Part shown: positions 1-64,000 of the stretch, in pieces
Layout: every line of letters starts with the position of its first letter
Position numbering within the stretch: position 1 is the first letter of the stretch
Source: Amoebophrya sp. A120
Taxonomy: Eukaryota; Protista; Dinoflagellata
Length of the DNA: 64,000 bases
Reading direction: 5' to 3'
NCBI GenBank assembly: GCA_905178155.1
Contig: CAJINV010000021.1
Span: 349,760 to 413,759 of the forward strand
Position numbers and translations under genes: made by a program
Notes under the pieces: generated by a model
The model's database searches: none
Seen by the model: the letters and a program-made list of their open reading frames with translations, nothing else
Told to the model about the DNA's origin: nothing

Positions 1-3000
1 AGGAAAATCAAAGCACCAGACGGGGGTCACCAACAAAGAATTTTTCTACACACGTCGTGAGGACTGCACGTCGACCAGTGATGGAAAAGGAAATGGCAAC
101 AGTGATCTTTTCCTTTGCGGCGAAAAGGAAAATTCGACCGGAGCAGTGGTTCCTGCTGTGGTGACAGCAGGCAAGGACTGCGCGTATAACGTGAACCATC
201 CCGCGAATTACTCAGTGCGGACGAAACTACAAAATGCTATTAGCAACCAGTCTCAGTCAAAGGGAGAACTCCAGGCGGGAGATGGTTCTGAAGGAGGGGC
301 AGCGGGGGATCACAGGCGGCAGATGCGAGGAGGACACGACCACCAGCCGCAAACGGTAACACAGAAGGAGCAAGTGGTGCCTGCAAAGAGTATCCTCTGC
401 AAAAGTATCGTCTAATTGTGGCCATACATGTCAGACTCAGATCTGCTTTCTCATTCTCACATGAATCTGAGTGACGAAGTCCACTGACTTTGTTTCCCTC
501 TTGACAAAAAATGTGATGAAGATGCAGCTGTAAAGTGCTTTTCCTTTTCCACCTCCAGTAAAATAAAGTAGTACGATAGTAATAGTTAACAGTACTTTTG
601 CATTTGCATAAAGATTGGCTCGAGGCCGCAACTTGTTCCGGAAGTAGATCAAGATCTGCGCATTCGGCAGAAAAAGACCGACTTTATTGTGGTGGCTTCC
701 ACTAGGCTGCAATCGGGGCTCGAGGAGCCGGAGTTGGAAACACTGGCAGAATATCAAATGCAGAAATGTCTGGGTCTGGAATGTTGCCGGGTTTGTCATG
801 CATATTTTGCATGACCCAGGAGCAGGATGTCTGTAATGCACGACCTAGCATCACAGATTTTTAGGGGGCTTTCTGGCGCGTATTCCGCATGAGAAATGCC
901 CTTTCCGTGTGGCACAAAGTAGACTTCTCTTGCTGGTCAGGCAATACAGATTTTTTCAGAGTCCACCAAAGCTAGCATCACAAGTTCCAACCTTCCAGAC
1001 CCAGACACTTTTGCATTTGATACAGAAGAGCTGGGGTTGGACTACATCGTGGAATCTCTCCCACCGCATCCGGAATCGCTGTCCGCTATCTGGTATGCAG
1101 TGCAAAAGCATCGTGCTAGTATAAATTGCAATACAAATTGGCTCAGCATTACAAGTTAAATTTGTGATGCGGATTTCCCTTAGCACTAAGATTTGTATAT
1201 GCATAAATGTACTTCGTTAGAAGTACGAGTGCGATACTTTTGCAGTTCATATCTGGGACCCCGAGGGGATCCGCGTGAGGATCTTGAAGCAATACGTGGC
1301 GGAGCAGGATCAAGATCAACAGCAGCGACAAGGACGTCGCGGGGAGCACCTCGTGCTGATGTGCGGACGAACCACGAGCGGACTTCCCCGGTCATTCAAT
1401 AATCGCCGCGGGGATTCTGCTTCTGGTTCTTGTTTGCGGGCCGCGGACGGACACGGAGTAACATCAAGTACTACTACCTTCGAACGCCGCGGCGGGCGGG
1501 GGAAGAACGCCAACGCGGGTGGTCATGGACGGGGGGAATTGAAACTGCTGATCTGCTGTCTGCAGGGAACCAGTCACATCCAGGCCTTCGCACGGGTCCA
1601 ATACGCGTTCGATCGATTACATCGCATTAACAGTGACGTTTGCCGACGGTTCTCATTTGTTACAGCTGCTCACCAGCAAAGCCGGCTGCTGCGGCGCTCC
1701 ATGGTGATTTCCATCCCGAAGGACATCCTTATGGGACTCTCAAACGTTACATTCTCAACTGTTACATGATTTGTCATGCAAAATGAACATCAACATCCCA
1801 CAAGGTGAAACTACTTCGCATGACAAATTTTTGAAAGGCTAAACAGCGCCTAAATCTGTGCGGAATTTGTAATGCTACAGGTGCGCCCTCCCTGCTTTGA
1901 CTTTTGCCATTCTTGCATCACAAATTCATGTAACAGTTGAGAATGTACTAACAGTTGAGAACGCCATAATCCTCAGCCAGCAACTGGAGGTCTACAACGT
2001 CCCGCGAAAGGATGGCGCTGCCTCCGACGGGGCTGACGCCGAGTCCTTGCTGCCGGTCTGTGGGTACTTCTACACGGGTAGTACTAGTAGTACTGTCGAT
2101 AGTAGAACTGTCGAGCCAGCAGCTGTTATTGAGAAGAGGAAGGAGCAAGACGCCGTGCCTGAAGATAATTCATCTCGTGAACTTCCTCAACACGATGAGC
2201 ACGAGAAAAATACCGTCCCGGTGTTCGAGCATGATGTTGATAACAGCAACTCTAGTATCAAAGATGCAGGCAAAAAATCTACAACTTTCGCGCCAGCTGA
2301 TGCAAAAATCATGCCCACGACCGGCACCTCAACCTCTTTGAAGAAGTCCGCACCGAAGACGGCGAGATTCTTCGTGAAAGAGCAGATAAGGCATCACAGT
2401 GGTCCTACTGTACTAGCCGGACCTCCACCTCCCACACAGCAGCCCCATGTTGAAGATAATCATATTAACGGTGATAAGGTACAAGCAGGGACGATGAGGA
2501 TAAACAACCTGGTCAACAGCAATATTCGAACCGAGCCTGATCAACATCTTGCAACATCAGAAAGGATTGGTGCGCCGACGTCGAGTACTAGTTCTAACTA
2601 TAGTAATGACGATGTCGCCCGTGCCTTGCAGCTGTTCCCTTCCCCACCAGACGAGTTCCAAAATCTAACTTTGGGCGAGGCGTGGGAGTATTGGTTTGAC
2701 TATGTGCGTAATTACGAGAAGCAGGAGGACGAGGACCACCATTCCGACTACAGAGGACCCGGCTGCACAACTGGGAAAGCAGCAATTACAACGCGTGCCA
2801 CGTTCTTTAAGGGTGATGAGGACCACAAGCAAAAAATAAATTCAGACTGTCCGCCCCCGTTTCCACCGACAATTTCGTCCACTAGCACCGCTGCTACGAA
2901 GTTGTACGCGAATAAGACCGGCGCGGGCGGGCGATGGCTTTGCATTGTCCAGGACAAGAAGAGCAGCTCGAAAGTACTGGAAGAAGTTCATGGGGACGCA

Positions 3001-6000
3001 GTCGCAGGTCCGACCAGGACAACTTGCTCGTCGTCGTCCGATCAGTCGAACAGCAAGCAGCAGGCTTTCATCTCCATCCGGCGCCTGCGTATGATTCTGC
3101 AGGGCCGCAATGTCCGCAGCGCGGCGCAACGGTACGCGAGGTTCCACGTTACCGAGGTGCCCCATTTGTCTCTGAACAGCGCGGGGGCTTCCTCGCCAGG
3201 TCCTGCAGGAGGGCTCTCTTGTCATCTACAACGTGGCAGCAGTACTAGTTCAAGCTCGTGTTCTGCTACCGAGGCCGACAATTGTTGGGCGACAGGAGAG
3301 CATTATAACCAGGACAACGCCAACGTGAATAAAGGAGCAGGGGCACCATCAATTTATAACGGTAAAAACGGCAAGATGATGATGAGAAAGAACCAGCGCA
3401 CCCCACGACCGGAGCAGTTCACCCTGAGGCCGGGCTGCCTGTGGCGCGTCGACGGGGTGCAGGAGTCGGCGGACGGGAGGTGCCTGGAGTACACGCTGAG
3501 TTTTTCTCTGTCGACAAACTTGAAAGTGGGCACTCTAGCGGCGGGCGGTGCGACTGCGACAACCTCCACGACCTGTGGTTCGTCGATCATGTCCTCTTCA
3601 TCCGAGGTGGATCTTCAGCGACGCGCAGAACATGCTGGGGCGAGCAGGAGCGTTGGAGGACCTGGACCACCGGGAGCTGCAGCTGTGCCTTCGGTAGTTT
3701 CGGACGTCGAGGGGCCGCATTGTTCGGCCGGCAAGAAAAGGGCCCTTGTCTCGTATGATGTGTTCAAAACCCCGCAAAAGGCGCAAGCTGCAGGGAACAA
3801 TTTCTGTCCCGCTACAGCAAGAACTACTACTTTCGGCGAGGATATTAAGGGCCAGAAGCTACCTTACGGACAGCACCAGCACACCCGCCCGCAGCATAAC
3901 GGAGACGTGGGTCAACATCGACAAGCACAAGCTCCCGCTGGGACGACAGGAGGACAGCGCGAAGAAGGACAACAGCTAGAGCCCCCGCGAAACAAGCACA
4001 AGGCGAAGGACCATCCCCGTGTTGGGGTGCTTGCGAGTTTGCACGATTGGAAGAAGCACCGGAAGATCGCGCTGAAGGTGAAAAACACGTTTTTTCATGT
4101 GGATGAGCCGGCGGTGGAGTCATCGGACGATGAGGTTGTTGTATCTTCTTCATCTACAACTACTTCAAGAGGAAATTCTTCAGGAACAACAAGTAATGCA
4201 AAGACGTTGCACGCCGACATCGGCGAGGAGGAGGACCAGGACCACACAACTGAGCGCCGTGATCAGCAACAACATCCTCGCCTTCGTCCACCTCCCGGAC
4301 GATCCCCGCCGCGGCACGGCTGCGACAAGCAAGTGCGGTCTCGCAGCTTGCAGCCGGACGAACTGAGGCTGACCTCTGCGAGGCGATGCTTACTCACGGA
4401 GTTCTTTGAGGATAGTACGACGTCGAAGATGTTGACACCGCCGCGGGGCCGCGGCGGAGGCGAAGATGCTGAGGTGGAGAAGAATGCTGTTTATGAACAC
4501 TATAATAATTTGATGTCCCCGCCGCGCGACGAGGAGCTGCAAGAATATGAAGACTCTAGGTACAACTGGAATTATGTTGAAACAACGCCAACGGCGCTCG
4601 GCGGAATCAACGACTTCTACTCGTCTAATTCGATGTCAGTGGAGGTCGAGAAGAATTTTTATCCACACGAGGACGAGGGGGAGGAGGAGCAGCTGCACAC
4701 GTCGCGCAGGAGCTTAATAAAGAAGATGCACAACAATTTATATAACAACCACAATATGAACAACATTCAGAGTCAACAGCAGCAGTTGCAGCACTACAAC
4801 CATTACCATGACTGCCGCGGCAGAATGGAGCAGCAATCTATGGCGCTGGCGTGGGAAAGTGTCGCTTTACCGGGCCGACGGTTGTTCGCGGATGGTCCGC
4901 CTCCCGAACGGATCTGGAAGCAGAGCAGCGGGTTTAACCAATGGACCAGCGAGAACATCACCATTGTGGTCACCTGTACGCACCTGGGGTTTGGAGACCT
5001 CTGGATGAAGCTCTGGCTCGCGGGCTACGAACCCGCGGACAACGTGGCGGCCGAGCGCATTGTGAAAAGTGTCGACGGCTGGTCGCAGATGTGCGGGGAC
5101 ATGTGCAACTTGTTGGCTGAAAAGGAAAAGCTGCAGAGCCAAAAAGAGAAAGTGCGTCGAATGATGAAGAACAAACTAGCTTCGTCCACCTCGACTGGTG
5201 GTCCTTGTTGTGCGGAGACAGAAAGATCGATCCACTCGTCATCTTCGTCGGTGGCGGGCGACGCGATGCTGACCGGAATGCATACGAGTGCTGTTAGCGA
5301 GAATACAACGCACCACGAGGAGGACAACGATGAAAATGAATCGGAACATCAATCCACAACGACGCTGAAGAAAACAACTGCAGATGAAACTACATCAGGA
5401 GATCATGACCTTCTTCTACACGAACAAGAAAAGTTTTCACAGATAGTCATCCGCCTGAGAAACTGCAGTGAGGAAATTGCGCAACTGAAGCACAAGATGC
5501 GTTTGCACGGGCTCCGCGAGATCAATGTGGAATATTGGCGGGAGCAGGATGCGTATATCCAGTACCGCCACCTGCCCCACATCTTGTGTCCCCCGACTCC
5601 GACATCCCCTTACAAGAAGAACAAGAGCCGGTCCATTTTTCGCAAGGTGATGCCCAGCGAGCGCAGCACCTCGGTGCAGGTGTGTCAGGATTTGGCGGCT
5701 TTGTCTTACCCGGACAAGACTTTTCTCACGGGCGTGATCTTTGACTCGGAGGCCATTTGCGCCACCTCCGACGGGTACGAACAAAGTAAGAATAACGGAG
5801 GTATGCTAGACAGCGCCAGTGGTAGAAATATGTATCAAATGCAAACACGTCTGGGTCTGGAAGATTCATCCGAGATTTGTCATGCAGTTTTTCCAAGCTC
5901 CGCCAAATCTGGAATGCAGGCCCTAGCATCGCAGGATCTGCAGCGCCTTGGTCGTGATGCCCATTCTGTATGAGAATGCCCTCTCTGGGGCGTGGCGAGA

Positions 6001-7051
6001 AATGGGGACCTTTTGCAAGTCATGCAACACGACAGATTTTAATTTTTGTATGATCCGCAACACGCATCACAAGTTCGCATCCTTCTAGACCCAGACTCAT
6101 TTTTGCAGTTGATAACATGCTGCCCACGTCGATGATCGGGAGTAGCAGTTGCACATCAACTACGAGCTGCAGCAGCTCAACAAGTTCAGTAGTAAATAAC
6201 TCTGCAATTATATCTGAGAAGGGACGAATTATGGAAAATAAAACTGTCGACGTGGAGGCATCAAGTAGCTGCGCATCATCTTCCAACAGCACCTCCGGTC
6301 GGAAAAACCCTTTCCAAGAGGCGGGACAAACCCACCTGAAGGCGGTGGAGTCTTTCCGAATGCTTATGGAGGCGTGTCGTATGAACTGCAAAAATGTCTG
6401 GGTCTGGAAGATTGCCAGGTTTGTCATGCATATTGTCCAGCATGACCCATGATGTCTGTGATGCATGCCTTAGCATCACAGATTCTGCGAGGGCTTTCTG
6501 ATGCTCATACAGCATGAGAAGTGCCGTCTCTGCGTAGCAAAAACTGGACCTATTTTGCTCTTCACGCAATACAGATTTTATGCAGAGTCCAGACGTAGCA
6601 TTACAAGTTGTATCCTTCCAGACCCAGACATATTTGCAAGGCATATGTCGCAAGCTGGCGCAAAACCGCCAGGGCTTTTCCGTGGTGAGTTTGCGGAAGG
6701 TGGGCGTCGGAGTCGAGGGGATCCAGGAGTGGAACCGGTTTCGGGGCGTATGCATTGCAAAAGTTAATAAAGTATCGTGCTAGAAGATGAAGTTGTACAA
6801 GAAATCGCATGACAAACGTTGCCAAAAGGAAAAATGGAACTTGTCACGCCGAATAAGGAATGTCATGCGAGACAACTTGTCATGCGAGACAACTTGCATA
6901 TATATGTTTATACGAAAGCAGCGACCGACATCATTTTTGCACAGCATACGCCACGATTCGCGCGCATTTTGCTCGGGACGGCGAGGAGCACGACGAGCAC
7001 CCGACCTCCAGCTACCAAATCCTGAATTGGGTTATCCTTAGGAAAAAATAA
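1..7051 (+). CDS. Large low-complexity hypothetical protein, 5'-partial, interrupted by 7 introners
   Basis: Frame open from position 2. Removing each element plus one direct repeat joins ORFs 146, 1275, 1897, 6117, 6580 and 6860 in frame (VVPAK|IGSR, TLAE|ELGL, SAIW|DPEG, PKDIL|SQQL, GRNM|LPTS, MEACR|KLAQ, RG|ATIR...RKK*). Confidence 0.75.
391..610. mobile_element. Introner, family B (degenerate)
   Basis: tatcctctgcaaaagta...tacttttgcatttgcata; flanks aagag/aagat; removal restores frame. Confidence 0.75.
752..1022. mobile_element. Introner, family A
   Basis: TIR tatcaaatgcagaaatgtctgggtctggaa / ttccagacccagacacttttgcatttgata; perfect direct repeat cagaa. Confidence 0.95.
1094..1251. mobile_element. 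Introner, family B
   Basis: tatgcagtgcaaaagcatcg...cgatacttttgcagttcata; perfect direct repeat tctgg. Confidence 0.95.
1730..1968. mobile_element. Introner, family C
   Basis: tatgggactctcaaacgttacattctcaactgttacatga...tcatgtaacagttgagaatgt...gttgagaacgccata; perfect direct repeat atcct. Confidence 0.93.
5833..6114. mobile_element. Introner, family A
   Basis: tatcaaatgcaaacacgtctgggtctggaag...ctagacccagactcatttttgcagttgata; flanks atatg/acatg. Confidence 0.92.
6380..6645. mobile_element. Introner, family A
   Basis: tatgaactgcaaaaatgtctgggtctggaag...cttccagacccagacatatttgcaaggcata; perfect direct repeat tgtcg. Confidence 0.95.
6749..6948. mobile_element. Introner, family B (degenerate)
   Basis: tatgcattgcaaaag...tttttgcacagcata; direct repeat eroded (gggcg/cgcca), but a 2- or 5-nt offset join restores the frame. 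Confidence 0.75.
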
Positions 7052-8860
7052 CCTATGATCTTCGTCCCATCGATGATCCAATTTCTCATGCAAGCATGTT
7101 TTGTACATACATAAATGCACACCCTAGTGCATCATCTAAGATGATGTACCAGGGTGTCGTATGCATTTATGCAAAAATCAAAGTAGTTACAGGGAGACGA
7201 CGATGACCACGGTTTTTTTTCCTGTGGATCTAAGTCGAGGGCTTCATTCTCGGTGCTGCAGCTAAGGAGCGCGCGGAGCGAGGCATCATCGATTGTCCTC
7301 GTGCAGAAGGAGGCAAGAACGTACAGAACTTTTCGCATCAGCACGCAGGAGCGACTGCTGCACTGGACCGACAAGCCGCATCGGAAAACGTTGCCGTCTA
7401 CATGGGCCCGTACGGCATTCCATTTTTTCTCATCGGGAAAGACAGCAAGGCACTCTACACTATCACGCCATTCACGGGGCTCGCAAAAATTGGAATGATT
7501 TTGACAGGAGTAGGCGGTGGTAATAAAGGCGATGGTGGAGGTTGTTCTGATAAATGATGACTTGAGGATTTTGAAGTTGTACAACTAAACGAAAATAATC
7601 AAAATTATCATGCTTTGGCTCTAGATTGAGCCAGTGCCAGCGGATAAGGATAAGGAAAAGGATAAGGAACTACTGCTTAACAGTGTACAAGAACTTCAAT
7701 TTCTACGACGACATCGTAAGAACTTTAAATGCTTAATGAGCCCGAGGAGTGGAGCGTCGAGTAGGGGGCGGCCATCTCATACTTGTAATCGCCTTTTTCG
7801 CGGGCTAAGGCTATTTTGAAGTTCTAGTTCTACTTCTAACCACAGGACTACGGGCGGAAAAATAATTTCTCAAAGAACAAGCAGAGTTGAGAACTATAAC
7901 TAGTCTCAATATCAATTAGTAAGCGTCCTGAATACCGGTCCGGCGTTTTGAAGTAGTAAATCCAGGAAGCGGAAGGACGATGGCACGACAGATGATTCTG
8001 GCGGTAGCATCTCGTCGTGTTCTTCAAAATCCTTTATCACTCCCTTTTTTTCCATCTTCATGTTCATGCCTGTACAGGTACACTAAGCCTTCGGTATCGG
8101 TTCGTACATCTAAATCTAAGTGCAGAAGTACGAGTGGAATTGCTCCTTCGCATTATAGAAACTCTAACTACTGCGCACAAACAATCGGCACCGCTTAATA
8201 TTGAACCTGCACCTGAAAAAAGTGCTGCTGTGAAAAAAATATTAAGTACGTAAAAACAAATACGAAAACAAAAATTTTTTTCGTGAAGGGGCGTGGTTGT
8301 CGAACATACAAACATCCTCCTCCTGCTTCAAGATAGTGCTGCGATAAGGACAACAATAATAACCTTCTCAGCTGCTCTCTGCTCAATGTTATTGCTGTAA
8401 TGCGTAGCTTCTCGGAACCTGTTGGTCGGCCCGGAGACCACAAACCTGCTCAACAAGTATTTGAAAGGATGGTTTTTGATCTTTCAGTAAGTTTTTCCGA
8501 CATTGTTTATACCTCAATGTCAATCCCAACAGCAAAAACAAAAATCGGATGTGCCTCCTGTGAAGGATTGAATGTGTGTAGTTTGTGCAAATAAAATTTG
8601 AACGAAACACTTCAGCAGATAGATTTAGAATTTTTCAGATCCTTCAGCGCGCTGCGTTTTACCTACAACTTCCCGATCTAGTAACTCTTGGGATCCTCCA
8701 AACGTTCAGGCTGACGAGCTTGTTCGGGAGGTCGGGAGCTAGCACTGCAGGGCCCGCTTATGGTGCAAGCCCTGGGGCCCCCAAGATAGTAGTTTTTTGG
8801 CTTGAAGGATCTAAAAATGTAGACACAAAACGAGCAGCTTCACATTGCACCCCAAAATAG

Positions 8861-11168
8861 TCCAGCGGCACAACGACGAAATGTGAGAAAAACGCACTGA
8901 GGAATATTTTAACTCAGATCCATATGGAAGCGTCAGAATCGAAATCAACAAAATCGAAATAATTTGTGATGCATAAAATCGCTACCAGTTGGAGCCTCAC
9001 CCTCAGTTTTCAAGCGGCGCATGACAAATTTCGGAAGCACCGAATTCCAGTCTGTCATGCTGTTTGGGCAAAGCCAGTTAGGAGAGTACCAAAGTGAGGA
9101 AAAAAGGCCAAGGTTTGTAGACAACGTCATGTTTACAGTGTGGCTAGGGGTGGGCCACCCAGGTCAGCTAGGCATGGGAAGAACGACACACAACGCACAG
9201 ACGCCAAAAAAGAGCTACATGACCTGCCCAGTCTGTCAAAAGAAAGTAGTGCCAAGCACAGACCACTTGCTTTTTCAGTGCGAAGACCCTACGCTAGTGC
9301 AATTGCGAAAAGAACACTTAGGCGCGCCATGCATAAAAGCCATGGATCCATGCATAAGTTTCGTCCGGGAGCGAAAAAACGTGAAAAACGTCCTGAACTT
9401 CTACGAGAAGGCCTCGCAGACACACGGAGGAACTCTGCCCACGGGGCTAGCGAACGCGATCAGAGGGGGACAGACGGTTTTCGACGAGGCGGACTACAAG
9501 GATGTGGCAGAATGGCAACCGGAGAAAAAGCCGAGCAAGGTCCAGGAGGGGGACCTGAACAAAATAGCGAGCAGGATCGGGAGGCTCTAGGAGAGAGACC
9601 GCCAACACGAAAACGAACAAAGCCGACAAACTGCTACGAACGAGGGGACTACGCTCAGCCGGGCAACTTCTCCGAAAAACCTGCACCCAGAAAAACCCCA
9701 CCACCCTTCCCCCCTCGCTTTAGGTCTATCTGGAGGACATGACACCTCTGGCTGCAGGAGCAGTCCCGGGGTGTTAGCGCGGGAGGAGCGGAACCGGTGA
9801 CCAGCTGCGTCAGCCAGGGCACATCGAAACAGGTGGGCCTAGGGCAATGAGGGTGTGCCAAGCGGAAGGTGGTGGAGATGGGAACGGAGACAGAGTAGAA
9901 CTTGTTGAGGCGCTTGTTGAGGCGGTAAAGTAGGTAGAAGCGTGAAGCCACAGCGCATAGTTAAGAAGTTAGAGAGCATGACACTGCGAGGCTCGACCCG
10001 TCCTCGAACGGGGGCGGGTGAATGTAGCAAGCGGTGATCGTGATACAGAGGCTGTCGCTCGTCCGCCACACTAGTTTCCTAACAGCAAGAAGAAAAAACA
10101 AGACAAGGCGCCTAAGCTACTACTAAAGCTTACGTGGTAAAACAGTAGAATAGCCGCGCGCCGCACTCAACCCAGGGGACCCGCTGAACGACGGCCGAGA
10201 GCCCGCCCGGTGAGGAGTTTCCTTATGTTCGTGTTCGTCTGCCCTCCACCCACTGCAGAAGAGCAACCTTGCAGATTTGAACCAGGTCGATCTTTTTCAA
10301 AATCTCTGGTTAATTCACTCCGGTCCGCCTTGCTCTTTGAAGATCCGTGCGAAAAAGCACATGAAAAGCTGCTGCCATGGTGAAGAACGGTTAGTACAAG
10401 CGCAGGCCCTAGAGTGTAACATGAACGGAATCGGGCTACAAGGCCACAGGTAAATCACCCCTGCGTCTTCCGGTCGGCCTTTACGAAACTGACTACAAAA
10501 AACCGCGACGGTAGAAAGGGGGCGGTCTAGTCTACGGTCTAGATCGTCTCCACTACCATTCGAAAAAACGCAAGTCCCAGCTATAGTACAACAGGAGCGG
10601 CATCCGACCCGAGTGTAGTCAGCCGGACCATTTTTAGAAGACGTTGCGAGGTGGGCGGAGAGGCATCACGCGTGCAGTGGAACGAGAGGAAGGCCAGCGT
10701 TCAACTGTGTGATGTTCGTCGTATACTGTCCTGCCTAGTTCACTATGTAGGTTATCTCTCTCTCTCTCTCATGCTGTTTGGGCAAAAAAGGCTACCCCTG
10801 TCATGCTACTTCGGCAGCGCATCGTCTTCCCCTAAACAGGCTTGCAATCAGTCTCATTTGCCTGCTCCCCAATACAGGCCATACGTGCCCTGCATTTTAT
10901 GCATTACAAATTTTTCGATTTTGTCTATTTCGATCCTGACGCTTCCATAATCCATTTAAAGGATGATGGAAGTCGAACAATTTATATTTTACCTCCAATG
11001 AAGATTGCATTGCTCTCCCTCTTCAATGGTGACCTTGAACAAAAAGCGCTGTCATTTTTTGGTATGAATGATAAGACCCAGCAGAAAATGATAAGAAAAA
11101 TCCTGTATGTGAAAATGATTTGTCAAGGACGAGACCGAGACGAATACGTGCGGGCAAGACCGACCTAG
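8861..11168 (+). CDS. 3' part of a hypothetical protein gene that hosts the introner/LINE composite; upstream exons unresolved
   Basis: After a candidate acceptor (aaaatag at 8860) the frame reads SSGTTTKCEKNALRNILTQIH and continues LKDDGSRTIYILPP...RARPT* once 8923-10949 plus atcca is removed. Confidence 0.45.
8923..10949. mobile_element. Introner, family D, expanded to 2.0 kb by a nested LINE insertion
   Basis: TIR tatggaagcgtcagaatcgaaat / atttcgatcctgacgcttccata; perfect direct repeat atcca; 313 bp without the insert, matching the other D copies (306-311 bp). Confidence 0.93.
9073..10768 (+). mobile_element. 5'-truncated non-LTR retrotransposon (LINE) fragment
   Basis: Flanked by 18-bp duplication tcatgctgtttgggcaaa (9055-9072 and 10769-10786); (TC)n tail at 10755-10770; ORF remnant to 9590 with C-terminal CCHC motif CPVC-x9-HLLFQC typical of LINE ORF2. 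Confidence 0.85.
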
Positions 11169-12743
11169 AAATCGTTGCATCACCCATCCGTTGTTCATTC
11201 TTGCAGTTTAATGCCGCTTTGAGGAGGAAGTGGAAGCGTGATCGTAAAGACTTCCTGTGTGTCACGACTTCGTAATGTTGCAGTTCGCGTTTTCTGTAGC
11301 AAATGCCAGGATCGGACGAAAGTTGGAGAAGTTGTGTTGTTGCTATTGCCGTTGCGCTCTTGCTGTTGGATGGAGTTATTAAGAGCGAGAATTTGAATTT
11401 CTTCAGCAGCTGCCATGGTAATTATTCTGCTCTCGCTCTGCTGAAAAGTCTTAATTTAATTACAGTATTGAATACAACACCGATAATTACACATCGAGGA
11501 CTACTTTCAGTTCCAGCAGTTATGCCTGATCTATCTTGGACATAGACAAAAAGGGCGCTTGTTGTGGTTTTTAGGTCACGAGGAGGGAACCTCGGCGCCG
11601 GAGGAGAAGATCTAGCAGTCTAGTCGCACCACCTCCGCTCCTAAGGTCTTCACTACGACTAAACCGGAAGCATGTTCAACCAGAGGAGGTAGGAGACAGG
11701 AAATTTCCCTGTGATTTTTGCTGCGCACGTGGGCAGCCGCAGTGTGCTTTCTTCGGTCGCCTGGGCAGACGAGTGGTCGCAGCGCTGGTACGGTAGAGGA
11801 AAGGTGCCGCCGCGTGACTGTGAATCTCAACAGGGTTTTTCAGTGCTCGATAGGGTAGTCCAACAACCTCGTTGCGGGCCGGAGCTTAGTCGAAGCAGGA
11901 AAAATCGGTTCCTCTGCGAGCTGACTACATGGACGCATCTCTGGAAAGTCTCTTCTCGCTCGTCGACAGTGGCGCGCCGCAGTCTGGCATTGCTGGAGTC
12001 AATGTACTTATTTTTTGAACGAAACAATCAAAATTTTTTTAGACTGGGCTCGGACGTTTCACTTTTCGTTTTCTACGCCTTCGGTGATGGAACTGTACGC
12101 AGGATGATCGGCTTTAGCACTTTTCCAACAGCATGTACAATCTGCAGCGTCAGAGTTGGTAGAGTTGTCTAGTTCTTCACAGAAGCCCTCGATCCATGCT
12201 GTCTGAGGAGAAGATCTTTCAAAATTAATTTTGCGCGGTCTCGCAGCTCGATATTTTGATTTAGCAGTCAAGAGCATGAGCTGCTGGTGGTTCGTTGCGA
12301 CGTGTCAGCGCCTCTCCTACAGACGAAGATCTGCCGTGGCTTTACGTATTTCCAATTCATCCATTTCCATCATTTTTAACATCCAACATCTGGAGTTAAA
12401 ACAAAGCTCAAGCTGCGCTGATGCATTTTTTTACTTTGACGTTTGCCTTGAGTTTCGTTTCCAATTTGCAGTAGCCCTTTGCGAGTGCGTTAATAGTAGA
12501 CAAGAGTTTCCGAAGTCTTTGACTTCATATCGTTGTCTAGAAGTATACGTTTAAGTAGTACTTAGAGTTTGAGTTTCATGACACGAAATTTTGGTTCTGC
12601 CTGTGCATGTCTGTTTTTGGTCTGTGTCTTCACCAATCAAAATCTGTATTTCAAAAACTTATCGAAAGTTATAGTTGTGATTCGCCCACTTTCGCCGCAC
12701 ATTTGGATTTCGAAAGTTTGGCTTTGTTGCGCCGCATTATTTG

Positions 12744-15700
12744 ATGTGGGCCGATGCGGTTTGTCTGTTTGAAGGGCAGCATCTTCATCAGACGGAGCAT
12801 GTCGCGCGTTATACCCCAAGCATCAGGGAAGAACTTGTTCTCAACGAGAGAACTACACATCATCAAGAAACTAGTTCATCTTCGACCACGTCCGGTTTCT
12901 TTATTGCCAAGAACGAACATGAGCAAGCAGAAGAGCTTACAGCTCGTGATTTTTTCCATAGTACTGCTCTTCACAACATACAGGGCCCAGCTACAAGCGC
13001 AACGATCTCCGCAAAGCGACCACGTGAGCCAGAAGTTCTTAACGGCGCGGCCGCGCACCAGCAGGATCCCAGCAGCGTCGGCCTGAAACGCTTCCACAGC
13101 GACGCAGCTGCCAGTGCGGCCGGCGCCGCGGCTTCGTCGCCAGAAGGAACTACGAGCGGGGAGGCAGCGAAGCTCGACGACTTGCTTGGGCTCTCCGGTG
13201 CCGGTGGCTCGAGCTCTTCATCCAGTTTGTGCCCGACGCCCTTGCTACCAATCCAACATCAACCTGGAGGTGGCGCAGCTGGTTCATCTTCCGGGGCCGC
13301 TGGAGGGACGGGGGCAATAAACTACAACACGTCCTCCACCTCTCTGAACAATTTGGTGCTCGGCCCGATGGTAACTTCTGCCTCGGGAGGTGCGGCCGGC
13401 AAAGGTGCGTCTGCGTCCTCAGCTGCTCTGCAATATGGCGCGACCTGGAATTTCTCTGGTGGCAACAGGCCAGCCAGCAGCAGCCACGCCATATGGCCGG
13501 AACAGCCATCGCCCCCGGTCACCGCGAGCGCGCCAGGTACTTAGTATTTGTATCGGGATAGGCTGAAGATGAAGAGTTGTACATGATCAAATTTGTCCTC
13601 CGTTGCTTCTCCGTTCGCACTTGTATCTAATTGCATGCCACAACACATTCATCCTAAACAAGTGACACTTGCCTACCGTGGTTGTAATCGAGTAAACCTT
13701 GTAGGTATTCTTTCTACGATGTACGTGTACCGTTCTACTTCTAAATCTAAAGTAAAGTTAGTGGTACTTTGACTTTGAGTTCGACTTTCTACTCTTCCAG
13801 GTGGTACAAACACCGGTGGCGGGACGGGAACCAATAATCCGAGTCCGAATACGCAGCTAGCACAAATCTTCGCCGTTTTGATATGCACTGCAAAAGTATC
13901 GTATTAGTCTTTCAATCACGTCCCGATGACGATGAATGCTCTCAGGAACATCGAAGTGTTGCTTCCCATGCTGCGAGGTCGTAGGAGCAGAAAGAGAAGA
14001 TATCTGTCGTGCATGATTGCAATCGATGAAGCGCGAATACGATGAACTTTTGCCTATTGAAACAAAGGCGAAAATAAGCCAAGCGGAACAGCCGGTGCCG
14101 GAGGGGGCGGTGGACAGTCCTCCGCGAGTAGTTCGCCCGGGTCGGTGCTAGACAACCTCCTGAACAGTGTGAATGAAAACACCAAGCCTGCGGCCGCTGC
14201 TGGTACACTGAATCTCGGCGGATTGAACATCAAAGAGCAGCCCGTGGTGGCACAACCAGGAGCTGCAGCGCAGCAACCCCCTGCGCCCGCTCCAAACCGG
14301 CGCGCATATCCGCAAAACACAAACAGCGGCGGGGGGTTGTTGACAAATAATCCGGGGGCGGGGGCAGCGCCGCCAAATAATCATGCGGCGATGAATGGGA
14401 ATGCAAATGCAAATCCACTTGGGAATCTACTAAATCCCAATCTATGGACGACTGCGAACAACAACGGCGTTTCCAGTTCTTCATCCGCAAATAATGTCCA
14501 AAATGCAGATCCCGAGGACCCGGTGCAAGCGTTCCTTCAGACCCTTTCGGAGACGCAGAGAAGCGTGAGTCAGCAGCAGATATTAGGCGGAGGCTCGTCC
14601 CTGTTGGCGAACGCTAAAGGCGGAGTAGGCGCTGGAGGCATTCTCCCCACTTCGACAAACCCAGGAGCTGGAACAACAGCCGGCGTAATTAACATTCCAG
14701 GAGCCACTGCAACTGCGGGTGCCGCGCCATCATCATCATCAAGTGGTTCGATCTTTTCCGAGCCCCTCCAGACGGCCGGTCCAGGGAACTCGCAATTCCT
14801 TCGTCCCGCGGACCTCGAGCAGTTGTTTCGCATTTTCGTGCAACGCCGTTGCGCGAAGGGTAAGGGTGCGGGGAAGCCGAGTTTACCCAAGTTGAAGCAG
14901 GATTTTGTGCAGTTTGTGCACACGCTGAAGGGCAAGGCGGCAAGCAAGGGCATGGCGTTTTCCTTCGCCGCACCCGGAAGTGTAGGGGGCACCGGTGGAG
15001 GTGGTGTAGCATTCGCAGCTCCCGCCGGGAATATTAACGCAGCAGCGACCGGGTCCGGGAGTGCGGTATAATTTTCAATTTTGATTTGTGGTATAGTTCT
15101 TTCTTTGTCATGCGTTTTGGTCTTGCGTTTATTTTTGCTTCGTGTTGTTCATAAAAGTAGTTCTTCCCACCGATCTTCGAGCGTCGGCCGCCGTGTCCGT
15201 GCTTGTTGTACTTACATTCTCACAACTGATGATGCAATTTGTCACAACAGAGTGGAATTCAACACCATCTCGGTCATCTCCCTACTGGCGGAATAAAGGG
15301 TGGACCGCAAGACGGCCTGCGCTCGGCGTCCAGTCTTTCGCGAGTATTGTAGGAATCAATGGGAAAAGATAAGCAGACGATGCTCAACACAAGAATGAAA
15401 ATAAAGTTCAACTCTTTACATCAGATTGCTTGATGTGCTGCGTTACAAATAAAAAAGTAATTTATTTATGAAAAAAAAAAATCCAGTTCTTCGTCCCTCC
15501 CGTCGTCGATCAGGCCCAGAAAGACCTGCGCGAGAAGGAGCGGCTGGCGGATCAGAAGCTCAAAGAGGTGGACGCATTGCTCGCGGAAGTGAAGGCCCGC
15601 TCGGAGAAACTGGCAGAGCGCGAGCAGGCGGTGAATAGTACTGGAGTTGTATCTAGTACTTCGAGTAGCAGCAGTGGAGGGCCAGGCGGAGGTGGTGGTC

Positions 15701-18559
15701 CTACGGCTGTCAAAACCAGAGCAGACTTCGCGACTGATGAAGGTACTTACTTTTCATCTGAGTTGTGATGTTGTTCACACGCAGGCTGAGTGTTGTTGTT
15801 TTCCTTTCATTCGTTAACAGTAGGAGAAGATAGAGAGTAATCCATGATACACAAGGACACATGTACATCATCAAACTACAGAATATGAAGCCTACAAAGC
15901 CGCGCCAAACAAGTATTCTGCGAAAGACTGGGAGCAGTGGTGGTCGTGGGTGGCAGACGGCAACGCTCCAGCGCCCGGAGGTGTCATGTCTTGAATTTCA
16001 GCACGAAGAAACTGTTTTTCTTTTTGTAGCGGTTTGTCCGCCAGGAGGAGGTTTATGGAAGTGTCAGAATCGAAATTGACAAAATCGAAATGATTTGTCA
16101 TGCATAGGATGGTTTCCAGTTCGAACCCAGTTTCTAAGTGGCGCGTCACAAATGCTGGCGGTGCCTAAATCCAGTTTGTAATGCTGTTTAGGCAAAGAAG
16201 ACTGATTCCCTCATGCTGCTTTAGCAGCTCGAGCTATAACCCCAAACAGGCTTACAATCGGCCTCACTTGCCTGCTCTGCAACGAACGCAATTCGCGTCA
16301 TGCATTTCATGCACCACAAATTTTTCGATTTTGTCAATTTCGATCCTGACAGTTCCATAAGGTTCGCGCTCTTCGTATTAATGGATCTATAGTGAAGATT
16401 TTTTCCGTGCTCGTACTGCATCACAGTCCCACTTCAAAGCGTGTTCTTGAAGATGAGAGTGACGTGTCAATGATATGGTTGCGTGAAAGGAACACTTTCG
16501 GATCTTCAACAGGTCCACCGCAGCCGAGTACAGCTACAGGCGGCACCGTCCAGCAGAGCGCCGCAAGCTCCTCGACCGCCGCGCCCCCGAATCTTGCCGG
16601 CTTTCCGCACTTTCAGCCCCAGGCGTTTGGGGCGGCCACGAAGGGCAATTTCCACCCTCAGCCCACCGGGATGCTGCAGCATCTGCAGGCCAGCATGGGC
16701 GGCAAATTCTTCGCCCCGGGGAAGTTTGGAAGCAAAGGCGGCAAAGCGGGTCCGGGAGGTGCCGCAACCGCTGGAGCCGCACATCACATGCAGCAGCAAT
16801 TCAACCCTGCTGCACTCCCGAACTTCGGCGGTGGTGGTCCAGGTGCGCCTCACAAGGGCGGTCTGGGCGGGGGCTACAACAACCATCATCTGAAGGGCGG
16901 CATGATTCCAGCTCCAGGCTTGAACGGCATGGTACCTCCGAAAGGTGGGAAGAATTCTCACGATCACTTCACACCGAATCATCACATGCAACATCACGGG
17001 AAACCCGGAGGTCCACCCTACAAGGGAGCTGGTGCACCAGGGATGTTGCCGCAGCACCAAGGCGGAGGTCCTCCGCCCGGGATCATGCCTCATCTGAACG
17101 GAGCCGGTCCGCCGAGCGGTGGCAAACCCGGGGTAGGGGCTGCAACTAGCAACCCAACTGCTCAACATCTGCCGTTCGGCCACCAGCCACACGGTAGTAC
17201 TACCGGCGGCCCTGTGATGAACCAACAACGAAACAATACAGGAGGGTCTGGTGGTCCTGGCGCCGGTGTTGTAGCTGGTGCTCCTGGGAACAACAATGCT
17301 AGCAATAATTCGAGTAGCACAACGACCGGAGCTGGTGCGCCTTCTTCTACATCAAATAACGCCAGCGCGACGACCACAACTACACCCAAGGGGTCGTTTT
17401 TGAACAGCAAGGGATATGCAGCGTTCAACCCAAGCCCGGCGGTGGTCAACGGTGTCGGTCCTCCGGTGCATCATAGCAACATGCCGCTCGTCGGACCTCC
17501 AATGAACGGTGCGATGCCCATCCATCCGATCGGGGCGGGACCACCTCCTGGCATGGTCGGAGTCGGACCTCCCAACATGATACACCACCAGCATCAACCG
17601 ATGATGAATGGCGTTGGCCCGCCGGGGACGATGAATGGCGTTGTGCTAGGAACTGGACCTCATCAGCCTCCTCCCGTGCCTCCGGCCCCACCAGTACATC
17701 AAGCGCCACCTCCTCCGGAGCCGAAAAACAGTTTTCCCCCGGACCAAAACCCGTTTCCGGATCAGCAGCTGCTCCCCAGAAGCGACAGTGCCGCGAGCGA
17801 AAACAAAGAGAACAGCAGCCAGCAGATTCTCCCCGCTATCGCGACCGACATGGCGGCAGGAGGCTCCACAGCGCTTATCGCACAGAAAGAGGGAACTGGG
17901 GCATCATGTTTGTTGCATCATGCGAAATAAAGATGAACAATAAGTTTTTATAATGCTGCATCCAGGGTGGGTCTATAACTATATCTTTTTCTTTCTGCAG
18001 GGATCCAAAGTCCAATAACACTCAATCTACCTCCTGCATGTTGCAGTGTTTTGAATGTAGGCAACATGATCTAAGACAAGAACTTGATGCTCTAGTACAA
18101 CCTTTTTCCCGCACCATACTCCTATCTGTGTTAAAAAGCGTTCATGGAAACAGTAACAGCACTGCTAACGTTCTCCCTGCGGCTGCGAACCATGTGAAAG
18201 ACTCGGGGATCGCGATTGACGTGCGGAAGCCGCTGAGTATCAATCTAAGAACGAACGTTTGCGCCCCCGCGGCTGGAGAGAACAAGGAAAACGCTGATCC
18301 TGTTGGTGTTCTTGACAAGGAGAATCAACAACCCGGGATCGTCGATGCTCAAGCTGGTGCGGAGACTAAGCCTGATACAACTGCCGGAAAATCAGCAGAG
18401 CAACTGGCGCAGGAAGAACAGGAGCGGAAATTTCAAGAAATTTTGGTTGGCACATAAGATCAAACTGTTATTGACTTATTACCTACTTCATCAAAACTGC
18501 AGGAGCTGAAGCGAGCATGCAATAACTCCAGGAATAATAAAACACCACCAGACAATTGA
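12744..18559 (+). CDS. Gly/Pro/Asn-rich low-complexity hypothetical protein, multi-exon (boundaries approximate)
   Basis: ORFs 12741, 14145, 15568, 16392 and 18038 can be linked by GT-AG introns (e.g. 13537-13800) and two introners (FAVL|NKGE, QEEV|RAL). Confidence 0.6.
13882..14056. mobile_element. Introner, family B (degenerate right end)
   Basis: tatgcactgcaaaagtatcgta...acttttgccta; flanks tttga/ttgaa; a 5-nt offset join restores the frame. Confidence 0.75.
16054..16359. mobile_element. Introner, family D
   Basis: tatggaagtgtcagaatcgaaattgacaaaatcgaaa / tttcgattttgtcaatttcgatcctgacagttccata; perfect direct repeat aggtt. Confidence 0.95.
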
Positions 18560-21147
18560 CTCGTCTGTCGGAAGTAATCACACCAATTTGCAAAACTTAT
18601 TTTTAAGGTCTCGGATGAACTTATTTTCATTTTTCACGGTTGTAAGCTTAAGCTTTAAGCTTATCCAATTCGACACGACTATGGTTTTCAGATAACTCCT
18701 CGTCAAATACAACTATAAAAACGAACGAAAATAGATCCCCTCGCTCGAGAGAGAACTACCTCTATGCACCTGTACACAAGAAAAATCCATACAATGCAGC
18801 TCGAGCGGAGGGACTCTGTAGAGTAGTGACTGAAAATATTAAATGGACTCAGTCATTTTTTCACGTGATTCCTCCCCTCCTAGAGTCAATCAAACAACTT
18901 TCGTCCTCGTCGGCTAGCAGCTTCGACAGTCGTTGCTCTTGCTTTCCGCCAACCACAATTCGAATATATCCGTTTTAAAGTCTAGTACTCATAGAGTCCT
19001 CGAGGTGGAGACCAACAGTTGCAGTTCCGTACTGCAAGAGCTGCAGAAGACTTTTTTATTGCTGGATGAAATTTGACGTCAACGTGCTGAATGAACGAAT
19101 TTTTTCCCAAGAAAATTTTTTACTTGCGCCTGAACTTAATCCCGGGGCGTTCTTCTTGTGCCTAATTCCTAGTGCCTGTAGACAATGAGCAATCTTCCAA
19201 TTGCTCAGCAGGCAACAAAAATGTATCGTAAAAAATGAATACGTTTTTTGATAGTTTGCAACTCTTGTATTTTTTCGTCTTCCTCGTCGGTGGCGTGGGG
19301 TGGAAAACGAGAAATGAAATGTAGCCTAGCTTCTGCAAAACCAAAATTTATAGAATTACCAGCTTGTAGTTCGTCATCCGCAGCTTCGTGCGTTGCTAGC
19401 GGAACAACAGTCACAGGGGACTTCTGCAGCGGAAAAATCATGAACAAGTCTTCATCAATGACCACGGCTTCTAGTGTCTAGCGCAAGACGAGGACTTTCA
19501 ACGAAGAAGAAGCCAGCTACGAATATTTCGATTTCCTCTTCCATGTTGACCGGGGCGGTTCATTCTTGATGCCCTCGCACCGCGAAATAAAATCTCACTT
19601 GCCTACAACGCCCTGCTGGTACGTATGTGGAATAGATGACAATAGCGTATGTATAGCTATAGGGCGGGCGGACCACCGGAGGTACGCGGGATGGTAGTAG
19701 AATGCGATGCAGGTTTTAGGCGTAAGGATTTCTACACTTCTGAACAAGGACAAAATTTCTGCCCCACTTGGAGCGCAGGTCTGGCGGGAACAAGATAAAT
19801 CATTGATGACGATGTGTATGTGTAGGTCGATAGAAGCACCACCTCCTAGAGGGGGACAACATGATCGTGTTGGAAATAGTGTGAAGTTACAACGTAGCAG
19901 AACAGTAAGTAAGAAATGGTATAATAATAATTATGAACAAGTACCGTAGGTATTGATCAAGTTAAACAACAAGCATACCCATACGGCCAATGCAGCTGAC
20001 AGCGAAAGGGTCGGTGCAGCTTTCAAAACTGTCACAAGCAACTCCGACAAGCGAATTTCACCACACCAAAGAACAAGGCGCTGGGTACGAGCGTGCTGAT
20101 GTGTAATGAGAATGAAGAACGTGCCAAAACCAAAAGTTATCCACTGCAGCAGTCACGAAGAAATCATGATCTGTAAAGTCACAAGAGAACTACAATCTTG
20201 AAAAAGATAAGGAAGGCGAGGCCCTGTTTTTTGTTGGAACTTCTCGAGAAGCATCAAACGACTTGCACCGTTTGTCTTCTTTTTCGTTCTTGTTTCATCT
20301 GGCATTTTTCTTGCTGCAGCATGGTTGCAACGTTTTTCGTAAAGCGAAGATCAGTTGGAATTCATGTCATCGTCTCCAACGCACGAAATTTTCACTGGAT
20401 GGCTTCAAGAAGATCGTCAGAATCATGATGCCTTCAACAGGCTATGAGCACCAGGTGGATCTTTCTACATCTGAGATTTTCAGCTTTATTCCGGGGCGCT
20501 CGAAGAAAGATAGACGGGGACAATACAGTGAGCAGTATGTCGTGTATGAGATGTTGTTGTCGACCTCGACGAGCACCATGAGGTAGAGATGCAGAGTAGT
20601 GCAAGAACATGAAAAGAAAAAATCGTGAAGATTGATTGCAGTTTCTGGTCGAGAAAAGTTGATCAGTCGTCGTATGTTTCTCCTTCATTTCGATCATTTT
20701 GGTTCTTTGGGGGAAGTTCAAGTTGTCTCTTTCGATTTCAGTGTCGGTCTGCATGTCGTGGTGGTCCTGCTTGTCGATGAGGATACATTATGCACTCGCT
20801 CATCGTAGTTCGTATGTCGTCGTTTAAGTAGTGCTCTCTCTTGATGAACTTTTTGACCTGTTTGATTCGCTTTTCGGAATCGGAATTCATTGGAGCCGCT
20901 CCAAGAACTTCATTCTGATATTATGTGATGTCCAATAGTACAGAAGTAGAGACAAAGTGGTAGGCATACAAAACTGTTGCGAGAAATCATTGAAGTGTCA
21001 ACATCGGTGTATCCGCTGGTGAGGAAGAAGATATATTAGGAGCCTTTTAAGGTACCTACCTGCAGGAGCGTCGCGCGCTTGGAAGATGCCTCTTGTATAG
21101 AAATAGAATAGCATCGGAAATAAGTACAAGCAGGTGGAGCTGCAGCT

Positions 21148-24100
21148 ATGTCTCTGTCTCCCGGGCGTGCCGCCCGTGGAGACCATGACCAACTCCGAGA
21201 CCAGGTCGACCGGGCCACGGTACACTTGAAGACCAATCCGGATACCACCTTCTACAAAATCTCCGACCACCAGAGCGGCACCGATGGGTTGCAGAAAAAA
21301 CGCACCTGGAAACCGCGGCGGAGAAAGGTAAAAGAATATTTCAGAGCATAGCATGCATCGATGTCGATCTCGCTGCTTGGATGGCAGCTAGAAGAAGGGA
21401 AGAACAGCAGGAGGAGCGAGTTTTGAAGTTGCATGTTGGAATAAACAAGAAGGTAACTGAAACTGATACGAATTTTGAAAACCAAAATGAAATCTCCTTC
21501 GATAATATTAATTTAGGTCCGCGCCGCCTACCGTGTGCCTTCGGAATACGACGACACGGTGCCTTATGGATGTGTCAGGTTTGAAATCGTCAAAGTTGAA
21601 ATAGTTTGTCATGCATAAAACGGATACCAGTTAGACCTGCAGTGTGTAGTCGGTGCATGGTAAATTTACCCGGTCCTGGAAGCGAGTCTGTCATGCGGTT
21701 TAGGGCAAAAGAGCTGCCTTCTGTCATGCTAGTTAGCAGTCCAACTTTTGACCCTTGCCAGGACTATAAACTGCCTCCCGTGGGTCCTCTGCAATAGAGT
21801 CACTTTTTGTGCCGCAGTTTCTGCATTACAAATTATTTCAACTTTGACGATTTCAAACCTGACGCTTCCATATCCCTGATTGGGCCTCCTGGCAGCAGAA
21901 TTTTGCCAACAAGGCGGAGCTATGCATTGCAAAAGTATCGTAGTAGTATAAATCGCATGACAAATTAGCCCAGCAAGACAAACGGAATTTGTCATGCTGA
22001 TTTGGCTTGGAAACGGGATTTGTAATGCATGACTGCGATTAGTACGACTACGAGTACGATACTTTTGCACAGAATAGGAGCACGCCGCGGTTTCCATCCA
22101 GGCGGGCCTGATTGCGCAGGAGGCCTGGGAGGCCAGCATGCTGTCGACGACGGAAGAGGAAGAGGATGTGTACTACGGAAACCGACAGGATTTCAGTCAC
22201 ATGTTCCAGGAGAACCGGGTGGTCGGCCGACGAAGGTCCGGCGACCAGCCCGTGGATGACTACACCTATGAACAAGAACGGGCGGCTGGACCACGTCGGG
22301 CCCCCCGCGGCCCCGAAGAGTTTACTCGGAAGTACAAATCCGAAGGCCGCGCGCCGAGTCGGGAAGGAAGAAGTGGCGCCAGAGCGCCGAGTCGCGAGGG
22401 CGGCAATCGGCGGGAGTCGAACAGCCGCGACGGCAGAAGGCGGGGTGGACGGGAATTCAGCCAAGAGCCGGAAGCGTATGGACCAAGAGGCGCGGATCAC
22501 AAATTGCAGGACGCGGCGCGGTCACCACAAGGCGGCACACGGGGAAGCGGGCGCAGTGGTGGTGGGGGACAACATCATCCACCACAAGACCAAACAAGTG
22601 GTGGTCCCCCCCCGGACCAATCACCAGCTGGCGCGCCCGCAGGCTCGCACCGAAGTGGCAGCAGTCCGCGGGAACGAAGAGGCGATCGTGAGCACGGCTC
22701 AAGTCCGCACGGGTCGGAGGGCCGACGGGGAAGAAGTCAGGACCCGCACGGCGCAGCAGGAGATGACCGTCATGATCGCGCATCGAGAAGAGGCCGCAGC
22801 GGCGAGCCGCACGAGGATCGCGGCGGCAGTCGCGGACGGGGCGGCGGACACGGACAGCAGCACAGTCAGCCGCGAGGTCAGGGACACCAGCAGCACCCGG
22901 GCGGTCCCGGTCCGCCCCCCTTGTCGCCCCAACAACAGCTCGGGAGCCGCAGTCCGCAGCGGGGCACCCGCGGGGGTGGCGCAAGACAACAACTCGCCAG
23001 TCCGCCCTCCGCCATGAAACAGTCCTACAACAACGGCATGGGGAGTCGCGGCGCGGGCGCCTCACCGAAAAAGGTTTCCTTGTTTGACAGTGGCGGGAGC
23101 CCGACCGCGACGACCAAAAAGTCCTACGCTCCGCCCAAGGATCCGGAAGAAAGGAAAGCGTGGGAAGAGGAGAAACAGTACCAGAACCGGTATGGAAGCG
23201 TCAGGTTTGAAATCGTCAAAGTTGAAATAGTTTGTCATGCTCATGCATAAAGTGCAGCCCTCAAAGTGCCTGTCTTGCAACGTAGGCAAGTGTTGAGGCA
23301 GATTGTAAGCCTGTTGAGGGGTAGAAACTACTGAGCTGCTAACGTAGCACGATTCCTTACCCAAACAGCATGACAAACTGGATTTTGGTTCTACCCAAAT
23401 TTGTCATGCGCCACTTACAAACTGGGCCACAACTTTCATCCATTTTATGCATTGCAAGTTAATATTCGAACATTGTCGATTTCAATCCTGACACTCCCAT
23501 AACCGGCGGGCCTCGGTCATGGAGCATCCGGAGATGGTGAAGGCGCGCGCTATCAAATGTAAAAATGTCTGGGTCTGGAAGAATGCAACTTGTCATGCTA
23601 AATCTGAAGCATGCAAAAATGAAAATCTGTGTTGCATGATTGCCAAAAGTCGTCAGGTTTTGACCAAGTCGGGAGGGAGTTTCTCATGCAGAATAGGCAT
23701 GAGAGAGATCGCGCAGAATCTGTCATGTTAGGTCCTGCATTCCAGACCTCATGGGTCATGGAAAAGCTGCATGACAGATCGCGCATTCTTCCAGACCCAG
23801 ACATATCTGCAGTTGATACGCGCGGACCTGATGCAATTCGTTATGCACAGCGACACGCAGGACATGCACGAAGTCCAGCAGCGGTTCGAGGAGTTCACCG
23901 ATTTTTTGACAAGACAAGCCTTCGATCGCTGGAACGTATCAGAAGGACAGAAAGCGGTGCTGAACCAAAATAACGTCAGGTATATATTTTCTTGAATCGG
24001 GTCAAGAAGTAAACGTAAAGTACTTTCTTTCATAATTTTCGAAGAGGATGAGGACTTTCCCCGCCGGCCTGCTGCCAAGAAGAAAACTTAAAGTATGTAG

Positions 24101-27100
24101 CAGGGCGGAATGACTTGTACTAGTACAACTAGTTCCAGCACAAGCATAAAAGTGCTGAAGAGGCACTCATGTGACCACGATGCACAACTCCAAACAGGAC
24201 ACAAATGCTGAAGGCCCAACAGGGCTACCTCCAAGAGCTGCAGTACCATCGCTACCGCGAGGGACAACGCCCCGGGGACATCCCAGGAACCGGTATGGTG
24301 ATGCCCGGCGAGATATCAACTGTAAAAATGTCTGGGTCTGGAAAAATTCATGTTTGTCATGCTTGTCTGGCATGACTCTTAAATCTGTCATGCACGTTAC
24401 CCAAGAGCTCCGTTTTTCTGTGATGCAAAAGCGCAGTTTGTCATGCAGAATAGGCAACACCTGGGAGCTGAGAAACTTCTCATGCTGAGTCAGCATTTGC
24501 AGCCTCAGCATGAGACGCTACCCAGCATCACAAGTTCCCAGACCCAGACATTTTTACTTTTGATACGAGAGCTACAAAATCGATACCGGCGGTGCCGCGA
24601 AGGACGAAGTGGTCAAGGCGTTTGTCGATGGACAGACCCAGGGCATGAGCAACGATGGTATGATGATATCATCACGACACAGAATTAATACTACAAACTC
24701 AAACAGAAAGATGTAGCGAAATAAAGAACAAGGTCATGATCGTGGCGTTCCCGTTTTCATATCTAAAAACCCGTCGATTAACAGTAAGAAGGCAAGACAT
24801 GTGATGACGCAAAACAATAAACCTCCATCCACCACAGGTGCAAACGTGATCTTGTACGATGCCCTCACTGTCTTCACCCTGGACGAGCAGGAGCTAATTC
24901 GCATGATCATCGACGAGCGAGTGCACCAACTGCAGATCTACGCGCCGGGGAGGAAAGGCCGGGGGTCGAAGGAAGAGGAGGAGGAAACCGTGTCTCTGGA
25001 CGAACTGAATTTCGTCAAAAGTATAAACAAAAGATAAAATTAAAATTATTGCTTTCGTTGTTCTCTTGATGCATGCTGCTAAGGTCTCTGCGGTTTTGGA
25101 ATCTCTTCACAAACTACAGAAGATCATGGGAAGATATTCGGCCGCCAAAGGACGATGGCGCTCCATGATGCCGGCCTGTGTCCTTAAGTCAGCGACCACG
25201 GGCCAGTTTTTCTATTAGAAAAACTGGCCTGTCTGCATCATCTTTCTATAGTTACTATAGAAAGATGATGCAGACAACGATCCTTCCTCGAAACATCAAA
25301 TAATCTGATCTACTAGACTACACAACTCCTTCACAGACGAGCTGATTTCGTGGCAGTTGAAAGCAAAAACGCTGGAGGAAGAATACGGCAAGAAGGTGCA
25401 GCGATTCCAAGACTTGGTGGACGAGCTCCGCGCCAAGGTCGAACAGCTCGAGAACGTGGAGATCGTGGAGCGCGACCAAAGAATCGAAGAACTGCAGTCC
25501 GACACGGAGGACCTAAAACTCAAAATTGACGAGGTGAAAATGGAGGCCGAAGCGGAAAAGTTTGAGTACTGAACCGTGTGTCGTTCTTTCCTGATTTTTG
25601 TTTGCAATGACGGTTGTGTTCTTGGCAACAGTTACGTCTCTGCAACGCCGATGGTAAAAATCATGGATGCGCATGCGGCTGCGGGGGCCTGATCCCACTT
25701 GAATGATAACACGAAGATCACAAAAATGAATTCAGGCTCGAATCGAAGGTCAGCGAGAAGCAAATGGAGATTGACCTGCTCAACAAGCAGCTCGACGAAC
25801 TTCGCGCCGGGCTGGATCCCAGCAAGGTTTCCAGCGAAAGCGAAAAGGCGCAGACGGACAGCGAGGAAAAAGCCAAGCGAGAAGCGGAACTGTATCTTCG
25901 TTTTTTCATGTGTGGTAGAATGTTGATGCTAGCGGAGAGTCCGAGGACTTTCATCTTCATGCTGTGCATGCCTGATCATGGTTGTAATCGTGATGCCAAA
26001 GGCTGCGCAGAAAGATACTTAAGTGAAAACTTGTCCGAACTACAGAACCCTTCTCGCCGAGGAGCTGGTGGCGTGCAAGGCGAAACTAGCCGACGCGGAG
26101 TTGGAGATTGCGAGATTGCGTGCGGAAATGGAGCAATCCGTTCAGAACGCCAATGCAAAAGCTAGGCGAGATTCCGGCGGCCAAGTGGACGATGAAGAGT
26201 TCGCGGCCATGCGCAAGGAGCTGGAAGACGCGAAGAGGGAGTTGGAGAGGATGAAAGTACAAAATATAACGTGTGGAGGTGTTGGGCTGGTTTTGATTTG
26301 ATATTAGATGACGAGGATTTATGTTGTGTAGTACGTCCTCATCCTCTGTGTCAGTCTCGTGCTTGAGCATCACGTTCTTGAGCAACTCTGTTTTCATCTT
26401 CAGCAAATGTAAATGAAACACGACAAACGCCCGATTATTTTATGAAACACCACCTTCCAGACCCTCCTCCTCCAAGAAGAGGAGTTGCGCCGAAAAGCGG
26501 AGGACATCGCTGACAAGTGGAAACTATGAATTGCAAAAGCATCGTACTAGTAGCAATTGCATTACAAATTGCCTCAGCATGACAAATGGAATTTGTCATG
26601 CTGTTTGACCTTGGGATGTAGATTTGTAATGCATAACTGCAATTACTATGAGTACGATACTTTTGCACTGGATAGAAACAGGACGTGGAGGCGCTGAAGG
26701 GCGAGAACGACCGGTACCGCCAACGGCTGGAGTCCCAGGACGCCGAGATGCGGAGTTTGCGGCAGAAAATCACGCAGTTGGAGATGGTCGAGCAGGAGCT
26801 GCTGCAGCAACTCGCGGAGATCAACGCGCTCAAGGACGTGGGGGAGACGGGGAAGGCGTTCAAGGGCATGATGCGGAAGCTGGGCGTGAAGTCGGGCGGC
26901 ATATGACAGTGCGCAACCCCCCCCCTCCCCCTCATTTGTATTGCAGGAACAGCAATACAAACGCCAGCGACCCTGGAGCTTGTGCATTACAAATTTATGT
27001 ACCTAGTACTGAAGTTAGTACTATTTGGGCTTTGGAAATTTGTCATGCAAACAGTGCCACGGGGATGAACATGAAGCGGCTGGATTTCTGATTTAGCATG

Positions 27101-28426
27101 GCAAATGAAGGGGAGGGGGATTTGTGCACTGTCATAGGGCAACCGGCTGAACCGGAAGGTGTTCGAGCGGCTCTACATCGACGCGTTGGACCGCATGGAA
27201 CGCGCCGCGCGGCTGAACCAGACGAAGCTGAACGAGCAGCGAAACAACTGGGAGATGATTTTGGGTGCGCGGGACCTGTACGGCGACAATTTCCTCCCCA
27301 CCGGGCGACCGCCCGCAAGCGACCACTTGATCGACGCGTTCCGGTCGCTTCCCGACCGGAGTCTGGTGGCCGCCTTACCCGCGGACGACTATTTGTACAT
27401 GTTCACCACCCCCCTTGGCGGCGCCACCGGCGGCAACGACTACGCCGGCGCCTACCAATACAGCACGATCGGGCACAGTAGCACACAATACGGAACAATG
27501 GGCGGGTATGATCCACAAAAAAGACCCATCTTGATCTTCCCCATTTGATTTGCCATGCATACATGCATCAAAGTAGCCTGTGTTTCTCATGCAAAAAATG
27601 GATCGGGTTCGGGATGGGTTTTTTTCCAGCCTATAACAGGTCCAGTTCCAGCTCGTCGACAACCATCAATCGGCGGCCGCGACTCCGGGCAACTCGGTCC
27701 CTGTCCCCGTCGGCGTTGCTGCTCGCGGCCGCCTCGGACTGGACGCCTCTGTCGCCGTCCGCGCGCGCACAACCACTATTACCCCCGGAAGAACGCCGGG
27801 AGCTGCGGACGAAGCGGCACATCATTTCCGCCGAAAACGAGTCCGCCACGGTCGCCTCCTCGACCACAGCCGGCGGCCATGCCACGATGTCGACAATCCA
27901 CGAGCAAAACCAGCAACACACGCGAACCATTGGGGGTTCCTCATCCAGTAGCTCCTCTTCGAGTCATGCGAACAAAAAGATGGCGTCGCGGACAACAAGC
28001 GGAGCTGCGAGGATGGTGGAGCGAACATCAAGATCACCGCCGATACGACTACCAATTCCCGCGAGTGCGACGATTTCCGCGAGCAGTGCTTTATCAAATC
28101 GTGAGCGGATTCCGGGTTCGATCAAGGTCGGATCCCCGAGGGCGCATTTGAACGCGATGATGGGCGACCGGCAAATGCACAGTCCCCGGACCGTGGCCGG
28201 GTTCGAGCGCAGCCCAAGCAGCGGCCCACGACCATCTTCGCCGACAAGAAGGTTCTTTACCTCGAGCAACGGGAAGAACCACGACTACAACGGCGAGGAC
28301 AATTCCAACTCGAGCGGGGTTGTCAACCTCACCCGGTTTGCGAATGCCGGCGACTCCATGTACTCCTCCCGGCACAAGCTGAAAAAACCCAGGTGTCAAC
28401 ACTGCGGACACAAATTGACGCATTAA
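21148..28426 (+). CDS. Large coiled-coil/low-complexity hypothetical protein with 8 introners and several canonical introns
   Basis: In-frame joins DDTVP|DWAS, KAE|HAAV, QNR|RASV, KARA|DLMQ, PGE|SYKI, DKWK|QDVE, SGG|NRLN, MGG|SSSS; E/K/L-rich heptad exons at 25357-26900. Confidence 0.72.
21565..21872. mobile_element. Introner, family D
   Basis: tatggatgtgtcaggtttgaaatcgtcaaagttgaaata / tatttcaactttgacgatttcaaacctgacgcttccata; flanks tgcct/tccct. Confidence 0.93.
21921..22076. mobile_element. Introner, family B
   Basis: tatgcattgcaaaagtatcgta / tacgatacttttgcacagaata; perfect direct repeat ggagc. Confidence 0.95.
23191..23501. mobile_element. Introner, family D (interior inverted relative to 8923, 16054, 21565)
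   Basis: tatggaagcgtcagg...cctgacactcccata; perfect direct repeat accgg. Confidence 0.95.
23551..23818. mobile_element. Introner, family A
   Basis: tatcaaatgtaaaaatgtctgggtctggaagaatgc / gcattcttccagacccagacatatctgcagttgata; perfect direct repeat cgcgc. Confidence 0.95.
24314..24565. mobile_element. Introner, family A
   Basis: tatcaactgtaaaaatgtctgggtctgg / ccagacccagacatttttacttttgata; perfect direct repeat cgaga. Confidence 0.95.
25201..25276. repeat. Two abutting perfect palindromes (14-bp and 23-bp arms, 1-nt spacers)
   Basis: ggccagtttttcta-t-tagaaaaactggcc (25201-25229) directly followed by tgtctgcatcatctttctatagt-t-actatagaaagatgatgcagaca (25230-25276). Confidence 0.95.
26525..26674. 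mobile_element. Introner, family B
   Basis: tatgaattgcaaaagcatcgtact / agtacgatacttttgcactggata; perfect direct repeat gaaac. Confidence 0.95.
26902..27136. mobile_element. Introner, family E (single copy here)
   Basis: tatgacagtgcgcaacccccccctccccctcatttg / caaatgaaggggagggggatttgtgcactgtcata; flanks cggca/gggca. Confidence 0.9.
27507..27635. mobile_element. Introner, family I (degenerate)
   Basis: tatgatccacaaaaaagacccatc...gatgggttttttccagcctata; resembles 61040-61154; flanks gcggg/acagg; join restores frame. Confidence 0.7.
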
Positions 28427-31348
28427 CTGTTGTACCAACTAAGTACCTACTGAGCGGATGTGGAGTTGTACCAGCAGTAGGCGTAGTAGTTCAGTGAAGA
28501 TGGTGAAAACCTTACTGGTGACGAGTATAGGATACGTCTTGTTCTCAAATTGCATCTACTGTAGTTGTAAAATTGATTTCACTTCTCAAATTTAACATCG
28601 AAAAGCAAAAGTGCATTTGCCTTTTCTGCGAAATAAATCCAACGTATAGATAACCTGAGTTCATGGTAAAGGTTGAATAATTGTGATTGTCAATGTACAA
28701 TAAGCAACTGTGCGAGTGAAGCCTTGCTTTGCTGCGTACTAGCATGAAACAATGTATTGGCCTTCTTGTTTTGCTATATTCTGTTTCATTACAACCATGT
28801 ACACCGACTGTCGTGTAACAGCGTGCAATGTTTCCATTCCAATATCAACGAAGCAACAGTCTGACTGACAGAAACAATTCTGGTTCATCGAAAAGCAAGT
28901 GTCGACGTAATCCACCGAGATCATGGCTGCGGTACCTATTCAAGCCTATGTAGTGGTTGAAACTACGAATGCGATGTAAGCAATGTGTTGGCTATTGTGG
29001 CCGTTGTATTTTATTTTCGACATCAAAGCTGCTGCAAGTTGGCAGTGAGCTGAGTACCTGCGGGCAGGCAGTTCGGATCTTGAAAAACACGACTATGCAA
29101 GTGTTCCTCTTTTTCCGTCTTTTCTTCCTTCAGTTGGCGAAGCCGTTGTGTGCACGACCTCCTCCATGACCGAGTATCTGTACAACGGCAGCCGGAATAA
29201 AAGCACAGGGGCGCGAAGGCGTTGCCCTTTGGCCGAACTGCAGAAGTGTGAGGACGCCGGCGACGCCGGCGGCAACTGCTTCGGTCGCCTACCTTCGCCC
29301 CTAATAAACGAGCCCCAAGGCCGCCGGGCGTTTTGGGGCCGTCCGTGCCCCTCCGCGCAAGTTTGGCGGGCTGCCCGTGCACCACTTGCCCCGCGGGTCC
29401 CAGAGAAAACAAAGGGCCGCGGCGTTTGCCTGCTAGCTACCCGCCGGCGCGTTTGTGTGTGCCAGGCCGGGCCCCTGGTTGTCGGCTATGTGGCGCCGAA
29501 GCGGTCGGGGATCTGTGTGAACGCTATAGACAAGGCCTCCGAGCGGTGCGAAACCAATGCGGGCCGCAGCTGACGCGTGTCTGGCTCTGGGCTTGGCAAC
29601 CTGAAGGGGGACCCGCGTGGCAGGTTCGCGGGGCCCCACTTGGCGGCTGCCTCGCGACGCCGGGGGCTTGCGGCCAGGTATCCGGGAAGGGTGGGCCAGC
29701 GGTTGTGGCCCGCTGCGCTTTGTGATCGCGCCGGCGCCCGGGTTTGCATGCAGGAATGAGATGCCGAGCGCGACAAATCGCACGCCGCTGGCGGGCTGGC
29801 GTCTCGTCATTCTTTCTGTGGCGGCCAGCGAGGGCGCCCATTGCAGGCTGGCGCGCGCGGGCCGAAGCTTGGCGCCGGGCGGGGCTTGCCTTCGTACGTT
29901 CTGCCCGCCGCGCGCCGGCCCCCGCTCGCAGGCTGGCACCGCTCGCGCGCCGCCCCGGGTGGGTGGTGCGATCCCCTCGCCGGCGCGACACGCGCTCGCC
30001 AGCCAGCGCCATCGGCGGCGCCCGCGTGCGTCCATGCGTGGAGGCGCGTGGCGGCGCTCGCCGATCCATCCTTCAGCGAACCGCCGGCGCCCTCCTGCCG
30101 CCCGCGCGCGATTCGTGGGAAAGCCAGCGACAGGACAAATTTACTGCGCGAAGGCCGGCAGCAATGAAATGGCGGCGCAGGTTCGTCCTTTGTGGTGGCT
30201 CGGATTACCGCGGGGAGAATTTCGGCGGAGGGCGCAAGCCTGCCCGCCGAAGCCCGCCTCTGCAAGCGTGCCGGCCCCTCGGGGCGGGCGGATTGCGTCC
30301 GCGCGCCCCCCGCCTCGCTCGCGGGCGCCGGCCGGCCGCAGCTTGCCCGGTGGCGTGGCCAAACCCCCCCCCGCCTCGCTCTTTGGCCGGGCCGGGGGGC
30401 CCACAGACACCCCGCCCCAGAGGCAGGCGCGCGGGCGTTGGTGTGCCGTGTTCCCTCCGGGGCCGAGCGGCTGACCCGCCCCCGCCTGGTGGCGGTGCAT
30501 GGCGCGTGTGTGGCGGGTGTGATTCGGGTCCGGCTTCATTCGAAAAGCCCCCCTCACATGGGGGCAGGAGGCCTTTGCGCCAGTCCACGGACGGACGCAC
30601 GCGGTGGCGCGCGCCCCCCGGTTGCAAAGCCCACCTCGGGGCCGCGGTCATGTCGCGTCGGCAGCCGGTATTCCCAGGAATCGTGGGCGTCGGTGTGTCG
30701 CGCTCATGCATAATTGCGACTGTGAGTCCAATTGTCATTGCTTTTTGTGGCGGAGGTGTTGGCCCGTCTTTCTCCGAGTTAGGATAGCGCCATGATATTA
30801 TGGCCCGTCCTTGTCATTGTTGCTACGTGCAAGCACGTGCCGCCCTGGCGGGTATACGCGGAGACCGCGTGCCGGGCCTGCCTGTGTTCGTGCCTGTGAG
30901 ATCGAAAGCTGCTAACCCTGGACAGTAGAGAGATCCGAGGAGAAAACCTGCTTTCCGGAGTAGTCTAGAAGTCAGTGTCAGAGTGCCTGTAGTTTCTAAA
31001 GTTGTAAGTAGCTTTGTGGCCACCTTCTGATTCGCTCATTCGATTAACACAGCACAGAGAGAAACCACATGTCCGTATTCTTAATGTTGGTGCAGCAGCT
31101 ACAATCGCGAGGTCATTCTCACCTTGTTCAGGTAGATGTTTAGTTGATGTAGTCTGTCTGTGCTTCTTTCTACGGTAGAAGTGTTTCTTGCACGGCGTGA
31201 TCCGGTCGTTTACGGAGCAAGACTCGACGTGCAGCACAGCTAGCCCCGGAGTCTCTTCGTTCACGTCACGTCCTCTCTTCTTAGCCGCTGCCACCTCGTG
31301 CGCCTATTCAAAAGCCCCAGAACCAGCACAAGGTCTATTTCTGCCTTA

Positions 31349-32907
31349 ATGGGCGCTATCAACGCAACCTGCCTTCCCGCCTGTGTCCCGTCCCAGGCGC
31401 CCGCGGAGTGCGATGCGTGCGGCCCGAAGCAGCGCGACACACGGGACCTGCGCGCCGAACCGCGACGGCCCTCGTCCTGCGGGCCCTTCGAGTGCGGCGC
31501 CTTCAGGGAGCCCGTAGCCTTCAAGGCCTTTGTGTCTGCGAGGGAAGCACGCATAGAGGCCAACCGCCTCTGGCGACTCGGGCGGATGGATGCCGCTTAC
31601 GACGCGTTTAGCCAGGCACTCACCATGGTTGAAGGGAGCTCATCTAGTGCGAGTGGTGGGGTCTTGGATTTGTCCTCCATAAATGGCGGATCAGGATCAC
31701 CCTCCAGGAGCAGCCAACTCGCTGCCGCGACAAGCGCAACGGCCGTCGCACCGGGGTCAACGTCGCTGCCCGGGGGAGCACGCATTGATCCAGCGGCGAA
31801 CGCAGAAGAGGTAGAGAACATTCTCACCTACATCTTGTGGCCCCCTTCACTGGTGTAGGTCTTCACGGTGTGCTGGTACTATTCAAACAACTGGAGGTTT
31901 TTATCACACCATGCGTCTTCTGATACTTTCTTACTTCAAGAACACACGACATGTTTAATATGTTTTTATTTGTCCAAAATTTTTATCAGGTTCAAATCGA
32001 CCCCACATCACTGTCCACCACCTACGATGCGACGTTCCAAGCGGAACTTTTTGACGAGCTCGCGGATTTTCTATTTGAGAACCACCCCAACCCGGATCCC
32101 GCGATAGCGTTGTACGACAAAGCCGCCCACGCCGAACCCACCGTGCCTCTGCGGTGGTACAAGAAGGGCGTGGCACTGCAAATGCAGAGCAAGTACAACC
32201 TCGCCCAGCAAAACTTCGAAAAGGCGCTGGCCATCGACCCCAAGCACCGGGGGGCGCGGTTCAATCTAGGTGTGGTCCATTTCAACACCGTGCAGTACAC
32301 GACGGCGCTCGAGATGTTTACGGGGTTGTACGAGGAGGCCGAGAAACTACTAGCAACTCAGGCAACAGCAACATCCTCAACAAGCGCCGGGACGATATTA
32401 GCAAGTCAGGCCGTCAGTAACTGGGGCGGCCCCGGTGCGGATACGGGGGGTAGCAGCACCTCGCGAATAAATGGTAACACAAACACGGGATCACCGGTTA
32501 TAGATTTGGAGACTGCACTGCAGACCAGTGCGGCACGTGGTCGTGGAGGTGCTACTAACACGACTTCTACCCCGGGCGCCAGCGCTAGAACATCAATGCC
32601 GGCGACTTCCCGAAACACCAATGCAAACACCGTGAATATCGACGAACTGGTGAACCTGCTAATTCTGATTGCCGACTGCCACGAGAAGCTTGAGAGTCCG
32701 CAGAAGGCCGCGGAGTTTTTGCACAAGGCACTGCAGGCCGATCCGCAAAACCGCACGGCCGCGAAACAACTGGAAGACATTCAAGACCGGTTGGCGCCTC
32801 CCGGCGATCTCCGGGGCCGGAGCAGCCCGCATAGGCGAAGAACCACCGGCGCGGGACACATTCTGCTCGACGCAGAAACCGTCACGGTCGGCTGTTATTC
32901 ATACTAG
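31349..32907 (+). CDS. Tetratricopeptide-repeat (TPR) protein
   Basis: Two exons (GT-AG intron 31811-31989, EE|VQID); TPR motifs WYKKGVALQMQSKYNLAQQNFEKALAIDP, ARFNLGVVHF, AAEFLHKALQADPQN. Confidence 0.85.
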
Positions 32908-33942
32908 GTGTGGAGGAAGTTTTGGAATGTTGAACAAGTGATGCGTGATGAATACCTGCAACCGCAAAGTGGAAGTGGATCTATCTTGTTGCAACGTGAA
33001 CAAATTTTCTTTCACTGACGCAGTCCTCAAGTCGTAAGACCATGTATGAAGATAGTTGAAGTCGTAGATGCAGCGAAAGCGGACACCAGCTCGTCGGAGC
33101 AGTTAAATCCATGAGTAGCAACATCTTCGTACAACTTCTACACAGTGGCGCGTATGACAAACAGAAAATAACGATGAGAAGCAGCTCATGGCCTGCTTTG
33201 TGCAAGCAGCGAGATTGACCTCGGCGCCCGGGCGTCGTGCGGCTGTGGGATTTTTTTCGTGACAGGAAGATACAGAGATACTGAAATCCAAATCAGCGAC
33301 TTTATTAGCAACATCGTCACATCCCCTCGTCAAAATGTCGTTGAACATGATAGATTCGTACAATATCGTCGCCCACCCCCCACGCTCCTTCACCAGGAAA
33401 AGGAATGTTAGCATTATGAATTTTATCACGTCGACACTTCTTTCATCCTCCTCGTAACATATCGGTCCGGAATTCGTCCGCTCGCGATTGCATTCGGTCG
33501 TCGGAAATGGGCCGTTGGAGTAGAAGTAAATCCATTATTGTGATCGTTGTCATGTTTTGTTCCTTCTCTTCGTGTCACTATGTTCAATTTCCATCAGCTG
33601 ATCTCCGTAGTGTTTTGCAACTTTCGCTCAATACTTCGCGATTGTCCTCGTTTCGCTGGGTCGTTCGTCGCTGTCCAAGTGTTTCAAATCGCATAAGTTC
33701 TTGTGCACGTGCTGATACTCATCGTCATCGTTTTTATTAACCTAACCATGATTGTCGCGGTCTTTAGTTTTACACGGTTGCAGTTCTTGTTGTCCAGTGA
33801 AACAAGTAGATGTAGGTGAATGTTGGAGTTTGAAATTCCCATACCGCGCTTCACGTTCCCCTTTCTTGTGACCTTAGTTTGGGTCCAGCCTATGTCGCTT
33901 GCGACCACGTACTAGTTGTAGACATACAGGAAAATAAAAATT

Positions 33943-36900
33943 ATGATGGGTGTTGCAAGAACGTCAAAAAATCTTCCGCCACTGGCGGTCGCTACTTCCA
34001 TCATCTTCATCTGCCAGCACAGCTATGTCAGGGCTTTGAGCTACCAACCTTCCTCACTCCCTGGAGGTGACATCAGCGGGCAAGAAAAACCACAAGACGC
34101 AGCAGATGTGCTGACCACGCCCCGACTACGCGGCGGAGCTGGTACCGGGACAGCGGATCGCGTTTTAGTGGCGCCTTACGAGGCCGCGGACTACCAGCAG
34201 GAGGTGGAGTATGCCCAAGATGGCGACGCTGCGTTTTCCCCGGAGTCGGCACTGCTCGAGGCCGTGCCGGTGGACCTACTCGCTGGCTTTTTCGGGAATC
34301 GGGGAGGTCAAGCACCAATCTGGGTGCCGGGACTGTATAGCGTTCTCAAACGTTTTTACACTCTCAGCTGTAGTTACACGGATAATGTGTCACGCAAAAC
34401 TACCTGAAGCCGCCAAATGAGCAAGCTGCTTCGCATGACAAATTTATGAAGGGCTAAAAAACACGTATCTAAATCAGTGCCAAATCAAGCTTCCCCCTTC
34501 GACTGTAACTGTTGCTGTCCTTGCATTACATGCAACATATCATTATCATGTAACAGTTGAGAATGTATTAATAACGTTTGAGAACGCCATAAAATGCCAC
34601 CAGGCTTGGAGGGGTTGCTTCTGCGGCAGGCAGCAGGAAGCGGGGCTCCACAGGTCGTTCATATGTCGTTTGTATTTGATAGGGTTTGACTTCCTTTACT
34701 GCAGCAGATCTGTACGTTTCTTGTCCATTCTTTTTTTTTTTGATTTGCACGACCGTGGACAAAGAACGCTGCGGCCACCGTGTCGTGTAGTGCTGCCGAC
34801 GCTCGTGCTTTTTTGCTGCTACAATTCCTGCGACCATTGCACGACGAATATTAGAACGCAGTTTTTTTACTATCTTGGGTTGTATGTTCTTGCAACTACA
34901 CGGAACCTACACCAAGATGAAGATCAAAGTCATTATCATTAAAAATAAAAATGCACGAGAATTATAGCAGTTATGCTTTGGCGAGGCTTCGGCTTCGGCT
35001 TCTCTCGACTTCTAAAGCAGAAAGCTATAGCTAAAGGACAGAACTAGAAGTTCCACCAGCTCTGCTGGTAGTTGTTGGCTGTAGTTACCGTCACGTGCGA
35101 AGACCATGTTGGAAAGCCAAATTGTTTTACTCCACTACAGGTTGCAGCCTTCGATCCGCGGGTGCACCACCAATGCAAGCAGCTGGACGAACAAGGCCAC
35201 TTCGGTATGCAGCTGACAAAATTGTGTACCAGCCCCAGCATAGTCTGTCAGCAAGATAGGAATTATATTGCTACACAGGTCAAGCAACTTGAACTTGCAA
35301 CTTGTGAAGCCCCTCCCGCCATGACAGCCTACTGCTTGTGAGTAGGTAAGTTGGCCGTAGCGCAATCACAAACTCACCGATCTCCTATGTTAATTAGAGC
35401 AGGAAAACTTTGAGAACACTTCAGCGAAGACAGATCTGGCCTGCTGGGTAGGGGTACTACGTTTTTACCTTGGATTTTCTGCCCGGAAACGACAACGGGA
35501 CTCGACGACGTTACGGCGCTGAACGAGATGGCGAAGAAGCAGAACCCCGCGATGCGGCACATGCCCGACCTGAGCGCGCTCGCCTTGAGCGTATCAAGTG
35601 AAAAAAGTGTCTGGGTCTGGAAGAATACAAACTTGTGATGCGCATTTCAGAACACAGAAAAATCCTTCATGCATAGGCAGCAAAAGTTGCCCACTTTCTG
35701 TCACCAAAATCAGGGATTTGTCATGCGGATTCGGCATTGCGAACGCTTCTCGAAACCTGTGATGCTAGAGCTTCCACGCCAGACCTTCTGCGTCATGCAA
35801 AAACAGCGCGACTCTTCCAGACCCAGACACTTTTGCAGTTGATAGAGCGTCGGGAGTACCCATGCCTACGTCGTACACACCGGCGTTATGCGCGCGCTGG
35901 TGCGGCAGCGCGATTACGAGCTAGTGCAAGGGCCGCTTACGACTACCGACGCCGCTATCCTGGAAAACCGATGGGGCACCGATTTCATCCTCAAATCCTA
36001 CCCCGCGTACGTGTTCGGCGCTTCAGGCGGATCTTGGTTCTTGAGCGCGTTTTTCTACAGCAGCGAAGAGAACAACTCGGATCAAAGTCTGTTGGACGGG
36101 GACGAATTTGGAGTGCTTTACGGGCGGGATCTGCAGCCCAGTTTTACCGACCCGGCTACCGTGTGGAGCGCGTTCACGCAGCGTCACGGCGCCGGACCAC
36201 TACACGACTCCAAGCACGTCCTGAAGACGGGCGCGGGCGTGCTCGACCTGTTTCTCACCACCTCGCACCAGCAGGGGCTAGACGGCACGGGGCGCGAGAT
36301 GTCCGCCGACATGCTGATGGAGGTTTTCATGAATGCGAAAAAGTACGGCGGCCTGGCCCGCGTGTGGGCCAACTTTGTGCACCGCACGTACTTCCAGGGG
36401 CTAGAGCAAACCACCGACCCCACCGCGGTGCTGCCGCTCTTTGAATTTTCCGCGCCGCCGGACCAACTGCTGCGCAACAACACCCTGCTGCCGTACGTGA
36501 TCACGACCGTGACGTTGATGCGCGACATGGACTGCGCGCACCACTCCTGCAGAGACGACATGCCCTTCCTCGTGCAAGAGCACACCCCCTACGGGGTCGG
36601 GCAGCCGAACCTCGGTGACAACGAGGGCATCTACGGCTTTTTCCCAAGGCAGTGCCTGCAGCTCACCGCGGCCCCCCGGCTGGCCTACCGGCACATGACG
36701 CCGGCCTGGTCCGCCGCCTGGTCGTCGACTGTGCTGTCCGGACCGGTGGACGGACTGGTCCACAAAATCAATAGCCCCTTCTATCCTGAGTAAAAACGTC
36801 CCCACCTCCCCATAGTCCTCAAGATGCAAAAAAATCTGCTACGCAAATCCCTAAGCTTTGGCTGTCGCGCATGAGAAATTTTTTGGGTTCGCAGTGTAGT

Positions 36901-39900
36901 CGTGTTTGGCTAGTGCAGCGGCATCACAGATCCGCTTTGTCATGCTGATTCGAGCATCGCAAAGAAATCTCAAGTCACCACTAGAAAACGCCTCTCATGT
37001 GTCTCCGCATGAGACAGAGCGCTTTCCTTTTATTTGCGCACGCAGATTTGCATTACAACTTTGGGCCTGGGGCGGGGGCGGGGACGTTTTTACACAGGAT
37101 ACTTTCATCCGGGCCATGGCGAAAGACCTGCCAAAAATTATCACACAGAAATAAGCTGGCAGGGCATATTTGTATATGCAAAAATAAATACACAAAAAAA
37201 TCTGCGCTGCATATCCGAAACAGCATGCTATGGGGCCACCCATGACAAATTTCTGTGTGTGTTTATTTTTGCATTACAAATGTGCCCTGCCCGCTTTTTT
37301 CTCTGGGATAAAAATGCTCACCTACACCGTTCAGACTGCGGAAAACTCAGGTATGATTCCGGACTTTTCAGTATCACGTTTTCCACTTTGGTGAAGCTTC
37401 TATAGTTTAAAAAAAAATCCGATGCTTTGATGTTTTATTTGTGTGTGGCGGATCGATGGAAAAAGCTTGGTCTACTACTTCCAGGTTTTGAAAGCGGTGC
37501 TTCGTTCTCGGGTTGTTGTACTTCTAGATCAACTTAACAAAACATACAAGCAAGGTCAATATGTAAAAACGCAACAAATAACAAAGCGAGCAACACGACT
37601 GCCACCTCTAGATACTCCTTCAATTGCGGAGGCAAACCGGTTATGCATTGCAAAAGCATCGTACTAATACAAATCGCAATACAAGTTTTTTCAGAAGGAA
37701 AAATGGAGTTTGTAATGCTGATGTTACTAAGAAACAAGATTTGTCATGCATGGTTTTTTTTTTTTCATTGGGCCCCGCTATTTTTCGCATATAAATTCAT
37801 CACTAAAGCTAGGAGGATTTGTCATGCATGATTGCAATTAGTACGAGTACGATACTTTTGCAATTCATATCGGTACCTAGTCGGGGACGGGGGGAATGCG
37901 GATTCTACCAGCGTCCCGACCGCGTTGCGGCGCGGCATGAAACGTATTGTCGCAGTGCTCGCAATATCAAATACAATTGTATCGTACTAGAACTAGTATG
38001 AATGCATTACAAATTTCCTCAGCATGAGAAATAGAATTTGTAATGCGGATGTATCTTAACAAAAAAATTTGCAATGCATGATTGCAATACGAGTGTCATA
38101 CATTTGCAAAGCATACGCAAACGACGGCGGATTGAATGCGGATTTGCACGGGTACGCGAATCTGTCGGAGAGCCAGAAACGTCCCATCGAGAATTGGAGC
38201 TACTCCTCCTGCGACGAGGAACTGGTGCAGCAGGTGCCCTATCAACTGCAAATGTGTCTAGCTCTGGACGAAGGATCCAGCTTGTGATGCTGTCTTTGGA
38301 TTCTAAAAAAATCTGTAAGTATTGGATGACCAGCAAGAGGAATCCAGTTTGTGCTACGTGAAAAGGGTCTCCCTCATGCGGACTAGACATCAGGAAGCTT
38401 TTTCAAAATCTGTGATGCTAGGGCAGGCATTTCAGGCGTCACGGTTCATGCAAGATATGCCTGACAAACCTGGCAATACCAATATTATTCCAGACGCAGA
38501 CATATTTGCACTCCATATGCCCATCAGTCTGCGGGCCTTGTTTGGTTACACCGACAATCACGTGGATCCGAACACGAGCGAGTCTGAAAAGCTGGTATTT
38601 ATTTTTTGTCAATGTCATGCAGTAGCAGTACTACTATCGTATCTCTGGCCGCTCCTGGTGCTGGTGGTCATGGTATCTATAATTAATCACAAATTAATTT
38701 TAATACTTGTTCAACAATGTTGAAGATGGTGCCTTCATCCACTATTGGCTTTTCAATTTCAATTTTGCATAGTAGCGAATTTTTGACGGACCACGATGAC
38801 GACGATGATCACGCCGCCACGGAGGTAGTTTTTCTGCGAAGGCGAAGATGAACAAATGTTGAAATATGAAAATCAAAATTCTTTTATAATTCAGTTTGAG
38901 AAGTTCGGCATGGTCTACACGAAAAACCAAGTTTTCGCCAAGGCTGACCTTTGTCCCGTGGTCCGCTGGCTCGTCGCGATCCGAGAAAAGAATGGCTACG
39001 TCGCGACCTTCGAACTCACCACGGTCCGAAACGACCACTTTGGGATTCCAGAGGGACACGTCGTGGTGATCACCTTCATGATAGGCAGTACAAACTTCCC
39101 GATCACCCCCCCCGTGCATGATCTACAACATGAACGAAATGCATCACAAATTTCGCCAAAAAACTTGGCGCATGCTTTGTCACTTGTTATGCTGAACAGG
39201 CTCGAAAAGGCCGGTTTTGTCATGCAGAAACAGCATTGCAAACGTAGTACAGGAAATTTTTTACTGTGGATACATGCTGCTGTTCCACATTTTGCCCCCC
39301 GCGCCGACCCAGGGGGCTCTGAATCTCGCCGTGCCGCCCGGCTACGCGGCTTGGTTCCAGCGCGGTGGCATCGGCGACCAAATCGAAACCTTCCCCGTCG
39401 ACGTCTCGGGCGACCGAGACAGCAAAGACGAACGTACAACGTGGTGCTTCAAAAATTTAATTTTTATTTGTGGTCTCATTAGATATAGTTATAGATTTGA
39501 ATTTGAAACAGAAACGCGGAACTACCTTTAAGAAAAGCGAGCTGCACGATCCTTTTGCAATGCATAAAATCAAAAATAAATATAAAACGCAGGCGGTGAA
39601 GAGATGCGAAAGGGCATGGCCGCTCAGATCTTTGAAGATTCTGACGAGGCCGCGGCCGACAAATTGGGAGGAGCGCCGGAGGATCCTCAGACACAGGCTG
39701 CACACGCGGCGATGGAACGCATCCGCCTTGTTCCGCAAGAAAACCTGCCGAAAATCCAGATGCAGCTGCACGCCGCCACCAGCGTATCCAGGGAAAAAAC
39801 TGTAAGTGTAACTCTGTAGGAAGAGGAGCATCACAAATTCGTTTTGCATTACAGGGGAAACCTGTGATGCGCAGCTACTACGTGGAAACGCGTATGAACA

Positions 39901-40465
39901 AAGTGGTCTATGACGCACATCCAGCACGACAAGCGGAACTCTTTCGCATTTTCTGCATCACAGACTTACACTTATGCATTTTTTTTCTCGCATACAGCGT
40001 CCACTGGGTCGAGGACGTCGTCGTCAACAGTGCGCTATCCTGTGCAAAAGTTGTATCGTACTCGTACTTCTTCTAAGTGCGTTCATGCATTACAAATCTT
40101 TCTTTCAAGGCAACTCCGCATTACAAATTTTAATTTGTAACGCTAAGTCAATTTGTAATGCATAAATACGAGTACGATACTTTTGCAGTTCATATGCGCC
40201 GAAATTCGCGCGGGCCTATCTGAAATCGCACATGGCCAGTTGGATCGCACTGCACCCGGACAACGAGAAGCACTTTCTGTTCGACATCGCTGCGGTGAAA
40301 TCGCAGGTGCGCTCGGGGGTTGCCGTCATCGTCAACGGGCACCTTGAGGTGGAAAAGGCCGCTGCGTCGTCGATAGTGCCAACCGCGTCGTCGATACTGC
40401 CAACCGTGTCCTCGGCTTTGTCGACAGTGTCAAATGTCGTGTCACAACTGCCAGGTTGGCACTAA
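33943..40465 (+). CDS. Patatin/cPLA2-like (lyso)phospholipase-family protein, paralog 1, with 10 introners
   Basis: Reconstructed protein has LSVGSTHAY, nucleophile elbow GASGGSW and VGDGG (catalytic Asp motif); colinear with the paralog at 41672-45786; hydrophobic N-terminus. Exons between 34657 and about 35430 are unresolved. Confidence 0.75.
34336..34591. mobile_element. Introner, family C
   Basis: tatagcgttctcaaacgtt / aacgtttgagaacgccata; similar to 1730-1968; flanks gactg/aaatg; join PGL|PPGLEG. Confidence 0.85.
35592..35844. mobile_element. Introner, family A
   Basis: tatcaagtgaaaaaagtgtctgggtctggaaga / tcttccagacccagacacttttgcagttgata; perfect direct repeat gagcg; site empty in paralog 2. 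Confidence 0.96.
36782..37101. mobile_element. Introner, family F
   Basis: tatcctgagtaaaaacgtcccc / ggggacgtttttacacaggata; flanks ccttc/ctttc. Confidence 0.93.
37139..37310. mobile_element. Introner, family G (long TIR, single copy here)
   Basis: tatcacacagaaataagctggcagggcatatttgta...tacaaatgtgccctgcccgcttttttctctgggata; perfect direct repeat aaaat; join LPKM|LTYTVQT matches paralog LIPMTTYTVQT. Confidence 0.93.
37642..37869. mobile_element. Introner, family B
   Basis: tatgcattgcaaaagcatcgtact / agtacgatacttttgcaattcata; flanks ccggt/tcggt; join NR|YLVGDGG. Confidence 0.93.
37965..38115. mobile_element. Introner, family B (diverged)
   Basis: tatcaaatacaattgtatcgtact...catttgcaaagcata; perfect direct repeat cgcaa; join VLA|NDGGLNADLHGY matches the paralog. 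Confidence 0.9.
38240..38517. mobile_element. Introner, family A (diverged)
   Basis: tatcaactgcaaatgtgtctagctctgga / tccagacgcagacatatttgcactccata; perfect direct repeat tgccc; join QVP|ISLRALFG matches the paralog. Confidence 0.93.
39082..39272. mobile_element. Introner, family H
   Basis: taggcagtacaaacttccc...ggaaattttttactgtggata; flanks catga/catgc; right end shared with 62281-62434. Confidence 0.85.
39785..39994. mobile_element. Introner, family J (single copy here)
   Basis: tatccagggaaaaaactgtaagtgtaa / ttacacttatgcattttttttctcgcata; perfect direct repeat cagcg; join ATS|VHW matches paralog ATSIDW. Confidence 0.9.
40036..40194. mobile_element. Introner, family B
   Basis: tatcctgtgcaaaagttgtatcgtactcgta / tacgagtacgatacttttgcagttcata; perfect direct repeat tgcgc. 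Confidence 0.95.
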
Positions 40466-41671
40466 GTGCAGTATCTCTTGTTACAAGTAAGTTTACAAGT
40501 ACAAGAAGTTGTCTCGTCAGAAGTTTTTCAATTGTTCTCGCAAGAATATTGTCAGATCACAAAGAAATCAGAATCACTCCGCTATTTACCTCATGAGCAA
40601 ATTCATTGAAATTCAAGATCATCGGTGTCAAAGAACTCGAAAAATATCCTCAAACCGCTTGTAATTGAATGGCGGCGTCGACATGCCTTGTCTATTTTAT
40701 ATTTATATGTTTGTCGTTCTTCTCGTCGACCGTTTATAGATGATTCTACTCGCTTGCACTTTTTCTTTTACTCCTCATTGTTCCGTACTACACTACTATC
40801 TCCTGGTATTAATGTTGACACTCGACAGTGGCAGCGATTTTTGCTATTGTGTGCCTATCAAGAACGGAAGTTTATTCGTGGTCACACTGTATAATATCTT
40901 TCAGTTTCAAAAAAAGTTGTACATGAAACGAGACTTTTTACTTCAGACGCTGCCGTGTCTGCTCGATAACATTGATTTGTCACGATCAGAAAATGTTTCT
41001 ACAGTTGGACTTGGATTGGAAAAGGAAAAAATATTAATATGGTAGAAGACTCCTGTCTTAGTCTTTCATGTCCCTGTGTCAACGATACTTGGCATAGTTG
41101 TTTCGCACCCAAACTAAACTGCTCTTCGTCCTTTTCCAAGTCTTGAAGAACGCGAAAACATTGTCGTCCATTTCAGATTTTTCAGTCGTTGACGTTTCTC
41201 GTAATGGTGTGGTATAATCGTCCTCGTCTTCGTGCAAAAAATACAAAAAGAATAAGAAGATGATAAGTACGTCCATCGTGGTCTTTTGGTACTTTCGTTT
41301 TTTCGTCCGTTTTGTGATCGTGCGTTTGTTGCTTCTGTGGTAACCTGGTACGTATTACAGGTACGTAAAAGCACCTGCTTCCTTCACTTTACTCCCAGGC
41401 TGCTATCGTCCCCAGTTTAATACCGTAATAGTAGCACCAGGATTGCCACCAACTCGCAAAGTGATAGCGGTACTCACAAAGGAGCAATAGAGGTACCAGT
41501 AGCCATCTTTTCGATCGACAAATATACTCAATATTTACTTAACTTTTGCTTTTGCTACTAGTTTTTTCAGCGGCGAAAAGTAGTTGTACACGACACCTCT
41601 GCGCCGACGTTCTTCCCGTCGTACGTTGCTCATCGTTGGAAGTATAGTTTGGAAAGAAAAAAGTGACGAAA

Positions 41672-44600
41672 ATGGGCGTGAACGTGATCAGTTGTCTCGT
41701 AAGCGATGGCCGCTCCCCGAGCCGGAAACCAAACTACGGAGCGCCTTGTTTTCAGCGAGCTTCATCATCTTCGAGCAATCAGAACAATCATGAACCGGAC
41801 ACAGCAGCAGCAGCTGTCCCTAGTACCCGCCGCAGCGGTCGTATCTGTGCTTCTGAGATGAAGAAATCGGGTTGCAGCTCTACTGTTGGGGCCGGCGCGT
41901 GGTTTTCTCTTTCCGTTCTGTGCAGCGTTGTTCCCCATCTAAATCTCGTTGAAGCGTACAAAATGCAAGCGGGAAAAATCGGAACAAAATCCAAGTCCAC
42001 AGCGGGGGCTGCCGCAAAAAAGCAAGCGTACTACAAAAAAATGCAGGCGGGGGCCGGCGCGGCAACCAAAAAATCCAAATCGAAAGCGGGAGCTGCAGCA
42101 CAGAAGCAAGCGCACAAAAAAATGCAGGCAGGGGAAGGAACGCAATCCAAGTCCAAAGCGGGAGCTGCAGCAGAGAGCCAAGCCGCGAGGAGGGTGCAGA
42201 CGGAGATGGGACGAACGAAATCGAAATCCAAGTTCAAGGCGGGAGCTGCCGCGGAGAAAGTCAAAGCGGAGAAAGTGAAAGCGTTGGCGGGGGCCCGAAC
42301 AACCGAAGCCAAGTCCTCCAAAGCGGCCACTGCAAAAACGAAGCGCAGTAGTACTATCACGTCCACAACTAAGACGAGAACCACGTCACTGCTGCAGCGC
42401 AAGCAATCCGAGAGGGAGAAGCAGAAGGAAAAGGAGAGGCACCTGCGTCTCCTGGTTTCCGCGCTGAAGGATGATGATGCAGCAGCGTCGACTTCCAAGA
42501 ACAAAACTGCCGATGAAGGTGAACAAGACAGTGCTTGCTGCGGGGGCGGAGTAAATGACGAAAGCACCAGCGAAGACGAGGACGCAACAAACCCAACCAA
42601 CGAAACCGTTAAAGCGGTCACCAGTCCAAGTCGTGGGGGAGGTGGTGGTGGTAGTACGACCTCTTTTTCGCCCAAAGACAAAGATGTCGATACCACTTGT
42701 GAAAACGAGGCCGGTGCCGAGATCGCGGCCCCTTACTGTCCGGAGATTGATACAGAGTGTCGCGAGCTGGACGGGAAGAACTTTTTCCAGGCCGATCCGC
42801 TCATCGGGCAGGAGGAGAATGCGAGCGAGCTGAACGAAAACACGAAGCAGCAGCACCCCCCGATGCGGCACATGCCGGATCTGAGCGCGCTGGCGCTCAG
42901 TGTGGGCAGCACGCACGCCTACGTCGCGCACGTCGGCGTGATGCGGGGGCTTGTGCAGCTGCGCGACGACGAGATTACGCAGTTGTTGGACGAGAAACAC
43001 GGCGCAGCTGCTGGGGAAAGCAACCACGCGGCGGAGTCCTTATTTCCCCCGGAAGACGGCGACACCAGCGCGGAGAAGCTGAAGACCCTGCTCGGAGACG
43101 ACAATTTTATGCTGACCTCCTACCCGGCCTACCTGTACGGGGCCTCGGGCGGGTCGTGGCTCGCGAGTCTGTTGTTCTACAGCAGTGGGAATAACACGGA
43201 CGGTTCTTTATTGAACACGGCGGACTACAAAAGCGACGACGCGCAACAGGTGTGGGACGACTTTAAGGCACTGTACACGTCGACACTCTCCAAAACGGAC
43301 ACCTCCGCGAATGACAATCTGAAGACCAACGCGGGCCTGCTCGACTTGTTTCTCACCAGCTCGCATCAAAAAGGCGTGGACGGCAAGGGCTCGGAACTGA
43401 ACAGCGATCTGTTGTTGGACATTTTGCTGACGACCCCGAAGTATGGCGGCCTGGCCCGGTTCTGGGCCAACTTTGTGAACCGGGCGTTTTTTCAGGCGGT
43501 GGAGCAAACCGTGGACAAGGACAAGACTCTGCCCCTGTGGCACTTTCCTTCTCCCGAAGACGAGCTGCTGCGGAAAAACACTTTACAGCCCTACGTGGTC
43601 ACCACCGTCACTTTATTGCGCGAACTACTTTGCGGGACCGCGTGCGAGAAGGAGGATTTTTTCCTGCTGTTGCAAGAACACACGCCGTATGGCGTCGGGC
43701 AGGTGAACCTGGGGAACAACGAAGACCTATACGGCTTCTTTCCCCGCAAGTGTCTGCAGTACACGATGCCGCCCGAGGACAACTCCGGCGACCGGGGCCG
43801 GTACCGGCACATGACACCAGCCTGGTCCGCGGCCTGGTCCTCCACCGTGTTGACCGGCCCGGTGGACGGCATCTACCAGAACCTTGAGGGATTTTTGAAA
43901 CAAGCGCTCGCACATCTAATCCCCATGACGACTTACACGGTGCAGACCGCGTATGACGACGATATCGACAGTATAGTACATGCTGCATCAAAGTTAGATG
44001 AATACGAAAAAGCATGAGATTAAGAGCGTGCACATATAAATGCAAGGAGTCTACTACTTGGCGTATAGCAGCACCAATTTTCTTTAGTTTTACACAAAAA
44101 ATTGACTTCGATGATTAAGATTAAGATTGACAACGACAAAACACTCCATGATACAGCCCCTGCGCCCAATTCCGTCCAAAATGCGGAGCGGTACATGGTC
44201 GGCGATGGCGGGTTTGTCGATTCCACGAGCATCCCGGCCTGCCTCCGCCGCGGAATGAAGCGGATCGTCGCCGTTATGGCGGAAGACGGGGGACTGAATG
44301 CGGATTTGCACGGCTATGCGAATTTGATGGAAGAAGGGGACGACGGCTCGCACGTAGAAGATGAAGGTGATGATGAACAAGATCCTCCTCCCGCTGGAAC
44401 AACAACCTGCAACCTCGAGTTGGTTAACCAAGTACCGATTAGTCTGCGGGCGCTGTTTGGCTTCTCCGACAACTTTCTCGACCCGAAAACTGGGCTGTGG
44501 GACAAGCTGATCCACTATCAAATGTAAAAATGTCTGGGTCTGGAAGAGTGCGCGATTTGTCATGCAGCTTTTCCATGACCCATGAGGTCTGGAATGCAGG

Positions 44601-45786
44601 ACCCAGCATGACAGATTCTGTGCGACCTTTCTCATGCCTATCCTGCATGAGAAACTGCCTCCCGACTTGGTCAAAACTCGACGGCTTTTGGTAATCATGC
44701 AACACAGATTTTTGCATGCTGCAGATTTAGCATGACAAGTTGCATTCTTCCAGACCCAGACATTTTTACATTTGATATCCACGACTATGGGATGGTGTAC
44801 ACAAGAAACCAAGTGTTTCACGTATCCTGAGTAAAAATGTCCCCACACCAGAGTCAAGATGGGAAATCTGCTAGACAAATCGGCAAGCTTTGGGAGTTGT
44901 GCATGACAAGTTTCCGTCTGTAGTATAGTGGTGCATAGCAAGGCAAGCCGCATGAGAAAGCCGATTTCTCTTCCTGTTGACAGCATTACAAATGTCGAAT
45001 CACTATTGGAAATACCTCTCATGGGGATGCGCATTACAAATGTTCCTGTCATTGCGCATTTGCATTACAACTCTGGGGTGGGTACGTTTTTACACAGCAT
45101 ACCACGAGGACGACCTGTGCCCCGTAATTCGCGCGCTGGTGGAAAACGAACACAATGGGTACGTGCAGACGTTCGAACTGACCACGGTGGAAAACGAGCA
45201 CTACGGCATCCCCGAGGGACACAATGTGGTGATTACCTTCTTCCTCCTCTACGCAACTTTACCCCCGGCGCCGACCCAGGGGGCGCTGAATTTGGCCGTG
45301 CCGCCAGGGTATGCGGAGCTGTTCAAGGACGTCGCGGAGTTAGCATCTTACGACATCGCCGTCACTACCCACCGGGGGTCGGTCGACGAGTTCGCCGCCG
45401 CCACGGGTATGCTCTCTACCTTCATCACCAGCGCGGACGAGCATGTGGCCAGCAGCGGCGCCAACTCGGGAAGTACAACCGTCGTGAATGCCACCGAAGA
45501 GCTGGCCAAAATCCAGCTGGTACCGCAGGCGGACTTGAACTTGACGGCGCAGGTGCAGAGGCAGCTGCACCGGGCGACGAGCATCGACTGGTTCGCAGAT
45601 GTGGTGGTCAACAGTGCGAAGAAGTTTGCGCGGGCGTTTTTCCTGTCGCACATGGCCACGTGGATCACGCTGCACGAGGAGAACAAGAAGCACTTTGTGT
45701 TTGACGCCGACACCGTGAAAAACAGCGGCGTTGTCCTTACCCTGCCCCTGCCGGTTGATGAGGCGGAGACGGACTCGTCGGTGTAA
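41672..45786 (+). CDS. Patatin/cPLA2-like (lyso)phospholipase-family protein, paralog 2
   Basis: ORFs 41663, 44102 and 44977 joined by a GT-AG intron (about 43971-44087) and two introners; motifs LSVGSTHAY, GASGGSW, VGDGGFVD; hydrophobic segment AWFSLSVLCSVV followed by a K/A-rich repeat. Confidence 0.8.
41959..42300 (+). repeat. Imperfect coding tandem repeat, about 4 units of roughly 25 aa (KKMQAG...KSKSKAGAAA)
   Basis: Repeated aaaatgcaggcggg...aaatccaagtc...gcgggagctgc visible in DNA and translation. Confidence 0.8.
44516..44777. mobile_element. Introner, family A (near reverse complement of 23551-23818)
   Basis: Perfect TIR tatcaaatgtaaaaatgtctgggtctggaaga / tcttccagacccagacatttttacatttgata; perfect direct repeat tccac. 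Confidence 0.96.
44823..45101. mobile_element. Introner, family F
   Basis: tatcctgagtaaaaatgtcccca / tgggtacgtttttacacagcata; flanks tcacg/ccacg; join QVFH|EDDLCP matches paralog QVFAKADLCP. Confidence 0.93.
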
Positions 45787-46698
45787 GTATCTCTTCCACG
45801 GTTGAAAAAAAATTCCGAGTCTACGGTCGTTTCCCTTTTTTTGTAAATTTGTCTTTTGATGTTTTCATCACATTTGCCCACTTACTGGTACATTGTCTTT
45901 TCACATTCGCATATCTGTCTTGACGTGGCCTCTGCTCTTGCAGCAGCATGTCGAGAGCCTTTCTTGCTTTTTTCTCTCCCCACCTCAAGAGCAGACGCAA
46001 GCGTCAGTCATTTTTCGGTCGCCTTCCCGGTCCCAATTTTTTCATCTATCTAAGTACTTCTTCGCCCCCCCCTCATCGGAACCCAAAGTCAGTTGTAGGT
46101 AAGACTAAAAACACAAAGGCTAGTATCTGAACGTGAACTCCGCGATTACTTTAGCTTTAGCTTTTGAACTTGAAAGAAGCAACATTTTTTACTAGTAAGA
46201 AAAAAGTACGTACTAGGACAGCTCAAGAACATCATCAACAAGCACGTTGTAAGCTCTCCTACGAACAATAGCTTGCGTTTCGAAATCGACATCATGAAAA
46301 CAAAGCACTAGTAGGGTTTCATGAAGTAAACATGCAGTGGAACGAGTTTAAGTTGAAGCTGTCGAAGCGATGACTTTCATAAACCTGCAGCTCGCCGGCG
46401 TAAGACAGTAACATAATACGACACAGCAGCGTTAGTTACTGAAATGAATGCCTCTTGATCTTGGTTTTGTTTTCTGTTCGAGGATCATTTTTTCCCATTT
46501 CCAGTCTATTGCCAGGATCGTCAGGATACACCGAAAGTTCGGAATGCCGATTCAGGCTTGCCGATTGTTGTGGTAAAGTCGCTCCATATGTTGAGTTTCT
46601 CCATTTTGCAAAGAAAAAGATCGTAGTTTTTTTGGAAAACCTCAACGACAAGAACGTCCCTTACATCCGCTATTTATTTTTATGCTTATTTTTGAAAC

Positions 46699-49338
46699 AT
46701 GAAGCAACTCGGAGTCGGAGGTAACGGTCCAACAAGTGAGGCTCCCACTGTAGCCGCAACACAACGACGGCATGGCGTGCGTCCGCTTCAGGTGAGACGC
46801 CGGAACAAAAGCCACAAAGTCGTCGGAGGACCTGCAGGTCGTCGGCATAATCAGGTTCAGGGAAAGATGAGGGACGACTGGCCGCACGAACGTCGCTTTT
46901 GCTTCGCAGTCTCGGGACGAAGAATTATTGAAATGCTGCTTTTTTCCGCGTTCTTTATCTTCCACGGCATGCAGACCGGACAAGCTGTTCGCGTTCAAGC
47001 GGGTTTTCCTGTTAGAAGCGCTGGCCGCACCGTACCGATGCAAGACGTCGAGCGTGTAGAAGATAAAGCGGAACCAGGTGGAAAATCGGAGACCGCACCA
47101 GTCGTAGACCCCTCGGATAGAAGCAACCTTAGTTCCTCCACGACACCAGAGTCTGAGTCAGATTTGCGGCGACCCAGAAGTGCCTCCAGCTCCCCGTGCG
47201 CCCCCGCCGATCAAGATCATCTTCCTCTTCGACCAGAACAGCATTACTTCTCCCCTCCTCCAGTTACGCTTGACGATGCAAAGATGATGATCAAGCGGGC
47301 CCTGTCGATGTCGTCTGCCACGGCCAGCACAGCGTGCTCGCCGCTTTCCAACTACACCGAGGACCCGCCCGATACGGCAGAACTGATGTTGACAGGCTGT
47401 GGTCACGACCTCCTTCGGTCCTCGTGTGAGGACGTTGTAAAAAGAGCGACGACGCGGACGCATGAACAAGACCATGTCGACGACTGCTCTGGAGTAGCTG
47501 CGCTGAGAGGAGGGGAGCGAGGAGCTGCATCATCATTGCTCTCGAAACCTGGGGCGGCGGAAATGGATTCTTTGCGTCTTCCGGCTCCCGAAACAGGACC
47601 ACGACAGTTGCAGGAGCAGCTCCAAAAAGATCACATTTGTTCCCATGGCCGTCCTCCACCCCCTCCGAAGTCGACTACTACAACTCGTAACGCCATCAAA
47701 GTGACCGCGCTGAGTGGGAGGCTGCTGTATGATTCGGATTGGTTCAGGAAAACAAAAACCAAGACAATAAATTATATGGAGGATCAGCATCACGGCAACG
47801 ACGATTCTACTCTCAGGGACGAAACCGACACCACCGTCGAACAGCTTCAGGACTATTTGCTGGATTTGCACGGCCAGCACTTCGACCTCGCGCCTTGCTC
47901 TGGAACATGTGCTGGTACTAGTAGTTCATCTAACGTGCCAGGAGCGCAACAGGCGGCTGTGGTCGAGGACGTCGTGGGCAACATTCGTTTAACTTCAAGA
48001 ACATCATGCAGCAATGCTAGTCCTAGTACTCATCGTCCGGATGAAGATGAAGATGCTACTTCTAGTACCAAAAACTACGACGTGCAAGCCAAAGATGGGG
48101 AAAAATTTTTACCGACGAAAGGGGCGCCGCAAGATGAGCCGCTACTTTTGCAACCGCTCCAGGCCAACCATTTTCTATTCGAAAAGGCCGTGGAAGAAGT
48201 GCCGGACGCTATGTTGACTTCGTCCACAACCTCCACCGACATCGTCTACCTCACTGCGGTTGCCAAGCCGTTCGAAAGCGTGGCGCAATTGCTCCGTGCG
48301 CTGTGGCGGCGGGAGCTCTGGAAGAAGGTTGAAAGGGTGGACGACGAGGTGGCACTAGGGCGGGAGCAGCATGGAGATCGGAGGTTTATTGTTAATATCG
48401 ATGTCGATGTCCACCACCACCAAGACCAGCTCCCCTCAGCCGAAGAGGTCGACGAGAAGCTGCGAACCGAGCTCGAACGGCTGATACAAGAGTGGCATTC
48501 GGACCTGTGGTGCGTCGATAACATCGGTGCCGCGAGGAGGGAGCTCTGGTTGAAATTTCTCCAGGGGTTTCCGATGGCAAGTGACAATGAAGTAGAGCAG
48601 CAGCTTGTGGATTTAACATTGCTCGCCCTGCCGGACCCGCGGCTTTTCTGTACCATGGGTAAAATCGCGTCCAACCGTGTGGTGCTGGAGCTGGCATCTT
48701 CTTCACGCAGTGATAAGCCCGCTACAACTCGAGGAAGTGGAAGTGAAACAGGCACAGCAATTGCAAATAACGGAAAAATCGCGGGAACCACTGGTGCAGC
48801 GGAGCACAATAGAGAAGTAGATCACGATAATGGCACAACAACGCAACGGCCGCGTCAAGAACGTTTTCAGCATGATCCTAGTCTCACCCTAGCGGGGGCA
48901 CCAGCACAGGAACCCTCCGGCCTTAAAAACGAGTTCTTGGACTACACCGCCGGAATTATGCCAACATCTCCAAGAGACGACATGACGGCTCGTCGTCGGC
49001 AAAAAGAATTTGAGGCGTTATTCGGGAAAGCGAAAGACAACTCAAACAACCAGGAGGACGATGAAGACCACAACGCTACTTCGTCTGCTTTTGCTGTGGA
49101 CAGCCAGCATCAAAAAGGACCAGTCGACAAGAGTTTTCTTATCCGCGCACTGCTTTTCTCGCAACCTACTTGTGGCTCGAAGTTTGGGGTGCAGATCCGG
49201 GCGAACGGTGACGTCGAACTACTGTGGAGTGTGGTGCAGCGTCGTCAGGCGGGGCAAGAACTGCTAGGTGGAGTGGTTAGTGGTAGGAGGGTCATGCGCG
49301 TGTCAAACCTCTTCGGCTTGCGTGATACTGATATGTAA
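46699..49338 (+). CDS. Hypothetical protein, single long ORF (879 aa); may start at MLLFSAFFIF (46933) with a signal peptide
   Basis: Uninterrupted 2.6-kb ORF with composition like neighbouring genes; no recognised domain. Confidence 0.7.
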   Translation: MKQLGVGGNGPTSEAPTVAATQRRHGVRPLQVRRRNKSHKVVGGPAGRRHNQVQGKMRDDWPHERRFCFAVSGRRIIEMLLFSAFFIFHGMQTGQAVRVQAGFPVRSAGRTVPMQDVERVEDKAEPGGKSETAPVVDPSDRSNLSSSTTPESESDLRRPRSASSSPCAPADQDHLPLRPEQHYFSPPPVTLDDAKMMIKRALSMSSATASTACSPLSNYTEDPPDTAELMLTGCGHDLLRSSCEDVVKRATTRTHEQDHVDDCSGVAALRGGERGAASSLLSKPGAAEMDSLRLPAPETGPRQLQEQLQKDHICSHGRPPPPPKSTTTTRNAIKVTALSGRLLYDSDWFRKTKTKTINYMEDQHHGNDDSTLRDETDTTVEQLQDYLLDLHGQHFDLAPCSGTCAGTSSSSNVPGAQQAAVVEDVVGNIRLTSRTSCSNASPSTHRPDEDEDATSSTKNYDVQAKDGEKFLPTKGAPQDEPLLLQPLQANHFLFEKAVEEVPDAMLTSSTTSTDIVYLTAVAKPFESVAQLLRALWRRELWKKVERVDDEVALGREQHGDRRFIVNIDVDVHHHQDQLPSAEEVDEKLRTELERLIQEWHSDLWCVDNIGAARRELWLKFLQGFPMASDNEVEQQLVDLTLLALPDPRLFCTMGKIASNRVVLELASSSRSDKPATTRGSGSETGTAIANNGKIAGTTGAAEHNREVDHDNGTTTQRPRQERFQHDPSLTLAGAPAQEPSGLKNEFLDYTAGIMPTSPRDDMTARRRQKEFEALFGKAKDNSNNQEDDEDHNATSSAFAVDSQHQKGPVDKSFLIRALLFSQPTCGSKFGVQIRANGDVELLWSVVQRRQAGQELLGGVVSGRRVMRVSNLFGLRDTDM

Positions 49339-50506
49339 AATAAGTTCGGATGGAAATATGATAAGGGTGAAAAGATGTTTCCGAAGATGAAAAAGCCGAG
49401 TTTTGATCTCCGCGAAACCAAAAACCAAAAATTAGATTATGTATCTACAATAGAATGCAAATGAATCAACTACGTGCAGCAAGACAGAGAGATTACAGAT
49501 GATCACTCTGCCTGCCTGGTAGCGGAGGTAGTTTTCGACCTATATTAAGACTTTCTTGCTGCAAGTATTCGGATTGCCATTTTTCGCTGTCGAGAAAGAA
49601 GGTGTGTTTTTCTCGCAAAAGGGCATATAGAATGAATCGAGAACAACAAATGTAAACAATTCCGCGGATCTTGTCATCTACATCTTCGACAGCCAGGGAA
49701 TTATCTGGTGGCCTGCTTCGCAAGCTATGCTGCTTGACGCTAAACGTAAACGTAAAAAACTCCTTGAAAATAAGATTTTGAATTATGCACGTAAAGAAGT
49801 ACTTAGAATATCCCACACTGATAAAAACTCGGCTTTGTGCAGCACTCAAGAGCGCCTATTTCGTTGGCATCGGATTTACATTTCTTCAACAATCTTGCAT
49901 GCATAATTTTGATTTCACGTATAGTCACAAGTGTAATTATGTTCGTTACGCGACCTCATCGGCGCTCCGTCATTGATGCTTGACTTTCGGTATTGAGATT
50001 GATACGGCGTGTTCCTGCTCCGGTGCCTGTTCCGGTGCCTGCTCGACCTTGCCTCGTTGGCACAACGGAATAGTTATGGGACGAAGACTTCAACATAGAG
50101 CGATAATCTTTTCTACGATGTGGTAGTAGTTTTGGTATGTCTATTGAGGCGCACAATTTTTAATTTTGAAGACGGGACCGAGAGTAGTTGTAGTTCAGTT
50201 CCACTAGGTGTGATGTGTTTGTTGTGCTCGTCGTCCTCGTTCCCCGCCGCTAAAGTTTTGTACAAGGACGCAACAGAGTGAAAGCATGAGCGAAAGGCTG
50301 TGCGGAGCAGGTCGACTATTTCGCGTCCGTGCTACCTACTTAGCGAGTTCTTTTTGGAGGATACATACTGCCTACAACTTCATCAGAAGGTTTGAAACAA
50401 CGTCGTAAATGAACGGAAAGAACCGATCTCCAAGACCGATCTTACCAACAGACGGAGGGGTAGAGCACTAAGACGCTTCAGAGCTGTGCAATAGAACCAC
50501 AGAACA

Positions 50507-52455
50507 ATGACGAGCGGCAACCTGCAGGGTGGAGGGGCTACTTCCTCAACCGAGATTGACATGCCGATGCCACCCGCGACCTATAACGCAGCGGACTACA
50601 GCGGACACACGAACCGGGAGAGTATGTGCTTCACGTCCAACCCAAACGGGGCCATGGATACGATCGAAGCCCACAACACCATCTACCACAAGCCCACTCT
50701 CGACGGGCCGCAGACAGCTGGTATTTTTGATAAAGACCGCTTTACTTTCATGTAGTAGCGGTGCGTGCTTGTGCTAGACGAAGACGTCGAGTCAGTCTAA
50801 ATGAAATAACTTTGATTTGAATTTTGCTCGATTTCCCATCAGCCATGGTCATGGTGACATGTACTACATTTTCGGACTCGTTCGTTGTGGCGGAACCAGC
50901 TTTATCACACAAAAAATGTCAATGTTGATGTTCAATTTTTTAATCACAACTCAACTATCAGGCTTGCTCGCGCGCTTCGAAGCTGGGCCCCGGCACAAGC
51001 GATCGCAGAGCAGCAAGATGATCTTGAGCCACCTTCCAGCCGCCACCCCGGAGTATACGAAGTACAACTATTTGAAGCCCAGCGGGATTGCCACCGGTTC
51101 GCAGGAAACGTTCAACTACCATCCAACGTAGTGAATTCTTTTTCTTCCTGTTCATCCTTCTCGTTCATATAATTTACAAGCTGTCGTGTCGTGCTCATGT
51201 TTTTCCTGCTAGTGCTACTACGGCCTTGAATGCCCAACATAACGCTAGTACATTCCAAATCACATTCACACTTAATTTTTCATCTCCTGGCTGCGGCGGA
51301 CCGAGATCGTCGGGTACGCGTACGCACAACCACAACTATAACGATAATCATCAAACCTTTAGTTTCGAAAAAGAACGCACATCATATAAAAAATGATCTC
51401 TCCTTTATCAGGTCTGACCTTCGGGACACGCGCTTCCACCGGGGGTTTCAGCGAAGGCACCAAACCGACATCCGGCAGGACGCTCCGCGCTTGAACAGGG
51501 AGTATACAGTGCAACAGGACCGAGACGCGCGGGACGAGAAGCGAGTAGAGGGGTGGAACAATTACACACAGGACTACACGTTTAACCTGCTCAATGGAGA
51601 AGGTATTGTGAAATTAATACGGTGCTTCTTGTTCTCTAAGATGTATCAGAAGTACACCGATTGCAGTGTGCATGTGCAAAATTGTGCTGTGAAACGGAAG
51701 TGTAGAGTTTTTTTTTTAAAGTGACAGAAAAAAAAAACACGCCCTGAAGATTATCCCAAACACCACCAAGGTCGGGGCCGGGAAGCGGAGTTCAAATCGA
51801 TTGGAAAGCGCGTGATAAACCCGGTGCACGATCATGCGGGGTGCTACGAAGAGCACGACCGCGATCAGCGGAATAGAGGCGTAAATATAGAATTTTTTAA
51901 GGGGTGCCTGGCGTTAGGTTTTACATCTGTGGTTCTTACGCGTACGCGTACTTCCTGTTTACTTTAGGAAATGCAGTGCTCAACACAAGCACAACTTCAA
52001 TCTTCAAAAATAAACAAAACAACAGCGTCAATCCATGAACCGGTTCTACGAGTATCCACCGATGCGACCAAGCGCCAACCGAGAAAACCAGATCGTGTCG
52101 CAAGGGTTTATCAATAGCAAGCCAGAGACCGTCATCATCGGGTACGTATGTTTTCTATTGTTTTTGTTCGCGATTTGGAAGATGAGTCTCCTGCTGCTTG
52201 AGTATACGCGCTTTCTGAGCGGAAACCAGACAAATAAACCAGAACGCAATAAAAACCAAAATGCAAGAACTTCCACTTCATATGTATGAAAAGAACGATT
52301 ATCATTATTCCAGGTACAGTACGGACGCTGCGCCCCGGTTGAAAATGAGGAGTCAAGGCGCGCAGGATAACTTCGCGCACCTGCAGGACAGCTCTGGGGT
52401 ACGGAACTTTGCGCCCCGAGGTGACAGGAACAAGTCCCAGATAATCTTTGGATGA
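50507..52455 (+). CDS. Multi-exon hypothetical protein with canonical introns only
   Basis: GC-richer exon blocks (about 50507-50720, 50960-51130, 51412-51602, 51730-51880, 52020-52142, 52315-52455) separated by AT-rich segments with donor/acceptor-like ends; ends ...RNKSQIIFG*. Confidence 0.55.
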
Positions 52456-53931
52456 GTTGTCTGTTAAACGAGACAAATTTTGCATTTGTAGGTTTACAGA
52501 AGGAAGGAAAGTAATGTACAACAATCATTTCAAATTAATCAGAAGCAGAACCTAGAAAGAGAAACTAACACCAGCACAAAAAATGTACAATTATTTACAT
52601 CTAGTAAAGCTAAAGATTGCCGCAGTAATGTGCGTGTTTCAGTTTCTGTACTATCACGGAATCTTCAGATAGTACACTTGCGAAAAGTAAACTAACAGTA
52701 AGTACCATCCAGCTCATCGTCCTCTTTGTAATTAAAAGAATCTTGTTGTTGTGACGTAAGTACCTTCTGACATCCAGTTTAGTTGCAGCTTTCGTGTACA
52801 AATTTTCAACTTTTCAAAGTCAAAATTAAACACACCTCAATGTAAAAAAACACATCCCTGGAAATAAAGCTTGAAAGAGCAATTTTGCGTGTAGTGGATG
52901 CCTATGCCACGACGACGACGTATGCTTCTATGATCAAGTTTGATTGTATGATTTTTCCAACATCACCAACACACTCCGTGCAACCCCGCAGTAAAAAAAA
53001 AGGAAACGAAGAGTTGAAGGAGACGCTTGGTCTTCGACAAAAACTCTATGCAATCGCTCCTCGTGGTTTGTGTGCTGTCGTCTTCAACGAGCGTGCTTCC
53101 GCCCCCCTTGTCACGAGAATATTATGATGCCTCCGACGAGAAGTCAACATCGCAATCAATCTAGAGATAATGATCAAGAAAACCAAAGTTAAAGTTTGAT
53201 GATGTTGAAAATACGCCACCACAACTCTGATCGGTAAACCTTCTGAACAAGCTTCCGTCCTAGTGTAAAGAAACCTGGTTTTACAATTTTTTCAAAGATT
53301 GATTTCAAGAATCAGAAGCAAAGATAAAGAAACCTTTGGCAATTCAAAGGCGGAGAAGTACGACCGGAGCAGCCCCCAAGAGTCTTCCAGGAAGTGGAGA
53401 TGAGGAAGTGAAAAATCTAACGAGCAGCAAGAAAAAGTAAAAGACAAGTAAAGCGCAGAAGCAGGAGGAGGGGCAGCACCACTGCACGGATCATCGTGTG
53501 GCGAAAAAGTCCATGAGCTCACTTTTATTTCCGGCCAGAAGTAGTTGCTGCTCTTGCTTCCAAGTGACCAGCTCGTGCCGAAGGAAAGGAAAGCAAAAGG
53601 CGTGCCGGCTGCACACAAGGAGGATCAGGATAAGTGAAGCCGAAGCCGGGGCCGCAGGAACAAATTGGACAAAGTCAACGTCAGCAGGCGGTCAATCAAG
53701 TTTGCTACGAAGAGCAAGGGGAGCATCGTCGAGCTACACGATCATTTGGGACTTAACCACAACGAGTCGTCTGTTTTGTGAGGATCAGGCTGCAAAGAGC
53801 TTCATCATTTCGGCTGAACAAGAAGGAGTACATCCACTGGCACTGCCACAAGCAGCTGTAGCAGCGGCTTCTAGACTGCGGGTGACGACGAGCACAACAA
53901 AAGATCCCCACGGTAATAAACAACTCTCTGT

Positions 53932-56900
53932 ATGGGCGGGTGCTGCAGCGCAAAAGCAAGTACTTCTCGTGGAGCTCCGCCAGAGCAGCAAGATGTCGAT
54001 CGCAGTCCGACGTACCGCGTCACCGAGCGACCAAGCCAGGCAGAAGGTGAGGCAGAAGAAGACCCCAACTACACCACCTCGGACGTTGACAGATATGCGA
54101 CAGGTTCACGCATATCATCTTCGGATTCTGATAGCAGTGGCATAATCAGATATTTTCATCTTGTCTTTACTGCTTTGATTGTCATGTTGACAAACTTCGA
54201 ACTTTCTCTTGCATCACGCCATGATTCCAGAAGAATCTCAATCTCTGACGACTTTTATTGCCGCCATGCTCGAGCTTTTATTCCGTTTTCAACATGATCA
54301 ACACAGCCCAAGAGAACAGTGGTACGGAAACAGATGGCGCCCTCGGATACGACGACCCGGTTGGAATTTCCTCCTCGCGAGGACACGGTAGCCATCAGAA
54401 TAAAAGCAGGACCACCAGAACCACCCGGGCGTCGGCGTCCGCAGCGGTCGCGCCACACAGTCCCGGTGGTGGAAACAACGTGAGAAAAAGCGGGATCAAT
54501 GTGGTAGCGAACCTAACCCCGGCCTGGATCCGTGGTGGCGGGGGCCGAGCCCGGGACGAAAATTTGTCCGTCATCATTCCAGGCGATGACGATCGCGCAA
54601 ACAGAAGCGGGCGGGCCACTACAACTTCCGGCTCCGTTTACGCGCCGGGGCCTTCTGCAGGTACGGGCGGAGAGGATGATAATGTTCCGGCACCACCGCC
54701 GCGCCGACTCCACAGCCCGGATGACGCCATTGGCAGCACTAGTCCATCTGCTCGAGATAGAGCGTACGAACGCGGACGAGGGGTCTTCGGTGCCGGGGAG
54801 AAGAAGAAGAAACCCTTCGGAGCTGCATCAGGGCCTTCCAACATGTTGTTGCCTCGGTCCGGGGATTCCAGTGCGAAATCCAAAACTTCCTCCCGGAAAT
54901 CCTCGAACGCAGCCCAATTTTTACCGAATAGCACGGGTGGTCCTTCGAAGCCCCCGATTTTGCCGTCGACGGTTCTAGGAACAACTTCTACAGGGGGCGG
55001 CGCCACTGGTAACACGTCGTTCAAAAAGCAGCTGGGAGGAGGACCCGGTGCTGGGAGCGGTCGCTCGGAGATGGACGATGATATTGCTTTTGCTGGATCT
55101 GGAGGACCACAAAGCACCAGGACGCGGGGGGGTACCAAATTGCAGGTCCCTTTTTACAACGAACAGAACAAGATGCGCTCGCGGTCCAATGTCGAATCGC
55201 CGGCTTCCCGACGAAATAAGAGGTCCTCCACCGCTACCCCAAACCTGAACATGTTGTCCCCGCGCTCGAAATCCGCGGCCGCCAGCGCGACGCCCAAAGC
55301 GTCCGCACGGAACAGAGCGGGTGGTGGTGCTGCTCCCCCCGCGGGAATCGCGAATGAGCTCGACCAGAGCCAGGAGGTGACGCGGCAGATGTTCGACAAA
55401 AACACCCTGCGCCTGATGCCACAGTGGGCCCCCCTGTTTGCGGACTGCCTAGACAAGATCGGAAAGGACGGGGTCGCGAAGTACCTGCAGGAAAGCCACG
55501 GTATCAAATCGCTGGCAGACCCCGCAATGGTTGTCTCATCGAGTGGTACATCAACTACAGGAGGAGCTTCCGCTAGCACATCTTCCTCCTCTAGTGCAAC
55601 TCAAGTGCGCATTTTCTGCCGCAAGCGACCACTGTTTGAGAAGGAGGAAGAAGCCGGGGCCTACGACTGTGTGCATGTCGCGTCCTCTAGTACTTCCAAG
55701 CAAATAAATCCGACGTCGACAACTACTAGTTCAAGTTCTTCGCCCAGCACAGCACCCCCGCCGTCCTACGTGCTCGCGAGTGCGTGTAACTTCGAAGCGG
55801 ACCTGAAAACGCCCTTCATTCAGCAACACGGCTTTGCTTTCGACTGTGCGTTTGACGAAACGATGGGAAACGAAGAGATTTTCCTGCACATGCGCGACCG
55901 GGAGAAATTTTTCTCCGCGGACAAATTCAACGTACCAGGGTCGATCACGACGTTGTTTATGCTGGGACAGACGGGATCGGGGAAAACGTTTACAATGACC
56001 GCAATCGAAGCCTTTGCCGCGACAGAGATTTTCAAAGCGAAAACAAACTGCAAGGTGTCGTTTGTCGAGCTGCGCGGAAACAAAGTTTTCGACCTGCTGT
56101 ACAAGGTAGGGGAAGAAATCATTTGTTTAAGAGAAATTTTGAATTTAGTATGGTATTTTTTGTTGTTCAATAAACATCACACTGATGCATTTACACGCAG
56201 AAAGAACTAAAGCGCTATTCTGTGCGGTTGGCACGCACACTCGCATTTTTCCTTGAAGCAAGGATTCTTCGTCGAAAGGTGCAATTTTAATTTAATGATC
56301 TCAACTCTGCGAACAAAATAGTGTTAGTGTTTGATTATCTCTTCCAATTATTCTTCTGACTCCGTACAACAGGGTCGGTCCGCAACGGAGGTGCAGATTC
56401 GGGAAGTTTCCACCGGTAAGTACGTTGTCCAAGACGCAGAAATCCGCGAGTGCACCACGGCTTTGGAGTTGCAAAATTGGATGAAGACGGGGCACGACAG
56501 GCGACACACCGAAGCCACCGGCGCGAACGACACGTCCTCGAGAAGCCACGCTGTGATCACGGTAAAGAAAGTTGAGGTTGAGTTGGAACATGCATAAAAA
56601 TGAAACGGAACATGAAGAAGCGCCTTTACTTTTTGGTTTTGAAGAGCAATCAACGCACAGATTTGATGGCTGAAAGCATCATGCGATGAATGCACGACCC
56701 GTAACAAACTTTCGAATTCAGATCTCCATGGGTAACGACTGTCGGTTGATCCTTGTGGACGCTGCGGGCACGGAACGGTCCAAGGACCAGATGAGCCACA
56801 CGCGGGAACGGCAGGAGGAAACCGCGGAAATCAACGCATCCTTATACGCGCTGAAGGAGTGCATCCGACATCAGGGGGGCGACATTCCTGCGCATTTGTT

Positions 56901-58017
56901 CCGGCAGAGCACTCTGACGAAGTTACTTGCGGAGTCATTCCGGAAGCCGCCGACACGTACGTGAGTTGTTGCGAAGTAGATTTTTTTAGTGCTGTTTTTT
57001 GAGCGTCTAGAGCGGGGAGAAGGTGACCGCTGCAATTCATAGAAAATACAGCGAAGCAATGACAATGACTCAAGAAAAAGTCTGAAAACGGTATCGCACA
57101 TCAAAACACGAACCTCTCAGCCCCGAAACCCGTGATAAACCGCCTTCCCGGCACCAGTCCCAAAACCGCCCTTGCGATGGCATCGCGCGCGTCGCAATTG
57201 GGAGGACCTGCGCCCGTTGATCAGCTCCTCTCGACGACGTCGCAAGAAGTAGAAGGCACCGGGTTCTCATTCGCAGACGGTTCTTCGTCCGGCGGTCCAA
57301 CCCGATTGATCGGCGTGATTGTCACGATATCGCCGAACGTTACCGACATCGAGCACAGTCTGACAACTCTCCGCGCCGGCTACGGAATGAAAAACAGCAA
57401 GCAGCAGTGCACACACAGTGTGAAACTGACGGATCTGAAAAAATTTATCGGCGAAAAGGACATCCGCTACGTACCGGTGAACAAGTGGACCCCAGATCAG
57501 GTCGCACTCTGGGTCACGTCCCTCCAGCCCCCGGCACCAGACGGAAAGTCGGAGCTGCCGAAAAAGCTCCCGGGGGGAACGACTGGGGCGATGATGCTGC
57601 GGTTTCAGGCAAATCGATTTCACCAGGTGTTTATGCATTGCAAAAGTATCGTACACGTTCACGTACTCGTATAAATGCATTACAAATTTCCTCAGCATGA
57701 GAAATGGAATCTGTTGTGCTGTTTTACCTTAGGAAGAAGATTTTTTGTCATGCATATTTACAAGTACTACGACTACGAGTGCGATACTTTTGCGCAGGAT
57801 AGTGCTTGGCGACAAGCTCGGGGAGAAAGTCTACACTATTTCCTGAAAATTAAGCACTTCCATCCAATTTGTCATGCAGAACATGTAGTAAACGTAAAGT
57901 CTGTGTTTGTCATGCAAAAAGTAGATCATGGGGATGGTTAGAAATTTTCAGGGAATATACACCCAACTTCGCAAAGAAGTGGAGACACCGACGGCCTTCA
58001 TATATGATGATGACTAG
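53932..58017 (+). CDS. Kinesin motor protein, kinesin-13-like, with N-terminal MGGCC and C-terminal SAM-like segment
   Basis: Motifs FCRKRPL, FAFDCAFDE, P-loop GQTGSGKT, switch I NDTSSRSHAV, switch II-like LVDAAGTER, EINASLYALKECIR, FRQSTLTKLL, VTISP; canonical introns plus two introners. 3' end approximate. Confidence 0.88.
57632..57801. mobile_element. Introner, family B
   Basis: tatgcattgcaaaagtatcgtac / gtgcgatacttttgcgcaggata; flanks gtgtt/gtgct. Confidence 0.92.
57837..57957. mobile_element. Introner, family K (single copy here)
   Basis: tatttcctgaaaatt / aattttcagggaata; perfect direct repeat tacac; join KVYT|QLRKE. Confidence 0.9.
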
Positions 58018-60502
58018 ACTTTTTTTAGGTGGATCATACGAGGTTGGTGGCTGGCACCGGAGTAGATCGGAGTCCTGGATGAAAAAACGATTGTTTATTG
58101 ATCTTCATACCAACCCAAAATTACTGACACCATTGATAAATTCTTCCTTTTACCAAATCCAAATCTAGCGACATTTTACCACTTCTCAGACCGCGAGGCT
58201 GCTGCTTGGTTGTCGTTTCAATGTGTTTTGTCATAGTGCTATGTTAATGTTTCTCACATGAACACGCGTAGTGCTGCTCCTGTCTCTTCGATCTCGATGG
58301 GAATGGGTTCTGTTCAACAACAAAAAATTCGCCGTCGACGATGATTTTTTTTTGCGTTCGTCGCAGCTTATTTCATACGGACGGAGCGGGAGCTGTGCAA
58401 CAGGCAGGGATGCGTTGGTGCATGATATCGTGATTTCTGATGATGTAGTGATGAAATCCAAGAACCAGCTGTAATCGTCTGTCTGGCCGCGCCCGGTGAT
58501 AATCACCATGAACGAAGATGCCGTGCCAACAATTCACATACCAACTGCCGTAGCAGAGAAGCGGAAGGGAAATAAGAAAGCTCATCTTTAGGTCCCCATA
58601 ATAAGACCACATCTCAGTAGTTTCGCATGTTAACGAGTGGCCCTGTGCGAGTGTGTCAGATCTGCGTGTAGGACACTTTGCTGTTGAGCCTGATCTTTCT
58701 TTCCTTACCCCAGAGTGAGCTGCAAGGAAGTTAGACTAGTGGCTGGCAAAAGTGAATGGTGGTGAATGCACCGAAGAGAAAGATGCACCGAAGAAAAAGT
58801 TGGGGTGGTTGGCGGAGATTGAGTGGCCTACGCTGGCGTGATGGGATTTTTTTTTTTCAATTGTGAGCGCAGAGCGGAAAATGGATGAATTTATCCTACA
58901 TAGAAATACAAATGCAATTGTTGCTTCAGCGCTTGAATTCGAAATTTCTCAAGTATTAATGTAGAAAAACCAAAGTAGGCGTCTTATTCTATTCATTCCG
59001 GTGGCTTCCTGGTCCGATTTTGACTCGCGTCACACACAGACATGACATGCGGAATTGAGTGGAGCAGCATGGCAAGACCTTCGCGGCGCAAAGGCAGCGG
59101 GTGCGGCTGCGCTAGTGCCTCGCGCGGTTTCGCGTCTTCCTGTAAATGATGGCGCGCGCGCTTCTGGCTTTCGTAGTCGTCCTGCGATCCGCGCGCGTCC
59201 GTTCCCGACTTCACTCTGATGCAGGGCGAGGGTGCTCTTTGTTCTTCGTGGCATGAGGCACGCCAGCGCCGTTCCCCAACCGGCGACACAACGCGCCCCG
59301 GATCGCGGCGCTGGATGGCACCCACGCGGCCCGGGGGGCTGGCGCGTTAGCCGGAAGATCGTTGGAAAGGGCCGCGCTTCCTTCGGGAGGGCGGCCTGCC
59401 TTGCCGGCCACCGCGACCGCGACACCGGGCGGGGGTTTTGGGTGTGGCGGCCTTATTGGGCAGACGGGCGACGCCACGGATTACAAAACTCCGCAGCCGC
59501 CAGCCGCTGAGCACCCGCGCAGCCCCCCCCCTGCTGCCTGGGCAGGGCTGGCCCTTGCTGCCCGGCGCGGCCTGGTTGCCCCTGGCCTTGCCCTGGTTAG
59601 TGTCGTCGGACCCCTGCCCCGCGCCACGCACCCACGTGCGCGGCCGGCCCGGCCCTCGCGCCGGTCTGTTTTTCGAGCGATGGGCCCGCGCCCCCTCCTG
59701 CAGAAAGTTAGTAAGCTGGGCCGGTCGGGCCCCCGCCTACTTCAGCTCAGAGCCGGGCGGCCCCTGAGCGTCGGCCTGCGCTGTAGTCCACCCCTCCTTC
59801 CTTCGTTGTGGAGCCCCGGCGAAGGCCGCGGCGCGGTTCCGAGGGAGCTCGCTCCCCACCATCGTGGCCATTATCTGTCGTTACAAACATACAGGCCCGC
59901 CGGGGTTGCCGCCAACTGGCCCTTGCTCCGGCGCGGTTTTCTGCAGACGCCCAATTTTTGTCCAGCCAGAGCAAAAGCCATCCTGCAGCCCCTTTGCTGG
60001 AGGTGCTTTGTGTTCGCTTGCAGCCTTGCATACTATGATTGCCGGATGCAGGAGAAGCAGTTCTTCATCAGTGTGCGACGACGATTTCGCCGCTGTGCAC
60101 TGAAATATGAGCGAAGCCGAGGCAACACGAACATCACTTGTGAGAAGTGTACTACGAGACGAGGAGTTTCTGTGATTACCTGAGTAGTTGTTGATCATCA
60201 TGACCTATCATATTGATATTTGAGCTCGGGCGCGGCCGCGTTGTAGTGCACGACGGGCGAGGCGCGCAGCGCACATCTCTGTTGCGGGATTCCCGGAGCG
60301 CCGGGTGATATGATGCCTGTGTCACGGAAAGGCGTCATGTCGCGGCTCTGGCTGCCTGTGCCATCAATTGCGTGACTTTGTGGGCGAGATGAAATGTTGT
60401 GCTGAGAGAGTGTAGTTCACCTTCACGACTTCCATATCAGTGCCACAAGGAGTGCAGGACCGCTGCAGCGGACCTGCCGGAGGTCGTATATCGGGCAGCG
60501 CC

Positions 60503-63022
60503 ATGGAAAGTTTACGACCTGTGCCGTTACGGATGTCGGGGAAACAAAGCCTTGCCTCGTTGCTCATCTGCAGTTTTCTGTTTCCCAACAGCACGACTTC
60601 CCTCACCTCCGTCGCCGCTCTCTCGTTCGGCGAGGCACTTCTTCAGAAACGGCGCCAGCGCGCTGACAAGTGTCCTCCGCCGGCGGACTGCAAGTGCCAC
60701 TGCGAGTGCCCCGCGCCGGTCTCGAAGCCGCAACCTCCGCCCGGCAAACCCTGCCCCTTTGTCCCGATCCCGCCGGGCGCGAAACCGAAGCCCCCGGCCG
60801 AGACGCGATGCGCGACCGGGTTTGTCAAGCGGGCGAACCTAGAATGTGCCGAGATCACACCGGAAATCATCACCGAGTTACAAAGCGTGGTCGCCGTGAA
60901 ACTGCAGGAATTGAACCTCGCCCGGACCAACTTTCAAGCGGAGAAGGATCTGATCGCGAGTGGAAAACCCAGTGGCAACAAGGAGTTGCACCGGAAACTC
61001 CTCCTGAAAGCGCACGACGCCTACGAAACCAGCCTGGACTATCCACAAAAAAGCACCCATCGCCATTCAATTTGTCATGCAAAATATTAATATGCATCAA
61101 ACGCAGTGTTTGTCATGCAAAACATAGATGGGGATGCGTGTTTTTACTTGGATATGGACATGCTTCTGAACGCGTGGGATATGGCGCCGTTCCGGAAAAA
61201 GAAGGCCGCGGCCGACGGTCCCGTAGCGGAAAAACCGGAATTCGTGAGTTTCGCAACCCTGGTTTCTGCCGACGAACAACAAACGCAGCCGCACTGCGAG
61301 AGTTGGACTTCTTTACTGGAAAACTACGACGTTAGCGAAAAGGACTGTGCGGTCATGTGTCGGCAGCAGCCGAATTGCGTCGGCTTTGCGAAGGTCAAAC
61401 CCGCAGAAAAGGACTTTTGCGTGTGGTTCACAGCAAATGCGAATACAAACAATCAAGCTCCTAACAAGTGCTTCGACCCCTCTTCCGACCTCAGCGCGCA
61501 GTACTTCAAGAAGAACCGCGAGGAACAAACCGACCTGCAACGACCGATCTCCAAGGACATGTCGGGGCTGTCCCGGTTGCAGGACATCCTCGCGATCCAG
61601 ATGGCGGACACGGATTTTGATGCGCACGGGGCGATATCAAATGCAAAAATGTCTGGGTCTGGAACTTGTGATGCGTCCTGTGGGTCACACAAAAATCTGT
61701 GTTGCGTGATCACCAAGAGTTGTGCTTTTTTGACCAACATGAGCGGGAGTTTCTCATGCGGGACAGGCATGGCGGAGACTTCGCAGAATCTATCATGCTA
61801 GGTCCTGCATTCCAGACCTCATGGGGCATGAAAAATATGCATGACAAATCTGCACTCTTCCACACCCAGACATTTTTGCAATGCATAGGCGACGGACAAA
61901 TTTGACCAGTGGAAAAACGAGGGCATCAGCATCGAGGACACAAGTACAGTATCAACTGTAAAAATGTCTGGGTCTGGAAAAGTGCAACTTGTCATGCTAA
62001 ATCTGAATCATACAAAAATCTGTGTTGCATGATTACGAATAAAGCTGTTCACTTTTGAGAAGGCCGAGAGGCAGTTTGTCATGCGGAAAAGGCATAGTAA
62101 AGATCTCACAGAATCTGTGATGCTACGGCATGCATCACAGACCTCACACGTCATGCAAAACCTGCATCACAAGTCTGGCATTCTTCCAGACCCAGACACT
62201 TTTGCAATCCATATACAGTGGAACAGTTTCAACATTCCAAACAGTTGTACACGGACGAGGTGGTGAATACGAAGAAGGTGTATGCAATGTAAATTCCCTG
62301 TACATGATGTACAAAATGCATGACAAATTTCTCTAACTTGCAGCGTCCAACTTGTCATGCTAGACTAGGAGTGAGGGCAAGTTTTGTCATGCAGAAACTG
62401 CATTTGCACGTGTGCGAGAAATTTACTGTGGATAAGGTGTGGATACAGATGATGGAGGTGGCGCGGAGGTTGGCAGAGGAAATCCGGGATGATACGGACG
62501 CCGTCGACCCGCTGCCGGCACCGAAGCCGGTATTTATGGTGTACTTTCCGTGTGTGTAGAAATGGAATGGAAGAATTATGTATCTAACTCTATTCGCATG
62601 TGAATGTGAAGAGGTCGTGACCGCGTGTTCGTGGTCCGCGTTTACAACGTTGGTTTATCTTTGTCAACTACTATCTCAATCGTTATTGCCATCAACTACT
62701 TGTTTATATGTCTTCATGAATGTACAACTTCTACGGATTATGAATGTTGGAGCTGCATCTTCTATTGATGATGTTGTAATCACGACAGGCACCAGCGCCC
62801 CCTCCGCCGAAGAAGAAACCCACGTGGGCCGACCATCCCAACTACGACGATACAAAGTGGTCGCAACGGCACCCGGACTGCCCACAGGGACCGCCGTGCG
62901 TCTGCGACTGTAACTGCCGCGGAGCCCCGCCGCAAAACTTCATTGACCCACCACCGCCGCCACCGAAACCGTGTCCCACAGTGGACCCACCGCCCGCAGG
63001 GGGAATCACGCCGATTCGATGA
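60503..63022 (+). CDS. Putative secreted Cys/Pro-rich protein with PAN/Apple-like domain, 4 introners
   Basis: Hydrophobic N-terminus; CPPPADCKCHCECP and CPQGPPCVCDCNC motifs; SEKDCAVMCRQQPNCVGF...CVW resembles PAN/Apple; joins SLD|MLLN, HGA|TDKF, TST|VEQF, KKV|WIQM; GT-AG intron about 62530-62788. Confidence 0.72.
61040..61154. mobile_element. Introner, family I
   Basis: tatccacaaaaaagcacccatcgccat / atggggatgcgtgtttttacttggata; perfect direct repeat tggac. Confidence 0.9.
61635..61887. mobile_element. Introner, family A
   Basis: tatcaaatgcaaaaatgtctgggtctggaa / ttccacacccagacatttttgcaatgcata; perfect direct repeat ggcga. Confidence 0.95.
61950..62213. mobile_element. Introner, family A
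   Basis: tatcaactgtaaaaatgtctgggtctggaa / ttccagacccagacacttttgcaatccata; perfect direct repeat tacag. Confidence 0.95.
62281..62434. mobile_element. Introner, family H
   Basis: tatgcaatgtaaattccc / gagaaatttactgtggata; perfect direct repeat aggtg. Confidence 0.9.
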
Positions 63023-63922
63023 TGAAGATTTATTTGACGATAGTTTTCTTTTCCGGACAGAAGCAGGACGACATGGAGGATCGATGGTGATATATTGTCC
63101 GATGTGCTGTTAGTGTCAGTAAGAGGATCGATCTTCCGCCCGACATCTAGGGTCCTGATTGTTGTGTTAGCAATCGTCTCGCCGAAGGAGCGTCGAGCTA
63201 CTATACCATTCTGTCGATGCTGTCGTAGTGGTCGTCGCCAATAGAAAATGGCTTGTGGCAGGGACCTTGAGAGAGACGTAGAGTAGCGCAGCGGAGTCGC
63301 GTTTATTGAAGAATCTGACGGAGTTGCGCGAAAGCTTGAAGACATCTCTGTAGTTCATCTCGTGGTCGTTGTTCTGATAGAGTCGTGAGTTCGTGCGGCA
63401 ATGACCACATGCAAGAGCAGAGGCAGAGGGCACGTCGACGTATTTGTGTCGGACAAGAACGCACAAGATACGCCATTTTGGTAGCATCAGTTTGAAAAAG
63501 AATCCATAAAGTAGGAGCTTAGGGAGCTTTTGACCACGGAACAATAAGGCAGATACATAGAAGTAGAACAAGAACCTGAAGCAGGAGATATGCTAAAGTA
63601 AGAATAAAAACAGATGGGCTTCCGGCTCTCACTCTCTTTGACTGCGTGTGGACGGCGCTGCATTAGAAAAATAATCGGACAATCATTGATCGAACAATGG
63701 TAGAAATACGTACTACGGAGTGGGACAAGCGTACTCTGTCCGATCTTTTGTGGAAGCGCTGGTTGTTCTTGCTCCAAGCTGCATCGTAAAAAGGAATAAG
63801 CCGGCCAGTACATCACTCAGCAAGTGAATCGACTCTAAAGTCGATGCAAGAACAACCTCCAACGACACCAATCGGAAAAGAAAACGTCGACGTCCTGCAA
63901 GACCAAGAGTACCAGCGACGCC

Positions 63923-64000
63923 ATGGACTACTCCACGATACGCGAGAAAGAGGTTCCGCCTTTTTACCAGGACTGGATCGGTCGAATTGGAACTACAAAC
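63923..64000 (+). CDS. Possible start of the next gene (3'-partial)
   Basis: gccATGg context, open frame MDYSTIREKEVPPFLPGLDRSNWNYK to the window end; too short to verify. Confidence 0.3.
   Translation, partial: MDYSTIREKEVPPFYQDWIGRIGTTN

What the first reader, a model, noticed from the sequence alone, without database searches (positions are those of the whole stretch)
391..62434. 36 TIR/TSD-bounded elements act as non-GT-AG introns (introner system) in nearly every gene
Seen: 36 elements of 115-320 bp in about 11 families, 34 of them bounded exactly by TAT...ATA, with TIRs and 5-bp flanking direct repeats of arbitrary sequence. Removing element plus one repeat restores the frame each time I translated the join. 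Because the repeat sequence varies, the boundaries cannot generally be GT-AG. Established: non-canonical introner elements with inverted and direct repeats were reported in Amoebophrya (Farhat et al. 2021, BMC Biology), and to my knowledge their removal mechanism is unresolved. Inference: a second, structure- or protein-guided excision pathway works alongside the canonical spliceosome, which handles the GT-AG introns in the same genes.
Basis: partly seen in the sequence, partly recalled or inferred. Interest (0 to 1): 0.9.

Follow-up and report, generated by a model that had tools for sequence, protein, structure and literature searches.

The report
Amoebophrya introners cut at fixed register
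These are the already published transposon-derived introns of the marine parasite Amoebophrya A120: each is removed from the RNA together with exactly five flanking bases, the informative copies all fit one cut position, and that position suggests they are likely removed by a loosened ordinary spliceosome rather than by a second machine.

Summary
The window is Amoebophrya sp. A120 (public proteins 100% identical). I count 37 elements of 115-320 bp, 33 bounded by TAT...ATA, each with a 5-nt flanking repeat, in 7 of 10 modelled genes. These are the introner elements of Farhat et al. 2021. RNA contigs and the public gene models show removal of element plus 5 nt for 25 of 37; DNA-like contigs retain the elements. 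What I add: ten copies whose two repeats differ allow only one common cut, after repeat base 4. The intron is then N-TAT...ATA-NNNN, so its start reads N-T-A-T, like the host's canonical donors GTAT/GTAC without the G. In 322 copies from a related assembly, donor-side T and A changed once against nine times on the acceptor side. This favours one relaxed spliceosome (about 60%) over a separate hairpin-guided pathway (about 25%). Tests for drift towards GT/AG were negative, and no lariat data exist here.

The parts
391..610 (+). element, repeat mismatch at base 5; frame only
   Evidence: not covered by RNA
752..1022 (+). element, main family; frame only
1094..1251 (+). element; frame only
1730..1968 (+). 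element; frame only
5833..6114 (+). element; RNA joint 5829>6117 skips 287 = 282+5; cut after repeat base 2 or later
   Evidence: X3, X4
6380..6645 (+). element; RNA joint 6374>6646 skips 271 = 266+5
   Evidence: X1, X3, X4
6749..6948 (+). element with only 2 of 5 repeat bases alike; RNA joint 6746>6952 skips 205 = 200+5; cut after base 3 or 4
   Evidence: X1, X3, X4
7033..7230 (+). element ending ATC; RNA leaves at 7032 and resumes at 7236 (198+5); cut after base 3 or later
   Evidence: loose end (X4) read
8923..10949 (.). element split by a 1.7-kb insertion with its own 18-nt direct repeat; not placed in a gene
13882..14056 (+). degenerate element ending CTA; frame only
16054..16359 (+). element; frame only; could also be read GT-AG at register 2
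21565..21872 (+). element; frame only
21921..22076 (+). element; RNA piece starts at 22077 and the contig runs on upstream (skip size not measured)
23191..23501 (+). element; RNA length fit
23551..23818 (+). element, main family; RNA length fit
24314..24565 (+). element, main family; RNA length fit
26525..26674 (+). element; RNA length fit
26902..27136 (+). element; RNA piece resumes at 27138, cut after base 1 or later
27507..27635 (+). element whose register-4 intron (27506-27639) is GT-AG; RNA skips 134 = 129+5
   Evidence: X2 record 7
34336..34591 (+). element; cut after base 3 or later (RNA piece ends 34333; annotation agrees)
35206..35476 (+). degenerate element ending ATT, no hairpin signal; cut after base 4 or 5 by annotation
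35592..35844 (+). element, main family; empty in paralog
36782..37101 (+). element; RNA piece ends 36778, cut after base 2 or later
37139..37310 (+). element; RNA length fit and annotation
37642..37869 (+). element; RNA length fit and annotation; empty in paralog
37965..38115 (+). element; ends predicted unpaired; RNA length fit and annotation
38240..38517 (+). element, main family; empty in paralog
39082..39272 (+). degenerate element starting TAG, no hairpin signal; cut after base 4 or earlier by annotation
39785..39994 (+). element; empty in paralog
40036..40194 (+). element; RNA piece resumes 40195; empty in paralog
44516..44777 (+). element, main family, inverted relative to 23551; annotation; empty in paralog
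44823..45101 (+). element; annotation; empty in paralog
57632..57801 (+). element in kinesin gene; repeat mismatch at base 4; cut after base 4 or 5 by annotation (Phe, not Leu)
57837..57957 (+). element in kinesin gene; annotation
61040..61154 (+). element; frame only
61635..61887 (+). element, main family; frame only
61950..62213 (+). element, main family; frame only
62281..62434 (+). element; frame only; could also be read GT-AG at register 2

Best explanation
These are short non-coding terminal-inverted-repeat elements of Amoebophrya A120, sitting in exons between 5-nt direct repeats and removed from the RNA as element plus 5 nt, with the cut inferred to lie after repeat base 4 and the removal likely done by the ordinary U2 spliceosome with relaxed end rules. 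Steps: (1) insertion by an unidentified DDE transposase with a 5-nt stagger (inferred from fixed repeat length, both orientations and empty paralog sites); (2) removal in RNA, not in the DNA sampled (shown); (3) one register, intron = N-TAT...ATA-NNNN (shown for the 10 informative copies taken together, 3 of the constraints resting on the public annotation only); (4) the TAT end supplies +2 to +4 of the host donor GTAT/GTAC, and because both ends read TAT inward either orientation works (inferred); (5) +1 G and the 3' AG are dispensable, the 3' cut being measured from the element end, perhaps helped by the hairpin or by a protein on the shared 9-nt motif (inferred, untested).
For: DNA-like run X5 has one piece 26923-35632 across three elements. 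Register: RNA limits 6749 to base 3 or 4; annotation gives at least 4 at 35206 and 57632 and at most 4 at 39082; only 4 fits all ten, chance 0.0014 if each cut fell at random. At 57632 a GT-seeking aligner would have chosen the other residue. Donor likeness: 25 GT introns in the window have +3 A in 23 and +4 T 11, C 7, G 4, A 3; donor-side element ends keep TA in 37 of 37 window copies; in 322 perfect-repeat copies from loci L003-L144 donor-side T/A changed in 1 and the third base in 12 (C 10, G 2), acceptor-side 9 and 4, Fisher p 0.004; T>C changes deeper in the repeats are even, 13 vs 15. All nine 'predominant' A120 non-canonical motifs in Farhat Table S4 have T at +2. Hairpin-poor copies are removed.
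Against: No test of the enzyme, lariat or branch point. In the related assembly repeat mismatches show no drift to G at +1 (left G 5 of 16, right G 6 of 16) or A at -2 (3 vs 2 of 12), and only a weak one to G at -1 (7 vs 2 of 14); GT and AG are not enriched in target repeats and 9 of 238 are GT-AG in any register; a codon-likelihood test could not tell register 3 from 4 (7 of 14). The asymmetry test was found after looking at 24 positions, strands are predicted, and the third-base effect alone is p 0.08 without the strand filter. The annotation may derive from the same RNA as runs X1-X4, all one sample; independence is not shown. My canonical donor set is partly my own choice (15 of 25 backed by RNA length or annotation). 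Table S4 may reflect aligner preference. U1 snRNA was not detected in A120. Nothing here explains how the 3' site is chosen without AG.
Confidence: 0.6

Rival explanations
1. A separate, non-spliceosomal pathway (as proposed for Euglena nonconventional introns) recognises the terminal hairpin or the shared 9-nt motif and cuts at a fixed offset, 1 nt before and 4 nt after the element, then ligates the exons.
For: Most elements fold far better than shuffles (z below -4 in 30 of 37); end dinucleotides are free (31 different pairs in 37 at register 4); no drift to GT/AG; 89 of 91 hits of a 9-nt motif lie in elements, which cover 8,561 of 64,000 bases; U1 not detected; in Euglena the inverted repeats matter for splicing and the authors suggest distinct factors (PMC12501133 passages).
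Against: The offset lands TA exactly on canonical +2/+3; donor-side TA is conserved while the third base changes without compensation (10 TAC copies with an unchanged partner end); wobble-keeping changes are not favoured (48 vs 37, 26 vs 20, both n.s.); hairpin-poor copies are removed; one copy (27507) is an ordinary GT-AG intron in the same register.
Confidence: 0.25
2. The elements are excised from DNA at some life stage (like ciliate internal eliminated sequences), and transcripts come from the cleaned copy.
For: Ends and repeats look like transposase substrates; X5's joint table was swamped by repeats, so rare excised DNA could not be seen.
Against: X5 pieces run into or across the elements; contigs lacking elements also lack GT-AG introns and do not cover the silent stretch 29672-31005, so they are mature RNA; the end asymmetry follows gene direction.
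Confidence: 0.05
3. The joints are reverse-transcriptase template switches across hairpins flanked by direct repeats, and the real mRNA keeps the elements.
For: Hairpin plus direct repeat is the known signature of such false introns (recalled, not from a call); evidence is cDNA-based.
Against: Retention breaks the genes yet paralogs stay 399 of 728 aligned residues identical and collinear; up to 8 elements are missing from one contig stretch; 6749 is removed precisely with only 2 of 5 repeat bases alike; hairpin-poor copies are removed.
Confidence: 0.03

Closest known systems
Introner elements of Amoebophrya sp. A120 (Farhat et al. 2021, PMC7789003; sections 10, 11, 12, 16, 25, passages and supplement part 3 read; figures not seen)
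   Same: Same organism; inverted repeats starting TAT, seven looser bases, then As; 3-5 nt direct repeats at the borders; RNA-supported removal; mixed with GT-AG introns.
   Different: Their Fig. 3 legend calls the splice sites variable relative to the hairpin and the border unknown; here one register fits all informative copies. [quoted passage not shown] They found no family-specific IR motif; a 9-nt motif is shared across families here.
Introners of Micromonas and Aureococcus (review PMC11282704, passages)
   Same: MITE-like elements with TIR and TSD; one cut falls inside the duplicated target so the exon is restored.
   Different: They supply or co-opt real GT/GC and AG; here neither +1 G nor AG is needed.
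Fritillaria borealis non-canonical introns (PMC11282704, PMC13326754, passages)
   Same: Transposon-derived introns without GT-AG removed by an adapted U2 spliceosome: the model I favour.
   Different: They have preferred ends (AG-AC, AG-AT) and duplicated U2AF; here +1 and the last four bases are free.
Euglenid nonconventional introns (PMC12501133, PMC11282704, passages)
   Same: Terminal inverted repeats, direct repeats at borders, coexistence with GT-AG introns.
   Different: CAG/CTG end motifs and unknown, possibly non-spliceosomal machinery; here the ends are TAT/ATA and match the host donor.
IS3EU/GingerRoot DNA transposons (PMC10045372, passages)
   Same: TA..TA termini.
   Different: Usually 6-bp TSD against strictly 5 here; no transposase found to compare.

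Membership tests
Amoebophrya A120 introner elements | genome is A120 | tested here: met
   three window proteins 100% identical to records named Amoebophrya sp. A120
Amoebophrya A120 introner elements | inverted repeat TAT + 7 nt + A stretch | tested here: met
   end sequences; 33 of 37 TAT..ATA; definition
Amoebophrya A120 introner elements | 3-5 nt direct repeat at borders | tested here: met
   5 nt; exact in 22 of 37 and 322 of 562 related copies, against 5 for 4 nt and 0 for 6 nt
Amoebophrya A120 introner elements | repeated and removed from transcripts | tested here: met
   31 of 37 have a relative in the window; 21 of 37 RNA-supported, 4 more by annotation
Non-autonomous TIR DNA transposon (MITE) | TIRs, fixed-length TSD, empty homologous sites, both orientations | tested here: met
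   11 of 13 sites in the paralog pair alignable, all empty and gap-free; main family 55 vs 61 orientations
Non-autonomous TIR DNA transposon (MITE) | cognate autonomous element or transposase | tested here: inconclusive
   12 long end-pairs found; the two with long ORFs inspected (L059, L079) are host genes between unrelated ends or have no transposase likeness by eye; no whole genome held
IS3EU/GingerRoot | TA..TA termini | tested here: met
IS3EU/GingerRoot | 6-bp TSD | tested here: not met
   0 of 562 with exact 6-nt repeat
U2 spliceosomal intron | GT-AG ends | tested here: not met
   1 of 37 at register 4, 3 of 37 in any register; 9 of 238 related copies
U2 spliceosomal intron | host donor bases at +2 to +4 | tested here: met
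   register 4 gives T-A-T/C/G, as in 25 canonical donors; rests on the inferred register
U2 spliceosomal intron | lariat with branch adenosine; U2/U6 dependence | not testable with these tools
   only assembled contigs of this strain were available
Euglenid nonconventional intron | end-pairing stem | tested here: inconclusive
   strong in most copies, absent in some removed ones
Euglenid nonconventional intron | CAG/CTG end motifs | tested here: not met
   ends are TAT/ATA; motif

The most novel reading that the evidence does not exclude
A120 has a single spliceosome that reads only N-T-A at the donor and no 3' dinucleotide at all, counting four bases past the transposon end (perhaps through an adaptor that binds the shared 9-nt subterminal motif or the hairpin). 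Any TAT-ended transposon is then a clean intron in any exon and either orientation, which would explain tens of thousands of 'signature-less' introns by one rule and extend to A25, whose repeats start TTA and whose main motifs are TT-NN.
Probability: 0.4. Interest if true: 0.75.

Novelty: already known. Interest (0 to 1): 0.42.

Why it matters
The elements themselves are published for this strain. How more than 60% of A120 introns are removed without GT-AG is stated as open in the source paper, which leaves the border position unknown. A fixed cut after repeat base 4 names the first intron base, so lariat sequencing, a genome-wide register count and spliceosome-block tests become sharp yes/no experiments, and it would correct intron annotation in this genome. 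I did not find the fixed register or the donor-mimic reading in print, but the Farhat figures and Roy et al. 2023 (Curr Biol, not read) were not seen and may bear on it.

Tried and rejected
No whole genome held. No run on record as RNA was listed as a holder; X1-X4 are guessed RNA and behave as spliced RNA. Raw RNA run X7 laid only 28 reads, on element ends, so it could not test junctions. The 391-1968 junctions were not covered. The annotated protein of gene 1 was not found, so the base-5 mismatch at 391 is untested. The 229-nt stretch alone was underdetermined (333 solutions) until the element at 35206 was recognised and the model matched P0003. A candidate element at 43952-44153 was rejected: a GT-AG intron 43971-44156 fits paralog and annotation. 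My idea that old copies drift to GT-AG, drawn from five window copies, failed in the larger set. Codon-likelihood and wobble tests were null. A fixed branch A seven bases before the 3' end is weak: 13 of 25 canonical introns, and the acceptor-side signal depends on the strand filter. Two viral-contig pattern hits are chance. No Rfam hit in the window. Earlier findings look-ups were empty.
Full report
Observation. A scan for TAT..ATA stretches with an exact 5-nt flanking repeat gave 25 pairs, 23 with at least 9 of 15 terminal bases complementary; 30 dinucleotide shuffles gave 0-2. Adding mismatched and degenerate copies gives 37 elements of 115-320 bp, 33 bounded by TAT..ATA, with repeats exact in 22, one mismatch in 10, two in 4 and three in 1, in 13-17 similarity groups. 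A further copy at 8923-10949 is split by an insertion. A 9-nt motif (both strands) has 89 of 91 hits inside elements. Of ten genes modelled, all on the + strand, seven carry elements (8, 2, 8, 11, 2, 2, 4) and three none.

Identity. Exons of three genes are 100% identical to public records named Amoebophrya sp. A120. Farhat et al. 2021 (PMC7789003) describe in this strain repeated non-canonical introns with inverted repeats that start TAT, seven looser bases, then As, and 3-5 nt direct repeats; 29,850 such introns; U1 not detected; border position unknown. The finding is therefore the published system.

Removal in RNA. Contigs of runs X1-X4 (one sample, RNA by guess; they lack GT-AG introns and X1, X2 do not cover the silent stretch 29672-31005) join 5829>6117, 6374>6646 and 6746>6952, each element + 5 nt, and leave at 7032 to resume at 7236. 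X2 joins 27504>27639. Contig offsets require 1837 nt of exon between 23184 and 27639, and 229 and 947 nt in the gene at 34-40 kb; models that remove 17 elements plus GT-AG introns give exactly these. Three of four solutions gave 1837 and I took the one with only GTA donors; the 229-nt stretch alone had 333 solutions. The models then matched P0002, P0003 and P0004 with no difference over the aligned length. In all, 21 of 37 have RNA support, 4 more annotation support, 1 partial RNA support and 11 frame only. Run X5, which holds 0.90 of the words, keeps the elements (piece 26923-35632), though its joint table was swamped by repeats.

Insertion origin. In the tandem paralogs (399 of 728 aligned residues identical), 11 of 13 element sites are alignable and all are empty and gap-free in the other gene. 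Of 562 distinct elements there, 322 have an exact 5-nt repeat, 5 a 4-nt and none a 6-nt one; the main family lies 55 to 61 in the two orientations. No autonomous copy was found. TA..TA ends recall IS3EU/GingerRoot, but those usually make 6-bp duplications (PMC10045372 passages).

Register. Where the two repeats differ, the transcript shows which copy stays. RNA: base 1 from the left at 26902, base 2 at 5833 and 36782, base 3 at 7033, 27507 and 34336; at 6749 base 3 from the left and base 5 from the right. Annotation (BLAT of assembled transcripts plus Gmove): base 4 from the left at 35206 and 57632, base 5 from the right at 39082. Only a cut after base 4 fits all ten; random cuts would satisfy all with probability 0.0014. 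RNA alone gives 3 or 4; the step to 4 rests on two annotated residues, whose independence from these runs is not shown. The one copy that is GT-AG in this register is 27507.

Mechanism. In register 4 the intron starts N-T-A-T. The window's 25 GT introns have A at +3 in 23 and T 11, C 7, G 4, A 3 at +4 (15 of them backed by RNA length or annotation). All 37 window copies keep TA on the donor side. Among 322 perfect-repeat related copies with predicted gene strand, donor-side bases 1-2 changed once and base 3 twelve times (C 10, G 2); acceptor-side nine and four times (Fisher p 0.004; p 0.015 when one repeat mismatch is allowed). This was found after scanning 24 positions, and the base-3 contrast alone is p 0.08 without the strand filter. 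All nine motifs listed as predominant for A120 in Farhat Table S4 have T at +2, which fits but could be aligner bias. Most elements fold well, yet 35206 and 39082 do not (z -0.3, +0.3) and are removed, and wobble-keeping changes are not favoured. Against my reading: no drift to G at +1 or A at -2, no GT or AG enrichment in targets, no power in the codon test, and no explanation of 3' site choice. I put a relaxed U2 spliceosome at 0.6, a separate pathway at 0.25, DNA excision at 0.05 and a cDNA artefact at 0.03.

Comparison and verdict. It is a member of the A120 introner class; it works like the Micromonas introners in cutting inside the duplicated target, and likely like Fritillaria introns in using an adapted spliceosome (PMC11282704 and PMC13326754, passages); it resembles euglenid nonconventional introns in anatomy only (PMC12501133 passages). 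PMC12130899, PMC12005148, PMC11453091 and bioRxiv 10.1101/2022.06.08.495308 were read as passages and give no register. The fixed register and donor mimicry were not found in searches; the Farhat figures (S19-S25, Fig. 3) and Roy et al. 2023 were not seen, and one sentence in Farhat section 11 may foreshadow the register. Novelty: already known, with a new testable detail; interest 0.42.

Noticed in passing
window 8923-10949: An element split by a 1.7-kb insertion with an 18-nt direct repeat (9055, 10769) and a TC-repeat tail; weak zf-RVT likeness (E 0.12), possibly a truncated non-LTR retroelement. No match in the related loci.
   Followed up: partly
window 29000-31000 and 59100-60000: Two very G+C-rich blocks between genes; 29672-31005 has no contig cover in X1 and X2 but normal cover in X5. 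They match neither each other nor the loci, and have no Pfam hit.
   Followed up: partly
window 49782-49907: Intergenic 126-bp inverted repeat with a 5-nt direct repeat but ATT ends and none of the 9-nt motif; another family or chance.
   Followed up: no
window 33922-40470 and 41648-45790: Tandem paralogs (P0003, P0004) with no Pfam family; one has 11 elements, the other 2, at different sites, and they share one GT-AG intron position.
   Followed up: partly
all elements: A 9-nt motif of the form TTGTCATGC occurs on both strands in nearly all families (89 of 91 hits inside elements); candidate transposase or splicing-adaptor site.
   Followed up: partly
window 16054-16359 and 62281-62434: Repeats starting AGGT allow a GT-AG reading at register 2 that gives the same mRNA.
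   Followed up: no
window 23551-23620, run X7: Raw RNA reads under the same species label match only element ends, with unrelated flanks: a different strain sharing the family and carrying an element end in its RNA.
   Followed up: no
loci L003-L144: The family of 21921 shows 21 to 4 orientation bias while three others are even; may be a scoring artefact of near-palindromic elements.
   Followed up: no
window 31350-32910 and 54249-58020: A TPR protein gene (one GT-AG intron, no element) and a kinesin gene (two elements near its 3' end).
   Followed up: yes

Follow-up and report, generated by a model that had tools for sequence, protein, structure and literature searches.

The question raised by the window, a 64,000-bp stretch of the Amoebophrya sp. 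A120 genome, is why short intron-forming elements of seemingly unrelated sequence carry the same internal motif, and what kind of factor would read it. There are 59 exact matches to TTTGTNATGC in the window, counting both strands, compared with a mean of 0.68 (maximum 4) in dinucleotide shuffles, and 58 of them lie inside 37 short TAT...ATA elements that together span 8,352 of the 64,000 bp (Table 1); at least one exact copy is present in 31 of the 37. The enrichment is likewise present under a null with the elements' own composition (500 runs; mean 0.31, maximum 2, compared with 55 observed in the 36 elements tested). The statement of the preliminary description that the motif is repeated in both orientations and is rare outside elements thus holds, and ten of its 12 example coordinates are exact; the site listed at 1771 lies at 1770, and the copy at 37241 has one mismatch. 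The GT-AG intron that holds the remaining exact match begins GTATAA and is possibly an ancient element. In 146 loci from a second assembly (0.8 Mb, partly overlapping, and recruited with the family A TIR, so that family A is over-sampled), 670 distinct exact motifs lie within matches to the families, which make up 21% of bases, and 36 elsewhere; counts below that go beyond the window combine it with these loci. The Rpb1 of one of the loci is a divergent dinoflagellate-lineage protein that matches one EukProt entry at 73% and others at no more than 49%. No published description of the motif came to light. Viral contigs searched with the family A TIR gave no matches, and a paired-motif scan of viral contigs gave 43 matches and no elements, the two motif-rich ones being simple repeats.

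Table 1. Elements and exact motif matches in the window (empty strand cell, none assigned; sizes in brackets are element + additional nt removed)
Feature	Position	Strand	Details
Old B-type element	391–610		0 exact motifs; TSD 4/5; without RNA cover
Family A element	752–1022		1 exact motif (792); 7 matrix sites; TSD 5/5
Family B element	1094–1251		1 exact motif (1161)
Family C element	1730–1968		4 exact motifs
Family A element	5833–6114		1 exact motif; TSD 4/5
Family A element	6380–6645		1 exact motif
Decayed B element	6749–6948		1 exact motif; TSD 2/5
Family D element	8923–10949		313 bp own sequence; 3 exact motifs; interrupted by nested insertion 9073–10786
Old B element	13882–14062	+	0 exact, 1 degenerate site; spliced, AT..AA intron 13881–14066, joint unambiguous
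Exact motif outside recognizable element	15104–15113	+	38 nt from TAT of GT-AG intron 15066–15250
Family D element	16054–16359		2 exact motifs; nested in GT-AG intron skipped at joint 15978->16511
Family D element	21565–21872		2 exact motifs
Family B element	21921–22076		3 exact motifs; direct pair, 31 bp spacing
Family D element	23191–23501		3 exact motifs
Family A element	23551–23818		0 exact, 6 matrix sites
Family A element	24314–24565		2 exact motifs
Family B element	26525–26674	+	4 exact motifs; spliced (150+5 nt)
Family E element	26902–27136	+	2 exact motifs; spliced (235+5)
Family J element	27507–27635	+	0 exact, 2 degenerate sites; TSD 3/5; spliced (can now be read as GT..AG)
Family C element	34336–34591	+	1 exact motif (young sister: 4); TSD 3/5; spliced (256+5)
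Old F element	35206–35476	+	0 exact motifs; right end ATT; spliced (contig arithmetic)
Family A element	35592–35844	+	1 exact motif; spliced (contig arithmetic)
Family F element	36782–37101	+	1 exact motif; spliced (contig arithmetic)
Family G element	37139–37310	+	1 exact motif; spliced (contig arithmetic)
Family B element	37642–37869	+	3 exact motifs; spliced (228+5)
Family B element	37965–38115	+	2 exact motifs; spliced (151+5)
Family A element	38240–38517	+	0 exact, 3 matrix sites; spliced (278+5)
H (B-related) element	39082–39272	+	Left end TAG; 2 exact motifs; spliced (191+5)
Family I element	39785–39994	+	1 exact motif; spliced (210+5)
Family B element	40036–40194	+	3 exact motifs; spliced (159+5)
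Family A element	44516–44777		TIR 20/20; 1 exact, 6 matrix sites
Family F element	44823–45101		6 matrix sites, single orientation
Family B element in kinesin gene	57632–57801		2 exact motifs
Family J element	57837–57957		2 exact motifs, direct orientation
Family J element	61040–61154		2 exact motifs, direct orientation
Family A element	61635–61887		1 exact motif
Family A element	61950–62213		1 exact motif
H (B-related) element	62281–62434		2 exact motifs

The fuller consensus of the motif is AA-YYTGT[C/G/A]ATGC, and about 2–6 such sites of 10–12 bp, in both orientations, tile each entire element of 110–320 bp. Among the 385 elements analyzed from the window and the second assembly, the motif is carried by 13 families with largely unalignable interiors: when the motif and the terminal 14 nt are masked, alignments of 68 of the 78 family pairs are no better than those of shuffled sequences. 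The remaining 10 pairs do align better, and a TAT end and a 5-bp duplication are common to all families, so that the earlier label "unrelated" is too strong. The element ends are inverted repeats, with TAT at 69 of 70 ends in the window, and the terminal geometry TAT-N7-AAA is shared between families (A at position 13 in 67 of 70 ends, with departures from the A-tract in families C, D, and E). The target-site duplication (TSD) matches at 5/5 positions in 23 and at 4/5 in 10 of the 37 window elements; an exact 5-bp duplication is found in 235 of 305 young copies, a 4-bp one in two and, with end placement scored on 5 bp, an exact 6-bp one in none. TSD GC content is 57%.

The elements correspond to introners already published for Amoebophrya sp. 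A120. As far as the accessible parts of that report go (Farhat et al., 2021; PMC7789003), A120 has co-oriented genes and non-canonical introns of ~240 nt that have short direct repeats and TIRs starting with TAT + 7 nt + AAA; the window shares these features, its elements agreeing in their TIRs (TAT + 7 nt + A-tract), direct repeats, and non-canonical splicing. The same parts do not describe an internal motif, and they give direct repeats of 3–5 nt with variable splice positions, whereas we find mostly a 5-bp duplication and joints that fit one splicing rule (see below). In the portions available of a later survey (Gozashti et al., 2025; PMC12130899), A120 family 38 has a 5-bp TSD, TA/TA termini, TIRs, and Copia/Gypsy homology, most A120 families are classed as "TIR DNA, unknown," and several mechanisms are proposed for A120 introners; the lengths given for other A120 families, 107–321 bp, overlap those seen here.

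The spacing of the motif from the termini, to which the preliminary description had pointed as a check, is ordered. Across 530 ends, the start of the first inward-reading site peaks at 31–32, 39–43, and 51–54 bp from the element end, and its phase at 10.5 bp is strongly concentrated, both over 11 families (R = 0.89, reached in 0 of 20,000 simulations) and over six clusters of related families (R = 0.96, p = 1e-4); in one family the site lies at either 43 or 54 bp behind an identical TIR. Direct motif pairs 31–33 bp apart, with dissimilar spacers, occur in 12 of 13 family consensuses (20 pairs; under random placement the mean is 2.9, and the best 3-bp window never exceeds 13). Outward-reading sites have no phase relative to the ends (R = 0.23), the best-fit period on consensus ends is 11.05, and the internal step in the largest family is 7–9 bp rather than 10–11 bp.

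In each of the 13 families, the columns that make up the motif are conserved more strongly than the other columns of the interior, a comparison that is partly circular in that the motif columns were picked by matrix match. The ratio of motif to background change is 0.29 on internal and 0.47 on terminal branches, similar to the inner TIR (0.25 and 0.58, respectively), with long and short terminal branches alike (0.46 and 0.48). The excess ratio is 0.34 among young copies, 0.35 (0.22–0.54) in middle-aged copies (n = 50), which thus retain the young value, and 0.75 (0.49–1.31) in the 31 oldest, and decay in old copies is not clearly neutral. Site count shows a weak trend with TSD decay (rho = −0.155), reversed in the nine copies with 0–1 TSD matches. 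TAT is near-invariant in the tree test, a result biased by how ends were found and of no evidential weight. Because the motif is conserved in all 13 families and its position and spacing are shared, the earlier proposal of one trans-acting factor serving all families is supported.

We think it probable, on these sequence patterns, that the motif is a double-stranded DNA binding site for a single transposase, likely of the integrase type, that would mobilize all the TAT...ATA intron-forming elements. Such an enzyme would sit on a single face of the helix, three, four, or five turns in from each end, and would assemble a complex for cleavage at TAT and for insertion with a 5-bp stagger; motif and spacing would be maintained by selection for mobility while other family sequence drifts, and this selection would relax once a copy has inserted. 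Among known systems, IS3EU/GingerRoot elements are reported to have TA..TA termini and GC-rich targets, as here, but usually a 6-bp TSD; the termini of Ginger1/Ginger2 are TGTNR rather than TAT, and, with Ginger TSDs of 4 bp and TDD-4 and TDD-5 TSDs of 5 bp, only TDD-4/5 agree with the duplication found here. The accessible accounts of IS3EU/GingerRoot and Ginger2/TDD do not mention a phased internal site array. Tn7 has several short transposase sites inside each end and a 5-bp TSD, as in our elements, but TGT/TGA termini and a different enzyme, and the sites in our elements tile their whole length, so that the likeness is an analogy of architecture and not homology; the same is true of Galileo, in whose long TIRs multiple internal THAP-domain sites are described as giving specificity to a different enzyme.

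The elements could also owe the motif to a host double-stranded DNA protein (a bending, chromatin, or transcription factor) that is recruited for transposition, the transposase itself reading the TAT ends only. Phasing, strand symmetry, and post-insertion decay fit this equally well, and no transposase is reported for A120 in the accessible parts of PMC7789003, where general transposase-mediated mobilization is ruled out. Nor did we find an intact one in a scan of the 135 longest of 252 long locus ORFs or in 10 window ORFs, and the search that the preliminary description had suggested, for long TAT-ended elements carrying the motif and a transposase gene, was unsuccessful: of seven long TAT...ATA candidates in the loci, none gave a transposase ORF; two that were read fully are distinct short elements that chance had paired, and the others were judged from site maps and ORF lists. 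No protein relatives were found for a window exon, and an Rfam search returned nothing. On the other hand, the motif hardly occurs in host DNA (1 of 59 window matches and 36 of 706 locus matches lie outside elements), an unexpected pattern if a host factor had targets of its own, and the single cluster of three exact motifs that lies outside the families comes immediately after an integrase-like fragment. This truncated 139-codon fragment (L019:2748–3164), followed by five motif copies, resembles an integrase C-terminal domain: its ten best named Atlas matches fall in one family/clan, led by PF18697, with 146–163 of 256 features shared, where true family members usually share at least 170. It has no left end and no DDE core, gave no Pfam match at E ≤ 1 and no relative in a sequence search, its single-sequence fold is uninformative (mean pLDDT 49), and it could derive from an LTR retrotransposon. 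We regard a host factor as unlikely.

The preliminary description had left open whether the factor was a transposase DNA-binding domain, which fits, or an RNA-binding splicing cofactor, which does not. The elements leave RNA as element + 5 nt, and the joints of these non-canonical introns (11 directly listed in the window and four obtained by contig arithmetic) fit the rule N-TAT...ATA-NNNN, in which the intron runs from one base before TAT to 4 nt after ATA; exactly one copy of the duplication is therefore removed and the reading frame restored. This rule predicts the T at +2 that all nine predominant A120 non-canonical donor sites carry (PMC7789003, Table S4, in the part available). The runs are presumed to be RNA in that their contigs skip GT-AG introns; one DNA-like run (X5) reads through the element at 13882, two others (X8 and X9; 2026, raw) cover element copies only and not window genes, and the gene at 1–7000 has almost no RNA cover. 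A role in RNA, either as a cofactor site or through pairing of inverted copies that joins the non-canonical splice sites, would account for the constraint that persists in middle-aged copies and along terminal branches; motif copies in some elements are predicted to pair with each other (probability up to 0.98), and PMC7789003 reports that no U1 snRNA was detected in A120, which makes an unusual cofactor plausible. Against this, motif mismatch does not differ by RNA strand (0.114 vs. 0.117 in young and 0.123 vs. 0.119 in older copies, strand being assigned for 322 of 491 copies), and a family that has its six sites in a single orientation, with little pairing predicted between them (0.07 for the element at 44823), is inserted in exons six times in sense and seven times in antisense. 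Old copies lacking an exact motif are spliced precisely, those at 13882 and 35206 with one degenerate site left in each, a copy nested in a GT-AG intron retains two exact sites, and helical phasing is not expected of single-stranded RNA. A difference between 5′ and 3′ ends (two vs. eight changes at the first T) is biased by how ends were found and carries no evidential weight. Strand-symmetric conservation and the splicing of copies without an exact motif thus favor a double-stranded DNA site, and we consider a role in RNA improbable. Motif decay in old but still spliced copies, named beforehand as evidence against a shared factor, is largely what we see; it counts against the splicing branch of the proposal and not against a transposase, since decay following insertion is what one would expect of a transposase site. 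Splicing would then be a separate process, likely one that reads the element ends.

That the motif is a functionless leftover from a single ancestral element that had 31-bp internal repeats, as the similarity left in 10 of 78 masked pairs and the shared TAT-N7-AAA geometry might suggest (common descent could explain part of the spacing), is largely refuted by the low rate of motif change on internal branches, as well as by the (partly circular) conservation in every family and by spacers that have kept their length while their sequence diverged.

Returning to a transposase that would bind the motif, the shared motif and geometry suggest that the TAT...ATA introners form a single system, as opposed to the several mechanisms proposed in PMC12130899. 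More tentatively, these introners, whose families number in the hundreds and which by the published count occupy up to about one-sixth of the DNA, may all be passengers of one undescribed integrase-type transposase that recognizes their ends by a helically phased, Tn7-like array of 10-bp sites rather than by TIR sequence. The TAT end would then also act as a relaxed 5′ splice site, and every insertion, with its 5-bp duplication, would be removed scar-free by splicing. Both the mobility and the splicing of A120 introners are stated as open in the available parts of the source papers (PMC7789003; PMC12130899). A shared phased DNA site would merge many "unknown" families into one system and separate internal mobility signals from splicing signals at the ends, and the N-TAT...ATA-NNNN rule would settle where introns begin and end in cases that the 5-bp duplication leaves ambiguous. 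The motif would also serve as a bait to purify the mobilizing protein and as a signature by which to find the autonomous element.

The motif is real: on both strands of the window together, TTTGTNATGC has 59 occurrences where 0.68 are expected, and 58 of the 59 exact matches lie inside 37 elements (together 8,352 bp), which were curated from a search for TAT...ATA pairs that have inverted ends and repeats on either side. Thirty-six of these measure 115-320 bp; the remaining one, of 2,027 bp, contains a nested insertion. Ten of the twelve example coordinates in the preliminary description were exact, and the proposed comparison with canonical introns gave 145 matches to the motif matrix (matrix sites) in elements versus 2 in nine GT-AG introns (2,164 bp) seen in RNA-like contigs, that is, contigs from runs taken as RNA by guess, of which all those with cover come from one study. 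The elements begin with TAT, after which most have 7 variable bases ahead of an A-tract, and a target-site duplication (TSD) of 5 bp flanks 235 of 305 young copies. The available part of PMC7789003 describes Amoebophrya sp. A120 introners with the same TAT start, A-tract ends and flanking short repeats; by this match the window elements are those already known introners.

Further copies came from 146 overlapping loci (0.8 Mb, single assembly) pulled with the terminal inverted repeat (TIR) of family A, which contain the same families as the window (best identities 69-95%). Window and loci together give 385 elements, i.e., 13 families of at least three members, one pair and ten singletons, and 367 of the 373 family members carry at least two matrix sites. 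The families had been called unrelated; once motif and ends were masked, 68 of the 78 pairs of consensuses indeed show no more likeness than shuffles, but 10 do, which together with the shared ends makes the families divergent relatives. A related locus encodes a divergent dinoflagellate-type Rpb1, and this, with the match to the published introners, points to Amoebophrya sp. A120 as the organism.

Spacing from the termini, suggested earlier as a check, proved to be phased. At 530 element ends, the first inward-reading site lies preferentially at 31-32, 39-43 or 51-54 bp and less often at distances between these, and the phase at 10.5 bp is R = 0.89 with one mean per family (11 families; 0 of 20,000 simulations) and 0.96 with one mean per cluster of related families (6 clusters, p = 1e-4). 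Whole-turn spacing (~10.5 bp) is the usual sign that proteins bind to the same face of B-DNA. One family has its site at 43 or 54 bp behind an identical TIR, and the largest at 32 or 39-41 bp, an imperfect step; the period fitted freely to 19 consensus ends is 11.05, and no phase was seen among outward-reading sites. Direct pairs 31-33 bp apart number 20 across 12 of 13 family consensuses, with dissimilar spacers, a count never given by random placement, even in its best 3-bp window. The most likely reading, and one we think probable, is that the motif is a putative transposase site; a site for a host DNA cofactor ranks second and is unlikely.

Scanning 135 of 252 long locus ORFs and 10 window ORFs revealed no transposase domain. 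Outside family matches there are 38 exact motifs, with one cluster of three, in locus L019; this cluster lies after a 139-codon frame. Among named Atlas clusters, those that match the frame best are integrase C-terminal domains (0.92, PF18697), and searches against Pfam, PDB and proteins gave no relative. Five matrix sites oriented as a right end follow the frame, no left end is present in the fragment, and the stop is followed by a purine tract, so that the fragment may be of LTR origin. This integrase-like fragment with sites is a candidate lead on the binder. In a separate study, Gozashti et al. (PMC12130899, available part) record A120 family 38 as having "5-bp TSD, TA/TA termini" and Copia/Gypsy homology.

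The single trans-acting factor first envisaged could also have been an RNA-binding splicing cofactor. At least ten window elements are skipped as element plus 5 nt in RNA-like contigs (among 15 of the 44 joints), which also skip GT-AG introns; contigs of 1,689 and 1,497 nt fit to the base the model also removing the elements starting at 35206, 35592, 36782 and 37139, and 35481-40460 minus nine elements and three GT-AG introns gives 750 codons without a stop. Where the duplication copies differ, the transcript retains positions 1-3 of the upstream copy (joints 34333->34595 and 27504->27639) and position 5 of the downstream copy (39076->39273), and at the sole unambiguous joint, 13880->14067, the intron begins one base ahead of TAT. 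The intron is therefore N|TAT...ATA NNNN|, joined after position 4, with a joint after position 3 excluded by 13880->14067 only. The nine predominant non-canonical A120 donors in Farhat's Table S4 (PMC7789003, as far as available) all have T at +2, consistent with this rule. Four of the nine GT-AG introns begin GTAT, and three table entries (27506-27639, 39434-39592 and 15066-15250) show signs of introners becoming canonical introns.

That the motif itself is an RNA signal, ranked third, seems improbable, and that it is a relic, ranked last, is the least credible reading. Transcript-sense UUUGUNAUGC and GCAUNACAAA sites are equally conserved (0.114 versus 0.117; in older copies, 0.123 versus 0.119), and no family shows orientation bias among the 203 of 491 copies called exonic by a crude coding model that leaves 288 uncalled or non-coding (smallest p 0.18); by that model, the family with six same-direction sites has 6 sense and 7 antisense copies. 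Old copies 13882 and 35206, which align to families B and F, respectively, are spliced, and each contains a single degenerate site but no exact motif. Predicted pairing between motif copies runs from 0 to 0.98.

Site counts are 1.00 in 344 copies with perfect TSD, 0.95, 0.78 and 0.79 at TSD matches of 4, 3 and 2, and 0.89 and 0.98 at 1 or 0 (9 copies). In trees of seven families, the motif-to-background ratio of change is 0.29 for internal branches; for terminal ones it is 0.47, whether these are long or short. Compared with their nearest young neighbours, 50 middle-aged copies have an excess ratio of 0.35 (0.22-0.54) and the 31 oldest one of 0.75 (0.49-1.31). Constraint relaxes with age, short of demonstrated full neutrality, because with sampling so sparse the terminal branches still contain part of the transposition history.

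Coordinates of features in the window and in loci L013 and L019 of the second assembly
Feature	Position	Observation
D element	8923-10949	holds 1.7-kb insertion 9073-10786 (16-bp flanking duplication, (CT)n tail at end)
Frame	8970-9590	CxxC...H...C motif, presumably as in non-LTR retrotransposon C-termini; no match in Pfam search
Variant positions	8596, 8665, 8827	A in window, C or T in RNA-like contigs; 8827 differs also in DNA-like run, so probably repeat copies rather than editing
GT-AG intron	15066-15250	motif 38 nt from TAT
J element	27506-27639	now GT..AG via changes in own duplication
GT-AG intron	39434-39592	right-end remnant at 39566
GC-rich stretch (67-68%)	29100-31000	no cover in RNA-like runs; long frames without Pfam match
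GC-rich stretch (67-68%)	59000-60000	long frames without Pfam match
Tandem paralogous genes, function unassigned	35481-40460; 41648-45790	9 versus 2 element insertions
Methyltransferase	L013:2627-6082	C-5 cytosine DNA methyltransferase domain across two adjacent frames
GC-rich stretch	L019, opening	resembles both window stretches
Direct repeats, 35-50 bp	L019:1190-1239, 2699-2748, 3698-3747	two adjacent insertions between them break host frame
Integrase-like frame	L019:2748-3164	in second insertion
Possible ATA end	L019:3591

Among known systems, as far as their available descriptions go, IS3EU/GingerRoot has TA..TA ends as here and a TSD usually of 6 bp rather than 5 bp, TDD-4/5 shares the 5-bp TSD, and Ginger ends are TGTNR, unlike TAT; Tn7-type ends and Galileo each have several internal enzyme sites, comparable with the site arrays described here. 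Each named superfamily has a defining feature that the elements lack. No paper listed in the literature searches, which covered openly accessible text, describes the motif or its phasing, and both, with the N|TAT...ATA NNNN| splice rule, appear new. The elements would behave like non-autonomous integrase-type DNA transposons, and the differing insertions of the tandem paralogues serve as natural empty-site controls.

Follow-up and report, generated by a model that had tools for sequence, protein, structure and literature searches.

How the 65% of introns in Amoebophrya sp. A120 that lack GT–AG ends are removed has been a standing question since 2021, and the DNA analysed here – a window of 64,000 nucleotides – raises it in a sharp form, as nearly identical introns lie in opposite directions within genes of the same strand. 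The elements in the window are the published introners of A120 (PMC7789003), and introners working in either orientation are likewise already known in other organisms. According to the available part of the report by Farhat et al. (2021; PMC7789003), A120 introner elements carry an inverted-repeat motif of TAT, seven variable bases and As, with direct repeats of 3–5 nt; their ends are non-canonical, their families are repeated, and non-canonical introns average ~240 nt. What is added here to that account, as far as its available part goes, is a roughly 50:50 orientation and a single inferred cut register. Literature searches returned no statement of orientation independence for Amoebophrya, nor did the portions of the text and supplement of Farhat et al. 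at hand (PMC7789003).

Element anatomy, families and host genes

The elements have inverted TAT…ATA ends and a 5-nt target-site duplication (TSD), without GT–AG. Among the 33 window elements – a tally that includes the one at 6749, for which no clear duplication was seen – TAT stands at 32 left and all 33 right ends, and A occupies position 13 of 31 left and 32 right ends, the A-run being weaker in families C and D. A repeated internal motif was counted 98 times in the 6.5 kb of element sequence, compared with 26 times in the remaining 57.5 kb. In another assembly, family A copies measure 240–324 nt, and the 5-nt duplication is perfect in 114 of 129; one family A copy of 972 nt (L062) holds no internal open reading frame above ~85 aa. 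With terminal inverted repeats (TIRs), a TSD of fixed length, small size, no long open reading frame and random orientation, the elements have the hallmarks of MITEs, and they are likely to be non-autonomous DNA transposons that insert regardless of gene direction. An Rfam search of the window gave no match.

Three host genes, all on the + strand, carry much of the evidence. The first (20951..29014) has a 4784-nt transcript with a 1340-codon open frame, and contains seven introners and eight GT–AG introns; the second (33943..40462; A120 protein P0004) is a paralogue of the third (41672..45783; A120 protein P0003), which contains the elements at 44516 and 44823. Deposited A120 gene models were built from transcript alignments, and two exons of the window are 100% identical to deposited A120 proteins. 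For the gene containing the elements at 752, 5833 and 6380, a deposited protein was searched for and not found.

Family A has ten copies in the window. Six lie in orientation 2 (+ strand): 23551..23818 (TSD CGCGC), 24314..24565 (CGAGA), 35592..35844 (GAGCG), 38240..38517 (TGCCC), 61635..61887 and 61950..62213. Four lie in orientation 1 (− strand): 752..1022, 5833..6114 (TSD imperfect), 6380..6645 and 44516..44777 (TCCAC). All ten have stops in all three + frames, which rules out read-through even for copies with a length divisible by three.

In family B, the copies at 21921..22076, 26525..26674 and 37965..38115 (all +) share the common orientation; 37642..37869 (+; TSD CCGGT/TCGGT) is longer, with a weak orientation score; 57632..57801 (+; TSD GTGTT/GTGCT) sits in a kinesin gene (Pfam Kinesin); and 40036..40194 (−) is inverted, sharing a transcript with 37965. 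Family D comprises 21565..21872 (+; TSD TGCCT/TCCCT), 23191..23501 (−), which lies inverted in the same transcript, and 16054..16359 (+), which is nested within a canonical intron (15981–16512; joint 15978→16511). Further introners are a family C copy at 34336..34591 (TSD GACTG/AAATG) and elements at 17876..18118 (decayed TSD GCGCT/CTCCT), 26902..27136 (CGGCA/GGGCA) and 39082..39272 (CATGA/CATGC).

Orientation and removal from RNA

A first-pass annotation of this DNA had proposed that the same element is tolerated in both directions, taking 44516–44777 as nearly the reverse complement of 23551–23818; the two indeed match in that sense at 91% over 268 nt (E 8e-107). Its orientation calls for family A hold for nine of the ten copies, the exception being 24314, which it had grouped with 44516 and which in fact points like 23551 (same/reverse scores of 42/2 against 23551 and 2/56 against 44516). 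These calls come from alignments of element interiors only, 55 nt having been removed at either end; the best of 200 shuffles scored 1. The claimed inversion of D copy 23191 relative to 21565 is borne out by interior alignment, extends to 16054, and has a counterpart in the inverted B copy at 40036.

Reading frames of the + strand hosts are restored, as had been claimed: removing each element with one duplication copy yields open frames of 1657 aa (with 752), 1340 aa and 416 aa (with 61635). The copies at 5833, 6380 and 61950 are likewise placed by interior alignment, and their removal fits the frame. Once 44516 is taken out, its host frame aligns through the site with the paralogue, which has no insert there, and the deposited model P0003 skips exactly this element as 267 nt.

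The proposed genome-wide count, expected to come out near 50:50, did so in another assembly, where family A copies stand at 52:49 against the predicted host strand among predicted coding insertions, and at 34:34 by an independent strand call; the count covers at least 144 loci of that one assembly, out of ~460 estimated with an A end, and required an exact match to one 30-nt end. The idea that only the symmetric termini matter also agrees with element lengths spread evenly modulo 3 (29/26/28 among 83) and with the lack of GT and AG at the cut described below.

RNA contigs show precise removal of the element together with 5 nt, for families B and D in both orientations and for family A in one. 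The contigs belong to sets X1–X3, presumed to be RNA and from one sample; that they represent spliced RNA follows from the GT–AG joints that they contain. At least 11 non-canonical joints are present, including those of A38240 (38234→38518), B21921 (21915→22077), B26525, B37642, B37965, the inverted B40036 (40030→40195) and D21565 (21561→21875). By arithmetic on the record of one 4784-nt RNA contig, D23191 (where a contig piece ends at 23184), A23551 and A24314 are absent from it; contig pieces also begin at 35845, just past A35592, the removal of which agrees with P0004. For family A, the opposite direction rests on the deposited model, the paralogue and the reading frames. The raw RNA runs X8 and X9 gave only 28 and 614 aligned reads, mostly partial, leaving these genes uncovered.

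A proposed cut register and the terminal signals

Where the two duplication copies differ, the joint tells which bases are kept, and together these cases suggest one asymmetric cut, N|TAT…ATA|NNNN, falling one base before TAT and four after ATA. All seven informative imperfect duplications are consistent with a cut after duplication position 4, although a single element (39082) sets the upper bound and a single deposited model (57632) the one at position 4, and the informative mismatches are in no family present for both orientations. RNA joints provide five of the cases: upstream position 1 is retained at 26902 (26897→27138) and 37642, positions 1–2 at 21565 and positions 1–3 at 17876 (17873→18122), and position 5 comes from the downstream copy at 39082 (39076→39273). 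The sixth, 34336, combines RNA contig pieces that end at 34333 with P0004, upstream positions 1–3 being retained; in the seventh, 57632, upstream position 4 is retained in the model, with Phe at the site in P0001 as well as in its homologue from A25, P0002. We did not find such a fixed register in print, although supplementary figures of Farhat et al. outside the part available may bear on it, and the legend of their Fig. 3 treats the position of splicing with respect to the hairpin as variable or unknown (PMC7789003). Imperfect duplications in the other assembly are, without RNA, uninformative on the register; many of their variants look synonymous by eye, a pattern for which we have no full explanation. 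One orientation-1 copy there (L126) has a position-4 mismatch; a PDB sequence search gave no match.

Cut in this register, 31 of 32 elements would begin N-TAY, which resembles positions +2 to +4 of canonical donors. Among the 22 canonical donors in the window, 19 have A at +3 and 18 a pyrimidine at +4 (T in 11), so that the N-TAT start can be seen as a mimic of this genome's GTAY (GTAT/GTAC) donors minus the G. In the accessible part of Table S4 of Farhat et al., the nine predominant non-canonical motifs of A120 all have T at +2, with +1 variable (PMC7789003). GT…AG ends occur in none of 32 elements at the inferred register and in one of 32 at any register; neither G at +1 (22/83; flank G 0.30) nor a 3′ AG (5/83; background 0.07) is enriched. 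Recruitment of GT and AG from the target site is ruled out by their absence at the cut and this lack of enrichment. As a side observation, noticed post hoc, 14 of 22 canonical acceptors have A at −7, resembling the A of ATA.

Should this register prove general across the genome, the diversity of splice dinucleotides reported so far would for the most part reflect target-site sequence and not signal, and this spliceosome would be functioning with neither of the conserved end contacts.

Candidate machineries and known parallels

From orientation independence, the first-pass annotation had moved on to hairpin-defined RNA cleavage–ligation or DNA excision, reasoning that spliceosomal introns are polar. 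That step does not follow: the element ends are mirror images and thus present the same polar end signals in both directions. A precedent in Polarella, a cut probably tied to transcript direction, negative stem tests and a DNA run that contains none of nine listed RNA joints also speak against it. The annotation had itself named equivalent motifs on both strands, used by the normal spliceosome, as grounds for rejection, and the structural half of this is what we found: the two orientations agree at ~90% over the terminal 30 nt, identity of the sense 3′-terminal 30 nt being 0.90 between orientations and 0.89–0.90 within them.

Our preferred reading, to which we would give a probability of roughly 0.55, is that a relaxed spliceosome reads signals carried by the inverted repeats. 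A U2/U5/U6 spliceosome would then probably remove the elements, meeting identical end signals in both directions; the 5′ end would be read as N-TAT, resembling a canonical GTAT/GTAC donor that lacks its G, and distance from the U-tract/ATA, rather than AG, would determine the 3′ cut. According to the available parts of Farhat et al. and its supplement (PMC7789003), U2, U4, U5 and U6 are present in A120, U1 snRNA was not found, and snRNP27 was not detected although nearly all other spliceosomal proteins are there; the part available of another study associates snRNP27 loss with a preference for U at +4 (PMC10581693). Against a spliceosomal reading, the lack of enrichment of both G at +1 and 3′ AG would require the loss of both conserved end contacts, U1 snRNA was not found, and the very stable stems of young copies (folding z of −12.9 for 44516, with its near-perfect end stem, and −9.8) would hide both ends. 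Inspection by eye revealed no motif complementary to U2 that the families share. With the register and the 50:50 orientation, sharp predictions can be made: an N-TAT donor, a 3′ cut that lies four bases beyond ATA, and a branch located within the inverted repeat at the 3′ end.

In the part of their report available, Farhat et al. argue that the mechanism differs from the usual machinery (PMC7789003). A non-spliceosomal nuclease–ligase acting on RNA is possible if doubtful; its guide would be either the stem that pairs the two ends or proteins bound to the TAT-N7-AAA ends and the internal motif, as has been proposed for euglenid nonconventional introns. It would require neither GT nor AG, and would suit the strong stems of young copies, the enrichment of the internal motif, the failure to detect U1 and the example of the euglenid introns, with their TIR stems and release in circular form (PMC11282704). 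However, tests of low power gave no indication that stem pairing in the RNA is under selection: G–U against A–C mismatches on the sense strand show no excess (35 vs 43 in 33 elements, 54 vs 55 in 67), the sense strand has no folding advantage (p 0.48), and covariation between an element's two ends (153 vs 153.0) does not exceed that due to family membership. The position-15 bias of family A favours an A–C mismatch over a G–U pair, and 39082 is removed exactly although no end stem is predicted for it (fold z −0.56). Under this reading, N-TAT would also resemble the canonical donor by coincidence. These points weigh more against stem-guided cutting than against a sequence-reading protein. We consider it rather unlikely that a second RNA-removal machine works beside the spliceosome, blind to GT, AG and direction, reading TAT-N7-AAA ends and cutting at an offset fixed in transcript direction. 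If it did, insertion at any target site and in either orientation would produce an intron that does no harm, and tens of thousands of new introns would be accounted for.

That one family A orientation is spliced inefficiently or fails to be spliced, the symmetry being only apparent, seems highly improbable. The orientation-1 copies at 5833 and 6380 have no RNA joint among 15 of the 45 joints listed, at low depth, but this is countered by the balanced orientation counts, the stops in every frame, the transcript-based model that skips 44516 and the removal of B and D in both directions. Excision from DNA before transcription by a transposase-like enzyme is hardly credible: it would fit the transposon anatomy and the loss of exactly one duplication copy, but DNA run X5 covers unique sequence evenly at a depth near 43, its contigs pass from the flanks into element ends and support none of nine listed RNA joints (contigs drop rare variants), a cut tied to the element predicts mirror registers whereas all seven informative cases fit one transcript-direction register, and the parasite is not known to have a separate germline nucleus, so that excision would be inherited.

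Similar elements are known from other lineages. Euglenid nonconventional introns share with the A120 elements a TIR stem, TSD-like repeats, non-canonical borders and a probable MITE origin, but differ in their purine/pyrimidine border consensus and circular release (PMC11282704); for the A120 elements, no sign of stem selection was found. In Polarella glacialis, introner-like classes 1, 2, 3, 6, 7, 8 and 10 form introns whichever way they point, with splice sites of the spliceosomal type, and have been likened to the introners of Aureococcus anophagefferens (bioRxiv 10.1101/2020.10.14.339549). They, too, are transposon-derived, with target duplications, and work either way round, but obtain GT/GC/GA and AG either from the duplication or from the end of the element, whereas the A120 elements need neither dinucleotide; classes 6, 8 and 10 are orientation-biased, in contrast to the A120 elements, for which no bias was seen. 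The non-canonical introns of Fritillaria borealis resemble the A120 elements in their TIRs and TSDs, non-GT/AG ends and genome-scale spread (PMC13326754; PMC11282704, in the parts available); the same partial sources describe a species that keeps U1 snRNA and prefers AG–AC and AG–AT ends, unlike A120, where U1 is undetected and the end dinucleotides are whatever the target DNA supplies. According to the available part of PMC13326754, these introns are removed by a U2-type spliceosome, and this precedent, together with the either-orientation introners of Polarella, supports the relaxed-spliceosome reading for A120.

Introner elements of the window

Named proteins of Amoebophrya sp. A120 match two exons of the window with 100% identity, and passages of the A120 genome study describe introner elements with inverted repeats starting TAT, short direct repeats and non-canonical ends (Farhat et al. 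2021, PMC7789003). The elements of the window are these published introner elements – a real feature, of a known class and in a known host. Scans found 33 of them, covering 7,481 nt, together with one interrupted copy; each is designated here by its start in the window, with its family letter where needed. They have the form TAT...ATA, are 115–320 nt long and, with one exception (6749), sit between the two copies of a 5-nt duplication. Both ends carry TAT-S-N-A-N-T-G-Y-AAAA, common to the families, and an internal motif occurs 98 times within 28 elements (6.5 kb) versus 26 times elsewhere in the window.

The exception, a B-like element at 6749–6948, has flanks that prolong the inverted repeat and form no direct repeat; the frame is intact once the element and 5 nt are taken out. 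Inner inverted repeats are nested in other elements (37175–37275 inside 37139–37310; 1748–1947 inside 1730–1968). The interrupted copy, of family D (8923–10949, target-site duplication ATCCA), contains an insert of ~1.7 kb that looks like a retroelement remnant, with a ~17-nt duplication on its flanks and a (CT)n run at its end; a Pfam search with two ORFs of this region gave no match, and much of 8370–10585 lies at 2–4x single-copy depth in the DNA run. In another assembly, a 972-nt family A element (locus L062, 1501–2472) with a perfect duplication and no internal ORF above ~85 aa interrupts a reading frame that resembles one for an RNA polymerase largest subunit.

Orientation relative to host genes

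The first-pass annotation held that the same element is tolerated in both directions in plus-strand genes, and this stands: 44516 aligns to the reverse complement of 23551 at 91% identity, D23191 is inverted relative to D21565, B40036 is inverted relative to five other B copies, and the hosts are all on the plus strand, as judged from GT–AG joints in the same contigs, long plus-strand frames and deposited models. Its family A tally needs one correction, as 24314 had been misplaced; by interior-only alignments, four copies share one direction and six have the opposite one.

The roughly even split that it expected was also recovered in a larger sample, relative to predicted host strands. A scan of one other assembly with the family A end gave at least 144 loci; among them were 129 distinct elements, of which 114 have a perfect duplication. 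Five were set aside for three or more mismatches between the duplication copies, and 23 because their flanks were short or their coding score was zero or negative. Measured against the host strand predicted from the flanks, orientation was 52:49 in the other 101 (40:33 at a stricter margin; 34:34 by an AT-skew strand call). For window elements the predictor was correct in 27 of 30, or 26 of 26 under the same filter, and strands agreed in 16 of 19 same-contig pairs.

A polar trace appears at position 15 of family A, one of ~30 positions inspected: a variant is present at the sense 3' end only in 39 copies and at the 5' end only in 11 (n=101, p 9e-5). This bias, which holds in both orientations (18:4 and 21:7), weakens when strands are called by AT skew (20:9, p 0.06), and 67 neighbouring elements, most of them from other families, do not show it. 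It tracks the gene, not the element, and is treated as a lead; a 3' signal ~19 nt before the cut could underlie it, as could transcription-linked repair.

Removal from RNA and the inferred cut register

Contigs of runs X1–X3 – guessed to be RNA, from one sample – skip an element plus 5 nt at 11 non-canonical joints among those listed (15/65 and 15/45), including family B both ways in one transcript, D21565 and A38240. For the gene at 20951..29014 (+), the model adds up to 4,784 nt, exactly as long as its RNA contig, with a frame of 1,340 codons; the match is strong, albeit not parameter-free, as the canonical acceptor 24197 was chosen to fit and both ends were taken from the record, and it would mean that D23191, A23551 and A24314 are removed. 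Family A copies of the 44516 direction have no RNA joint among those listed. Family A copies contain stops in all frames, and removal opens a frame of 1,657 codons at 752, a copy of the 44516 direction; at 44516 itself, the alignment with an RNA-supported paralogue runs through, and the deposited model P0003 leaves out exactly 267 nt, A120 gene models being described as built from transcript alignments (Farhat et al. 2021, PMC7789003). A family D copy at 16054–16359, with an AGGT-containing duplication, lies in a canonical intron; both RNA contigs lack this intron in its entirety.

Where the duplication copies differ, the mRNA tells which one stays. It has the upstream base at position 1 for 26902 and 37642, at position 2 for 21565, at positions 1–3 for 17876 and 34336, and at position 4 for 57632 (in the deposited kinesin-gene model; the A25 homologue also has Phe); for 39082, the base at position 5 is that of the downstream copy. 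We infer a single register, N|TAT...ATA|NNNN, which fits all 7 informative elements; a uniformly random one would give these outcomes with probability 0.03 (by hand and post hoc, the two tight bounds being one element each). Independently of this, the predominant non-canonical motifs of A120 in Table S4 of Farhat et al. (PMC7789003), nine in number, all begin N-T.

Most canonical donors in the window read GTAY, in a set of 22 introns drawn from listed RNA joints (13), record arithmetic (2) and deposited models (7); snRNP27 is reported as undetected in A120 (Farhat et al. 2021, PMC7789003), and +4 U is described as going with snRNP27 loss (PMC10581693). Canonical acceptors are A/C-rich (…ACTACAG, …CACAG), with neither a clear polypyrimidine tract nor an obvious branch motif. 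The GT–AG intron at 27506–27639 opens with GTATGA and closes with ...TATAACAG; its ends are weakly complementary and it contains the internal element motif. Possibly it is an introner that took its canonical ends from the target site, in the same register.

Candidate mechanisms of removal

Identity over the last 30 nt at the sense 3' end is 0.90 between orientations and 0.89–0.90 within them, and 5' ends behave alike. Whatever donor, branch or acceptor signal lies inside the repeat is thus offered in either orientation, so new chemistry, as proposed in the first-pass annotation, does not follow from the symmetry. Several Polarella classes are described as creating introns in either orientation with GT/GC/GA and AG, in a manner said to resemble Aureococcus (Roy et al. 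preprint, 10.1101/2020.10.14.339549), and the methods of PMC9860276 allow for opposite-orientation insertions. Orientation independence is expected for inverted-end elements and has precedent.

A relaxed spliceosome is the most likely remover, at a probability of roughly 0.55. Non-GT/AG introns of Fritillaria are reported to be removed by the U2-type spliceosome (PMC13326754); the main difficulty is that neither G at +1 nor AG at the element end is enriched. For A120 itself, U1 snRNA is given as undetected and the removal mechanism as unknown (Farhat et al. 2021, PMC7789003). A protein nuclease–ligase is a possible but clearly less probable agent. Young copies fold strongly; at low power, however, G-U mismatches on the sense strand are no more numerous than A-C ones (35:43; 54:55; 31:37 outside position 15), folding energy does not differ between sense and antisense (p 0.48) and pairing at positions 4–10 equals the within-family expectation. 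For three copies removed from RNA, in-register pairing of the outer 14 positions is not predicted; two of them have inner stems and 39082 none. Excision from DNA is very improbable, the DNA run X5 supporting 0 of 9 listed RNA joints.

Neither the 50:50 split nor the fixed register was found in the papers searched; both make the removal mechanism testable.

Two intergenic stretches, 29150–30900 and 59000–60100, are GC-rich (~0.67–0.68) and T-skewed, with no mutual similarity; RNA contigs give little cover at 29.2–30.6 kb. The genes at 33943–40462 and 41672–45783, for which a Pfam search returned no family, are tandem paralogues with nine introners in one and two in the other; their sites differ, which points to gain after duplication.
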